Part shown: one piece after another, positions 1-64,000 of the stretch
How the letters are laid out: each line of letters begins with the position of its first letter
Numbering within the stretch: position 1 is the first letter of the stretch
Assembly: GCA_026770705.1 (NCBI GenBank)
Contig: JANJGN010000034.1
Location: forward strand, 3,286,001-3,350,000
Reading direction: 5' to 3'
DNA from: Isurus oxyrinchus
Taxonomy: Eukaryota
DNA length: 64,000 nt
The notes under the pieces: generated by a model
Told to the model about the DNA's origin: nothing
Database searches by the model: none
The model's input: only the letters and a program-made list of their open reading frames with translations
Made by a program: the position numbers and the translations under genes

Positions 1-965
1 GGAGGAGGGGCAGGTTAAAATGTATCCAAATTTGCTGACTATAGAAAAATAGCTGGGAAGGCATATTGTGATGAGCACATAGGAATCTGCAAAGCGATAT
101 AGATAGTGGGTTAGTGGGCATAAACATGGCAGATGGAGGTTAATGTAGGAAAGTGTGATGCCATGCACTTTGATAGGCTGAACCAAACCAGGCTATTATT
201 TAAATAGAGAGAGACTCCAAAAAGTGCAACACAGAATGGCCTGGGCATTCTGGTGCATGAAGCACAAAATGTTAGCATGCATGTGCAGCAAGTAATTACA
301 AAGGGAAATTGAATCTTGGCCTGTATTTCTTGGATTTTGGTGTTTAAAAAATAGGGAAGCCTTGTTACGTCTGTGCAGGGTGTTGGTGAAGTTGCACTTG
401 CAGTATTTGTGTAGAGTTTTGGTCCCTGTGTTTAAGAAAAGATAACATTGCATTGGAGGCTGTTCTAACGGGATTCATTACGCTGATTCCTCGGATGAGG
501 GGGGTGACTTATTAATAATGACTAAAGGGTTTAGTTCCTTAACCATTAGAGTTTAGAAGAATGAAGTATGATCAGATTTAAATGTACAGGATTCCTAGGG
601 GTCTTGCCAGGGTAGATATTGTAAACTTGCTTCCATTAGTTGGGTAATCTCGAACTAGGGGCATAGTAACAGAAAAAAAAAACGGGAAACACATTTATAA
701 GTGACATGCAAAGGTTTTTCTTCACTCAGAGGGTAGTGGTTGTCTGGAATCTTCTGTCTCAGACTGTTGTGGAAGCTAGATCATTGGAAGGAGTTCTAAG
801 AGCAGATAGGTATAATTTTGAAATTTAGTGGATTTGAAGCCTATCAAGAGGTGGCACGAAAGAGGCGTTGCTGCCTGGGGCAAATCAGCCACGATTGTAT
901 TAAACGGCAAGGCAGGCTTCAGGGGACAAAGGGCCTTCTCCTGCTACTATGTCTTACGTCGTTAT
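1..965 (+). mobile_element. CR1-group LINE, degenerate 3' part (RT C-terminus and 3' tail)
   Basis: Translates piecewise to KFADY..IAG, WQMEVNVGKCDAMHF and FFTQRVVVVWNLL, typical CR1 RT-end motifs with stops and frameshifts. Ends in a tatgtcttacgtcgttatg tail. Confidence 0.85.
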
Positions 966-1169
966 GCTCTAACTATTAATATACTATTGGGTAGTTCTCA
1001 CAGGTATGTCACAAGCCCACATATGTAAAACAGGAAGAGTTTTCAAGGTTGACAGGATTGGCCGTGTCCTTGTTGCTTCTGGTTCTAGGTCGATTCTTTT
1101 CTCCGTGCGGCTTCATTTCATTATGACTTTTCTGCAGTGGCATGATACCAGTGAGTGTTGTTCCCTTGT

Positions 1170-1400
1170 GCCTGTCCAGACCAAGGCCAGATGAAAGGTG
1201 GCAGATGCTGTTCCCCTAAGGGAATTGCTGGAATATATGGGTTCTTATGGTAATCGATGCTGGCTGTCATGGTCAAGATTGATGAGACTGGACTTTTGAA
1301 ATCTAGATCTATTACTTGAATTTTAAATCGACCAGTTCGCATGATAGGATTTGAACCCCTGCCGCCATAGTGTGGGCCTCTGAATTGCTGGCCGAATGAA
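1170..1400 (-). mobile_element. tRNA-derived SINE fragment
   Basis: Similar to the copies at 8810-9113, 16610-16800 and 53500-53800. Carries a reverse-complement B-box-like sequence (ggatttgaaccc). Confidence 0.6.
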
Positions 1401-2029
1401 CTTATCATTGTGCCACTCTCTTCTGCAAATGAGATGGAAATGATTCTCTCAGAGTTCATTTGAATTTGGTAATCCCTTCCCAAGCCAGAAGTATTGGCTG
1501 GGTCATTGATTATATTCTAGGGTAATTTGACATATACTTGATTGACAAGTACTGAAGGGTTTTCCACGGTAGTGAGGAAACTGGATTTAATGCCACCATT
1601 ATATCATCCATGCTTCTATTGAACAGCAGAGCAGACTGGAGTTGCTGAAGAACCCAATACTGCTCCTGTTTCTTATGTACATGCGTTTGGCTGGTAGCAC
1701 ACTCGCCAAGCCATCCAACGCTGTGCAATGCACTCAACTCCATCGATGCACGAAATTGAATACCTAGCGTGTCCTTCTACCAGACAAACACAATTAAATT
1801 CGTTTCCTAGGCCTTCATCTGGTCCAATTTAAAGAGTCAAATTTTCAGGATTCCATTGAACGAGTTATGGTGGAGAATGTACTTGTGACGGTGCTGCGCT
1901 GCATTGGAGGATAATATTTTTTTTGCAGTACACATCACATATTTGCATAATGTTTATAAAGTGCTTTGTCATTGCAGTAAATAACACGGGAATAAAACTA
2001 GCTCAGTTTTGCTATTCAGAGTTTCATAT

Positions 2030-2260
2030 CTCACTCAAGAGACTTGAGCTTACAACCTAGGCTGACACTCCCAGTAAAACATGAGGAAGTCCGGCACTGT
2101 CAAGGATAGCTGATTGCGGATGAAACGGCAATCCTTGCAGCATGACGTAATGGAACGGGCATCACTATTTTCAGGAATTTCCAATGGGTGTGCAGGGTAA
2201 ACCAACAGCTAACACAGATAACATGGTGATTAACAATTTGCTAATCATTGACTATATTTC
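2030..2260 (+). mobile_element. Deu-domain SINE (SacSINE/AmnSINE-like), degenerate
   Basis: gagacttgagc..ctaggctgacactcc..gcactgtc resembles the Deu domain and the copy at 35180. Confidence 0.5.
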
Positions 2261-2552
2261 TACGCAAATGGGCTACGGAGACGGCAATGCCATTCTGAAG
2301 CTGTTTACCGCGCTAAAGGTTGCAAGAAATCTTACCGGCATCCTCCTTGGTGTTTCTGATGTGAAAGCGGATTGTAGAAATCGGGCATACAACAAAAACA
2401 GCTAGAAATGCTCGCCAAGTTTGGCAGCACTGGTGGAGAGACAATTGGTGTTACCGTTACATCTCCGTGACATTTATTCAGGCTGTTGCCAGACATGCTA
2501 AATGTTTTGCAGAAATATACCCATTCAGTTTCTGAAGTGTTGGCTTATTTAC

Positions 2553-2579
2553 CTCGATCCTTGTCAAGTATAGACCTAG
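2553..2579 (-). CDS. Candidate 27-nt phase-1 microexon, (x)RSILDKDR
   Basis: ttttatgctttatctatctgtttacag|CTAGGTCTATACTTGACAAGGATCGAG|gtaaat. Resembles exon 19285-19311. Confidence 0.55.
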
Positions 2580-2627
2580 CTGTAAACAGATAGATAAAGC
2601 ATAAAAAAAATTACTATTGATGCTTAC

Positions 2628-2656
2628 GTGACTGCAGGCGCATTGTTTTCATTTTT
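2628..2656 (-). pseudogene. Candidate 29-nt exon (KMKTMRLQS), not frame-symmetric
   Basis: attttcaattcag|AAAAATG...GTCAC|gtaagc. One base short of a phase-1 30-mer within an A run, and the downstream intron is only 48 nt. Confidence 0.3.
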
Positions 2657-3869
2657 CTGAATTGAAAATATAATTTTCCGCAATGCGTTCGGTCCGTTTG
2701 AAACAGCTCAGGGATTATCCAATTCGGCAGAAAATAACAAACAAACAAACAAAAAAAAAATAAGAAATCAATGTCCTGTGAAAATAATATATTTAAATTG
2801 GGTTTGTGCTTGAAATTTACGTTTCACCTGAAGTGCTTTCACAATTGCGCTGACATGCCGGACCAGTACATATTTTCTGGAATGCGGCTCGACCCTAAAA
2901 CATTATTTATCAGAACCGGCTGCCCTACCAGGAGTGGAGGCCTAGTGATGAGATAATAGCCTTCGGAGAAGTAAACTTGCTGATTATTTCTCATTCGGCT
3001 TAAATTGGTGAATGTTAACTTGTCTCTTAGCTGTTCTAACAATCCCGCGACATGTATCAAGCTGATAGAAACTGAATCGCCGCCTTCTCACGTCATATTC
3101 CCGTACAAGATTCTGAGATGCGATTCCTCCCTTTCGGCCTCTTCCCTCTTCATTGTCCAACGCACCACAACTTCCCAGATGGGACAGCGATTCGAGTAGA
3201 TTTCATAGTGGCAGTTGAAAGTACTGTCTGATCTGGACTGGGGAACTGACATGCAAATTGGCTGATCAATTTGGAGAAAACTCCAATAGTGACCTCGCGC
3301 TTTCAGGCATTGTTCAGCTTCCTTCCACCCACCCCCCCCCCCCCCCCCACTTTTACTGTCACTTTGACCAATCTCCTGTTGTGTTCCATTCAATGCCAAT
3401 GCGACCTCGAAAGAAAACAGCTCAATATGCTTTAACACAATTTTCATTAGAAGTGAAAGTTGCGTTCAATATTTTCGGAGTATAACCCCAAAATTGGATG
3501 AGCCCGCTAAAATTCATAAGTAAACTTACATATCTACGCGGATGAATCAAAGTTATGGAACTGACTGGCCTTTACTACAGTGAGCTGATGTGAACACTTT
3601 CAGACGAAAGGCGTTCTTCTATGGAGAAAATTACTCTCTGCCTCCCCGACTCAAGCCGGTGCCTCCATTTTATGTCATGTTTTTTACTTTGCAAACTTTT
3701 CTTTTACTCTAAATTCGTTTTATTTTCCTTTTCTGGACGGCAGCTATTTATCGTTTTGCCTTGTGCACCTCTGACAGTGGCGTCTCTTTAAATCGCCCCA
3801 TTATCGCAGCATTGGACTTAATCGCACAATTACTTTGACTTTTACTCTCTCAGCTATTCATCCACTCAA

Positions 3870-4480
3870 CTGCAATTGCTCGTTTTGACTTTTCCTCACC
3901 CTCCACCTTTCTATTGATTGAAACCTATTGCTTTCCTATCATTTCCCACTTATAATGAGGGGACATTGATCTGAAATCGAACTGCTTCCTTTTTCACAGT
4001 TGCTTACTGTTCTGCTGGGAATTTCCCGCATTTTCTGTTTTGTATCAAACCGCTGTTGGCAGCTAAAAAAAATCATTGACATCTCGTCTGGCAAATAAGA
4101 AAGGGGAGGGAAAAGAGGACAAGAACACAGCCTATAAAAAATACAATAGGGGAATCAATCCCTTGAACATCATTGCAGCAGTTACATATAATTACATAAA
4201 ATGCATAGTTTCTCCCAGGCTATTTCCTCTCACCATATCACAATATCTTTCGCTCCCCTCTGCATCATGTATTAGCGAGATTTTCATTAAGCGCAACAAT
4301 GATTTTAACTTCAGTTAATCAATTTGTTCGATACCCTCGTCTGCCTCCGGATAGAGAATGTTCTATATGTTATTATTCTGAAATAAAGTCCTTTAACCGA
4401 TATTATAATTCTGTTTCTCTGTCCACAGGTTTTGCCAGCCATGCTGAGTTTTTCGAGCATTTCTATTTTTATTTCAATCG
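3870..4480 (+). mobile_element. Two degenerate Penelope-like 3' end remnants
   Basis: Terminal motifs such as ctctgtccacag..gccagccatgctgagtttttcgagcatttc are similar to the ends of the younger copies at 11774 and 13528. Confidence 0.5.
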
Positions 4481-4677
4481 TACTGAACTTTGTCTTGAAC
4501 TGAATCATGCCCAAGTTGTATATTTGGCATTCCGTAGTACTTCATAACTTTATCCGGATCTGGCAATTACTTGAATGACCCAGGATAATTTTCTATGGCA
4601 TTATGAAATCATACAGAGGATAAGAATATGTTTTCCGTTTAGGCTAATATGAAATGTTTATTCCTTATTTCGTGTAC

Positions 4678-4704
4678 CTGCATCTTGAAGCAGTTTGTCA
4701 AGAT
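4678..4704 (-). CDS. 27-nt phase-1 microexon, (x)LDKLLQDA
   Basis: tttcatgtgttttttcag|ATCTTGACAAACTGCTTCAAGATGCAG|gtacac. 24/27 identical to exon 20171-20197, with two synonymous differences. Confidence 0.7.
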
Positions 4705-5605
4705 CTGAAAAAACACATGAAATAGAAATTAATTGAGAAGTTGATGTGAGATAAATGAAGCACAAAGCGTCAATTGTCACTTTTCACGATGATATGGAAC
4801 CGATTCTATCAAATTTAACATTCTATTCGATTTTCTAGTCTACTGACCTCATGGTTACACTAAAAGAAATCCACATGTACCATGCCTCCATAGGCAGCTC
4901 ACCACACAGGGAATACTTCAATGTCTGGACGGATATAGAGAAGAGATTCTTGGCTTCTGACTCTTAGCAGTTTGGCTCAACCAGTTGTCTTTCGTTTCGT
5001 TTCAATGAGTCGTTTTCGTTCAGTCTCTGCTTAATATACATGGTTCCTATGATTGCTTATGGTTCTAATGCAGGAAAGAGCTGAAGGTTCAGCAAGACGT
5101 TAGGCAAAATCACTTTAAAAGTTTCCATTTTCGAATCGCTGAAGACAAGAAGTTGCCCTGAATTTAACAGTGGAGAATAGCATGTGCTGATTTGGTCGAT
5201 TAAATGTCAAAATGTTTTTCCTGATCTGTAAGATGAGCATCAGGCTTGATATCAGGATGCACGGATGCTACCATGTTGTTGATCATGCATGTTCATCTTT
5301 GAAATGCATGTTCATTACTTGTGCTTAAGCTACATGGAGCTTGACTGGTATATCACCATTGCAGAAAGTACACTGTCTACAACATAATCAGTGAATGCTA
5401 GATCAATGGAATGTATTCATAGATTTACTGATTTCTGACTGTCCCTGTAGTCAGAGCAATAATCAGTCTATTGAGTTCCCTAAACCCCCGAAGCATATGT
5501 TCATTCCTACGGTGACGTCATGCTTCAAGTTTACATGACTTTTGGCCATATGTAGCCACTAGTTTGCAGAGTAAAACATGCTCGATGCACCGCCTATTCA
5601 CTTAC

Positions 5606-5680
5606 TGTCTGTAATTATCTCTATGTATGAATCAATTTTGTTCTGTTCATTACCTGGATTGAAGAGGCATCGGGAGCCAT
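5606..5680 (-). CDS. Candidate 75-nt phase-1 exon, DGSRCLFNPGNEQNKIDSYIEIITD (an internal donor would give a 27-nt form, 5654-5680)
   Basis: tttctccttgcag|ATGGCTCC...ACAGACA|gtaagt. Open reading frame, symmetric phase. Confidence 0.6.
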
Positions 5681-6329
5681 CTGCAAGGAGAAACGTACAT
5701 GTAAATTTCACAGAGCACCGATGTTGAAGGCATTTGTGGAGTGTCGAAAATCCTATCGAGGCGAAAGAAAAGAATAACAAATAAACTTCGTTGTAGACAG
5801 GAATTTACTTTAGCTGCAGGCTTGATTTATTAGCATATAAGGAGCATTAAGAATCAACACTGAGAAATGAAATTGTAGAATGAAGCTGCAATAAGGTCTG
5901 TCATCGCATTCTCTGGCATTCATTTGTGCATTCAACTCCCCATTCATTTTGTACTCATTGATATCACCGCATTGGACTTTCACAATGTTGATTGACTAAT
6001 CTGCATCATTCCTAAACTATGGAATCCCGATCTAAACTATGTAAACTACCTAGCTTATTTTTCTCCTTTCAAGCTGTTTTCGTCACCTGTCCTAATAAAA
6101 TATTTCTGAAGAAATCAATATTTTGCTTTAAGGTGGCGCTGTGACGCACGTTGGTTTGTATTAATACGTTGAATCGCCCTGTTGAACAAAACATTCATTA
6201 TTATTTTGCTTGATTTTTCCGCATAGTTTTACTTAGTGAGGAGTGCGTTCAATTACTTGCACCCTTTCGCTGATGTCATTGATCATGACAATATGGAAGC
6301 AGCACAAATTGTGGGGCTCATTGGAGGAA

Positions 6330-6900
6330 ACAGGAAAATTCGAGTTTGACAACAGCAGCGGACACCAACTTCTGAACGTCAACCTAGAAGAAATTGCCAG
6401 ATCAGCGTTTCAAATAGATATGAAGAGCTGAAAGACAACATAATGTAAAAATTGGCTAGAGCACAGTCACAATGAATTTCTTGGGCCAGCGTAACAATAT
6501 TTCGAATGTGAAATGCTTCCCGGATGATTGGATGTTCGGAGCAATCGTGAACTGCCAAAATGGGCAATTGACCGATGGCAGTAGCGGGAGTGGCACAAGA
6601 CTCTTGCCAATACCTGGCAAGGTCTTCAGAAAGTTGTTCTCCGAAGGAATGAAAAACAAAAATATACTGTACCCTTGGTGAAGAAAGGACAGGTTCCCTG
6701 GGTGGCAGTTCATTCTGCGAGGAGGTCATTAGGCTCTGGAAGATGGTAGTGCTGAGCCTAGATTATAGGAAACCAGTTGTCGTGAACTTCAATGAATTGT
6801 GGAAGATTTTTTTATAGCTTTTATCGGCAGCCGTTCTGCTACATCACAAGACGATTCGGCATTCATAATTCGCAAAGTAGCTTCTTCAAATATACCATTG
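6330..6900 (+). mobile_element. RTE-clade LINE reverse transcriptase fragment, degenerate
   Basis: FPDDWMFGAIV..GTRLLPIPGKVF..GEERTG..YRKPVVVNF matches the RTE RT N-terminal pattern (PDDW..GII..RGITLLSIPGKVF..EEQAGF..PL.INF). Confidence 0.75.
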
Positions 6901-7199
6901 CACCAGCTGGAAGTTTGATGTAACATGGTTCTGTTCATACGAAGCTAACACACACTAACACATCCAAACAGCAGATTTAATAGCATGCCCATGGAGCCTT
7001 AGTTGCTGCAGCAGCATGCACCTTTACACTGATCTTGTAGCCGGAAGTTATTTCAGTAATGGTAGAGTGTCCAATTTTTTTCCATCACATGGCCGACCCA
7101 GAATATGTCCAGCTCCTACCGTCTGCCATTGGTCTGTGTTATAATGGTTTACACATTGATACTCACCATTTTGTGACCACGTTGTGCTTTGCACATCAA

Positions 7200-7545
7200 G
7201 TCCTGGAGTATGACTTGAAAGTAAGGATGTAATTGCATTACATACATTTCACAGAAGTTTCAACCCATTCTTTCCTAGAAAGAAGGAGCTACCCTATGAG
7301 GAGCGTTTCAATGCGTTGGGAATGTAACCATTGGACTTATGAAGATTGAGTTGCGAGCTTACTTAAAGGCAAATGATTCTGGGATAGTTGCTGAAATAAT
7401 GTCCCCCCTCGTGGCACGAGGCAACAAGCATTAGAAATAGGCTGTCTCCTCTTCAAAGCGGAATCAGTTTAGAACGTGACTGCATGGTTGCTCTGCATTA
7501 AGTTGTTATGGACTGATGGGTCAAAAGGTCCTCTGTACATTGATA
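7200..7545 (+). mobile_element. CR1-group LINE 3' fragment
   Basis: Degenerate YEERFNALG-type RT tail, followed by a gatgggtcaaaaggtcc 3' tail motif. Confidence 0.55.
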
Positions 7546-8239
7546 TCACCATGTGCTAAGCATTTTCCGTTCAGCGGAATTATTATGGGCATGATAACAT
7601 TAGCTACCATTTGCAACGTTGCAGGCCATAATACTTTAAACAAGTGGGTCAAAAGTTCGGAAACCCACCCTCCTTATTTAAACATCTATTTCAAAGGCAA
7701 TTCAGCTAATTACATACGCATCTCACTGCAATGACCTGATCAGCAGGCAATGATATGCCTTCAGGATTTGATTTACAATAGGTGGGGGATTTGCCTTTTC
7801 AAGGGCAAGCTTGTTGCTTCATCTTTTAATACTCTTGCTGAGACCAAAATTTTAGCAGTGAATTTCAAACTCAAATGCATTGCTGCTCATCTGACAGTGC
7901 AGGGTGACATTTCCGACTTGTTTTTTGATGAAGATTCTCCTGCCATTCAGAGAGGTCTTCTGATAGTTCGTTGAATATTCCCCTCACTCAAGGGTGAGTG
8001 GTGAAGCCTCTCGGAGCTAGATGGGGATTGTGGTCTCTGTTGGAATTACCTCCAGTGAGGAGGATACAACAATGAGGGGGAGGGGGAAAAGTAGGTGTTA
8101 GAGGAAGAATGGAATAGACGGCTCCTTCGGATACTATGACTCCTCGGGAATTGGATATGGATGTCCCAGACCACGATGGTCTAGAGGATCCCAGAAGGCC
8201 TGCTTGGAGGCGCAGGGGAGCTTGTGGCTCCCCAAGGAT

Positions 8240-9330
8240 GCACAGAGAGCAATTCAGCTCCCTGGAGCTGGGTGAGATTCAGTGCAGAAGACGGCTTTGG
8301 ATTTCAAATTAGCTGTTACATTGCAGGGTGATCTCATCCAACTACTTGGGAATAACTTGATGCCTGCCACAATAAATATGACAGTCGTGCTTTATTTCTA
8401 TGGTGCAGGCTCATGACAGGCAGCTTGTGGAGACCTCAGTTGGGATAGCAGCCTGCTGCACACAACTGCATTAAAGTGCTGACAGATGCAACGTTCCAAA
8501 GAGTTGGGAAGGGCATCACATTTATGCAGGATGTCCAAAGTCAAATGGATAGAGCCCGAGGTTTTGCAGCGGTTACAGAATGCAGGGAGCCAATGACTGC
8601 ACGCACTTATACAATTTATGGCTCCTGCTAGACATCCAATGCCTTTACAAATTAAACAATGTGGAGCTGTTGTGCGGCCATTAGCGGAGGGTCATACAGG
8701 TGTGTGGCAGATACTCGAACAGCTGTGAAAGCTCACACATTCAAAGGGGCACACAGTTTGCAGCAACATTCACTGGCCCAGATTCTTTGAAGGGGTGGCT
8801 GCTAGGTCCGCATCGCTGCCTAGGCCAGCAGTTATTTCCATTTTAAGGGCTTTTAAGAGTCAACCACATTGCAGTGGGGCTGGACTCACATGTAGACCAG
8901 ACTAGGGAAGGATGGTAGATTTCCTGCACTAAACGATATTAGTACACCTGATCGGCTTTTTTATTTTACAACAATCATCAATGGTTTCATGGCAATCAGT
9001 AGATTTTAATTCCAGATTTTTGTTGAATTCAAGTTTGAGCCCAAGACGCCATAGCATTAACAAGGGTATTTGGAATTCTAGACATGCGACAATACCATTA
9101 CACCATTGTCTCCCGTTGTTATGCTGCCCAGAACTGACGCAGCAACGAGGTAAAATGAGAGCCACATCAGCAGCAAAGGAGCAGTTGAGCATAGCGTCCG
9201 TCTGCTAAAGATGCGGTTCCTATGCATGGATAGGTTTGGAGGTACATAACATTACTCTCCCTCACGTGTGCCCCTGATGGTCGTGGTTTGCTCTGCACTC
9301 CACACCATTGCCGTCCAAAGTGGACATGTC
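8240..9330 (+). pseudogene. Harbinger/PIF DDE transposase (HARBI1-like), inactivated and split by a SINE
   Basis: Piecewise translation: FSSLELGEIQCRRRL, LYFYGAGS*QAACGDL, AAHNCIKVLTDA, GANDCTH, GWLLG, then after the SINE: ESHISSKGAVEHSVRLLKMRFLCMDRFGGT*HYSPSRVPLMVVVCSALH. These are HARBI1-family motifs. Confidence 0.9.
8810..9113 (-). mobile_element. tRNA-derived SINE inserted into the Harbinger transposase
   Basis: Reverse complement of the family seen on + at 21330-21645. It interrupts the transposase just after GWLLG. Confidence 0.8.
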
Positions 9331-9484
9331 CTTGTGGCTGATGAGAGTTCAGATGGAAGCCGGTCCGCTGAGGACCAAGGCAATGCCTTGAGAGAGTAGG
9401 TTTTGTTCCTGCTGATGTTACTGGAGTGATTACATGGGTGTCCGTTATATCAGTGATGCCTTAATATGGCACAGGTTTCTATTG

Positions 9485-9638
9485 CACGTCTTCAGCTGCG
9501 ACAGAAGATGTTTGCCGAATTCTTGGGGCTCCATTTCCCGGCGCTCCACACGAGCTGTTCACGTCGATCATATGCTCCGTGCAGGTGGACATCAAGGTCG
9601 AACTCGCTGATTTAAGGCGGCAGCTTTGCCCCTTCCAT
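9485..9638 (-). pseudogene. Remnant of the Harbinger Myb/SANT-like partner ORF (N-terminus)
   Basis: ATG at 9638 gives MEGAKLPP*ISEFDLDVHLHGAYDRREQLVWSAGKWSP, which resembles the APRFSD..LEVL..V..RR..L start of Myb_DNA-bind_5 domains. It is convergent with the transposase. Confidence 0.5.
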
Positions 9639-11251
9639 AACGCCTCTCCTCTCACTCCAATGGCGCAGGCATGGGTGCAATTGAAAGGAGAAATATATGT
9701 GAACTGTTCAGCATCAAAAAGAGGGAGGCCTGCTGATTATTTAAAATTTCTGACACCTACAATGATTGACATGCTTGGCAGAGTTCAGCCAAAACTTGGA
9801 TTCACTTACCGGTCCATGCAGGAAAAGACAGATATCTTCACTATGGACAGTTGATTGATCATCTGAAGTGTTACCTGCCATAATCCCGTGCAAAGGGGCC
9901 TTTTTAATGAGTTGGTCATTAAATTGTTCAAGGTCACGGCTACAACCTCCAACACTGATTGCGCGGGATGGCATTCTGCAACCCACAGTTCTGCCGTCAA
10001 TTCGCGGCTATTACAGTATTGTGGGTTGGGTGCAAATGGTGGGCCTGTAAATAGGGTCACTACCGACGACCGCTTGTGGATCATACTGCCGGCGTGCATG
10101 ATTCTATAACATCAATCAGTTATTTAACTGTAAAATTATTTACTTGAAGTAAATGAAGGTTCTATCTGGAAAATTATATGACGGTGTCTTTAATTTAAAA
10201 AGTCTGTAAATTATTCTCTTTCTGCACAAAGTTGTGGTTCTTTCCAACTCCCATGGTTACTCCTTTCATCAGAACATTACGGTTGTCTTGGGCAACTTGT
10301 TTCAGCCTTAGCAAATATTGCTATTATATGGCTCTGTCAAAGACATTCATTTAGGAATAATCACCCAATTGCCACTAAATCATGATTTACTGGAGTCAGG
10401 GATGCTTTCCCAAGAGCTTGATAGCTGCCTGGTAAAATAGTTTTAAATAATAGATCGAATTTGATTTCAAGTCCGTCACATTCTTGCTACTGATACCATT
10501 AAAATTAGATAAATAACCATATGCAGTCAATAGTCTGATAAGAAATTGAATCCATTTTGGAAATAGCAAAACTCTATTAGTGGGCACGGAATTGTATTAC
10601 TTTGTGTTTCACAGTCCAGTTAGACAAATCAATTGGTCCAAATACTTGACTAAGTTAACTGTCAAGTTACCATATCATCTTCCAGGATTTGAGAAAATTT
10701 GTGAAACACTTTTTGTTTTCTCTGGCATCCTCTCATTTTATCACACAAGCTCCCTATTGTCCCTCCTAATGTACATTGCTTTACAGTTTTCCGCAATAAA
10801 TTGCATTGTTATTTGTCACCAACTGGAATATTCTCACAAAATCCGCCACATGTCTGAACACAGAAGCAGATTATGTATGCGCACGTTCAGAGGTGGGTGT
10901 TTTAAAATGGTGACGTTGATCCCGATGCACGGATTATTATTTCGACATGAACACTTAAATTCCACTATGGCCTTTATAGGAATTGAATTTAGTCAATTGA
11001 TGTAGAATGATAACAGTGGTAATTTTGGAACTAAAGACTTATATCAGTATTATTGGCAATGGAATTTCCAAAACTTCTGGAAAGTACCAAATGATTACTC
11101 AACCATTGCAGGGAAGGAATCAAATACTGTCGGCCTTCCAAATTCCAGTTCACCAGCAACTTCTCAAGACCATCAGTCATGGAAAAAAAAAATCAGCATT
11201 TTCAGCAAAGCCAATGTCCCGTGAATCAATATATCACTGTACATGGAAGTC

Positions 11252-11301
11252 CCAGTATTTCACTGCCTTCATGCAATGCCTCCAGTATTTCACTGCCTTC
11301 A
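11252..11301. repeat. 20-bp direct repeat with 30-nt period
   Basis: ccagtatttcactgccttca at 11252-11271 and 11282-11301. Confidence 0.9.
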
Positions 11302-11773
11302 GTTCTATGTGGACAATCGCTTAGTCTGAGAATCCTCGTACTAAACTCTCAATCAAACGAAATCTGCCTCTGAACATATAACCGACAAGGTGGAACATTA
11401 TGTACACAAAACCTCTCTGCCTAAGCCTTGGAGAAACTAACACGAATAATTGTCACCTATTAAGGCTACTCTGAATTTTAAAAACATTGATCGATTCGTT
11501 GTCGATTGCACAAGCAAGCAGCGCTTATTCATCACAACTTGTTCAGGGGTATTTTGCTTGGGTTCCACCAGTGCCTCTTGGCTTCCGACATCCCTCCATC
11601 CCTGTTGCAAACATGGTTAAAAAAAACAAAAGAAATTAGGACAGACTGAAAGTATTGCTCTCCAAATCATATTGCCACCGATGTGGCATCAAGATGCACA
11701 AGCAAAATTTGGAGTCAACATGAATCAGGCAGAAAACTCTCTTTTAGATGGAATCATAATTGGCACAAACTCA

Positions 11774-12943
11774 AAACAAAAACAGAATCACCTGGAAAAA
11801 CTCAGCAGCTCTGGCAGCATCGACGAAGAAGAAAAGAGTTTACGTTTCGAGTCCTCATGACCCTTCGACAGAACTAGGTGAATCCCAGGAAGAGTTCAAA
11901 TATAAGGTGGTTTAAGGTGGTGGGTGGGGGGGGGGGGGGTGGGGAAGTGGGGCTTGGTGGGGGGAGAGAAGTGCAGGGGGGTGGTGTTGTAGGCAAAAGC
12001 AGTGATAGAAGCAGATCATCAAAAGATGTCACAGGCGGCAGAACAAAAGAACACATAGGTGTCGGAGTTGGTGATATTATCTAAACGAATGTGCTAATTA
12101 AGAATGGATGGTAGGGCACACAAGGTATAGCTGAAGAGGGGGTGGGGGGAGCATAAAATATTTTAAAATATTTAAAAATAACGGAAAGAGGAGGGAAAAA
12201 GAAATAGCTATATAATTTATTTGAAAAAAGCAAAAGGAAGGGGGAAGAAACAGAAAGGGATGGAGATGGAGGAGGGAGGTCAAGACCTATAGTTGTTGAA
12301 TTCAATATACAGTCCGGAAGGCTGTAAAGTGCCTAGTCGGTAGATGAGGTGTTGTTCCTCCAGTTTGCGTTGGTTTCACTGGAACAATGCAGCAAGCCAA
12401 GGACAGATATGTGGGCAAGAGAGCAGGGCAGAGTGTTGAAATAGCAAGCGACAGGGAGGTTTGGGTCATTCTTGCGTACAGACCACAGGTGTTCTGCAAC
12501 GCGGTCGCCCAGTTTACGTTTGGTCTCTCCAATGTAGAGGAGACCGCATTGGGAGCAACTAATGCAGTACAATAATTTGGATAAAATGCAAGTGAAATGT
12601 TGCTTCACTTGAAAGGAGTGTTTTGGCCCTTGGACGGTGAGGAGAGAGGAAGTGAAGGGGCAGGTGTTACATCTTTTGCGTGGGCAAAGGGTGGTGCCAT
12701 AGCTGGGGGTTGGGGAGTAGCGGGTGATGGAGGAGTGGACCAGGGTGTCCCGGAGGGAATGATCCCTATGGAATGTCGACAGTGGCCGTGAAGGGAACAT
12801 GTGTTTGGTAGTGGCATCATACTGGAGTTGGCGGAAATGGCGGAGGATGATCCTTTGAATGCGGAGGCTGGTGGGGTGATAGGTGAGGACAAGGGGGACC
12901 CTATCATCTTTCTGGGAGGGAGGAGAAGGCGTGAAGGCGTGAA
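11774..12943 (-). mobile_element. Penelope-like element, 5'-truncated, with GIY-YIG endonuclease
   Basis: ORF 12333-13067 contains RVPLVLTYHP...CNTCP...LLYCISCSQCGLLYIGETKRKLGDRVAEH (PLE GIY-YIG). TSD ggcacaaactca (11762-11773) / ggcacaacctca (12944-12955). Confidence 0.92.
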
Positions 12944-13527
12944 GGCACAACCTCATATGGTTGTGATTGTTGGAGGTCAGTGATCTGCAAAACTCTATCA
13001 CTACAGGAGTTCGAATGGACACTTTCCTAAACAGAATAATATTGTGAGTACCATCAAGGACGTTCAATCAGTCATAACTTCAGAAATTCTTATGCATGCC
13101 AATATTCACAGTGTTCATTCAGCTCCTCAAATAAGTCAGCAGTAGGTGGTCACGTGGAACAAGTCATGGACAGGGTTACATCTGTGCCTGTTAGGTGACC
13201 AGCAAAAGTCGTACCTTACCACTGTCAAGTAATTATTTTCCCCAACAAGATAAGTCTAACAAACACTCCTTGATATCTATTGCATTATTGGCAAGAAACC
13301 TGATAAAATATGCCACACTAGTTACAAAATCAGGTAACATTCTTGATATTTTAAGGTGAGAAGCAATCCTCTTTATTTTCGAAATCTGGTGCACGATCAA
13401 GAAATTAGATTTCAAGAAGGGTCTCCAATTGCCTTTCAATGAAATCAGGCCCAACAACACTAAGTAATCTATAGAAAACCAAAGTCAAAACAGCCCATTT
13501 GTTCGACACTGACCTTCGCCATTATAT

Positions 13528-13740
13528 GGTCTGGCAGCATCGGCGGAGAAGAAAAGAGTTGACGTTTCGAGTCTTCATGACCCTTCGACAGAACTGATCC
13601 CAAGTTCTGTCGAAGGGTCATGAAGACTTGAAACGTCAACTCTTTTCTTCTCTGCCGATGCTGCCAGACCTGCTGAGTTTTTCCAGGTAATTCTGTTTTT
13701 GTTTTGGATTTCCAGCATCCACAGTTCTCTTTGTTTTTAT
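13528..13740. mobile_element. Penelope-derived short insertion with inverted terminal segment (68-bp hairpin)
   Basis: Arms 13528-13595 and 13603-13670 are 66/68 complementary around a 7-nt loop. Exact 13-bp TSD ttcgccattatat at 13515-13527 and 13741-13753. Confidence 0.93.
13603..13641 (+). ncRNA. Minimal hammerhead-ribozyme-like motif (variant core CUGUCGA)
   Basis: AGUU-CUGUCGA-A-GGGUC(AUGAA)GACUU-GAAA-C-GUC-AACU has stem I, stem II and a GUC cleavage triplet. Further copies lie on the minus strand at 13557-13595 and 11837-11875. Confidence 0.55.
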
Positions 13741-15939
13741 TTCGCCATTATATATTCACGCAATCCACCAGGGGTCCATTTAGAATTTAATTCCACCTGT
13801 CTGCAATTCGCACAGCGGAAATACGGCAGTGTTCATTGGACAGCAAATGTTGGAGCTTGGGCCTCAATGACCTCGAGGGACAAGTGCAGCAGGCTCATTG
13901 AATCGTCGCCCTCTCTAAGCTTCACACCGCCATGGTTTGGAAATGTGTCATGATTTCTTCATCCACACTGGTCAAAATTCCAATACACCGGGAGCTGAAC
14001 TGGAGTAACAATATCACCACGAGTAGCACGTCTTTCGTAGACTGTGGCTCCGAGCAAACTCATAGCATAAGTATGGCTTGCAAATTTTATACTGGCAAAT
14101 GAAGAACAAAATCACTGTAAGGCCTTTAGACATACCTCAATCCGATCACTTCTCTTTACATGAATTAAAGGTGAAAGATCCACAGTTTTTCTTTCTCCCT
14201 AGCAGAGCAAGCTCTATTATTTTAGGACATGGATATTGAAATGCTCTTGAGCACCAAATTTTAGTTGACTTTTCAGATTTTTTTAAAAAAGTACTACTTT
14301 TTCGAAACTTTTGAACAAAGTGTGTAGTTTCATACTCATGCTCAGTCGGCCACCAGGGGTTGTCAAGTTAATCATAATCAGAAGAAGTGGGTTAGGAGAA
14401 TAGCATGAAGTGAAGTAAATACATACTGGATTAGTTACTATGCTGCTAGCGAGCGAAAAAGAGTTGGAAGGTGGAATAATTTGGATTAACAAAATATTTT
14501 TCTTTTTTGCTGTAATGGACACATGCTTCGACATGAGTTAACCGAAACAACCACTGGAAACAAAAAAAAAAAATAGTCGCCTTGATAAGAAATATAATTG
14601 TGTTTTTTATTTTAATTAGCTTTTTCATAAGGCTTGAGTTTTTCTCTGAAATTATTAATATATGAAGATGTTTAGTAAAAATAAAAATACATAAAAAATG
14701 GCTTATTAATAATAATAAGCAAATAAAACAAGGTGTAAACATGATATCGGCTGAATGTCAGATGCAATGATTTAGTGACTGCCCTTTTCGACAATCGAAT
14801 ATCTACATATATTTTGGGTTGTATACCATGTCTCAATTTCTTCAGAATGTATAAGCTGCTCGTGCTTCCTTGAGGCCCTCTATATACTGGAAGTTCATTA
14901 TTTTGTCCTTTACACCTTTATAAAATGTAATCATTCACAGAATCATGTGAAATATAAAGTCATATTTCCCGTGAAGTTACAGCCTTAGAGGCAATTCGTC
15001 ACAAGAGCACATGGCAGGGAATAAGCCCATTTGCTTTTGTTTTCCTGTGTCGGCATTTTGATATTAAGGCTGTTGTGAGCCTTCCTGGTTGCTAAATCTA
15101 CCTTTCTTTATTCATGTGTTTGTGCAATTCATCTTGGACTGTTGCAATAACATTTGTTTTCCCGATTCTCAAGTTCACTCCTTCACATTTAACTGAAATC
15201 TTTTCATAAGTTCTACTCTCGTCCTTTTATCAATTGTGGTATTCTGCATCCCATGGTTACCCCTCCCGTGCTGCCAGTGGAAGGAATATTCTCCAATTTG
15301 TTCTATTAAAATATTCACTTGCAGCTCGCAGCATAGTGAAATAGAACTGACAATCATACAAGCGTTCTTCTCCTTTGTGATGAAAAGTGTGGACTGCGGT
15401 CAATGGTGCATGGTTGGCATTATCGGCTTCGCGCCCACTATGTAAGTTGCACATTGTTGATCTGACTAGAGGCAACTCCCTTAGAATATCGACCAGCGTG
15501 TATAATAAGAAGTGTTAGTATTTCAGCCTTATAAAGTCTTCAACTAATTTTACCAACGTCCACGGTGATTGCAAACTTGGCAGGCCTTACGCCTACCGAA
15601 TGACAGAAACCCTGATTACATTCACCTGTTTCCTATGTCACGGATGCAAAGAAGCATCAGCTGCATGCACAAAACCCATCTATTATCCTACTACTATTAT
15701 CCAAAATAAATGTAGCGCATATAACACATCATGTATTTGCAAACATTTAGTGATCTCCTATGGCTAATGAAACCATATGTAATATCGAGATGAGTGTTGT
15801 GCTCATGTATAACTAGTAAGACTTCATTAATGTGCTTGCTTTTGGCATATGTTATTGCAAGTACATATACCGCGTGGCTTTGTGTCAGTTAGAATACCAG
15901 CCCATCGTTTATGCCAGATAAATTAGGGCGCACATATAC

Positions 15940-15966
15940 TTCCTGGTGATTTTATTTTTGGTCATG
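15940..15966 (-). pseudogene. Candidate 27-nt microexon with in-frame TGA in phase 1
   Basis: ggtttgttttag|CATGACCAAAAATAAAATCACCAGGAA|gtatat reads (x)*PKIKSPG. It is open if read in phase 2. Confidence 0.3.
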
Positions 15967-16609
15967 CTAAAACAAACCTGTTGTCTCGTCCAAAACACTG
16001 CTTCCTAACAAATGCATACAGAAAATCGGCAAATATAGTTAAAGCATATTGTGGGGAATAGCGCTAGAAAGCAAGCCGTGAAATTGTTCCCTGACTCCGT
16101 GGCTACCCACAATCATCTTAGTGAAATGCAGTATTTTGGCTGTCATGACGAAAGAATAGCGTTAAATTGATGCATATGACGTGAAGGTGGCACTTCTGAA
16201 TTACTGCTCTCATGCACCTGCGCCTATATACATTCCACATTTGAGGAGATCGAGTTTTTGGGAGTTGCTGCCATATAATGCTGATGTCGATGGTGCGCAT
16301 TGCTTACAAGAGATCACATTATGTCATCCTGACTTGAGTGAGTGAACGTTTGGCTTATTTTAGCATTTTTTGAGTAAGTGAAATGTATCTTCTGACTCTT
16401 AATTTACTTGGAGGTATCAAAATTAATTATAGAGCCCTGTTCAATTAACTCCGCTGTTTGAGGGACCAGTGGGGATGTGTGTGCGAGATTTTGCCTAAAC
16501 AGATGTCTTGTTTTATGTTTAGTGTTTGATATTTTAATTGTTATTATTCTATCATGGGATATGGAATTCACTGGCAAAACAAACATTTGTTCCAGATCCA
16601 TAATCGCTC

Positions 16610-16800
16610 CTTGAACTGAATGGCTTCGTGGTTATTTCAGGAGGCCGTTAAGAGTCACCCATGAAGCTGTGGACATGGAGCCACATGTAGACCCTACATG
16701 GTAATGATGGCCGATTTCGTCCCCTAAAGGGCATCAGTGACCGGTGGGTTTTAACAACATTCGATGATGGTTGTCATGGCTACCATTTCTGAGACTAGCT
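16610..16800 (-). mobile_element. tRNA-derived SINE fragment
   Basis: ttaagagtcacccatgaagctgtggacatggagccacatgtag.. is the same family as 8810-9113. Confidence 0.7.
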
Positions 16801-17150
16801 TCAAACGATAGTGGGCAGTTCCCTTCTCTTTTAGTGTAATCTCAAGTCGAGCAATTCCACTGAAGGTCACCGTGAATGCATGATCCCCGGTTCGTTTACG
16901 GAGCAACATGTCACTTTTGAATTGCTGCTCTGACCTAGAACAATCCTAATTCCCAAGAAACTGCATTGTTTCCTCCTGAAATGTCAGTCGAAGCACGAGT
17001 TAATTTTATTAACCTGTTGTAAATGTCTCTAGCGCCATTATATTCGTTTCTCCCCTCTATATGCTCCCGCATCTGTACATGCCTTACTAAATCATGAGAC
17101 CTGAGCCGCCGTCAATCCAATATAACTGGAAGGATGTTCACATTTATTAC

Positions 17151-17186
17151 CTTTAGAATTGATTTGTTCTGTTAGTCTTGCTATTT
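17151..17186 (-). CDS. 36-nt phase-1 microexon, (E)IARLTEQINSK
   Basis: tttctcccattgctttccttcag|AAATAGC...CTAAAG|gtaata. Heptad-like, and the same size and start as exon 60779-60814. Confidence 0.65.
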
Positions 17187-17272
17187 CTGAAGGAAAGCAA
17201 TGGGAGAAATATGTAAATTATTTTCAGGTTAAGTATCTCGATTATTACTGATTTTTCTTTATCGTAATTTAC

Positions 17273-17284
17273 CTGTTTGTACTG
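17273..17284 (-). CDS. Candidate 12-nt phase-1 microexon, (x)VQT
   Basis: ttctgattgatttag|CAGTACAAACAG|gtaaat, with an 86-nt intron to the next exon. Confidence 0.4.
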
Positions 17285-19284
17285 CTAAATCAATCAGAAC
17301 CAGTCCCAATTAAGTTTTGTCACCTATTTCTAATGTACGAAATCTGTCTCAAGACTTTCAAAGTTTTGTGGTGGGAAGTGCCTAGGTGAGTGGTATATCA
17401 TCTTATACATTGACAATATATTAATTTCACACCAAAAGTAAGAGAACTGTCAATTGCCTGTCATTGAAAATCAAGTTTATTGTATTGATGCATTGAAGGT
17501 TGTCAATCTTGGGAAAGGACCTGCGTGTAAATGAATTTGATCAACATTGAAGGAAGACAACGATCATCACTGGATTCTTAAAATGACCTGTTGTTAAATG
17601 TTCTGTAATAGTCTTCATTCCAATGATTTGATTGAGCGGTCTTTCATGAGCCCTGGGTGAATCAAAATTTGTTCATGTTCTGTTCCATCTACATATGTGA
17701 CCTCAAGATTTGAGATCTCCTAAGGTGGTTGTGATTGCGTATATAATCGTGGTTATTATCATTGATAATAATAGGTATCAACTTTCCCTTAGGAGATTTG
17801 TGAACATCTAACTTCAATGCTCTGAATGGTTTCATTTTGAGAAATTGGTTATCTTTATGTGCAATCTTTGTTTATTAAAAACTACACAGGGGATGATAAA
17901 GTGCCGTTTGCGAAGCGTGTTGCCAAAGTCACTTCCACCCTTCAACATTGCATTGGGAAACAAAAAAATGTCCTAGATTTCGCGTTCAAGGCTTGGAGTG
18001 TGACGATCACTCGTCCACTTTCTGATAGACTAAGCAAGAACGATATACTCTGAGATGCTGCCAGGCTGACGCAGCCTCTCTGCAGCCCAGTGTGCCCTGT
18101 GCTCATTGCACACTCACAGGTGTTATCTTGTATCGAATTCAACCTAATGGATTGACAGTAGTCGTGAAAACTTCAACAGGAACAGAAATGCAGCAGGCAC
18201 CATTATTATTCACATTCCGACCTATCGATTAAATCAAAATAATTTAAATTGGTTTCCCACAGGCACGAAAAGTAAACCGTATCATTTTCCGAGACTTTCA
18301 AATAGCCCTGTTATGCATACAGACTAAAGAGGACTGCAACAGATTTGAGTATCCAACTTGCCCTATTTCCAAGGCTTTGCAAAAGTGGATTCAGCCGCCC
18401 AGTGATTTTACGTGGAAAGTTTTCATGGAGTCTGCAAAGTAATGTAAGCGTTTCGTTCCATGTTACATATCTGCCACCTACCTTCTCTCGACTTGATCTG
18501 TTCATCTAGCGCCTCTTATTTCCCATCCACAAGCTCTCGCCGAGCTTTGCTCACTTTGCATTTATCCAGATTTCTGCTCTCTCTGAATCCTGCCCTCTTC
18601 AATCACCGGATAGCCTCTGCTTCATTGTTGTTTTCTCCTTCCTTTGCCTTCCCCATGCCAATTCCATGCCAAGAGTAGATGGAATATATATTGAAAATCT
18701 GGAATGCATATCCCACTGATTTCTGTGATCAACGTGATATTTCTGTTTCAATCGTTTTAAACTAACAGGAAGTTTCATGGTATCAGTATCAAACAACATT
18801 GTAACTTATATGGGGGGACCATGAGCGTGAAACCGCTTGAAGAAGGTTCGTTCAACAACAAACATCAACTGTTCAAGAAGTGCTGCCATAACTGACAAAG
18901 GGGGGAAAAACAAAAGGATTCAATCACTTTCACATCTTAGGTGCTGTGCAATGCTTCTCACGTTATTTTGGGTATCAGCCTGATAGAGTGTTTAAATCAA
19001 TCAAGTGGTTGATTCTCACATTTCATTTGGGTGATGCGAAATGGAAATGACGCGAAAGGGAAGCTGGATACGCGCATGTGGTTTGTGAAGATGAGTGGTG
19101 ACTATAATCAAACTTAATATTCGTATATTTTGTCATCAATGGAAGTAAATATTGGGCAATGATAATAATAGTTGTCTGATACAGCAGAGCAGCCGCATCC
19201 CAAATGCTCCCACAAAAGGTAAATCATTATTCGTGGTACCTCTTACTTCTGATGAATATGGTTTTGCTCTAATGAAATATTCAC

Positions 19285-19311
19285 CTTTGTCCTTTTCAAT
19301 CATTGCCTTGG
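19285..19311 (-). CDS. 27-nt phase-1 microexon, (x)KAMIEKDK
   Basis: tttcaatttctattttcag|CCAAGGCAATGATTGAAAAGGACAAAG|gtgaat. Confidence 0.65.
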
Positions 19312-20170
19312 CTGAAAATAGAAATTGAAATAGAATTTTACGCTTTTAGGCGTTTAACAATACATTCTGGGTAGCTGCATATTTTGAACAATATATCGTC
19401 ATTTACATTGTGCTTTAAAATGCGTTTTCAATTTTTACAGCAATCAGAAACTGCCAAGCCATTGTTTTCGCAAAGAAGCTGTCAAATCTGAGCCCGAGGT
19501 CAGTTTTCGTCCATGTACGTTTGCACTTCTGCAACAGTGCATGCGGTCTCCCAGTCTCAGCTCACCTGCTGCAGAAAATTTGAGTAATCGTTTCGATCCC
19601 ACAAGAGGTGTCTTTTGCAAATCACTCCTGGCTGATCTAGCACATTCCACGCTCAGTAAACATGAACTCCTCCAAAACTGTGCTGAACATGTAGTTAGCA
19701 CCACGTTGCTTGTCCCACCTTTGTGTTCACTTACGTATTTTTGGCTCCTGGTTCCATAGCGGCATGAGTTAAACAACATATTCTTCATATATTTTGTATT
19801 CATTCTATAACCTAATGCCTGCACATCTCTCCGCTCTGCTCCAGCCATACAATATTGCGGAAGGTCTGCAACAATGTAAGCCAGTCACCTTCATTTCACC
19901 CTCGTTGAATAACTGCAAAGTTGCCTTCGGTTTGAGTGTCTGTTTGATTAATTCGCTCCCTCAGACTGTCTGCCCCCTACCCTGATGGAAAGTTTAGTAA
20001 ATTCCTTTCAAAACACTTTCTTTCACTAAAAGCAGATCACAAGACTTAATATTTTCTTCAGTTTTCTGTTGTCGTGTTTTGCAATTAATTGATTGGCTGG
20101 GGAAATGTGACGTCATGGTTCGACAAAGATATGTTGAAGGTAACTGAAAGATCTTCCTGCTCGTTTGTAC

Positions 20171-20197
20171 CTGCGTCTTGAAGAAGTTTGTCAAGAC
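20171..20197 (-). CDS. 27-nt phase-1 microexon, (x)LDKLLQDA
   Basis: ttctgtttcattttgaag|GTCTTGACAAACTTCTTCAAGACGCAG|gtacaa. Paralog of 4678-4704. Confidence 0.7.
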
Positions 20198-21039
20198 CTT
20201 CAAAATGAAACAGAACCACGGGAGAACAAAATGGGGGTTAACAATGGTGACAGGAAGAAAAACATAACACCCACAACTGTAAACTTCCAGCCCTGAAGCT
20301 CGCAGTTCTGCTAAAATTGGATCTAATGAGAAGGCTCGAAAAAATAAGAAATACGAAGTAACAGTGAAGATATAGCTATGATTTTAAATTAAGGATACAG
20401 GGTATGTAAAAAAAACCTTCCAAGGCATCCTCACAACATTTGATGAGTATTGAAATTAGCACATGAAACACAATCATTTACAGTGCAATAAAGCCAAGTG
20501 CGGGAAAATGGGATTATAATAGGTGCTTGGCGACCTGTACGGACATAATGGGCCGAACAGCCAGTTTTTGTACTGTATAAATCTATGACTCTAAGAGAAA
20601 AAAAAACATAATATGATATATAATGGAATGTAAGGCATAATTGTGTATAAAAATAAGTAGAAAATTGAAATGGTGAAGTGCCGGGTTGCATCGTAGGGTA
20701 TCATAAGAGCAATGTGCAGTGATTTCAAAAATCTTAATTTTAACTTCTGGAAAGTCTCTTGATTGTGGTTTTGTAGAAGAGATTTTGAAAATAATACATT
20801 TTTCACTATTTCTTAAGTCTGGGGGAGGAGGGGTGGGAGGGGTGCAGAAAAGATATGAATTCGAATTGTAGGTGTTCCAATATCTCTAGTGAGAAAGTTA
20901 CTACAATTTACGGTCAGAAACAGAGCGATTTTGCGTTCAATAAATTATGACAGTCAGCAATGATTACTGAATGCTGCAGGTTGCGTCTCTTTTATTAGTT
21001 AGGTTTTTAAGCAGACTGTTAACAAGGCCGGCTCCTTAC

Positions 21040-21072
21040 CTAACTCGCTTTCATACTTTGTTTAATAAAGAT
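21040..21072 (-). pseudogene. 33-nt exon with premature stop, (x)LY*TKYESEL
   Basis: aatttcacag|ATCTTTATTAAACAAAGTATGAAAGCGAGTTAG|gtaagg. All three frames contain a stop. Confidence 0.5.
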
Positions 21073-21329
21073 CTGTGAAATTCCTTGGGAGGTTGCATGA
21101 CTTTATTGTTGCTTTAAAATATAAACTGCCTTTGTTCTCATCCTTTAAATGTTGAGCACACACAATAGCAGAAGATATTCGGTTATGTCTAACTGAAAAT
21201 ATTTTTGAGAAAAATGGCCACACCAGCAATTGGCTATTGCAGGCGGAAGGAAGGGTATGTGTGTGCATCTGTTGAGAACGGGGGGTGGGTGCGGGAAATG
21301 AGGTGAGGAGGCGGAGTCGGTGGGGTTTG

Positions 21330-21645
21330 TGTGCGGTGGGTTTGAGGTATTGTAATTCGACGAGTAACCCAGAGAGCCAGTGTAATGCTCTGCGGACCTG
21401 GAACGAATTCAATGAAAAAAAAATGCAATTAAAATTCATTCTGATGATGACCAGGAACCCATTGATGATGGTTGTGAAAAACCATCTGGTTTACAAATCA
21501 CCTTTAGGAAAGGAAATCGGCCGCCCTTACATGGCCTGCATGTGTTTCGTGGCCCACAACAATGTGGCTGACCTTAAAGATGGGCAATTTGGGACGAGGA
21601 ATAAATGCTGGCTTAGCCAACGAAGCCCACATCCTATGAACGGAT
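21330..21645 (+). mobile_element. tRNA-derived SINE with LINE-derived 3' tail
   Basis: Ends in aataaatgctggcttagccaacgaagcccacatcc, matching the LINE end at about 29090-29135. Confidence 0.8.
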
Positions 21646-21839
21646 GTGTATTAGGGAAAAAAAGTATGGCTGGGAGACTTTACACTCCCGAAGCCAATGG
21701 GACGTTTAGCAAATTATTTTTGGCCTATGGGGAAAGCACCTGGGTGTGAGATATATTCGTAGGACTTTCAGAGAGGCGGGTACTTTTTGATGTTTGCAAG
21801 GCAAATATTTATGATGCAGCACTATATTTTCATTATGCA

Positions 21840-21841
<2 letters not shown>

Positions 21842-21877
<36 letters not shown>
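21842..21877. repeat. (AT)n microsatellite
   Basis: Uninterrupted AT dinucleotide run. Confidence 0.95.
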
Positions 21878-21879
<2 letters not shown>

Positions 21880-22666
21880 AACGATTATACAATTATAGCT
21901 CATTATATATGATGTTTCTCGCGGATCATGGCAGTATTACAGATCGTTAGACATGATGGTGATTGAGAATCACTGTACTATTTGAGAGTACTACTTATTT
22001 TATTTAATCACATTTAATAGCATTACTAATAATGTCAACATGTGCATTGCATATACGTATATATGTGTGTGTATAGGTGTTGTATCAAATAGGGACACGT
22101 GGAAATCTCTTAGAAACAACAGATTTACAATGCCAGTATTTTCTTAATGGCAAGACAGTAGAAACTATGCAAAAGAAGGGGTATGGTTGTTCCTATTAGT
22201 TAGAAGCCTATTTATATTGGAGCGAAAAATCATTCCATGGTCATGGATTTCACGAGCAAGCCAATAACCGTTTACACATTTCAGCTTGCCTTTGAGGTTT
22301 CAGCCGCCATTTTTAATCAGAAATATTTGTGCTACGTTTTTTCTCTACTAGGAGTGCGAGCCGTGAAGGTGTTTCAGAATTTCAACTCACCAATAATGAA
22401 GGAAAAGTAATATATCTTCCCATTCGTATTGTGTACGACAAGGAGGGTAAGGAGCGTGTGCATTTCTCTAGTGTCTTCTAAACCTATCCTTTTAAACTGA
22501 AGAGGGTGCAGGCTTGTGAGGTAGCATCGAAGCAGCCTTGGCGATTTGAAAATGCGTTATTATAGGTGGCGCGCACTGAAGTCAGTTAGTGGGAAGGAAT
22601 TGTATTTTACTGCAGCTGTATTTAAAATTCCTACCTCAGGCAACAGAACGGCTCGCTGCAACTTAC

Positions 22667-22910
22667 GGCCCCGCTGGGGCGCGATATGCCGTACAATTCT
22701 GGGCAAGGTCTGCTTTAGTGGGTAGTGCGCTTTTTCAAACGGAACATTTTTTGTTCCTGTATTGTGGCGACTTTTCTTGACCTTTGCCGTCGCTAAAGCA
22801 AGTGGATAGTCTTCCATTGTACTCTTGAAATGTGTCTTCGGGATCATGGAAGCGCTTTGGCGAGGAAGAATGTCTGCTTCTAGCCACAGAAAGGCGTTAT
22901 CTGCCTTGCA
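22667..22910 (-). CDS. Candidate 244-nt exon (CKADNAFLWLEADILPRQ...IAPQRG), CpG-rich
   Basis: actttaccag acceptor and GGCC|gtaagt donor; open from phase 0 to phase 1 (ORF 22560-22847). No family recognised. Confidence 0.3.
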
Positions 22911-23166
22911 CTGGTAAAGTTATGTTTCTGGGATATATATGTCAATCATAACGAAAAAAGAATGCTTCAGATTAAATATGTTGCCATGCAAAAGTTTGCC
23001 CCCAATATATCCACGCTGTGGCTTTTAATGATGATAATGTGATTGGATATCACGTCTTATTCATTGATTTTTTCCTTGCCTCGATCACCATTCCTTTCTT
23101 GAGTGTTATTTGTCTTTTATTAGTTCGAATGTCCTGAAGTCCTTGTTGCATGTGATCCCGTCTTAC

Positions 23167-23196
23167 CTGATAAGCTGAATTTGGAACTAAAGGTTT
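23167..23196 (-). CDS. 30-nt microexon (phase 1 xTFSSKFSLS, or phase 0 KPLVPNSAYQ)
   Basis: ctttttatttgttggtgatag|AAACC...TATCAG|gtaaga. Confidence 0.5.
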
Positions 23197-24229
23197 CTAT
23201 CACCAACAAATAAAAAGGCTAAAGCAATGACATTTTTTTCGCAAAGAAACTAAGATATCGAAATAAAAAGGTAAATCAATCCTTCATTGGTAAAGAAATG
23301 TCTACTGACGCCACGTTTAGTTTGGCCATGGCGAGCAAGGCTGACATACTGAACTTCAAGCGTTACACTAGCGATTTATCGGTATAATAGCAACGCGTCA
23401 GTGATCACTTGTGAACTTATTGCTTATATTTAAAATGCATTCCTTTGAATTTTAAAGGTCTATATTGCGTGATCGGATCCACAGATTTAACGGGATTAAA
23501 TAAATTGGTAGGCGAGATACGGGAAATCATTTCTCATTGGAAGATGAGACGATCGGCTTGCCATATCAAAATTCGGATGGAGTTGCAATGGGGAAATGCC
23601 GACTTACGCATAAGGGAGTGGAAATCTATTGCTGTCTCTTCAAAAGTGCTGTGATTGATGGATACAGTTGAAGTTTTGAAGAACGACAACGGTCGAATTT
23701 AATATATATCGTAATCAAGGAATGTGGAACTCCAGCAGGTCAATAGATTTGATGTGTCTTTCCTGCGTCATCTAAATTAACAGACTACATTTAGTGTAGA
23801 CTAAATCAGATGAAACGGTTAAGTTTGTCGTATGGTATATCTTATCAGTCTGATATACCAGTTCTAATTTCCTACTTAACATAGAGATCTTTTATCTAAA
23901 ATACATATGAGATATTGTGCACGCCTGCCCATTCAAATTATCTTCCATTCTGTAGTGTACCTGCTTCATGTGCAGATATGAAACGCTCTGCAAAACAAAA
24001 CATAAGAATGATTATTAACAAAGCGGCACGGTTGGAGTGGGAGGCACCAAGTTATAGACATCAGTCGATTAAGGTGAGTATGTTTGTATTTGTGTTTGTG
24101 CGTGTGTCTGGTTGCCAGTGTGCCTACGTCTGGCTATGTATGTGTACGTTTTTGCTTGTGTGCGTGCTTGTGTGTTTATGTTGGCAGGTGCCATAAAAGC
24201 TCCAATCTTTAGTGATTGAAAAAAAAATG

Positions 24230-24830
24230 TATGTTTTTGCAAAAGACAAAGCTAATGTATTTGCAAGAAACTGCAGCTGAAATAATTGCAGAATCTATTT
24301 CCAACTGCTCTTGAGGTCCCCACCATCAGATATGCCAATATTCATACATTATTTGCAATCCGTGTGATATTCTGGAACATTGAATGTACTAGATGTAACA
24401 ATGCTAAGGCCAATGTACAGATCTCGTTAAAGGTTTGAAGGGCTGTGCCCCAAGAGGTAACCGTGCTACTCGCCATGCTATTCCGCTGAATGTACAGTGA
24501 AGGCACATATCTGGAGAATGCATTACCTGCCCAGAAGAGGGAGGACAGCGATTGTCCAACTAATCGTCGCCCTCTAAGTGCATATTCAGTCATCAGCAAT
24601 GTGATTTAGATGTTTGTGATAGTATTAAACGTGAAACTTACATTGGAATATCGTATTTGCCAAAGTTTGGTTTCCACCAGTGCCACTCTGCCCCGAAATC
24701 AGTTAAGCCTTGTTGAAAACATAAGCAAAATAGCCTAATCGAAGAGTTGAATTTAACTTCCCTTCGCATCAAGACAATATTTGGCCGAGTGTGGCACCAG
24801 GGAATCCAAGCAAAATTTGAATTCATATAC
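24230..24830 (+). mobile_element. CR1/L2-group LINE RT fragment
   Basis: aaagacaaagctaatgtatttgca, ctcgccatgctattcc and gagtgtggcaccaggg match the family at 11.5 and 27 kb. Confidence 0.65.
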
Positions 24831-27009
24831 CCCGCCCTCTCTCGACACTGCAGAGTACATTACATTTCAAATACGGCTAATACGAAATTCATCCCTTATC
24901 AGCAACTAAAAACCAGTAATGGTAGCGAAGTTTGTATTTTCCTCTCTTTTGATTATGAAGTATTCAGTACTTCGGCGAAGATAAAACAAAACATAAATGC
25001 TGAGCAAAGGAAAAAATATAGTTCCCTTTTGCAGACTTGAAATGCAAAATGCAGATGGAAAGGTATAAACTCCCATGTCATTGAGAGCGTTTCACCGCTC
25101 TTTCTTAAAATGTGCACCCCTTCTTCCTCATTTTTCTTGTGCATTAGTATAGATAGAAAAAAAAAATTCTCACTCCGCATTTGTGTTTTGTCTCGAATTA
25201 TTTGCCCATTTCTTTTGCATTACCAAAGGCAGAGAAGTTGAAATAATTAGGGGAATTCTGAGGGAGGATTTATTTAGTACAATGAGTTGCTCTCATCTGG
25301 AACGTGCTTCCAGAACATGTTGTGGATGCAGGTTGATTACCTTTAAAAATGACGTTTGTATGTGTTTTCCCAAGGGAATCAAACTTCGTCGGAAGTGGAG
25401 TTGTCAAAGGAACATTTTTTTTTTTAACACGATGTGTGGTAATTAGCTGGAACTTTCTGCCTATAAGCTTTAGGAAGTGCAGTCAATCAGTTATTTCAAA
25501 ATTAAATTTCATGGATTCCTGAAGGCAACAGTGGTTTTAGATGCGTGGGAGGAGTAGCGGGGGAAGCGTGAGTGGAACTGGCTGCTTATCCATGGCGAGC
25601 CACCATGGAATCGATCAGCCAAATGCCTTCCTTCTGTGCTTTATTGGCAATATGGCTCTATCAATCCTATCATTGAATGAGAGGAATTTCGAATGTTATT
25701 GCCAGAGATGACTGACCTGGGTTAAAGTCTTCTTCCAAATAGCCAGCACAGAAAGAAACGGTCAGATAACCATATTGTGTGCCGTGCGATACTATGAATA
25801 GTTCTGAACAGTTTTCTCATATTGGGGGAATGGGGGTGGTGGTGGGTGGTGGGTCGTGTGTGGTGATGTGGGTGGAAGGCAGGTGAAACTTTACCATCGG
25901 TTTTGCGCTACCACACAAGACCCATGTAGATCCTTCAGTCATTAATTGGTCACAGTTCTCCTTCTCTACCAATGCGGTGGCTGTTGGAAACCAAACTGTT
26001 ATAGTATATATTATTTATCGTCTTGTATCCTGCTTATTTCTGTTCCTTTTTCCTGAACGTTTAATGCTGGAATGTTCCAACCAGATATCAGAAAAGCAGT
26101 GCTCAATCTGGTAGCTTTGCTGGGTTCAAATTCGGCTGGATCCATAGAGGAAAAAATATGCATATTGCATGTACATGGATCGAGGTATATTCTTATGCAA
26201 ACATGAAATAACTCAAATGAAGTCGCAATACGTTGTATATTTATCTATCAAAGTTGCCTTTAATGAAGTAAAATTGCTTGCGAAATTAATGCCTTTTTCT
26301 CTGAATATCAATGGTTTCAAACAACGGTCTGAATTCAAAGGCTTCAGGATCAGGTTTCTTGAAGCTCTCGAATTTACATACTGCTTTTGCTGAACGTTCT
26401 TTCCCTTGGTTCATCTGATTGGATGATACGTCACGACTGTATTACATTCTTAGATGTTTTTATTGTCAGTCGGAAAGTGAACTACTGTCAACAAAATTTA
26501 TGGTGGGCCATTAAATAACCTACTCCAAATGTGAGAACCCAGGAAAAGCATTGCCACCATCAGCTTGTCAAATCTCTGATAGCCTCAAGCCTGCTTGCAG
26601 CCAAAGTTTGTATGAAGCTGTCTTGCTCAACTATATCTGACCATCTCACCCTTTTGTTTCTGAATAACTGTTTGGCGAACCACGGCCTGTTCAAAGTACT
26701 AAACAAGTTTTGAATATTTGTCTGCCATTGCGTGGGAACATTTCAGTGCCCAAATTACATGTCCAATGCTGAGCATAACCTTTAACCCCTCCATACATAA
26801 TCCGGGAAGAACTACTGAGTGATTCACATCATGCACATGGAACATTTTATTTGATTGTGATATTCTAAAAATAGTGATTATCCCTGCTCACAAGCAGTTG
26901 GGAGGATACATACGCAAAATAAATCAATTCATTTTTTCGATTGAAATGTGCCATCACACATTAATGGATAATCAGAAGTAGTGCAAAATATGTATGTACT
27001 CAAGTATGC

Positions 27010-29140
27010 ATACCCTGGCACCCTAACAACCTTGGTTCAAACATGGACAAACGAACTGAACTGGAGAGGTATGGTAGCAGTAACTGCCTTACACGTCAAG
27101 GCAGCATTTGATAGAGTGCATTTTGAAGGAACCCTAAAAGCTGGAGTCAATGTGAATCGGGGGAGCGGGGAGGGCTATGGGAGTGAGTGGGAGTGGGGTA
27201 TTTGCACTGGTTGAAGTTAAACCAAACACAAAGGAATATAGTTGTAGGTTGTTGGATGGCAATCATCTCATTACCAGGACGTCACTGCAGGAGCTTCTCA
27301 AGTTAGACTCCAAGTCTCAAGTACCTTCAGTGACCATCAGTATTCGCCATCATTCCAACATAACTTCTGAAGTGGGGATGTTCGCTGACGATTGCACAAT
27401 AATCAGCACCATTCCCGATTTCTCAGAATCTGATACAGCCCATGTCCAAATGCAGTAACACCTATCAATATCCAGGCTTGGGCTGCAAAGTGGCAAGTAA
27501 CATTGGTGCCACACAAATATCAAACAATTACTGTTTCCGAGAGGAGAGAATCTAACAATTGCCCTTGACATTCAATGGCAGTACACACATACATAGTTGT
27601 ACGAGCGCACAGAATAGGTGGAGGAAAAGGCCACGTGCACCTTCAAGCCTGGCTGGCCATTTATTGCTACCATAACAGATCTCACTGTAACCTCCCAGCG
27701 AACACAATATCCCTTCATCCCCTTGCTTATGAAGATTTTATCTGCCTTTGCCTTGAAAACATTTAACGGCATCCCTTCCATTGCCTTTTGAGGAAGGGAG
27801 TTCCAATGACTCACTACTCTCTGAGAGAAAAAAAGGATTTGAATCTCTGTCTCACATGGCTGAGCTCTTATTTTTAAAGAGAGGTCCATAGTTCCAGATT
27901 CTCCAACAAGAGGTAACATGCTTTCCGCATCGACCCTGTCATTGCCCCTCAGGATCTTATATTTTTCAATAATACCGCCACTTAATCTTCCAAAATCCAG
28001 CGTATAAAAGCCTATCCTGTCCACATTTATTCAATGGATAACCTGTACTTCCGCGGTATTAGTTTAGTAGAACTTCTCTGAACTACTGCTTTTGCATTTA
28101 GATTATTCCTTTAATAAGAACACTACTACACACAGTATTCAATTTTCGGCTCACCTGTCTCCTGTACAACCTCCATACATTTGTATTCAATCTACCTTGC
28201 CATGAACAATAACATTCTGTTGACTTTCTTGATTAACTGGTGTGATTGCACACTAGCCTTTTTCTGTTCGTATGCTAGGATATCCACATCCCTCTGATTC
28301 TCGGAGTTCAGCAGTTTCTCATTGCTTCTGTCTTATTCTTCCTGCCAACATGGGCAAGTTCAAATATGCCCACGTTATTCTCCATTTTCCAGATCTTTTG
28401 CCACTTACTCGCTCTATCCATGTCTGTCCGTAGCCACCTTATTTCTTCTTCACAACTCACCATCCCACATATCTTTGTAACATGAGTGAATTCAGCAAAC
28501 ATGCCTTCAATCCCTTCATCCACAACCGATCGTTGAATCCTGCATTACCCACAGCCTGGAGGTTACCATTGACCAGAAATGGAACTGGATTAAACGTATA
28601 AAAACTTTGGCTGAAGGAGTAAGGCAGATCAAAGGAATCCTGAGGTTAGGTACTCACCACCTGTCAGGATTATTGAAGATTCAACAACACTCAGCACTTT
28701 GCCACCATAGAAGCGAAAGCTGCCCACTTAGTTGAAACCCCACACACAAACATTCACTCCATCCACCACAGATGCACAGTAGCAGAAGTGTCTACCATTT
28801 AGAGGATCACTGTAAGAACTTATGAAGGCTGCGTAGGCAACAAATTCCAAACCCACAAACGTTACCCTATAGAACAGCAAAGCCATATGGGAAGACCAAG
28901 TCCTGGAACCCCCTTGCAAACCACTCACCATGCTGGCTTGCGAGCATATCGCCGTTCCTTCGCTGTCCCTGGGTCAAACTCCTGGAACTCACTTCCGAAA
29001 ACATCTGTGGGAGCACCTGCACCGCATAAACTTCAGCGTTTCAAGAAGGCAGCTGTCCAACGCTTTCTCAAGGGCAATTATGAATGGGCAATAAATACTG
29101 GCCTAGCCAGCGACACCCCCGTCCCATGGACGAACAATAT
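27010..29140 (+). mobile_element. CR1/L2-group LINE (RT to 3' end) with nested CR1
   Basis: ALHVKAAFDRV and SEVGMFADDCT RT motifs. Ends in gggcaataaatactggcctagccagcgac. Confidence 0.85.
27585..28522 (-). mobile_element. CR1 3' fragment nested in the older LINE
   Basis: ORFs 28308-28523 (FAEFTHVTKICG..WKMENNVG) and 27572-28024 (FFSQRVVSHWNSLP). Confidence 0.85.
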
Positions 29141-29335
29141 AAATGTGTAAAACGCTACACAGATCACTCTTATCCATGTGTGCTTTTCAGCACTATACAT
29201 GCTCTCAAACTTGTAACTAGACCCAAACGGTTCAATACATTTTCTCGATGCCTTTGTTACCCTCGCTTCAATACTGCCTAGAGATTTGGCACTGTATTGT
29301 TTATGATTCTGGACAAGTAATGCAGAGATCCTCAC

Positions 29336-29609
29336 CGATTACCTCGAGAAATATGTTTGCAACCCCATTACGAGTGTTGGAGTGTTTATTTTTATTTTGT
29401 GTTTCCTCTGAATTAAAAAAACTCGCGTCAGTGTAACAGATATGAACGGGTTGAGGCCTCATAAATATCCCCAAGGCAATGAAATCTACCTTCCTGGACC
29501 CGTCTGGCTCTAAGTATGATAATGCAAACATAACTATATCTTTGGCTCTGTTAACCCTGCTAAATTGCCAAGCAGGGTAGTGGGTTGTCACCTCGGTGGA
29601 TAAGAATGA
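29336..29609 (-). CDS. Cluster of three candidate exons: 29592-29609 (18 nt), 29490-29509 (20 nt, xPDGSRK), 29336-29407 (72 nt, xETQNKNKHSNTRNGVANIFLEVI)
   Basis: Each has an ag/gt boundary (cctcag/gtgaca; tacttag/gtagat; ttttttaattcag/gtgagg), separated by two 82-nt introns. The phases are not fully consistent. Confidence 0.45.
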
Positions 29610-31499
29610 CTGAGGCATTGCAGAGGATTGCTTATCAACCACCTTCTCAAGGGCAAGTAAGAGTCTGGTATAACTGCTGGCCCTGCGTGAAAAACGATTT
29701 CCCTCTAATTCAAAACAATATGTTGACGAAATACATATAACTAATAACATTTTCTGACTGACTGAGGAACCGGGAAGTTCGTGCTCAGATAGAATGGTGA
29801 CCTGCGACTCTACACATATGGGTACAAAGGCCATTGACAAATTGGTGGTGTGATAAACCGTGGTTACCAGGATAATGTGATGGTACTCTACTACAGGCTC
29901 AGTGAATGGCTTTATGCATCCGATCGCTTAAGCCAATGAGCAGTCCCTAGCCAACATTCATGAAACTTCAAATAGTGACTGTGTTACAGTATTTAAAAGC
30001 CTCTTGCCAATAACTTGTCTGTAGGATATTCATTGAATATCAAAACACGCCTGGTGTTGCTGAACGCCTTCCCTTAGGTTTGAATACTCCTATTTGAAAG
30101 TGTTTCTCAGGCCCAAGCAGCGGGAGGAGCGGGCGCGGAAGGCTCCCATAAGACCACATAGTGTCATGGCTGAGAAAATTCTACCACTGTAGCCTTTATT
30201 ATTGCCCAATGGATTCTGCTGTTGCCCAAGAAATCCAGATAGTTTTCCCAGTCTCAGAAACTCAATTTATAACTGAAAAAATGTTGATCCTTATTATACT
30301 TGCAGGCACAGTGACACTGTGCCTTCAGAAAAAGTCCGCCTCTGCAAGGTTATATTATTAAGAGTGATCACTTGTTCATCTATTATTGAACCAGGAATTT
30401 TGCACTGAAGTAAGCATCCCTGGTCTCTTGCTGATCCTGCATTTCACTGCCTCAGGTACATGTGGCACATCAATTTCCTTGGGGTCTAAGTTGCACTGGT
30501 CACTTGACTACATCGTTAATCAGACCCTAGCTTGCACTGACTCTTTGGAATAACACATGCACATTGATTCGTCCTTTTTGTCTCTGATGCACATTTTATA
30601 AATTGCTTCAAGATTTCTTGGTTTGCACCTATTAAGATTATTGTTTCTAGTACCTCTCATTTTGGTAGTGATGCTGTCTAATGGTGTGTGGCAATACTGT
30701 CGCTCCAGCCATTCCAACCAAGCACAGAATTCAAAGGAGGTGGAGAGTGGCCAGTGAAAACCTAAAGTTTAGCGAGAGCAGGCGCCAGTAAAAAGCAAAA
30801 TGTTCAGCTAGAACCGGGCAACAGAATAGCTGAGAGTTCACCAAATCAGACCGGGGCTATTGCAAAATATGTGGCCTTAGACTCGTGTTTGGAAAGAAAA
30901 ATCCAGATGTGATAGCACATTAATTTCTAAATTGATTTGAGCATCGGCTCCCCTTTTCCCCAGTCTGTCATAATATTGTATTAGTTAGATGCATTTCATC
31001 AAAATATTGTTTTCGAAAGTTCAGTGACTGGTGAATATTGTTATTTGTGCACTGCTTCCAAACAACTGCTCAATTGAAAAAGAAAATAAAAACAGCAATC
31101 ATAATTAAAAACTGAGCAGTTGATGTGTATTAATGTGTATATGTTATCTCTAGGCAGATTACATTATTATTAGTATGCTTTGTCCGCATTAACATTGTTT
31201 ATTGAAAGTACAAAGTTTTATGGACAGCCAGAATATTTTTATTGGTATTTTGTATTACTGTTAATGCGGTTTATTAGCAATAGCAAAGTTAACAAATGAA
31301 TAAGGAAATGCAGAGCTGATCGGATACTTACAATGCACTTCCTGTGCTTAGTAGAAAATGCAGGATACTTCCCGTGTTATGAATAAACATTTGCGCAAGT
31401 GTCGTCATCTGCTGCAGCTTGAGCATAGGTCCCAGACCTGGAGCAGGAATGGCGTCGCTGTGATGCATCTGATGTTTATGACTTTGTGAATATCATGCT

Positions 31500-34400
31500 T
31501 ATATATGTAGTCACCCAAAAAATTAGGGCATGTAGGGATAGAGGACGTCAGTCATCTCCAGGCAGTCAGTGGGGAACAGACACAAAGTGCATCAGACCTC
31601 TGAATGCAACCAACTATCCATCCAGTATTCAGTTGCGAAAAAATGATGAGAATGATGGGTCCACAGGATAAAGCAGTCTGGCCCAAGACAACTGAGTGAT
31701 GGGATTCTTAGCTGTACGTGGTGGTGCTGTGCAAGGAAGACAATAAGAGCAATATATGTAGGTGATTCATTTGTCTGGAATAACAGGAATTTCTATTGCC
31801 GTATATCAAATCCAGGTTGGAATGTTGTGTCCTCAGTGCCAGCGTCAAGGATGTTACTGAGAAGCTGCAGGGCACCCTGCGGGGGCAGGATGAACAGCCA
31901 TCATGCACAATCCACAGATGTGCAAATGGCATGGGCCTAAATGGGGATCGGCAACTTTAGTAACAACTCAGTGAGCGAGGTAGGAAATCTGCGCTCAGGA
32001 CCTCAACATTACTAATATCCTCATTACTCCCTGTGCAATGCACATTTTAGTATAGAGGTTGGAGAAGAAAGCAGATAAATGCATCACTGGAAATATAATG
32101 AAGGAGGGAGAGCATTAAAATAGTCGTGCATTGGGGCTGGCTATGGGCAAATTGAACTTAAATACAGACTGAACTGAGTTCCTTGTGGTCCTTTTGTCCT
32201 GTCTAGTGGACAGAGTTAAACCTATGAAGCAGTAAAGTTGGCGGCAAGAGATAATATTTGAGTGTAATCCCAAGGCTTGCAGAATACAGCGAGGGGTCGA
32301 TAGCACTGGGATAGAAATAAAAAAAACGAAAAAATTAATAGCTTGGTTTGGAACAAGTGATAATATAATAACGTCAAATTCAGCCTTAGTGCATGTTTAT
32401 GTGAATGCTCAGAGTGTTGTAGCTAATGAATTGCAAGCGTTGATTGCCATCTAGAGTTAGGGTATTATAACGATAAGAGAGATATTGTTCAAATGAGGGC
32501 AGGACAAACTCTTGACTACTCCTGGATGCAAGATGTTCAGCAAATCTAGTAGAAGAATAAAAAGAGGAGTCTTGGTGGCATTGATTAAAGATAGTTTTGC
32601 ATTGGTAGAGAAAAAGGACACACCAGATTGATCAAATATAAAATGTATATGGCTGGAAGTAAGAAACAATAACAAATTCAAGTGCATTGCCAGGTGTTGT
32701 CCATAGGCCCCCAACACGTGTGAATGTTTTAGAGAAACACATTTGTAAGCAGATTACATAAAGGTGCAAACATTAAAATTTCTTCCAATTGGGGGCCTTA
32801 ATGGCACGGATTTTAGTTTGGTCATTCGAAATGCAAAGGGCTGTGAGTGGCAAAGCTTCATAAATTGTGTTCTGAATGCTTTTCGCTTGTAGCGACATAG
32901 TATAGCAAGATTATCTCTATGTCCGAGTATTTGCCCAGTACACGGAGGAATGGGACACTGCTTGACATGGGGCATACGTTGGGCAAATTGGATCAAGTGA
33001 CAGTCAGTGAACATTTCGGGAACAGTCAGCATTGTATCGGCAGCTTCCAGGTGACTACAGAAAATGGCAAAGAACAATCTTGAGTAATAGTAATTAACTG
33101 AAGGTAAGTAAATTTTCAATGGGGTAAGAACGGATTTGGGCTGAATAAATTGGAGTGAAATGTTGGCCTGAAATTTAAAAAAAAAATACACAGCTGAGCA
33201 ATGAGCTTGTTCCTAGGAAGAGGTATTTCTGTAACAGTCACAATATATTCCCTCTAAAACGAAAGACAGGAAAAGCAAGGCTACAGCTCACTGACTGACA
33301 AAGAGATACAAATTAGGATAAAAAAGAAAAAGTATGCCCATGACAAAGGTAAGATAGTCATTATAATTGCAATGCAGGCTACATATAGAATGTTCAAAAC
33401 AAATGTGAAAAAAGCACATTGGAGCAGCAAAGAGGGATTATGCTTAAGAGAATGGAACTCAATGCAAAAGGAAATTCCTAATGTCTTCTAGAGGTATACA
33501 AATAATTAAAAAAATAATGTGAAAGGAGGGGTAGTGGCAATTAGAGACCAAAAAGTAATTAGGCATCGAGGCTAACGGACAGCTATATAATTTGCATCTG
33601 TAATTAGCAATAAAGAAGGTTCTACACAGGCAACGGCAAAAGAGATGGTAATTGCGGAAGTGGAAGAATTAAAACTGGTTAAAAAAAGCGTTGGATTGGC
33701 TAATTGTATTTCAATAGGATAAGGTTCCAGGGCCAGATGAGATGCATCCAGTGATACTGTTGGAAGCGGGAGTAGAAATTGAGGAGGCACATGTCATAAA
33801 TTTTCAGTCTAATTTCGATTTGGGTGTAGTGCCAGAAAACTGGAGAATTGTAAACGTTACAGCCTTACTCAAAAACGGATTTTATGAATAGCCCAGTAAC
33901 TATACACCAGGTAGATTAACTTCACTGTTTGAAAAATTCTAGCAGCAATAATTGAAAGCAAATGTATTTGTCAGGTGGGTAAACGTGGAATAATTCGAGA
34001 AAACCACCATGGATTTGTGCTAGTCTTTCACTAAGTTTCTGACCTTTCAGGAAAGGTATTGAAGGCAAGTGATGAGACTAAAGTAGATCTTGTGATGTTA
34101 AGGGGACTTTCAAAAGTCGTCGGATATAATAACATTAACGGTGGTGTGCAGAGCACTATTACACATTTTGTAAATGTTACTAAGCTTGCAGGTGGTATGA
34201 AGTATGAGTATGATACTGCGGAACTTAAAATTGCATGAACAAGATGGTGCAATTGGCGGGCAAATGGAAGTTGAAGTTCAATGCGGAGAAATGTGAAGTG
34301 ATTCATATTGGTGGTAAGAAGGCAGGGAGAAAATATAGACTATGAAGCACAATTCTAACGTGGGTGGAGGAGTGAATATGTGCATAAGTCACTGAATGTC

Positions 34401-34985
34401 GCAGACCAGGTTGAAAGTTCCTGTGTGTCTGTAAAGGACACATTTTCCTTGGCTTTCTAAAGAGGGGACCAAATTGCAAGAACAAGGAAGTGATGATACA
34501 TTGTTGCAACTGGAGTATTCCGACAGAAACAATTTGAAAGCATTGGCGGGATTTCAGAAGAAAGCAACAACAACTGAATGGTTCTTGGAGACAAGAAAGC
34601 TGAGGTGCAATTTCAAAGGGATGTTTGAAACCAATAGCCGTCGGGAGAGAGTACACCAGGATGATGTGCAGTCACTCGGGAAAAGAATCAAGAAGTAGGG
34701 AGTGCACATGTAAACTGATTGGTAAAATAAGTGAAAAGCGGCACGAGGAAAGTTTCTTCTCACGCAGCAAGTGGTTAAGACCCGGGTTGCACTGCCTGAG
34801 ATTCTGACGGAGGCAGGTTACACGGAAGTAATCAACGGGGAATTAGGGGGTAACCGAAAAGGAAGGATGTGCAGTGTTACAGGGAGAAGGCAGAGAATTG
34901 TAATAAGCGAATTGCTCATTCAGATAGCCGGTGCACACACAATGGATCGAATGGACTCGTTCTGCACTGTAAGAATTCTGTGATA
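31500..34985 (+). mobile_element. Near full-length degenerate CR1: ORF1 esterase, ORF2 APE-RT and 3' tail
   Basis: ORF1 GDSFV..CCVLSASVKDVTEKLQ (SGNH-like), APE YVNAQSV..NELQALI, linker VPENWRIVNVTALLK, RT end W..KFNAEKCEVIH, and a tail ending ttctgcactgtaagaattctgtgat. Confidence 0.9.
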
Positions 34986-35179
34986 CTTTTGACATGCTTT
35001 GGTGCCTCCACCCAAGCCCATTATCCTACCCCGCAACGTCCTCAATCTCTTTTGGAAAAAACTTAATCAATCGTCGTAATATGCCATTAGTGCGCCATGA
35101 AAGCAGTTTAATTAACAGTTCAGCCGTAGGTTAGTTGCCAGCTGCCTGCCTCTGTGCTAGAAGTTTTCTTTCTTACCCT

Positions 35180-35500
35180 GTTCCAGACCGTGAGCAACCA
35201 TATCAAAACTGACAAGCCATTGTACTACTGAATGGGTGCTGCACTGTCAAGATGCCACTGTTTTCGACTCTGACGTTAAACCGATGTCACATCTGTCCGC
35301 TTAATTAGTATTGTATGATAAATATCTCATCGGGCTATTTCGGAAAAAAAAACAGGTGTGTTTTCTCCGGTACGCTGACCAATAGGTATCTTTCAGGCAA
35401 TATCAAAAACCGAATTGTCAGGTCATTTTCAATTGCGTTAGCTTCTGAAGTTCTGAAGGCACACAAGGCAAAAGCATACCTTTGGCTGCAAAACAATTTG
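35180..35500 (+). mobile_element. Deu-domain SINE (SacSINE/AmnSINE-like)
   Basis: gtactactgaatgggtgctgcactgtc..gacgttaaaccg..ctatttcggaa..ccggtacgctgaccaata matches the Deu-domain layout. Confidence 0.7.
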
Positions 35501-36699
35501 AGCCGACGTGTGGTCATAAAAAAAACTCAATATGAATGTGAAACATTTAAAAATATAATCAGAATAATGACGGCTTCCAGAAGCATGCCCTATAAAAAGT
35601 CAATCCGCCTCGCTGCTCACACCCTGCATACAGCATGGTCACTTCAAAGGAACGCAGCCTCAACGTCTTGGAGAGGCTTGGGTGTTGCAGAAATCCCTTG
35701 AGCAATGGCGCGGGGAGATATTAACCATTTTCAGAGCCAGCAAAGGCGATAGGGTTGGGAGGGCGTGTCAGTCAATGTATTGCCCAAAAAAAGCACTCAG
35801 CCACAGAACAGTTGATGGAAAACTACGCGTCAAATGCTGTGGAGGTGGGAAGATATTGTAGATGAAAGGTTACGTTTTGACATGTCGCAGATGTCTGACA
35901 AAAAAAATATCAAAAGCATAAGACCATGATAGAAGCTCAAGGCCTCCACGTAAAACAAAGCCATGTGCAGCCTTCAACCTATGTGCATCTGCTAAGCCAA
36001 TTGGGATTGAGAATCAGTGAAAGCATCAGCTCTGTGAAGCAGGCTGCTCCTACTTAAAATCTTCACATAAGGGACAGCTTAATAAAAGCCGTTGGGCACC
36101 TGTTTTTGTACAGATGTTTCAGTAGCCAGTGGCATCTGTGGCTGGGCCATGATATTCCAAGCACTCCTGCTCATCCAATCGGGAAGCTCATTAGCGAATA
36201 TGGCATAAATATCAATTGTCGATCATCATTCTTCTAGGGAGTCGAATATGCATTTTCGTCAGGGCCAGGTTTTACCTTAGTGAACAGTCAAGGAGGCAGG
36301 CAGGCACATGTAGTCAAGGATTATAATTAGGTCAGTTCTGAACTTGTAGATGGTAGAGCAGGTTCCAAGTATCAAATTACATTTTTCTGCCCGTTGTTTT
36401 TCCGTTTACTTTCATGGGGTCCTTCAAAACAAGCGTTCCTGATGAAAATGCTGCTGAAGTATTCAAAGCTCTTCTATTCTGCACGGATGAAGATTTCATG
36501 CATTGACGCGCTCACTCTACCACCTGCTCAACCACTCCCACAACGACGCCCCCACCCACCAGCCCCGTTCACCTTGATGTCTGGTTTGCAACAATTGCAT
36601 TCATTTTAACGAAGAGAGATGCTTTGGAAATTATCGAAGTATTTTCCTCTTGTTGATAGCAAGAAAAGCTGTGAAACATAGCTGCCTTAATGGCTTTCT

Positions 36700-37800
36700 T
36701 CCAATGACTGAGGAAACCATTCTATAGTGACCACATGGTATTTATATTCCTGTAGAATCACTGGCACAATTTCTTGTTCTCAAGTGCCATGAAGTCAAGG
36801 AAAAATGTACTAGCACAAAGGGCAACTCATCAGCGCCTTCGTCTACCTGAATATAACATTTTGTTCAGTTTACCAGGAGGATAGGTGTACTCCACTGCAG
36901 GGATTTTGTTGTTGTGGAAACTTCATCACGTTTCTGCAATTGCTTAGTGATTTGTTGAGTACAACCATCTTGACCATGACATCTGAAACAGTTGCCTTCA
37001 AAACATGGCTTGGGTGGAGCAAATGTTTTGTGATACCTCATATGCTATCGCACTATAGCTGCCAGTTGTTATTGGCCTCGTGAAAGACCATCTGCCATCG
37101 GGTGCCAGTGTTAAAACCAGCTGGATGGAAAATGCTGTAACCTCGGTAGCCTTCATGGCAATTCAAAAGTGGAAATCTTTGATTTAGGTAATATCTAGTT
37201 TAAATATGAATGCAGTCTGCAGCAGATTTGCATCGACTTTCAATCTCTTCCATTGTCCACACAAGTGTCTCAGATTATTCTTGAATATTTCAAAAACAAA
37301 ACATGCTTATGAAACCACATCAGGCGGCTCAATATAGCATGCCTCTTATATAGTTAAGAAGCAACTCTGGAAAATGCTGAACAATTTCCATACCTCTCTC
37401 AAAAGGTCACAGTTGACGATGAGTCCTAAGACTGAAGCAGATGCCTCATTTTAGCAATCTACAAACGATAATAACCAGTGCTTGCCATCAAAAAATCTAA
37501 AAGGGGCCTTGCAAACAGAGCAGTTGTCATCACCAAGTTCCTGGACTGCAGTGGGTCCTGAGCTGTGCAGCAGGGAGACAAACTATTGCTCAATAAGTTC
37601 TACCAGCAACGCCTCTGCCACATCCTCCTCAGTCAAACGGAAAACATTCAGCACCATCTCCTCTAGATTCCAGTTCCACAAATGTTCAGGGAAAGCTTCT
37701 GCAAAATCAATTCAATGCACTGGCGACTATGTCAAGATAGTTGAGCGCTGTTGTGCCGGCCCCATTCGGTCGTTTCAACTCACACATGTCAAATTTCCGG
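36700..37800 (+). mobile_element. RTE (BovB-like) LINE RT fragment, degenerate
   Basis: Piecewise translation: GQLISAFVYL, GNFITFLQLL, LNISKTK, LENAEQFPYL, RAVVITKFL, LNKFYQQRLCHIL. Confidence 0.8.
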
Positions 37801-38564
37801 GGCTAGCGTGCTCTTGTGGTGTTGAGATGGGTGGGAGTCCGAATGTATTGGGGTGCATTTGCTGGGGGCGCTGGGTGGGGGGATGGGTTGTTGGGGGGTG
37901 GTGGAGGGGAGTTGGTAATGGATAAATAAATGCTTCGCACCCTGAAGCTTTCATCGATTTTCATCAGTGGGAGGAGCTTGCTGCCATTCATTCAGAACAG
38001 CATCGGTTTTCCTTCAAGACGCAGCACACATGGGGCTGCAGCAATTTATGACGAGGCACACCGTCAGCAAAATGGGCAAGAAAATGAAGCGAATCCTGAA
38101 CGCTGGTTCCGACTAGCGTGTAAGACTTCACATAGCCAAAGGTCTGTTGCTTGTGAATCGGTTACTTCAATCATATGTAACGCACGATACTGATCACACA
38201 TCACCAACGGCATCATTTGGTAAACAGCCAGCGTCAGCATTTTACTATTCAACGCGTGTTGAATTAAAGCCCCGTAACAGTTTAATTAGAAAGTATGGGA
38301 AATACTCAGCAGGTCAGGCAGTGTCAGAAAGGTCATGACGTAAAACATTAATTCCGTTTTTGCTTCCGCTGATGCTTCCTGTCCAGCTGCATATTTTGAA
38401 CATGTTCTTTGACAAATAAAACAGTAATTCTTGATGCATGTTCCTTTCCTGTGGCAACTATGTTGACTGGTGTGGTACTGTCGTTGCACTTTTATGATTA
38501 TAGATTGCTTTACCCAATAGCAATTAATCTGCAACTCATGCCTAGCAACCCACCCCCGACTTTA

Positions 38565-39090
38565 CATAGGAACATAGGACTTAACAGAAGGTATGCATTT
38601 CGAGTGTGCTCCGTCTTTTGACAAGTTTATGGTTAATCTATTTTTGCCTCATCTTCAATTTGCCATTTGCTCCTCATAAGTCTTGATTCTCTTGCCCTTC
38701 AAAAATCCATCTCACTGCCTTGAACAAATTCAATGTCCCAGCCGCCACTCTCTGGGGATGAGAAATCCACATACTAACGACTCTTCGTGATAAAAAAAAA
38801 AATCTCCTCATCTCTGTCTCAATCTGTAGACCTCTTATTTTTTAAACTGTGTTCCCTAGTTCAATTCATCTCACAAGTGGAAGCTTCCTCCCAGCATCTA
38901 AACGATGAAATTCACTCAGGATCACATGTATTTCAGCATGATTACTGGACTTTTTTATAATCTTCATTGAGTATAGACCCAAGCCGTCCAATTTTTCTTC
39001 ACAAGATAAGCTTCTTATACCAATAATTAGTCGAGAGAACCTGCACTGAAATTCTTCTATAACCATGATACAGGGTACTCTCGATGTGGG
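38565..39090 (-). mobile_element. CR1 3' fragment
   Basis: ORF 38866-39066 (FQCRFSRLI..SCEEKLDGLGLYS) plus a catagga tail. Confidence 0.8.
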
Positions 39091-39221
39091 TTCATCATGT
39101 CATTTGGACCTGAAGTACAATGCATGCAAGACGAGAAAATAATACTATTCCACTCAGTTGACAATCCTATGGGCTTCAGGAGCGACAAGATTAGAAGACA
39201 CTAGGACCATATAGGATTTAC

Positions 39222-39503
39222 CTTGAGAGACTTCCGAATTTTTGACCCTTTCAGGAATAGTGAGTCTCCTTCAGGCGAAATGGGCATGAAGCGGACTGCC
39301 GTGATTTTAATAGGAAGACAGATGCTGATATGGTGTTGTCTCCGACAATAGTTGCCAATTGTTCTGTTTGTATCCCTTTCCTTATCTTCTAAAAATTGAA
39401 GCTTGCCACCATTGTATTGTGAGGAATGGTTGTCCAGGTGGTGTATGACTCACTCGTCCAAAACCTTGCCATCGTTGTCGGTTGCACTCTCTTTACCCTT
39501 ACG
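39222..39503 (-). CDS. Two candidate exons, 39454-39503 and 39222-39268, joining in frame: RKGKESATDNDGKVLDE-RLTIPERVKNSEVSQ
   Basis: tttttgcacag|..|gtgagt and ctgaag|..AAG|gtaaat. Phases 0-2 then 2-1 are compatible and the joined frame is open. Confidence 0.5.
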
Positions 39504-41619
39504 CTGTGCAAAAATGACATGTTCGGCCAAATAAATTCCTCATTGATGAACGGTTCTTCCCGAATCTTTGTGATTAGAATGACACGCATCAAGATAATTA
39601 TGATTATCATATGTGGGAGCCCTTATCCTCCAATCATGGTGTGGTCACGGGTCTTGTATATTTGCCATCCCTTTTTTACTCGGTACCATGATTCAGAAGT
39701 TAATGGTGATTACTTGTCAGTTACAGGCTATGCTTAGGCTAATTCAGACATAGGTAATAGTATTATACTCTTCCAATGACATTTCTTGACTCTCCTTGTT
39801 TGTTAATCTTTTGGGGCGTGGACATATAACCAACATATGAATTTGTCCCCAGGTGCTCGTACATCACACCTTTGCCACAGCTGTTTGGGATATATCATCC
39901 GCCTCCTCACGTCATAGCTTAGGAAATGTTTGATAAATCACTTTGTCTATCTGCATAATTAGGAAGAACCTTTTTCATTTGCACTCATTTAATTGGTTAA
40001 TGACGAACCAGTTATCATTTCAATTTACTGAGTTATTAAATTACCCTATTTAGAATGGGTTTGTTCTGGAAACCGTGCGACAAATGGCCCTCTGTTTTAC
40101 TATTGTTTTATTTGAAGTCATTCATCAAAGCCTCAAAAAAAATCCCTTCAGCTATTTTTATATCCTGCACTATTGGTCGCTGCTAATCCAATCTGCCGTT
40201 GATCATGCAATCGATAAATATACCTGGGTCAATGTGAGGCACAGCGTTTCAGACAAAAACTGATAGATAGAATCATTTTTGGAGCTTTCTTGCATATATA
40301 TATATATCTGCAGTTACATCCTAGGGTGAAATCTTAGTGGTACCTGCTGCTGTCTATCTCAGAGCCATGGTGTCGAAGGAGCAATATTGACTATGTGTTT
40401 TCGTTCCCAAATCAACTCCTTTAATATTGGTTTCATTGTACGATTGTTCTTTGGTTTGTTAGATTTTCTAAATGTGGCACATGGGGGTTGTGGACCTTAT
40501 TTTCTTCCAGCACCTACGGCACAGTTTGCATGAACGACTCCACCCCTCTGTAAATCACTTCATGAAGATGGTGATGTAATCGATCCCACCTAAATTAATA
40601 TACTTCCCGGTTGCGAATTTGCATTTCAAGCCTATGTGAACTGTGGCGTGGAGATGCATTTGGTTATAAATACTATTAATCAAATTGAGAAAGTTTTCTT
40701 TATCAACACAATTTAATTACTTACTCGAAGGGAACGGCATAAATGTGGTATAAAACTGCTGAGATTGGGCAATGAGTTCAACGAGTATGATGCAGAAGTG
40801 CCTTTTTAGTTTCTCAAAATTGGAGGCAAAAGTCGGCAACAAACTTAAGAATTTCGACGAGTGTTCTTCCTGCTCTAGCATTTTTGTCACAATGACACTT
40901 ACTGTAACCAACGTAACACTCTGTTACATCCAGCGAGTCCTGTGAGACACGATACATGAGCCCGGGCAATAAAAGCATCTCGCTACCTCACTGTTACAGA
41001 ACGTCATTGATCACAAAAGAAGATCCCATTTGCCGCCTATATTTTTGGTTTATTAACATACTATCCAATCCTTACATTCCCATTTCCTAATGCAGTATTT
41101 TTTAATTCAACTTCGATAGCCATGCCCATGAGGCTTACGCCAGACTTTATAAACTGTAATTTCTCGGGTTGGTCTGTTAAAGTTTACTTTCAAAATTGTG
41201 ATAAAGAACAATCCATCTCCCTCTATTTCAATCTAAAACTCAATGCTTACTGAAGGGAAGACGTTATATCACCGAGTTCATAGAGGAAGCTGTACACTGG
41301 CAAATTGAGCTAGGAACTCAAAAATTTGTTTACCCACAGATGCTGCAGCTCCCAGTCCAAGACTTGAGCAAACATGTGAGAGTGGGCAGTCTAACAGCAA
41401 TGTTTTGTTTCTTCTTGATTGACGCATTTCCATATTTTATTGTCGTTTAATTTTGTTAAACTTTGTTCAGACGAAGTTTCTCCTTTTATTTAGTCCCGAT
41501 GGTGATATTTTCTGGTCAACTCATGGATATGCTTTTCACTCTATTACTGCACTTTACAGAACAATTTTGCTAGGCCTTTTCCTTTTACATGCAATGCGAG
41601 GGTCTGCCTGGATTTGAAA

Positions 41620-44600
41620 CAAAAATTCACAGTGCCTGGGATTCGCTGGCTAGGGCCAGCACTATTGCCTATCCCACAATGTCATTAGCAAAGTTGGTGG
41701 CTGGACAATTTCGGAACATTTGGAGTCAATGCGATTTGTGGACGACAGCTGTGCTGTTAGGAATGACATTGCGGAATTTTGACTTAGTGGTAGTGAAGGA
41801 ATTGCGGTTTTGTTCCAAGACAGTATGGTGTGTGGCTTCGGCAGGAAGTACAGTTGGGGGTATTCCCATGCAAGTTTTGCCCCTATGCTTCTCGGTGGTA
41901 GGGATCAGAGTTGTGCAAATTTGTTTACAAGGTGCAACACCGATTTTCAACAGTGCACCTTTTGTATGGTAACCTCCGATGACGCTTTCTGACGGTCGTC
42001 GGGGGGCTAGTCAATGAGTAACTTGCTGCATTACGTGCCACTTGACAGCACTGCTTTTTTCCTGAAATGTGTCGAGCTTCTTGAGCGCAGTTAGAACTGT
42101 GGTCATAGAGGCATGTGTAATAAACTCGTGAAACGTGTCTTGTCGATTCCGTCGGGAGACTGTGTGGAAACAGACCGGGTTAACTACTCATCCTTGATAT
42201 CACAACCTATGACCAATTCTTGACATTACAGTTTCTTATACGGCTGGTCCATTTAAGTTTCTTAGCAATGGCAAACTCGTTGATTGCCTGGCTTAGTGAT
42301 GGCATTGCCAGAGATTTACAAGAAAATACGAAGAGAATAGGTTATCTCCAGTTAGAGATGACCATTGCCCCTCCACGAACCACGTGACTTCATTAAACCC
42401 TCGATTTGAACATGGACTAAAGGGCTGAGCTAGAGCGGAGAGCTGAGAGTTACTTACCTTGGCATCACGGCAGCAGCTTATCAAGTGTGTAATCAAGGGC
42501 CCCTTGCAAATCTGTGATTAAAGGGAATTGTGGGATGAAACCTCATTGTTTGGAGTCATTCTTTTCCGAAAGCAAGTTGGATGAGGTTTTAAAAGGTGAA
42601 TTTTCTCAGTTCTGGGTTATCACTGCAGGGGTTCCTTAGGGTTATGCCCTTGACCTATCCACCGTCAGCTGCTTTATCAATTGTAGTCTTTCCTTTATGA
42701 AGTCAGGAGTGGGGATGATCCTGGATGATTGCAATTTTATCAGCATCACTGCCAACTCATTAGATACTGAAGAAAGAGGATTCCATGAGCACCAAGTCCT
42801 AGATATTATTCAGGCTTGGACTGATAAGCAGCAAGTGATGTTCATTCGACACAAGTGCCATGCAATGGCCATCTCCAATAAGAGTTAATCTATTCATGTC
42901 CCTTAGATTTTCGATAGCATTACCATTGCTAAACCCCCCACCACCAATATCCTGGGGTTAATCAAGGACAAATAACTGAGCTGGATCAACCATTTTAATG
43001 CCGTGATTACCAAAAAAGTACAGGAGCTGCGTTTTCTGCTGCGAGTAACACACATCATGGCTCCCCAAAGACTATCCGCCATCTGTGAATCATAAGTCAG
43101 GAGCCTGATCGAAAGGTCCTCTAATGCCTGGATGAGTGAAACTCCAACAACATCGCAAGAAGCTTTGCACCATCCAAAGTAAGGCAGCCCCCTTGATTGG
43201 CACCTCATCCACAATAATAAACATTAATTCCCTCCGTTACAGACGCATAGTGGCAACAGTGTGAAGCAGCCACAAAATGCACTGTGGCAACTCACCAATC
43301 TCCTTCGATAGACTTTCCAAACCTGTGACATCCGCCACCTAGATGGAAAAGGTACCGATTCATGGAAACACGATCTCTTGCATTTTCCCCTCCAAGTCAC
43401 AAAGTATTCTGATCTGCAACCAAACCGCCTCCACTTCTGCTGAGTCAAAATACTGGAACTCCTTTCTGAACACAAATGTGCTTGTACGTACACAGGATGG
43501 GCTGCAGTGGTTGAATATACAGTTCGCACCATTCTTTCAAGGCCAGCTGTGAATGGGTAAGTAATGTTGGCCTTGGCAGGGAAGCCAACTACGCATCAAC
43601 GAATATTAAAATGAAATGTGTGGCACAATGCCATTTTTCTCTTATCAGCCCGAACATGAATGTTGCCCAGGTCTTGCTGACTTTACACACACGGATGTTC
43701 CAGTATTTGTGGAGCTGCAAACGGTATTTAGTAAGGTGTAATTGTCATGATTTCTGCCCTTCTGCTCGGGTGAACGTCTTTGATGGACAGCTGAAGATTG
43801 TTGGAGCCAATAAAAGTACCGCAGGAACTCCTGCAGTGATGCCCCAGGACTATGCTGATTGATCCATCAACTGCAATCATCTTACTTGAGCGAGGTGCAA
43901 CTGCAAGCAGCGGAGTTCCTTTCCTCTGTGTCGTTTTGATAGAGATTTGCTAGCGCTTCTTACTGCAGCACTCGTCTATATAATGTATTGATATCATTGG
44001 CAACGTTTGAGTTCAGCTCTATTGACAATGCTTGGACCAAGACTGTAATGAGTGGGGCTCTGAGAGGCCCAAGAGGAAACCGAGGAAAGCTTAATCCTAA
44101 TTTACAAATAGCCAATCACTTATTATTACAGTTTATATACTTATTCTAGACTTTCAGCTCGGGAGGGGGTCGGGGGGGGGGGGGGGGGGGGTCGGGGGGT
44201 CGGGGGGTGGGGGGGGGGGGGTGTTGGGGTGTTGGTGGTGGGGGCATTAGTCATGGCCCTTTCGAACCATTTAATGCTCTTAAAGTTTCAATGATATTTC
44301 ATATCCCATCTCATTCTTCTAAACTCAAGAGGACAGGCCTAGTCTCCTCAACCTCTCCACGGGTAATATTCATTCCATCTGGGGAATCAGTCTGTTGAGC
44401 CTTTGTTGCACAAAGCCTACCCTTCCTTAGGTTAAAACACCAAAATTTCACACAAGACTCCTGAGGCGAACTCACTAAGGCTTTATGCAACTGCAGCAAA
44501 ACTTCTTTACTTCGTTACTCGAATCCACGTGCAACAAATGCCAACAAACTATTTGCCTACTTAATTGCTTCTTGCACCTGCTTGTGAGCTTTCATAAAAT

Positions 44601-46900
44601 TATGAACAAGGGCACTCAAGTCTCTTTGGAAACCAACATATCTTAACATCAGAAACTTTAAGCAATAATGTGCATTTCTCTTTGTGCTGCAGAGTGGATA
44701 ACTTCAGAGTTTTCCACATACCTACTATCTGCCATGTTCTTTCCCATTCACTTAAACTGGCTCAATCACATTGAAGCTTTCCAGCATCCTCCACGTATAC
44801 CATATTCATTTCTAGTTATTTTTTTTGTCACTATCAAACTTGGGAATATTGTCTTTAGATATTGCATATCCAAATTAATGTTATAGAATGTAAACATCTG
44901 GGGCAGAAGCATAGATCCCAGCAGCACCAAACCAGTCACATTCCACTGACCAGACAATGCCTCATTTATTCAAATTCCATTTTATATCTGTTAACCATTT
45001 TCAGTCCATACCAATATAGTACTTCGAATCACATGCACATATATTTCCTAACTAACCACTTCTGCAGGATCTTGTTGAATACCTTCTTATAATCCACCCA
45101 ACATCCTCTTGTCCTACACCCTCGCCCTTATCAGGGCCGCTAGTTACTGTTGTAGTTTACAGCCACAGTTTGACGAGGTTTGCAGTTGGTTCTGGTAGGT
45201 AATGCTTGCTTCAGCTCTACCGCCGAAATGTTGTCAGAGCACATAGGCTTTGCAGAATCCAATACCTTCACTTGTGTTTTGCTTGGTGTTATTTTGAGTG
45301 AATCTAATTTGCTTGAGACTGGAATCTGTTATGCTGCATACTTAAGATGGGGCAAGATAGATCAGTGACTCGGAAATTTTTGGCTGAACGTGCTTGCAAA
45401 TTTATCGGCCTTGTCTTTTGCACAGATGTGCTGGTCCACCTCTTCATTGAGGATGGGGATATTTGTGGAGCTTCTACCTCCGCTTTATTATTAAATTGTC
45501 CATTAGCATTCTTGACTCAGTGCGGCAGGGCTGCAGAACTTTTATTTCTTCCATTGGGTTTTGGCTTGCTTAGCTCTATGTATTGCATGGTGCTACCACT
45601 TTCAATGTATGTAACTGGCCTCTGTTGGAACTTCACCACTTTGACACACAACGTTTAGTTATGCCTCATGCTGACCTCCACTCTTAATTAAACAAGGGTT
45701 GCTTTCCTGACTTCATGAGATTATTGGAGTGAGTGATATGCTTAGCTATGAGGATACAGATTGTGCTTCACTACTAATTTCCTGTTAAATATACCTCACA
45801 AAGCCTCATGGCTTTCTGATTTGCTAGATCTAATATAAGACTATGCAATTTAGCATGATGGATGCGCAGCACAAAGAGATGGAGTTATACTTAAAATGCA
45901 GTTCCGGCTTATGCCCAATAAGAAATGTTCAATGATCACTCCTACCCAAAATGACATGGGCAGATGCATCAGTAACATATGGATTGGTTAGGACGACGTG
46001 AACTCGCTGTTTATTTTTCCGAATTATGAGTTCACACAGTATGTGCTACATGCCCAGTCGAGCATCTACGACCTTGTGGATTTGATCAGTTTGATCAGCA
46101 GTGGTGCTACTGAACTAGCCTTGGTGATAGACATACAAGTTCACTACCTAAAGAATGCAATGTTCATATTCCCTCTTATTCTCCATTTTATGCATTCTGT
46201 TGCAGATTCCATTTTTGTGGAAATAGGTTGGGTTTCAAAATCCGCTTATCAGTTAAATGGACTCTCAGTAACTTCTGTGTCACCTTAGCAAAGATAACAT
46301 AATATTAATAAAACAAACATCCCTTTGTATCACAGCCATTTGGCAGTGATACAAACGCAAGTATGGGCCAAATGTATGGCACAGTGTTCCCCAAACTAAG
46401 TGGGCAGATCTGTGTGTGCATATACGCCATACCGCAATGGCTACAAATGCTTAGCAGAGGCATGACCTTGACATTAGTCAACTGGGGGAGGCAACTTTCT
46501 ACCATAATGCCATGATGTTCTTTTGTAGCAATAGGCTGATGGAGGACAATTATCGGCCTTTGTTGTCTGACATGTTGCTAAGTATTTGATAGACTTTAGG
46601 AAGTCAGGAAGTTGATTACATTATACTGAATTTTACCTCTGACAGGCAGCAGGACACTAAACATTTATTTAGCTGGCTCCGTTATGCCTATGGTCAATGA
46701 TGAATATCGGGGAGCTCATGCTGGGCTATTCTATGTTGAAGGTCTGAATTTCCAGACCTTGTTCTTATACGGAATTGATTGAGATGGTATAGACCTAACG
46801 TTCTTGCAAATTGACAGCACAAACCTGAGCGCTGCCAATATTTTGATGTATGATAGCAGAGACAGTTGTCTTCATAGAGCATTCTAATATCACATCAGCT
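41620..46900. mobile_element. Cluster of nested LINE fragments in both orientations (about 41620-42420 -, 42480-43610 +, 43610-44090 -, 44230-45150 CR1 -, 45180-46900 -)
   Basis: RT motif remnants (SGVGMILDDC; LQLHKALVSS..CVKFW) and shared 3' tails. Confidence 0.75.
44161..44245 (+). repeat. G-rich low-complexity tract
   Basis: Long G runs interspersed with tc or t. Confidence 0.85.
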
Positions 46901-47346
46901 AATGAATGTAAGGCTGTCCAATTACGAGGTGAAAATAATTGGGATTTAAACCTCATGCTGAGGGCCTTTTGTAGCATTGTAATGGGATCACGATTCTGAT
47001 CTGACAAGCTCTTTATCTTGTGGCTGAGACAATTACAATGTTATTGGTCAGCATGGCTGCTGCTATGAGCAATTGCCAAAGACAGGATCCTGCGACATCT
47101 CATTGATTTCATTTTAAACATAGCCATTTGCCTTCGCCTAATTCAGTACTACTGCTATCGCCTGGTTCTCTTTGTTTGCACTCATCCACACTCCTCCATC
47201 TCCTTTTAGATCACCCCGTTGAATATTTAAAATATCGATGCCTGAAATATGTCTAGTTATCTAGCCTGCTATTGGAGCAAAACATTTATTTAAACAATAT
47301 CTGGGCTTTAATTTAGTCTAGGTAGCCTTTGCGGTATATTTCAAAA

Positions 47347-48101
47347 GCCTGTTTCCCCATTACTAAATATCTTAACAAATTGTTCCTGTAAATGCACCAG
47401 CTTTCAGTTTTAGGTTAAACGCCAATGTTTCCAAAAGTTTACTATTGTTATATATTTTCTTCATGATAGAGAGTACTCATACAGTGTTAGTCCTAATTTC
47501 AGTCTCGGCCTTTCTGTAACCTTATCTGGTCCTCAGTTACCATATTTATCGAAAGGCTTATCTGATCTCTTTTAACTGCTTAGCCCACAGTCAGATCAGA
47601 TATGATCTTTACATGTAGCGGAGTAGGGTTGGCCCACTTTTGCTCCTAATTCTATGCTCATATTTCCGTATGTAGGTTTATCATTCCTTCCACCTTGTTA
47701 ACTCTTTTGCAACTTAATTGAAATAGGTATTTCTCTGTTCCACCTGTAGCCCCCATGAAAAAAAAATCGTATTCAGTGTTGGCATTAGACAAAGTTATAC
47801 ATGTTTTACCCTTTACTTAATTGACATTGCCATCTCCCTGCCTGTTTGCAATTAAAATGTAGAGTAATATATGTTCAAGGTACATGCAAGATCCTTCAAT
47901 AAATATGGTAACAGAAGACCAGATAAGGTTACAGAAAGGCCAACACTGATGATAGAGCTAATACTGCATGGGTATTCCCTTTAATGAATAAAAACATAGC
48001 AATAGTAAACTGTTGGAAATGTCCGCACTTAATCTAAAACAGTAAAAATGGTGCATTTAAAGGAAAATTTTGGTAAGTTATTTAATAATGGGGAACCAGG
48101 C
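47347..48101. repeat. Long imperfect inverted repeat, arms 47347-47556 and 47893-48101
   Basis: ggcctttctgtaaccttatctggtc vs gaccagataaggttacagaaaggcc, and gcctgtttccccatta vs taatggggaaccaggc. Alignable along about 210 bp. Confidence 0.85.
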
Positions 48102-49229
48102 ATTACTCACCAGTAGTTAATGAAAGAAAGGAACATCACTCTGGCGATCGATTAATAATAGTTAATGATATGAAGCCTATTATTGAACATAGCATTGAAT
48201 CAGTTTGAGCTACCCTATTAGTGAATATTTAGATGATGCACTTTAAAACTAACTGCAACATCTATAACTCTACTTATTAAGTCACTACTGCATTTATGTA
48301 AGAGATACCAATATCCAATGAATTGACTGAACCTAACGTGACTCCATGGAATACTAATGTTTTACAATATTAACTGCAATCTGAAATTGACTGCTCAGTT
48401 CCTCAAATAAATCATGACAGAAATGATTCCAGAAGATGGCTTAACGTTGCCTTCTGAAAGGATTATTGGAAACTTCAAACTAAGTGAGGACTGGAAAGCA
48501 AGCAAAAAGTTATGAATTAATTTAGTTTTAAATCAAAAAGAAAATCAGCATCAGTTCCTAAGGTAACTTAAGCCCAAAGTAGTTTTTGCGTTGATTGATA
48601 CCAGTGGGTCTACTTCATCTAGGCGTGTCAACTTGATGCTCCAATGGTCTTCAGTAAACAATATGTCACTATCCCTAAATGTTGTTTGATTTTTAGTAGC
48701 TGTAATGTGAACAAAAGTCAAAAAGAAACACACTTTTACCACTACACGAGCAATGCCACTAATGGCTGGCAGTCATTTCCCAACAACATTTGTGTGAATT
48801 GATAATCTGGTTTTCCTTGAAGACTTTAAGACCAAACAATGGGCGAAGTCTTGTATGACTTTTGATGCCACAGGTGCTCTACTTTAGATAGATGCTCCCA
48901 CATTTATGACTGTCTCAGCACTTTTGTTTAAAACGCAGCTTTGTGAACCAAAGGCCTTTAAGAATTTCATCGAAATTTTATTTCAAATTTCTGACTTCTT
49001 AGTTTAAGCTTACCATGCCCATGGTTAAAGAATAGAATGGATATGCAAAATACCCCCTTCCTGGTTTGAATGGACTATCCACCCTGTCCAAACAATCCAA
49101 TCTACTCCAGGCGTATCTGCTCTCAGTTAATCACCCTTCCCACACTGGCTCACAATGATTGCTTCTGCATTATTCTCACCTTCCACCCCACAAGTCTGCA
49201 TACGTGGGAAAATGTGATATTTTTCCTTT

Positions 49230-49790
49230 TATTAGTGAGAAAAAAGGAGAGGCAATTAACTAAATGATGAGATATTGCAGAGCTCTGAGATAGAGAGAGA
49301 TCTGGGTCCCTTAGTGCATGAATTACAGAAGGCTGCCTGCAGGTACAGAAAGTAATTGCCAATGCTCATCGAATGTTATAATTTATTGTTAGGGGAGTTG
49401 GATACAAAGATAATGATTTTATGCTTCATTTATACAGCGCACTAGTGAGATCACATCTAGACAATAGCGTACAATATTGCTCAGATTATTTAAGAAAATG
49501 TGCAAATGCGTTGGAACCATTTCTGGCATGTTTTAGAAGAGCAATGAGGCTAAACTATCTCCTTCAGAGGTTTCTGGGCCTTTGGAACTCTCTTCCTGAA
49601 AAAGGCGGTAGACCATATTATGGCAAGTGTGGATAGATTCTTGGTAAGTAAGGGAGTGACAGGTTATTAGTGTTACTCAGGATGCAGATTTGAGGTTGTG
49701 ATCAGAAAAGCCATGATCTTATCGAATGACAGTGAAGGTTCGAGGGGCCAAATGGCCTAATTCTGCTCCTTGTTCGTACGTTTGCATGTT
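49230..49790 (+). mobile_element. CR1 3' fragment (internally deleted)
   Basis: MLHLYSALVRSHLDNSVQY and QRFLGLWNSLP, plus a tail. Confidence 0.8.
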
Positions 49791-52700
49791 TGCATTAAAA
49801 AAGCCATCATACAATGATGGTGCAACTTTCACCAATTTTCCGCCAGTGGATATTTCTTCAGCACGTTCCCATTTCAGCTTTCCAATGGTCTCGTTCCCCT
49901 CACAACACACTGGTCGCACCGCTCTCTGTTCTTTTAAATGACTTCTATTCCCAAATTGTTTAACATCCACTCGGAATCAAATCCTCGTATTAACGTTATT
50001 ACATGTTATCAAGCCCTCTGTCTTTAAATAAAAAGCCCCTGATGAGTTTTCCAGGTAGTTCTGTTTTTTTTTTTGGATTTCCAGCATCCGCAGTTTCTTG
50101 TTTTTATCTTATTGAATCTTTACCTGAATCAGTTGCAGACGAAAAATGGTCTGTGGGACAAACCAAACAAAGGAACAAAGAAACAAACAGTTAAAGAAAT
50201 AAATAGGCAGATAGATAAATAAATGTTAAAGAGTTAAATAGATCAACAAATAAGTATATAAATAAATAAAAAACTTATCAATTTCATGCATCTCAGCGAT
50301 GGCATACATTTTAAGAGTTGAATGATATAGCAAAAATGAATCGCACAGTTAGCCAGAGTTATGGAAGCAGAGGAAAGACTTTATTTCGCTTGAACAATGC
50401 TCATGGAAACACAACTTACTGCCACTAACGATCGTTTGAATGGATGAAATTTGCTTACTTGCAAAAAAAAGACACCTAATGCAAGGGCGATGGCATTGTT
50501 GCATTCCTTCTACATAGTTAAAAATTGGTGCTTAATTTGCAATCGTACGCCCAGGGGTCCCAGGAAATACAAGGACAAGCAAGTCCTGCACCGCCTGATG
50601 AGTACACAAAGATGCCAGTGGTGGGAGAAATAGCGCATGTCTATTGACTGCAACTGGCCATAAACCGGTGTCTGTGCCACCTGCGCATTTTCAATTGTTC
50701 CTAGGTCCTTCTAAATATACAGCATTGATTGGTAAATGTACTGTCTTGAGTTATGTGAGGGAGGAATGGGTCAGCTGAGAAAAAAAAAAGTACTTGGCAA
50801 AACACCGAATCGAGAAGCGGCGCGATGAATCTCTATATCCCCGGGTTTGGGGTCAAGGCAAATGAAGCCAATCCAGGATCATTGAGGTAATAGATCTTAA
50901 ATGTTTGTGGGTGTAGAAGATGTTACATTAATGTAAATTTGAGGGCGTGCAGCGATATTTTTTTTTTTAAAGTTGAATATTTTTATTTCAAGACGTTGCT
51001 TGTCTGGATGACAGTTCAATTCAGCGACCATAAGTGTGATAGGGGAACTAGACTTGTTACTCAGTAACCATTGACATCTGAATTTTGGATCAACTTAAGT
51101 TTATTAGTTAAGCAGTAAATAACATGTGGGAGTCCAGCCGGCAGTTCATTTCAACAGTCGTGTCTATAGGTAATCAAGGCACAAGCGTGGGTTTCAGCAG
51201 CAGCTGAGCTGAGACAATCGCCAGGTGACGCGATTTTGCATGTAAGTGAAAACTCTTACTGATGACATCAACATCAGGCCAGGAGCTGATGTTGGTATCA
51301 GATTAATCTCAGATTATTGCTCGGGAGAAGGCCTAGGTCGGTACTTTGGGTAAGAAGCTTGCAGAGTGGAGTGAATGCAATGTTTTCAATCTTACAGGTG
51401 TTTAAATGGAGAAAATTTCTGTTCAGCGGGTACTGGATCTTGGATACCTGGGCCCATCATTTAGGAGCTGTGTAGGATTATAGAGATCCCGGCTTTGACT
51501 GAGATCTGGGTAGCCCCTATGTTCATTTGGATTTTAATATTGGGCTTATTGTTGATTCAGCTGAGGGGGAGAATGGCAATTGGAAACATATGGGTGTCAA
51601 GAATAGATCTGGTGGCCATAGTTGGTCATGTTGTGTGGGCAGCAAGTTAAGATACTGCAAGTGTTTCTCTTCCAACAATTAGGTAAGAATGGACCTAACT
51701 GAGAGCATTCATGGTCAACTTGAAGAAAGTAGAGCGGCATTGAATAAAGATGGTGCGCTCGAACATCTCAAACGCCACAGGCAGGCATGAAGACAAGGAC
51801 TGAAATGTTTTATTTCTTTCACAGTCATATAATGGTTCATTTGTGACATTGATAAATACTCTTCCAGTAGCGCTATGGCGCTGGAAGATTCAAACATGGA
51901 CATTCGGGAGAGGCAGGAACAGGTTTGTAAGGCTCGGACACAAACAAGGACTTTGGTGAGGAGAGAGAGAGTTTAGGGATGAAAAGTGAATTTGCGGCCA
52001 CAGCTTCAAGTATTGACTTCTTGAGAAAGGACTGATAACGACAGAGTTAAAAGGGAAAGGGACTTTCCAAAACGGGCATATCAATAAAGGCAAACGTGTG
52101 GATCCATAGGGAAATTTATTCGATCAGCAATTTAATTGGAAAATGAGCAGGTGAATACGACCTGAATCCAATGAACACGATGAACTAAGAAGGGGCAGCT
52201 GTGTTGTTATATTAGGAAACACAGATGAAGGCGTGCTCAGGGATAAAGCAGAAACATGTATTTAAGCAAGTTGTGTCAACTGTGGTAAAGGGACGAATGC
52301 AACTGAGGCAGTTGATGGATTGTGTTAGTGACAAAGAAGGGCTTGAGCTTCGTGCAATTGATGATCGAGATGAGAAGGTGTAGGAAGAGGTTTTGCATAG
52401 ATACAAAAGTGTTGCACTGCTTTTTTCCTAACCTTGCTAAACTGTGACACAGCACTCAACGATGCATTTGCATTCTGACATCATTTATCCCGTTGTCTCT
52501 CCTAGATTTGCAGCTTCAAATAAATAAATGTCCTCATTTTTCGTGCTAGCCAGCTATACTGCCTCAGCATTTTCCCGGTATTCGACTCCACGCCGAAGGC
52601 CCACGGTGACCTGGCTGTGTTGCCACTAGACTACTAATCCTGTGACCCGTGTGGCAACATATGGTGAAATTTGAATTTCATGAAAAAATCTGATGATGAG

Positions 52701-53121
52701 CACAAAACATTGCTGATAAGTTAATATTCTTTTCTTGGTCCTTCCTACATGTGGTGTCAGGCGTACAAAAATGTGACTGAGTCTTAAATGCCTTCTGATA
52801 AAGGTCACACCCCATTAACGGATACAAGACCAGTAATATCCTGTTCTACTTTTTTTCCTCATTAGCATTGAAATAACCATTGTAGACCACCTTTTATCTG
52901 GTGACACAACACTGAGAAAAGCGAACAATATGAGTATGGCGCGCTATTGTATGTACAATTGACAAGATTCATTATCCAATTATATAGCGGAATTAATTTC
53001 TTTGCATAATAGTCAACGAACCTGAATGGCCAGACGCAGCAATATTGTGAAAGCCCCAGATTTAAGGCAACCGTCTTTCAATTATATTTTAATTATTTTA
53101 ATCTATAGATATTTCCCGGAC

Positions 53122-53157
53122 CTGTCTGCCTTGTCAATCGTTTCGATGCTTCCTTAT
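53122..53157 (-). CDS. 36-nt phase-1 microexon, (x)KEASKRLTRQT
   Basis: gatttatgttttattttcag|ATAAGG...AGACAG|gtccgg. Strong acceptor, weak donor. Confidence 0.5.
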
Positions 53158-53499
53158 CTGAAAATAAAACATAAATCAAATCATTTATGCCGTTCATTTT
53201 AGAGTAAAGAGGTTTCCATTTTGCCATGACTGGTCAGTTGAAACTATCTGGTAATTAATTAAAGCCGTCCTCTCAAAAAAAAAGTGACATTACCCATGAA
53301 GAGACTAGCTGTGCCATTCATGAGGGTGCACAAAATGACCAGATATGTCACCTTTCAAATGAAATGCTAAACTAGGGATAGACCACTGTTTTTGAGTAAT
53401 AAAAAAAAGGTATAATTTTGTAGACGGGGGGCGGCTAGCTGGTAGTGCACATGGAAGTGTGATTTTCTGTGTTTGAATTGTTATTTGTTCTTTGTATGT

Positions 53500-53800
53500 G
53501 GCATCGCTGGCTGGGCCAGCATGTATTACTCATCCCCAATTTCCCTTCAGAACTGAATGGCTTGCTAGCCTTGCCATTTCAGAGAACAGTTTTTTAGAGT
53601 CAAATGCATTGCTCAAGGTCTGGAGGGAAAGGTCATCGATAAACCAAATATGTTTTGAATGACAATCGACAATATCTTCATGTGCGCATTAGACTTCCAT
53701 ATTTTCCACCTGACTTCAAATTTCACAATCTGCCATGATGAGATTCGAACTTACAATCACATTACCTAGCTCGAGGACTAAACCAGTGAAACTATCACGA
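53500..53800 (-). mobile_element. tRNA-derived SINE
   Basis: catcgctggctgggccagcatgtatt (reverse complement of the 3' tail) through gagattcgaac (B box). Confidence 0.75.
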
Positions 53801-53959
53801 CATATTTGGTCTATTTCCTAATTTAAATTGTTCTATAATATTCTGTGTACAAGTGGATATTGTAGTTACCTGTATGACATCAGTAATTACACTTCAATGA
53901 GATCTGATTTGTTACATTGTATTTTGCATACACTTGGCCTCATTATTTACGAAGGGATA

Positions 53960-54480
53960 TACATGAGTGAGCTCAGTTAAGAGAAGATTCAAATGCCCCA
54001 TACTTGGGATGGGGCTGTAATCATATGAGGAAATATTAAACAAGATGGGACCCAATACAGTGGAGTTTAGAACAAATAACAATGATAAGTCATCTTAAAG
54101 AAAGGCAGATAGTCCCGATGGGAGTTGAAAGGCTGAAAGCTGAAAGAACTTTTCCCTTTGTGGGAAAGAATATAACAAAGTAGCACCATTGTGAAATGAG
54201 GGCTTTCCTAATAAAAACGGTAATTGGAATCGTTTTCTCCCTTTCAAAGTGTCGTGTGCCTTGTGGAACTAACTTCCAGGGACAGCGGTAGAGGCAAGAT
54301 CACTGGATATATTTATTTCGGCAGATTTAATTAGATGTTTCATCTAACCAGCGTGAGGCGTGGGCAGGCGGAATGTGGAGTTCGGGTCACATTCCCTCAG
54401 CCATGCTCTTAGTGAATGGTGGTTCAGGCTCTAGAGGCCTAATGGCCGATCCTTGCTCCTAATTTGTCTGATCTTATGCT
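53960..54480 (+). mobile_element. CR1 3' fragment
   Basis: Degenerate SYEEIL..GFR region, and a tail gaatggtggttcaggctctagaggcctaatggcc. Confidence 0.7.
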
Positions 54481-55339
54481 TCGTTTCGGATCGCCACCGA
54501 GGCTGTCAGATGTCGTTAGTCAATGAGGACTTGTTTTGCTTTCTATTTTCTCCTTTTAGTGCCAGTTGTTGGTAATTGCAATTTGACTCAAGGACCACAA
54601 ATGAGAAAGGTTGTTTCAACAACCTGCCTTGCGCTCAGCAAACATTGCTCCCTTTCTTTTCCCACTTCAAGATACTCTCCTTCGGAACTCACCTTGTCCA
54701 TGGGATTTACTTATTGTGAGCAGAATACCATAAAGCCATGTTCCAATGGAATTCACTTTCTGACATTTTGAACAGTTCATTTTTGGAGGTACCTTCTTCT
54801 CCAAAAATATCATCATTTTTCCTTCTTCAACAAGAACAGTTTAGACTTGCCTGTGCGTGATCATGCGTGCCTGCTACGCTTTCGACATGTCGCTATGAAG
54901 AGCATTCAAAAAATATTCTCAACATCATCATCTGTCCTCTTAGCGTTTTCTGCATTGAGGAAAATAATCCCAAGGGATCCGTTGTCACTCTCAACTTTTG
55001 TTACAAAGAAACTAGAAGTCAAAAAATAGAGAATTCTGAAATAAAGCATTTTTTAAATATATCACTCTGAAGCTAAGTCCAACCATAGGTTTTCATGACG
55101 GAAAATCTTTCTCATATATAACTTACGAAGTGGATAACAGACGGATAAATTCAGAATACACACTGTCTTTCGAAATGTTTGCATATTAGGAGATTATTGC
55201 GCTTTATGCTGAATACATTCCTAGATATTTTACTCTATGCCGTGTTGTCTTCTCAGGTGAGAATCCAAGCGAAGCCCTCATCCTTTGACTGAATTTTTTA
55301 ACAAAATGAGACAAAGACACTTTCCTGAATCCTACTTAC

Positions 55340-55366
55340 CTCCACTTCCATGTATTACTTTCGCTT
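55340..55366 (-). CDS. 27-nt phase-1 microexon, (x)AKVIHGSG
   Basis: ctattttgtttag|AAGCGAAAGTAATACATGGAAGTGGAG|gtaagt. Confidence 0.6.
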
Positions 55367-56214
55367 CTAAACAAAATAGTTACAAATAATGAGTAAACAA
55401 AACCGCAGTAATTGTGAAAGCACTGGCATGAGCAATTTCACGCTCTGTATTCAGTACACCTAATTCGAAGTTCAGACACAGCAAAATGCTGCTCCTAGCT
55501 CTATGTATATCGTAAATTCACGTGGGTCGATAGAATTAATTGGATGAATTAATCACATATATTCCCTCCCCCAGTTCTATTGTTACATTGACTCTGACAG
55601 AGCTGAATATGAAGAGCTCCATTTAACCAGCTCTTTATAGAGCAATACCTTTAAAGGAACATCGTTTAATACCTTTTTTGGCATTTTTAGTTGTTAAGAA
55701 AATTTCGCACTCCCAATTAAATTGATGTTGCTGTCTTTCGATCTCTTTCCGAAATTTAGGACATATTATTTTTAGCAGAGGCGTTAAATCAGAACAGTAG
55801 CCACTGTAGTTACATAGAAAATGTGGTAATTTTGTTGTGTTTATTAAAATCTAATCAAAAACAATTTCAAAATGAATAGCTAATGTTGTGATATTTGATG
55901 ATATAGCCAAGATTGAAAGCTAGACTGCATTGTTTACCGTTGCTCCAAATTGTGCACTTGCATCTTCTCTGTCTCCTGAGAGAACTTTCAGTGCCTCCTT
56001 CCTTCTTCCTTTCCAATTGATTACAACAACCAGAGTCCTTCTCTTCTGCAGTGGCCAAGGCTTCATCTACAATTTCGACATGGTTTTTGACTCACATCGA
56101 ATAGAGTGTGAAGCAACGGAGCCATCAGCTTAGTGAGCATATCTTTATGAAATAATGTAAGTGACGTTGAGGTTACACAAATTTGCAGTACTGATAGTTG
56201 GCTTGTATACTTGT

Positions 56215-57730
56215 TAGAACATAACAGAAGAAATAGCGACAGGAATTGACCATTAGGCGCTGCGAGTCTGCTCCACCATTCAATCAGGTCATGGCTGCTC
56301 TTCGTGTGCTTCAAATTCCACATTTCCATCTAACCCTGATAACTTTTCATTTTCCTTGCATTACAAGAACATATCTATTTCCAGCATAAAAAACATTGAA
56401 AGACCACGCCTCCTCCACCTTCTAAGGCAGAGAATTCTAAAGCTGCACAACCCTCTGAGAGGAACATAATCCCCACATATCTGTCCTAAAAGGGGTGCCC
56501 CTCATTTTAAAACAGTGGTCCCTAGATCTGGGCTCACCTGCAAGAGGAAACAACCTTTCAACGCCCAGTTTGACAAAGCCCTTCAGGATTTTGTATAAAA
56601 AAATCAAGTCACCCCACACTCTTCTAAACCCCAGTAGAGAGAAAAAAATTGTCTTTCCAAAGCTTCCTTATCAGAAAACCCACTCATTCCAGTAATCAGT
56701 ATAATGAACCTAATTTTAACCGCCTGCAACACATTTACATCTTTCCCTAATTGAGGAGACCAAACTGCACACAGTATTCAAGTCCAGTCTCAGCAAAGCC
56801 CTGCATAATAGAAATATAACATCTTTATTTTTTATGTTCAACCCCTCTCGTAATAAAGAAATGCATTCCATTCGCCTCCTTAAATATTTGCTCTACCTGC
56901 ATATTACGTAGTTGAGACTAATGTGCTAGAAGATCTAGATCAATCTGCACCTCAAAATTATGCAGTTGTTTTACATTTAAGTAAGACTTTGCTTTTTTGT
57001 TATTCCTGTAAAAGTGAACAATTCATACTTTCCCACGTTAAACTCCATTTGCCACATCGTTTCCCACTAATTTGCCGTATCCAAATCAATTTCCACCCTC
57101 CTCATGTCGTTTTTGTTTCATCTGCAAATTTAGCCACCATGTCTTCACTCCCGTCATCCAAGTCGTTGATGCAAATCGTAAAACATTGAGGCCCCAGTGC
57201 AGAGCCCTGTGGGCCGCCACTCATACCACCCTGCTAATGAGAATAATACCCAATGATGCACATTTTTTGCTTGTTGCCAGCCAGCCAATATTGTATCCAT
57301 GCGAAAATGTTACCCATTACACGATGTGTTTTTATTATCCGTAATAATCTTAGATGCCTAACTTATCAAATGCCTACTGGAAATCCAAGTAAAGTATTCC
57401 TGCAGGCTCCCCTTTTTCCACTGCGCATGCTACGTCAAAAAATCCAATAATTTGGTTGGATTGATTTTCCTTCCCAAAACCATGCAACTCTTACCAATTG
57501 TCTTGAGCTCTTCCAAGTGCCCAGCTATGACCTACATAATGATCGATTCCACTAACTTCTCCACGACAGACGTCAAGCTCACTGACTTATAGTTTCCTGT
57601 TGTCTGCCTTCTTGTATCGAGAGTGATATTCGCTACTCTGTAATCTTATGGAACCTTTCTGGAATCTAATGAATTTTGAAAAATTAACCATATTTAACAC
57701 AGAGTACCTCATTTGCCACCTCTTATTAAA
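56215..57730 (-). mobile_element. CR1 RT and 3' tail
   Basis: Reverse-complement INDLDD..AKFADE motif at about 57110-57170, and ORF 56437-56619 (GDLIFLYKILKG). Confidence 0.85.
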
Positions 57731-57799
57731 CCCACTCTATTCATTAAACCTATGGTGCACCATTTATAATTCTGCGGAAATCATGCATAAACACTACAA

Positions 57800-59185
57800 C
57801 TCAAGCCAGCTCACACATTGCCTTAAATCTTATGTTTCTGGCAGTGGTGGGGAAACTATTGGAAGCAATTCTGAGGGACATAATTAATCTACTTTTGGAG
57901 AGGCGAGGATTAATTAGGAGCATGGTTTTGTTAAGAGGATGTCATCTCTGGCCAAATTGATTGAATGTTTCAAAGAGGTGACCAGATTGTGCATTTGACA
58001 CAATCAACTTGGACATCAACAAGGCTATCAGCATGGTCCACGTGGGAGAAAGATAAAGAAGGTAAGTGCCCACTGGATCCAAGCCAACTTGGCTAATTTG
58101 ATCCTGAATTGGCTGAGTGGCAGGTAGCAGAGGGTGATGGTCGATGGATGTTTTTTGTGACTGAATGATTTGTCAAGTAGGGTTCCACGGGGATTGGTGT
58201 AGGTTCCCTTGCTGTTTGTGGTATATGTAAACGATTTGGACTTGAATTTAGGAGGGTTGATCATAAAGCTCGCAGATGACATGAACATTGGTGAGGTGGT
58301 AAAAAGTGAAGAGGATAGCCTTGGATTACAGGACGATATGGATGGGCCGGTCGGATGGGCCGATCGGTGGCAAATAGAATTTTATCGGGATAAGTGTGAC
58401 GAGTGGCAGGTGGGTAGGACAAACAAGGCAAAGGATACACGATGAATAGTAGGTCCCTGGGAAGTACCGAGGGGCAGAGGGACCTTGGTGTGCATGCCTA
58501 CCAATACGGTAAGGAAGAAGGTCAGTTAGATCAGGTGGTTAGAAAGATATATGGGTGACCGACCTTTAAAATACGAGGAATAGAATGTAAGTGCAGGCAA
58601 TTTATGCTGGAAAACTGAAGCTTTGGTTCGGCTGCAGCTAGAGTATTGTGCCCAATTCCGGAATCCAGATTACTGGAAGGATGTGGTTGCACTAGGGAGT
58701 GTGCAGAGGAGATTGACCAGGATGCTGCCTGGGCTCGAGAGTTTTAGTTATGAGGAGAGGGTGGATAAACAGAGGTTATTTTCATTGGAGCAGAGGAGAT
58801 TGATGGGAGACATGAACAAGGAGTATAGAAACATTAGGGGCATAGGTAGAGTGGATAAGAAAGATGGTTTCCACTTGGTGGAGTGATCAACAACTAGGTG
58901 GCATAGATTTAGCACAAGGCGGTGGAGGTTTAGGGGGGTTGTGAGGAAGAATATGCTCACCAAGAGGATTGTGGGATGTGTAACTAATTACCTGAAAGCG
59001 TGGTAGAAGCCAAAACCCTCAAAACATTTAAGGAATATTTGGATATGCATTTTCGATACCATAGCATACACGGCTATAGGCGTAGTGCTGGGAAATGGGT
59101 TAGAATACCCAGGTGCTTGTTTGAGCAGAGCACACTTGATGGGACGATGGGCCTTTTCCTGTGCTGTAGACCTGTAAGACTCTAT
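57800..59185 (+). mobile_element. CR1 RT and 3' tail
   Basis: ORFs LFVVYVNDLD..KLADD and VRLQLEYCAQF..VQRRLTRMLPGL. Confidence 0.9.
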
Positions 59186-59796
59186 AGCACTATAAATAAT
59201 GGCACAGAAAGAGAAGTAGCAAATTAAGTACCCCAATCTCATTTTGTCTTTCAATTAGGCCCTGGTCTGCAAAATGTTAGCGTGCATTCGGCCCGTGGTA
59301 TCTGCACCAACTCTCTGAATGAGCTATTCACCTAGATTTAGTCCAGCCCGGCCTTCTCAACGCAACCTTGCACGTTCCTACTTTACAATTAATAATCAAA
59401 ATCTCTTTTGAATGCATCTAGTGGAACACTCTGCACCATAAACTCAAACAACGCATTCCAAATCATTACTACGCACTGCTTGAAAAAGTTACCCATCATG
59501 TCACCATTGCTTCCTTTGCTAATTACTCAAGTGATGTGCATAGATGTTTTTTATATTGACTTCTCTCTACTGAGCCTTTTCCTATAACTCATTAAGTTTA
59601 ATAGAAGTTATTGAGAAAAATCCCCAAAACACAGTTTCACAATTTTGCGTTGAGGTGGCCTCATGATTTTTACGTGGAATTACATATTCTAACCAGAATT
59701 ATTGTGACATTCTAATGTGTGATCACGCATCAAATGTTTCGTTCTAATTTTAGAGTTACTCCCCATTTTTCCTACGCATCAACAGCTCAGGAGTAG

Positions 59797-60032
59797 TTTG
59801 TTTCGAGAATAGTTTGGTTTAGGTTTTTGGTAATAGAGATGCCCAGACCTTCGACGTTTTTTTCTCATTTGAACTACGCTTGTCAAAGCGTGAGATGCTG
59901 TGTCAGAAAATATGAATAATCAGTTACATTGTGCGATGAATGAGCATAGGGAGAATGATGATAAGACCATAGGACCATAAGACATAGGAGAGAAAATTAG
60001 GCCAATTGGCCCATCGAGTCTGCTCCACAATT
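59797..60032. repeat. 236-bp near-identical copy of 61761-61997, inside 10-bp direct repeats
   Basis: One substitution and one 1-bp indel were seen relative to the second copy. aacagctcag occurs at 59781-59790 and 60055-60064. Confidence 0.92.
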
Positions 60033-60778
60033 ATTTCCACCATTAACGATTACAAACAGCTCAGTTACATAACTGATTAATTTTCTATGTGATAGCAATT
60101 TTATGCGAGCTATCAGGATAGTGTTGCACTTAAATGTTCCGTGCAATCATGGCAAATTTGCGCTGCATCCTCCTCAAAATCAATGCATTCCCCCTGGAGT
60201 GCTGTTCCACAATGGAAAAGAATAATCCAGTTGAGGATCTAGACAGACATACGTATCAATAAAGCATCCAGTCTACCCACTTGCGCTCAGCCCCCTTGAG
60301 TTCAATTATTGTAGTGTTCAACAATCTGTGCTGGACTTATATTTATTAACAGCTAAATAATGTATATTTACTTAGGGACTATTAGCATTATTGTTGTTTG
60401 ACTGAAGTGGTATTGCAAATGTGCGGAACACCTGGTATAGAGTTATGACCTCAAATGCCATTATAACATTAATCGGAAAAAGCACATCTGGGCTTCGAGA
60501 AGCCCAGGGTTAGTCATACTAAGCAATTCGACTACAGAATTCTCAACAGGGCTAATAGCAAGCTTTGGTGAAAGGAACATATTTGCTTGTGTCTGGCTGG
60601 CCTATAGTGAATGATGTAATTTTTACAATACTTTTCTTATTTCTGAAATGGATTTTACACCCCGTCATCTGTCAAAAATGCATCTCAGCCACAACTTATC
60701 AACCGCAGTCAGAATTGAAAAAAATATTCAAATAATATAATTTTGCTGGCCTCCTCGACCAAATTCAGACTCGCTCAC

Positions 60779-60814
60779 CTGACTCTTTCAGCTTTTGTTT
60801 CAGAATTTTAATCT
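60779..60814 (-). CDS. 36-nt phase-1 microexon, (E)IKILKQKLKES
   Basis: tattgtttttctttag|AGATTAAAATTCTGAAACAAAAGCTGAAAGAGTCAG|gtgagc. Confidence 0.7.
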
Positions 60815-61924
60815 CTAAAGAAAAACAATATAACAGCCAAATGAATTTAAACTCAGCAACAACGATCACATCAAGAACAAGGGCGACGAAACTGTACTTA
60901 TCCGAGGTTGCAGTAACACCTGTTGCATCTAAGGTGCGCTCCAGCAGCATTGTAATGTTTGTGATACTTAAAAATAAACAGGCAACGCACAGCATGACTG
61001 TGCCAGCACAAGATGCGCATCTGGACATCATGCACAAAAACAATAGAAAGAGAGGCTGGAAAAAGCGTGGGAAAATGTGCACCAATAATAGCAGGGAAAG
61101 CGGCGAGAGACCATTTTTTTCATGGGGGTATGTCTGATGGGGTGGTTAGTCGAAGCAGGATGCAGGCGAAAATAACTAAATACCAGGAATTGACGAGGCC
61201 TAAATGATGTCAGCGAGGTTGAGTTTCAGAACATAGCATAGCCCCATAACCACCTCCCAATACTTGTCGTGAAGGGAAGACAAGGAAAAACCACATTCTA
61301 TCCAGTCAACTTATAAGGGATGGGAGCGGGCCGGCCAGAATGCCATTGGGAGGGCCCGCCCAACATCTTACTACAAACGTTAAATTACTTAAAGCTACAC
61401 GACTGCTACATATTCAGTAGCTCATTATTATCCGGGACATAATCTGCAGACCAATGTCTCAGAAATGACGAAGGCAAGTAAATGCCAATTATTAAGTTGT
61501 AAGGGTCCACCAGGGCGAAATAAGCAAACACAGTGTTCAGTGAGGAAAATTAATTAGCTTACTCCCGATGAGAACCTATGATCACAAGCTGGCATGTTTA
61601 GAATGCATATTGCGTTGCCACTCTTTATTACAAAATGACCCAAGTAACACGCAATTTATCGTTAGCTGAGCCACGCACACGGCCATGGAAACTGAAGGTT
61701 AAATCGAACAGCCTAGCTTAATTATAATTGGAAAGCAACATCAAGTGAGCTTCCTCCCACTTTGTTTCGAGAATAGTTTGGTTTAGGTTTTTGGTAATAG
61801 AGATGCCCAGACCTTCGACGTTTTTTTCTCATTTGAACTACGCTTGTCAAAGCGTGAGATGCTGTGTCAGAAAATATGAATAATCAGTTACATTGTGCGA
61901 TGAATGAGCATAGGGAGAATGATG

Positions 61925-64000
61925 ATAAGACCATAAGACCATAAGACATAGGAGAGAAAATATAGGCCAATTGGCCCATCGAGTCTGCTCCACAATTCAA
62001 TCATGCCTGATAAGTTTCTCAACCACTCTCTCCCGCCTTCTCCCCATAACGTTTAATATCCTTACCAATCAAGAACCTATCTATCTCAGAATAAATACAC
62101 TCAATGACGTGGCCTCCATAGCCTTCTGTGGCAATGAATTCCATTGGTTCACCACTCTGTGGCTAAAGGAGCTTCTCATCATCTCTGTTCTAAGAGGTCT
62201 TCCCTTTATTCTGAGGCTGTGCCCCCGGGTCCTGGTTTATCCTACTAATGGAAACATCTTCCCATGCCCACTCTATCCAGGCCTTTCAGTATTCTTTAAG
62301 TTTCAATCAGATCCCCAATCATCCTTCTAAACTCCATCGAATATAGACCAGAGTCCTCAAACATTCCTCATATGTTAAGCCTTTCAATCCTGGGATCGTC
62401 CTTGTGAACCTCCACTGGACCCGCTACAGGGGCAGAACGTTCTTTCCGAGATATGGAGGTCAAGGCTGCTCACAATATTCTTAATGTGGTCTGACGAGAC
62501 TCTTCTAACCAATCAGCAGCACATCCCTGCATTTGTATTCTCGTCCTCTCGAAATGACTGCCAACAATGCATTAGCCTCCCTAAATACCGACTCAACCTA
62601 CAATTTAATCTAAATGAAATCCTGGACTAGCGTAGTCCAGATTCGTGAATTCTCTCTCCATTTAGAAAAAGTCTACGCCTCTTTGCTTCCTACCAAAGTG
62701 AATGACCTCACACTTCCCCACGTTCCATTGCAGCTGACACTTCTTTGCCAATTCTCATAACCTGTCAAAATCCTTCTGCAGCCTCCCTGCCTCTTCATAC
62801 TACCTTTCCCTCTACCTGTCTATGCATCATCTGCAAACTTGGCCAGGATGCCCTCAGTTCCTTCACCTAGATCATTAATGGAAAAGTGAAAAGCTGTGGT
62901 CCCAAACCTGACCCCTGCGGAACTCCACTAGTCACCAGCCGCCATCCTGAGAAGGACCCTCTTAACCCCAATCTCTGCCTCCTGTCATACAGCCAATATT
63001 CTATCCATGCTGGTACCTTGCCTCTAGCACCATGAGGCTGTTATCTTACTGAGCTGCCTCCTCTTTGACACCTTGTCAAAGGCCTTCTGGAAGTCCAAGT
63101 AGATACCATCCATTGGCTCTCCATTGTCTATCCTACTCATTACCTCCTCAAAGAATTTTAAAAGATTTGTCAGGCATCACCTCCCCTTGATGAAAGCATG
63201 CTGTCTTTGCTCAATTTTACCATGCACTTCCATGTATTCTGAAAGCTTATCCTTAATAATGGATTCTAAAATATTATGAACGACCGAGTTCAGGCTGATC
63301 GGCGAGTAATTTCCGTTCTCTTGCCTCAATCCTTTCTTAAACAGTGGGACTCCAGCAGCGATGTTACAGTCCTCTAGGATGCTCCCTGACTCTAGTGATT
63401 CCTGAAAGATCACCTCCACGTTTTCTTCAGCTCTCTCCTTCAGAACTCTGGGGTGTAATCCATCTGGTCTAGGTTATTTATCCACCTTCAGAACTTTCAG
63501 TTTTCCTATCACCTTCTCCTTCGTAATGGCCACCATACTCACCTCTGCCCCCCACCCCCAACTCCCCCCCACCCTGACTCGCTTGAACTTTTGGGATGTT
63601 ACTCGTGTTTTTCACTGTGAAGACTGATGCAAAGTACCTATTCAGTCTGTCCGGAATTTTTTTCTTCCACACTTCTACTTCTCCAGAGTAATTTTCCAAA
63701 TTCCCAATGTGCACTTTTGCGTCTCACTTACAATTTATATATCTAAAAAAACCTCTTGCAATCTTCTTTTATATTACTGGCTAGTTTATCCTCATATTTA
63801 ATCTTCTCGTTCCTCATTTATTTTTTAGTTGTCCTCTGTTGCTCTTTATAGGCTTCCCAATCCATTGGTTTCCCACTGCTCTTTGCTGCATTGTACGCTT
63901 TCACTTTAGATTTTAATGGTATCCCTGACTTCCCATGTGAGCCATGGTTGCCTTGTCCTCGTTTTTGGTATGTTTTTTCTTCGTAGGGACGAAGAATTAG
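61925..64000 (-). mobile_element. Relatively young CR1 (ORF2 RT and 3' tail), running off the window
   Basis: IFQESLESG..VPLFKKG..GNYSPISL, YLDFQKAFDKV, GVPQGSGLGP and AKFADD. The 3' octamer repeat appears as (aagaccat)n on +. Confidence 0.93.

Follow-up and report, generated by a model that had tools for sequence, protein, structure and literature searches.

A string of phase-1 mini-exons in a shark genome, probably the interior of a gene for a predicted charged stalk

Introduction

Long strings of small exons encoding charged segments occur in triadin, which carries runs of Lys and Glu, and in TSBP1/C6orf10. Collagen-type arrays of phase-1 exons are built from 27- and 36-nt units encoding Gly-X-Y triplets, and in mammalian butyrophilins phase-1 exons of 27 and 33 nt precede the B30.2 domain. 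PMC6790196 describes several butyrophilin exons of very small size that lie after the membrane segment and ahead of B30.2, and the account in PMC12841164 places the family in cartilaginous fishes and gives a variable number of heptads among reptiles. BG tails, as described in PMC5938342, are encoded by split-codon exons of 21 nt with a few of 18 or 24 nt. For coiled coils, PMC4786415 documents both an 18/5 periodicity (7 + 7 + 4 residues) and four-residue stutters.

Here we compare these systems with a locus on the minus strand of a 64-kb stretch of Isurus oxyrinchus DNA (the window). A literature search, judged from listings and with subscription papers mostly outside its scope, returned no paper describing such a shark gene.

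Results

Thirteen well-supported phase-1 mini-exons are scattered over ~58 kb of the minus strand: eight of 27 nt, three of 36 nt, one of 30 nt and one of 12 nt. They are known from DNA alone, and their splicing order is taken from genomic order. Firm exons and weaker candidates are listed 5' to 3' along the minus strand, in window positions.

60779..60814, minus strand: exon A1, 36 nt, phase 1, EIKILKQKLKES; 5'-most of the set
55340..55366, minus strand: exon x1, 27 nt, EAKVIHGSG; in-frame 24-nt form through a tandem AG
53122..53157, minus strand: exon y1, 36 nt, DKEASKRLTRQT
50124..50150, minus strand: exon C1, 27 nt, DHFSSATDS
25717..25743, minus strand: weak 27-nt exon-like segment; TG at the acceptor, in-frame AGs giving 15- and 12-nt forms, C-terminal FNP as in F3
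23961..23987, minus strand: exon C2, 27 nt, ERFISAHEA; 3' end and donor like those of the D exons
23167..23196, minus strand: exon z2, 30 nt, ETFSSKFSLS; score 10.5, against 10.1 for the top plus-strand candidate
20171..20197, minus strand: exon D2, 27 nt, GLDKLLQDA; D3 paralogue with a weaker acceptor, AAG
19285..19311, minus strand: exon E2, 27 nt, AKAMIEKDK; E3 paralogue
17273..17284, minus strand: exon s2, 12 nt, AVQT; 9-nt option through a tandem AG, strong donor, weak acceptor
17151..17186, minus strand: exon A2, 36 nt, EIARLTEQINSK; 86 nt after s2
15978..16004, minus strand: weak 27-nt candidate w, GSSVLDETT; peptide like those of the E exons, both splice sites poor
7167..7202, minus strand: weak 36-nt candidate; good donor, poor acceptor, unlike all other exons
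6614..6640, minus strand: weak 27-nt exon-like segment; GG at the acceptor, strong pyrimidine tract
5654..5680, minus strand: exon F3, 27 nt, DGSRCLFNP; a second donor gives 75 nt
4678..4704, minus strand: exon D3, 27 nt, DLDKLLQDA
2553..2579, minus strand: exon E3, 27 nt, ARSILDKDR; 3'-most of the set

All seven peptides that we searched from a first-pass annotation mapped to the minus strand where it had placed them, each preceded by a pyrimidine tract-AG and followed by a GT, with LDKLLQDA found twice; the 12-nt exon containing VQT was likewise confirmed at 17273-17284. The annotation had counted 15-20 segments of 12-75 nt. Neither its number nor its size range was confirmed: 13 exons are firm, spanning 12-36 nt, with about five weak candidates besides. 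Its 75-nt segment (5606-5680) gives way to the 27-nt form, which has the stronger generic donor score, and the clustering with 80-90-nt introns that it described comes down to a single pair, 86 nt apart, among 49 relaxed candidates. Apart from these 86 nt between s2 and A2, inter-exon gaps measure 764-26,136 nt; the largest (about 24-50 kb) holds no firm exon, and the remaining gaps are 86-8,775 nt. A weak 21-nt candidate at 52891-52911 scored inside the plus-strand background.

We scored AG..GT pairs of 9-60 nt using approximate splice-site matrices, with score thresholds fixed only after initial inspection of the data. The first-pass annotation had proposed the plus strand and shuffled sequence as checks; the plus strand and Markov sequences served as controls here. 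Exactly 27 nt was the length of 8 of 25 strong pairs on the minus strand (a further 3 of 25 were 36 nt) versus 0 of 12 on the plus strand. This peak has a P of 1.5e-8 (7.9e-7 after a 52-fold correction), and in 100 local order-4 Markov controls such 27-nt exons averaged 0.14 and never exceeded two. Across five threshold sets, the 27-nt count was 4-9 on the minus strand versus 0-3 on the plus strand. Open frame was not a filter in counting the 27- and 36-nt exons, and all 11 are stop-free in phase 1, compared with 6 of 11 in phase 0 and 2 of 11 in phase 2. No convincing longer exon was found between 40 and 350 nt (114 candidates on the minus versus 123 on the plus strand). The window is repeat-rich; its tandem repeats fill seven rows, none covering an exon, and an intronic mobile-element frame gave 24 matches, of which all five carrying a species name were from rays, in keeping with a cartilaginous-fish host.

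Two pairs of exons are clear paralogues. D2 and D3 are identical at 24 of 27 nt, with 29-30% identity in their flanks, and their whole-codon differences are both synonymous in phase 1, against none of 3 and none of 2 when the other two phases are read. E2 and E3 share 17 of 27 nt, with flanks at 31-36%, and score a BLOSUM 21 in phase 1 versus -3 and -2 in the others. When both strands were compared, D2-D3 and E2-E3 were reciprocal best ungapped matches, and similarity between paralogous exons ends at the splice sites. Of 42 exon comparisons, only two clearly survived correction. A1 versus A2 (BLOSUM 13, p 0.006) was non-significant after 42 tests, and C1 versus C2 (17 of 27 nt identical, p 0.0025) and candidate w versus E3 (BLOSUM 15, p 0.0012) are uncorrected values. 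The last four codons of segment 25717-25743 scored 15 against F3, compared with 10 for the best plus-strand control. The order D-E occurs twice, followed in one copy by s-A. Because protein sequence is kept in the D and E pairs although their introns show no relationship, these comparisons point to a duplicated multi-exon module under purifying selection: by sequence, D-E is a duplicated module whose conservation is limited to exons and to the phase-1 reading.

Charged residues make up 36% of the exon peptides, compared with 17.6% in window frames (p 2e-6). A collagen-type array was rejected, with Gly and Pro together accounting for only 4% of 121 residues. Amphipathicity of the D2-E2-s2-A2 run was maximal at a period of 3.65-3.7, with p 0.002-0.007 at 3.6-3.67 versus p 0.04-0.15 at the heptad value of 3.5; D3-E3 peaked at 3.65-3.85 (p 0.007-0.016 at 3.6-3.67). 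Multiple periods and exon runs were tried in these tests. Net i+3/i+4 salt bridges gave p 0.03 for the D2-E2-s2-A2 run and were non-significant for the D+E pairs alone (p 0.10 and 0.06). Neither the first four exons (p 0.13-0.85) nor the full 13-exon chain (p 0.06-0.40) had a helical period, which suggests that over the first four exons either the exon list is incomplete or this section is not a rod. The amphipathic period of ~3.65, which is 18/5-like, is confined to the duplicated module, and the chain as a whole does not make a single coiled coil. The earlier description of the locus as coiled-coil-like holds for the duplicated module only, with a best period nearer 3.65 than the heptad's 3.5.

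The first-pass annotation had recognised neither an Ig nor a membrane nor a B30.2 exon. For Ig and B30.2 this was borne out over 198 open frames of the window: none matched Ig or PRY/SPRY, and Pfam returned one sub-cutoff match only, to DUF4417. A terminal PRY-SPRY exon, whose expected place is beyond position 1, left neither a Pfam match nor a convincing PRY-start motif in the window. A hydrophobic open stretch 5' of A1 has a mean hydropathy of 2.24, equalled by 11 of 327 background acceptor frames; it includes Asp, Glu and Lys residues, coincides in part with the pyrimidine tract, and searches gave no relatives for it. We considered A1 as the tail of a long membrane exon and judged this unlikely, because a strong acceptor lies precisely 36 nt upstream of the donor, the same spacing as in A2.

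Protein searches gave 63 candidates for the frame through A1, none at E<=10, and two for the 75-nt form of F3, again with none, by a method blind to matches of 9-12 residues. Against 1.84 billion representatives, with the same blindness to short matches, the 126-residue A1 frame had one match, to a tandem-repeat protein over residues 15-67, upstream of the exon. The ESM Atlas gave no usable match, and Rfam had no matches in the window. No RNA was listed for 14500-24400. We also checked RNA from four of five runs with the same species label over 48200-61700 (a further 2048 pieces and 435 loose ends lie beyond those listed). Among the pieces, loose ends and seven joints listed, all lay away from the four exons of this interval and were dispersed-repeat-like. 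Cover was zero in all four runs in the bin holding exon 53122-53157 and had a depth of 0.35 in one of four runs, located only to the bin, in that holding exon 55340-55366; both values weigh neither way.

Discussion

The first-pass annotation had placed this locus inside a minus-strand, microexon-rich gene, and the 27-nt peak, strand bias and frame-specific paralogy support the reading of a protein-coding gene interior. We think it probable that these segments, at least 13 in number, are interior exons of one large, probably functional shark/ray gene whose product is predicted to form a charged stalk with short amphipathic helices.

Those same three observations, together with exon likeness that stops at splice sites, make it scarcely credible that these are splice-like sites arising by chance or fragments of mobile elements, even in a repeat-rich window where weak candidates arise at similar rates on both strands. 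It is also very improbable that these are SRRM3/4-type neural cassette microexons of an ordinary gene. According to bioRxiv 10.1101/2024.09.17.613571, that class has sizes up to 27 nt, with which those here are compatible, is conserved from shark to mammals and has UGC near 74-79% of its acceptors over a wider stretch; here TGC stands just upstream of 1 of 13 exons, compared with 22% of 289 background acceptors, no ordinary-sized domain exons occur among the mini-exons over 58 kb, and the mini-exons are copied from one another. The gene might once have been real, have died recently and now be decaying: the acceptor AG is missing in segments 25717-25743 and 6614-6640, a 35-nt exon-like segment at 15626-15660 contains stops, the D2 acceptor is weak, and, as exons are detected by their intactness, neutral decay of a few percent would be hard to see. 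We consider this unlikely, given 11 intact 27/36-nt exons on the minus strand versus none on the plus strand, synonymous whole-codon differences between D2 and D3, and the harmlessness to a live gene of losing a single symmetric exon. Broken look-alikes number 7 on the minus versus 10 on the plus strand, and this lack of excess argues against long decay and weakens the earlier suggestion of a decaying pseudogene.

Two tandem paralogous genes divided at the 26-kb gap, rather than one gene, would account for a gap of 26,136 nt where the others are 86-8,775 nt, and for A1/A2 and C1/C2 likenesses that straddle it. This is quite unlikely: no domain-coding first or last exon was detected inside the gap, and both D-E copies, which make the clearest duplication, sit on the same side of it. 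A possible but doubtful reading places the exons in a butyrophilin/BG-like gene, or another gene that ends in B30.2(SPRY), as its enlarged cytoplasmic tail or stalk, with the Ig, membrane and B30.2 exons beyond the window. Short exons before B30.2 (PMC6790196), split-codon BG tail exons (PMC5938342), and a family present in cartilaginous fishes with heptad number variable in reptiles (PMC12841164) speak for it, as far as those accounts go; the period of ~3.65 rather than 3.5, the 198 open frames free of Ig and PRY/SPRY matches, and the absence of 21-nt exons among the 13 firm ones speak against it. The butyrophilin/BG reading would name the gene of our preferred explanation, with which it is compatible.

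Under the preferred explanation of one large gene, every exon would be symmetric (phase 1-1) and so could be duplicated, skipped or lost without a frame shift, and the gene would grow as a module of several exons, D-E (with s-A in one copy), is copied in tandem. Two 9-residue exons make 18 residues, or five helical turns, so that the D+E pair is the predicted structural repeat; it would form a coiled coil or helical rod that is almost straight, not a heptad zipper. The 4-residue exon is predicted to act as a stutter-sized spacer and the Ser/Gly/Pro-rich exons as hinges. By analogy with BG/butyrophilin tails, the stalk would likely oligomerise and serve as a spacer, adjustable in length, that separates end domains beyond the window. 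The function of the encoded protein is a prediction.

Such a gene escapes both frame-based and homology-based annotation, and its exact predicted junctions are now defined. If the module reading is true, it offers a clean example of exon length equalling protein repeat, and adds another unit size and another helix geometry to the design, known from BG tails, in which each exon encodes one heptad. Ig and B30.2 at its ends would make it a greatly expanded shark/ray butyrophilin, relevant to the evolution of gamma-delta T cells. More tentatively, a class of giant genes peculiar to cartilaginous fishes may write rod geometry exon by exon, here with 9 + 9-residue pairs for an 18/5 helix bundle that runs straight and with a stutter exon of 4 residues; gene finders would have missed this class because every exon is too short for alignment seeding, and skipping or copying single exons would tune rod length and supercoil.

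Comparison with known systems

Triadin, with its Lys/Glu runs, would differ from the amphipathic, mixed peptides found here. The 18/5 and hendecad coiled coils covered by PMC4786415 provide a match in that a period of 3.6-3.67 with four-residue stutters corresponds to the D+E pair and the 12-nt exon; they are a geometric class and not a gene family, and the exons here are judged from sequence alone.

Vertebrate butyrophilins share several very short exons between larger domains, and the accounts in PMC6790196 and PMC12841164 include a species-variable heptad count and family members in sharks and rays; mammalian butyrophilins have few such exons, compared with at least 13 over 58 kb here, and their defining domains are absent from the window. 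Chicken BG, as described in PMC5938342 and PMC4046983, shares a long run of tiny split-codon exons, intragenic copying and, by prediction here, a helical tail whose repeat crosses exon borders. The symmetric split-codon phase-1 form was found in 11 of 11 exons here. Exon size differs: each chicken BG exon encodes one heptad in 21 nt, a few being 18 or 24 nt long, whereas those here are 27, 36, 12 or 30 nt with a period of ~3.65. Unlike in chicken BG, non-helical exons are interspersed, introns are mostly kilobases long, and no Ig or membrane exon was seen. The BG/butyrophilin comparison made by the first-pass annotation fits in architecture and fails in exon size, with 0 of 13 firm exons at 21 nt; by analogy, it would likely work as a BG/butyrophilin tail does.

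Exon signature on the minus strand

Approximate vertebrate splice-site matrices were used to score all AG..GT pairs from 9 to 60 nt long, and open frame was no criterion for a strong pair. On the minus strand 27 nt was the length of 8 of the 25 strong pairs and 36 nt that of 3, compared with 0 of 12 and 1 on the plus strand, and each of 100 local Markov controls yielded at most two matching 27-nt exons. The comparison with the plus strand and randomised sequence proposed in the first-pass annotation thus confines the 27-nt excess, which was stable across five threshold sets, to the minus strand. All eleven minus-strand exons of 27 or 36 nt are stop-free in phase 1 (6 of 11 in phase 0, 2 of 11 in phase 2) and end in a G directly before the donor GT. 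With one 30-nt and one 12-nt exon they form a firm set of 13 exons (366 nt). All seven annotated peptides searched for were located on the minus strand, each preceded by a pyrimidine tract-AG and followed by GT, and the claimed 12-nt exon was confirmed at 17273-17284; the tally of 15-20 segments shrinks to the 13 firm exons, the higher figure taking in weak calls, and the "several" clusters with 80-90-nt introns to a single short intron of 86 nt. We regard the segment as the interior of a real microexon-array gene that is likely functional.

Duplicated exons and coding evidence

Minus-strand mini-exons compared here (same letter, resembling exons):
60779-60814, minus, A1
17151-17186, minus, A2
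50124-50150, minus, C1
23961-23987, minus, C2
20171-20197, minus, D2
4678-4704, minus, D3
19285-19311, minus, E2
2553-2579, minus, E3
15978-16004, minus, w, a weak candidate

D2 and D3 are identical at 24 of 27 nt; their two whole-codon differences are synonymous solely when read in phase 1. E2 and E3 share 17 of 27 nt, with substitutions that are conservative in phase 1, and either other frame contains a stop. The introns flanking these paralogues are 29-36% identical, about chance level, and the order D then E is common to both copies. Likenesses of A1 to A2, C1 to C2 and w to E3 are weaker and do not clearly survive correction over 42 comparisons. Charged residues are twice as frequent in the exon peptides as in background. 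As judged from sequence, this paralogy has the pattern of an old multi-exon tandem duplication that would have been kept by protein-level selection.

A live gene or a dead one

The first-pass annotation had allowed for a gene or a decaying pseudogene. Near-miss, broken exons number 7 on the minus and 10 on the plus strand, and intact ones 11 and 0; there is therefore no crowd of ruined exons, which speaks against long decay. A recent death of the gene is a less likely alternative. Single exons seem to have been lost at two places, and loss of a symmetric exon is harmless to a live gene:
25717-25743, minus, single-lost-exon-like, ending FNP as does exon F3 (5654-5680)
6614-6640, minus, single-lost-exon-like

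A 35-nt acceptor-donor pair at 15626-15660 (minus), whose 3' end resembles exon y1 (53122-53157) and which has a stop in the frames from either end, is possibly, though doubtfully, a dead exon. Between F3 and D3, a 22-nt segment with fair splice sites (4903-4924, minus) would shift the frame if included and may be a chance occurrence or a poison exon.

Domains in the window

Ig, lectin, PRY and SPRY models matched none of the window's 198 open frames, which upholds the reported absence of Ig and B30.2 exons. Protein searches with unbroken frames gave no match, matches of 9-12 residues being below the reach of such searches. The stretch ahead of A1 is unusually hydrophobic, a level reached by 11 of 327 background frames; it is unlikely to be a membrane exon, with low but non-zero odds, given its three charged residues and its overlap with the pyrimidine tract. 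A possible 9-nt exon with two poor splice sites lies 105 nt before A1 (60920-60928, minus) and ends like the 12-nt exon preceding A2. A 208-codon open frame at 29304-29927 (minus) has no Pfam match and contains a weak 72-nt exon candidate (29336-29407).

Repeats and mobile elements

Exon A1 lies between the two copies of a direct repeat, each about 237 nt long (59797-60032 and 61761-61997, 99% identity, 1,964 nt apart), which either arose by local duplication not long ago or is an artefact of the assembly; each copy contains a 49-nt acceptor-donor pair, not a multiple of 3. An intronic mobile-element open frame of 244 codons (12336-13067, minus), which we take to be Penelope-like, has 24 protein matches at 36-69% identity, some of which carry PF26215 or PF01541; all five species-named relatives among them are rays, in keeping with a cartilaginous-fish source for the sequence. 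It is flanked by related short repeats (11767-11878; 13528-13711), the second of which can be folded into a 68-nt hairpin. A roughly 760-nt element (47344-48104), whose long inverted arms are nested and 77-84% complementary, resembles a miniature inverted-repeat transposon. Decayed LINE-like fragments, presumably CR1-type, occupy 55870-59400 and 61950-64000; within 48200-61700, the stretch compared with public RNA runs, many contigs of these runs fall on such fragments.

Predicted product and known systems

In genomic order, the run D2-E2-s2-A2 (s2 being the 12-nt exon) is amphipathic with a best period of 3.65-3.7, and D3-E3 is consistent with this. The "coiled-coil-like" call holds for the amphipathic D-E runs, for which a heptad period is the poorer fit. 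No period was found in the four 5'-most firm exons (A1, x1, y1, C1) or in the whole chain, so that the predicted product would rather consist of short rods joined by hinges, unless exons are missing from the list. All these periodicity tests were small and several in number, and the splicing order was assumed in them. Known coiled-coil geometries (PMC4786415) include an 18-residue repeat of five turns and a stutter of four residues, sizes equal to those of a D+E pair (18 residues) and the 12-nt exon (4 residues).

A collagen-type reading was rejected when the Gly-X-Y triplet test failed, as was a neural microexon reading, which failed the test for UGC upstream of the acceptor. Triadin and TSBP1 are further possible leads. 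In the tails of BG genes (chicken butyrophilin family; PMC5938342, PMC4046983), tiny split-codon exons spell a helical stalk, and the array likely works in the same way. Unlike BG genes, the array lacks the 21-nt exon feature, and because of this we do not file it under that family; the proposed butyrophilin likeness extends to the split-codon tiny-exon design but not to exon size. Whether the array belongs to a butyrophilin (PMC6790196, PMC12841164) depends on domains beyond the window.
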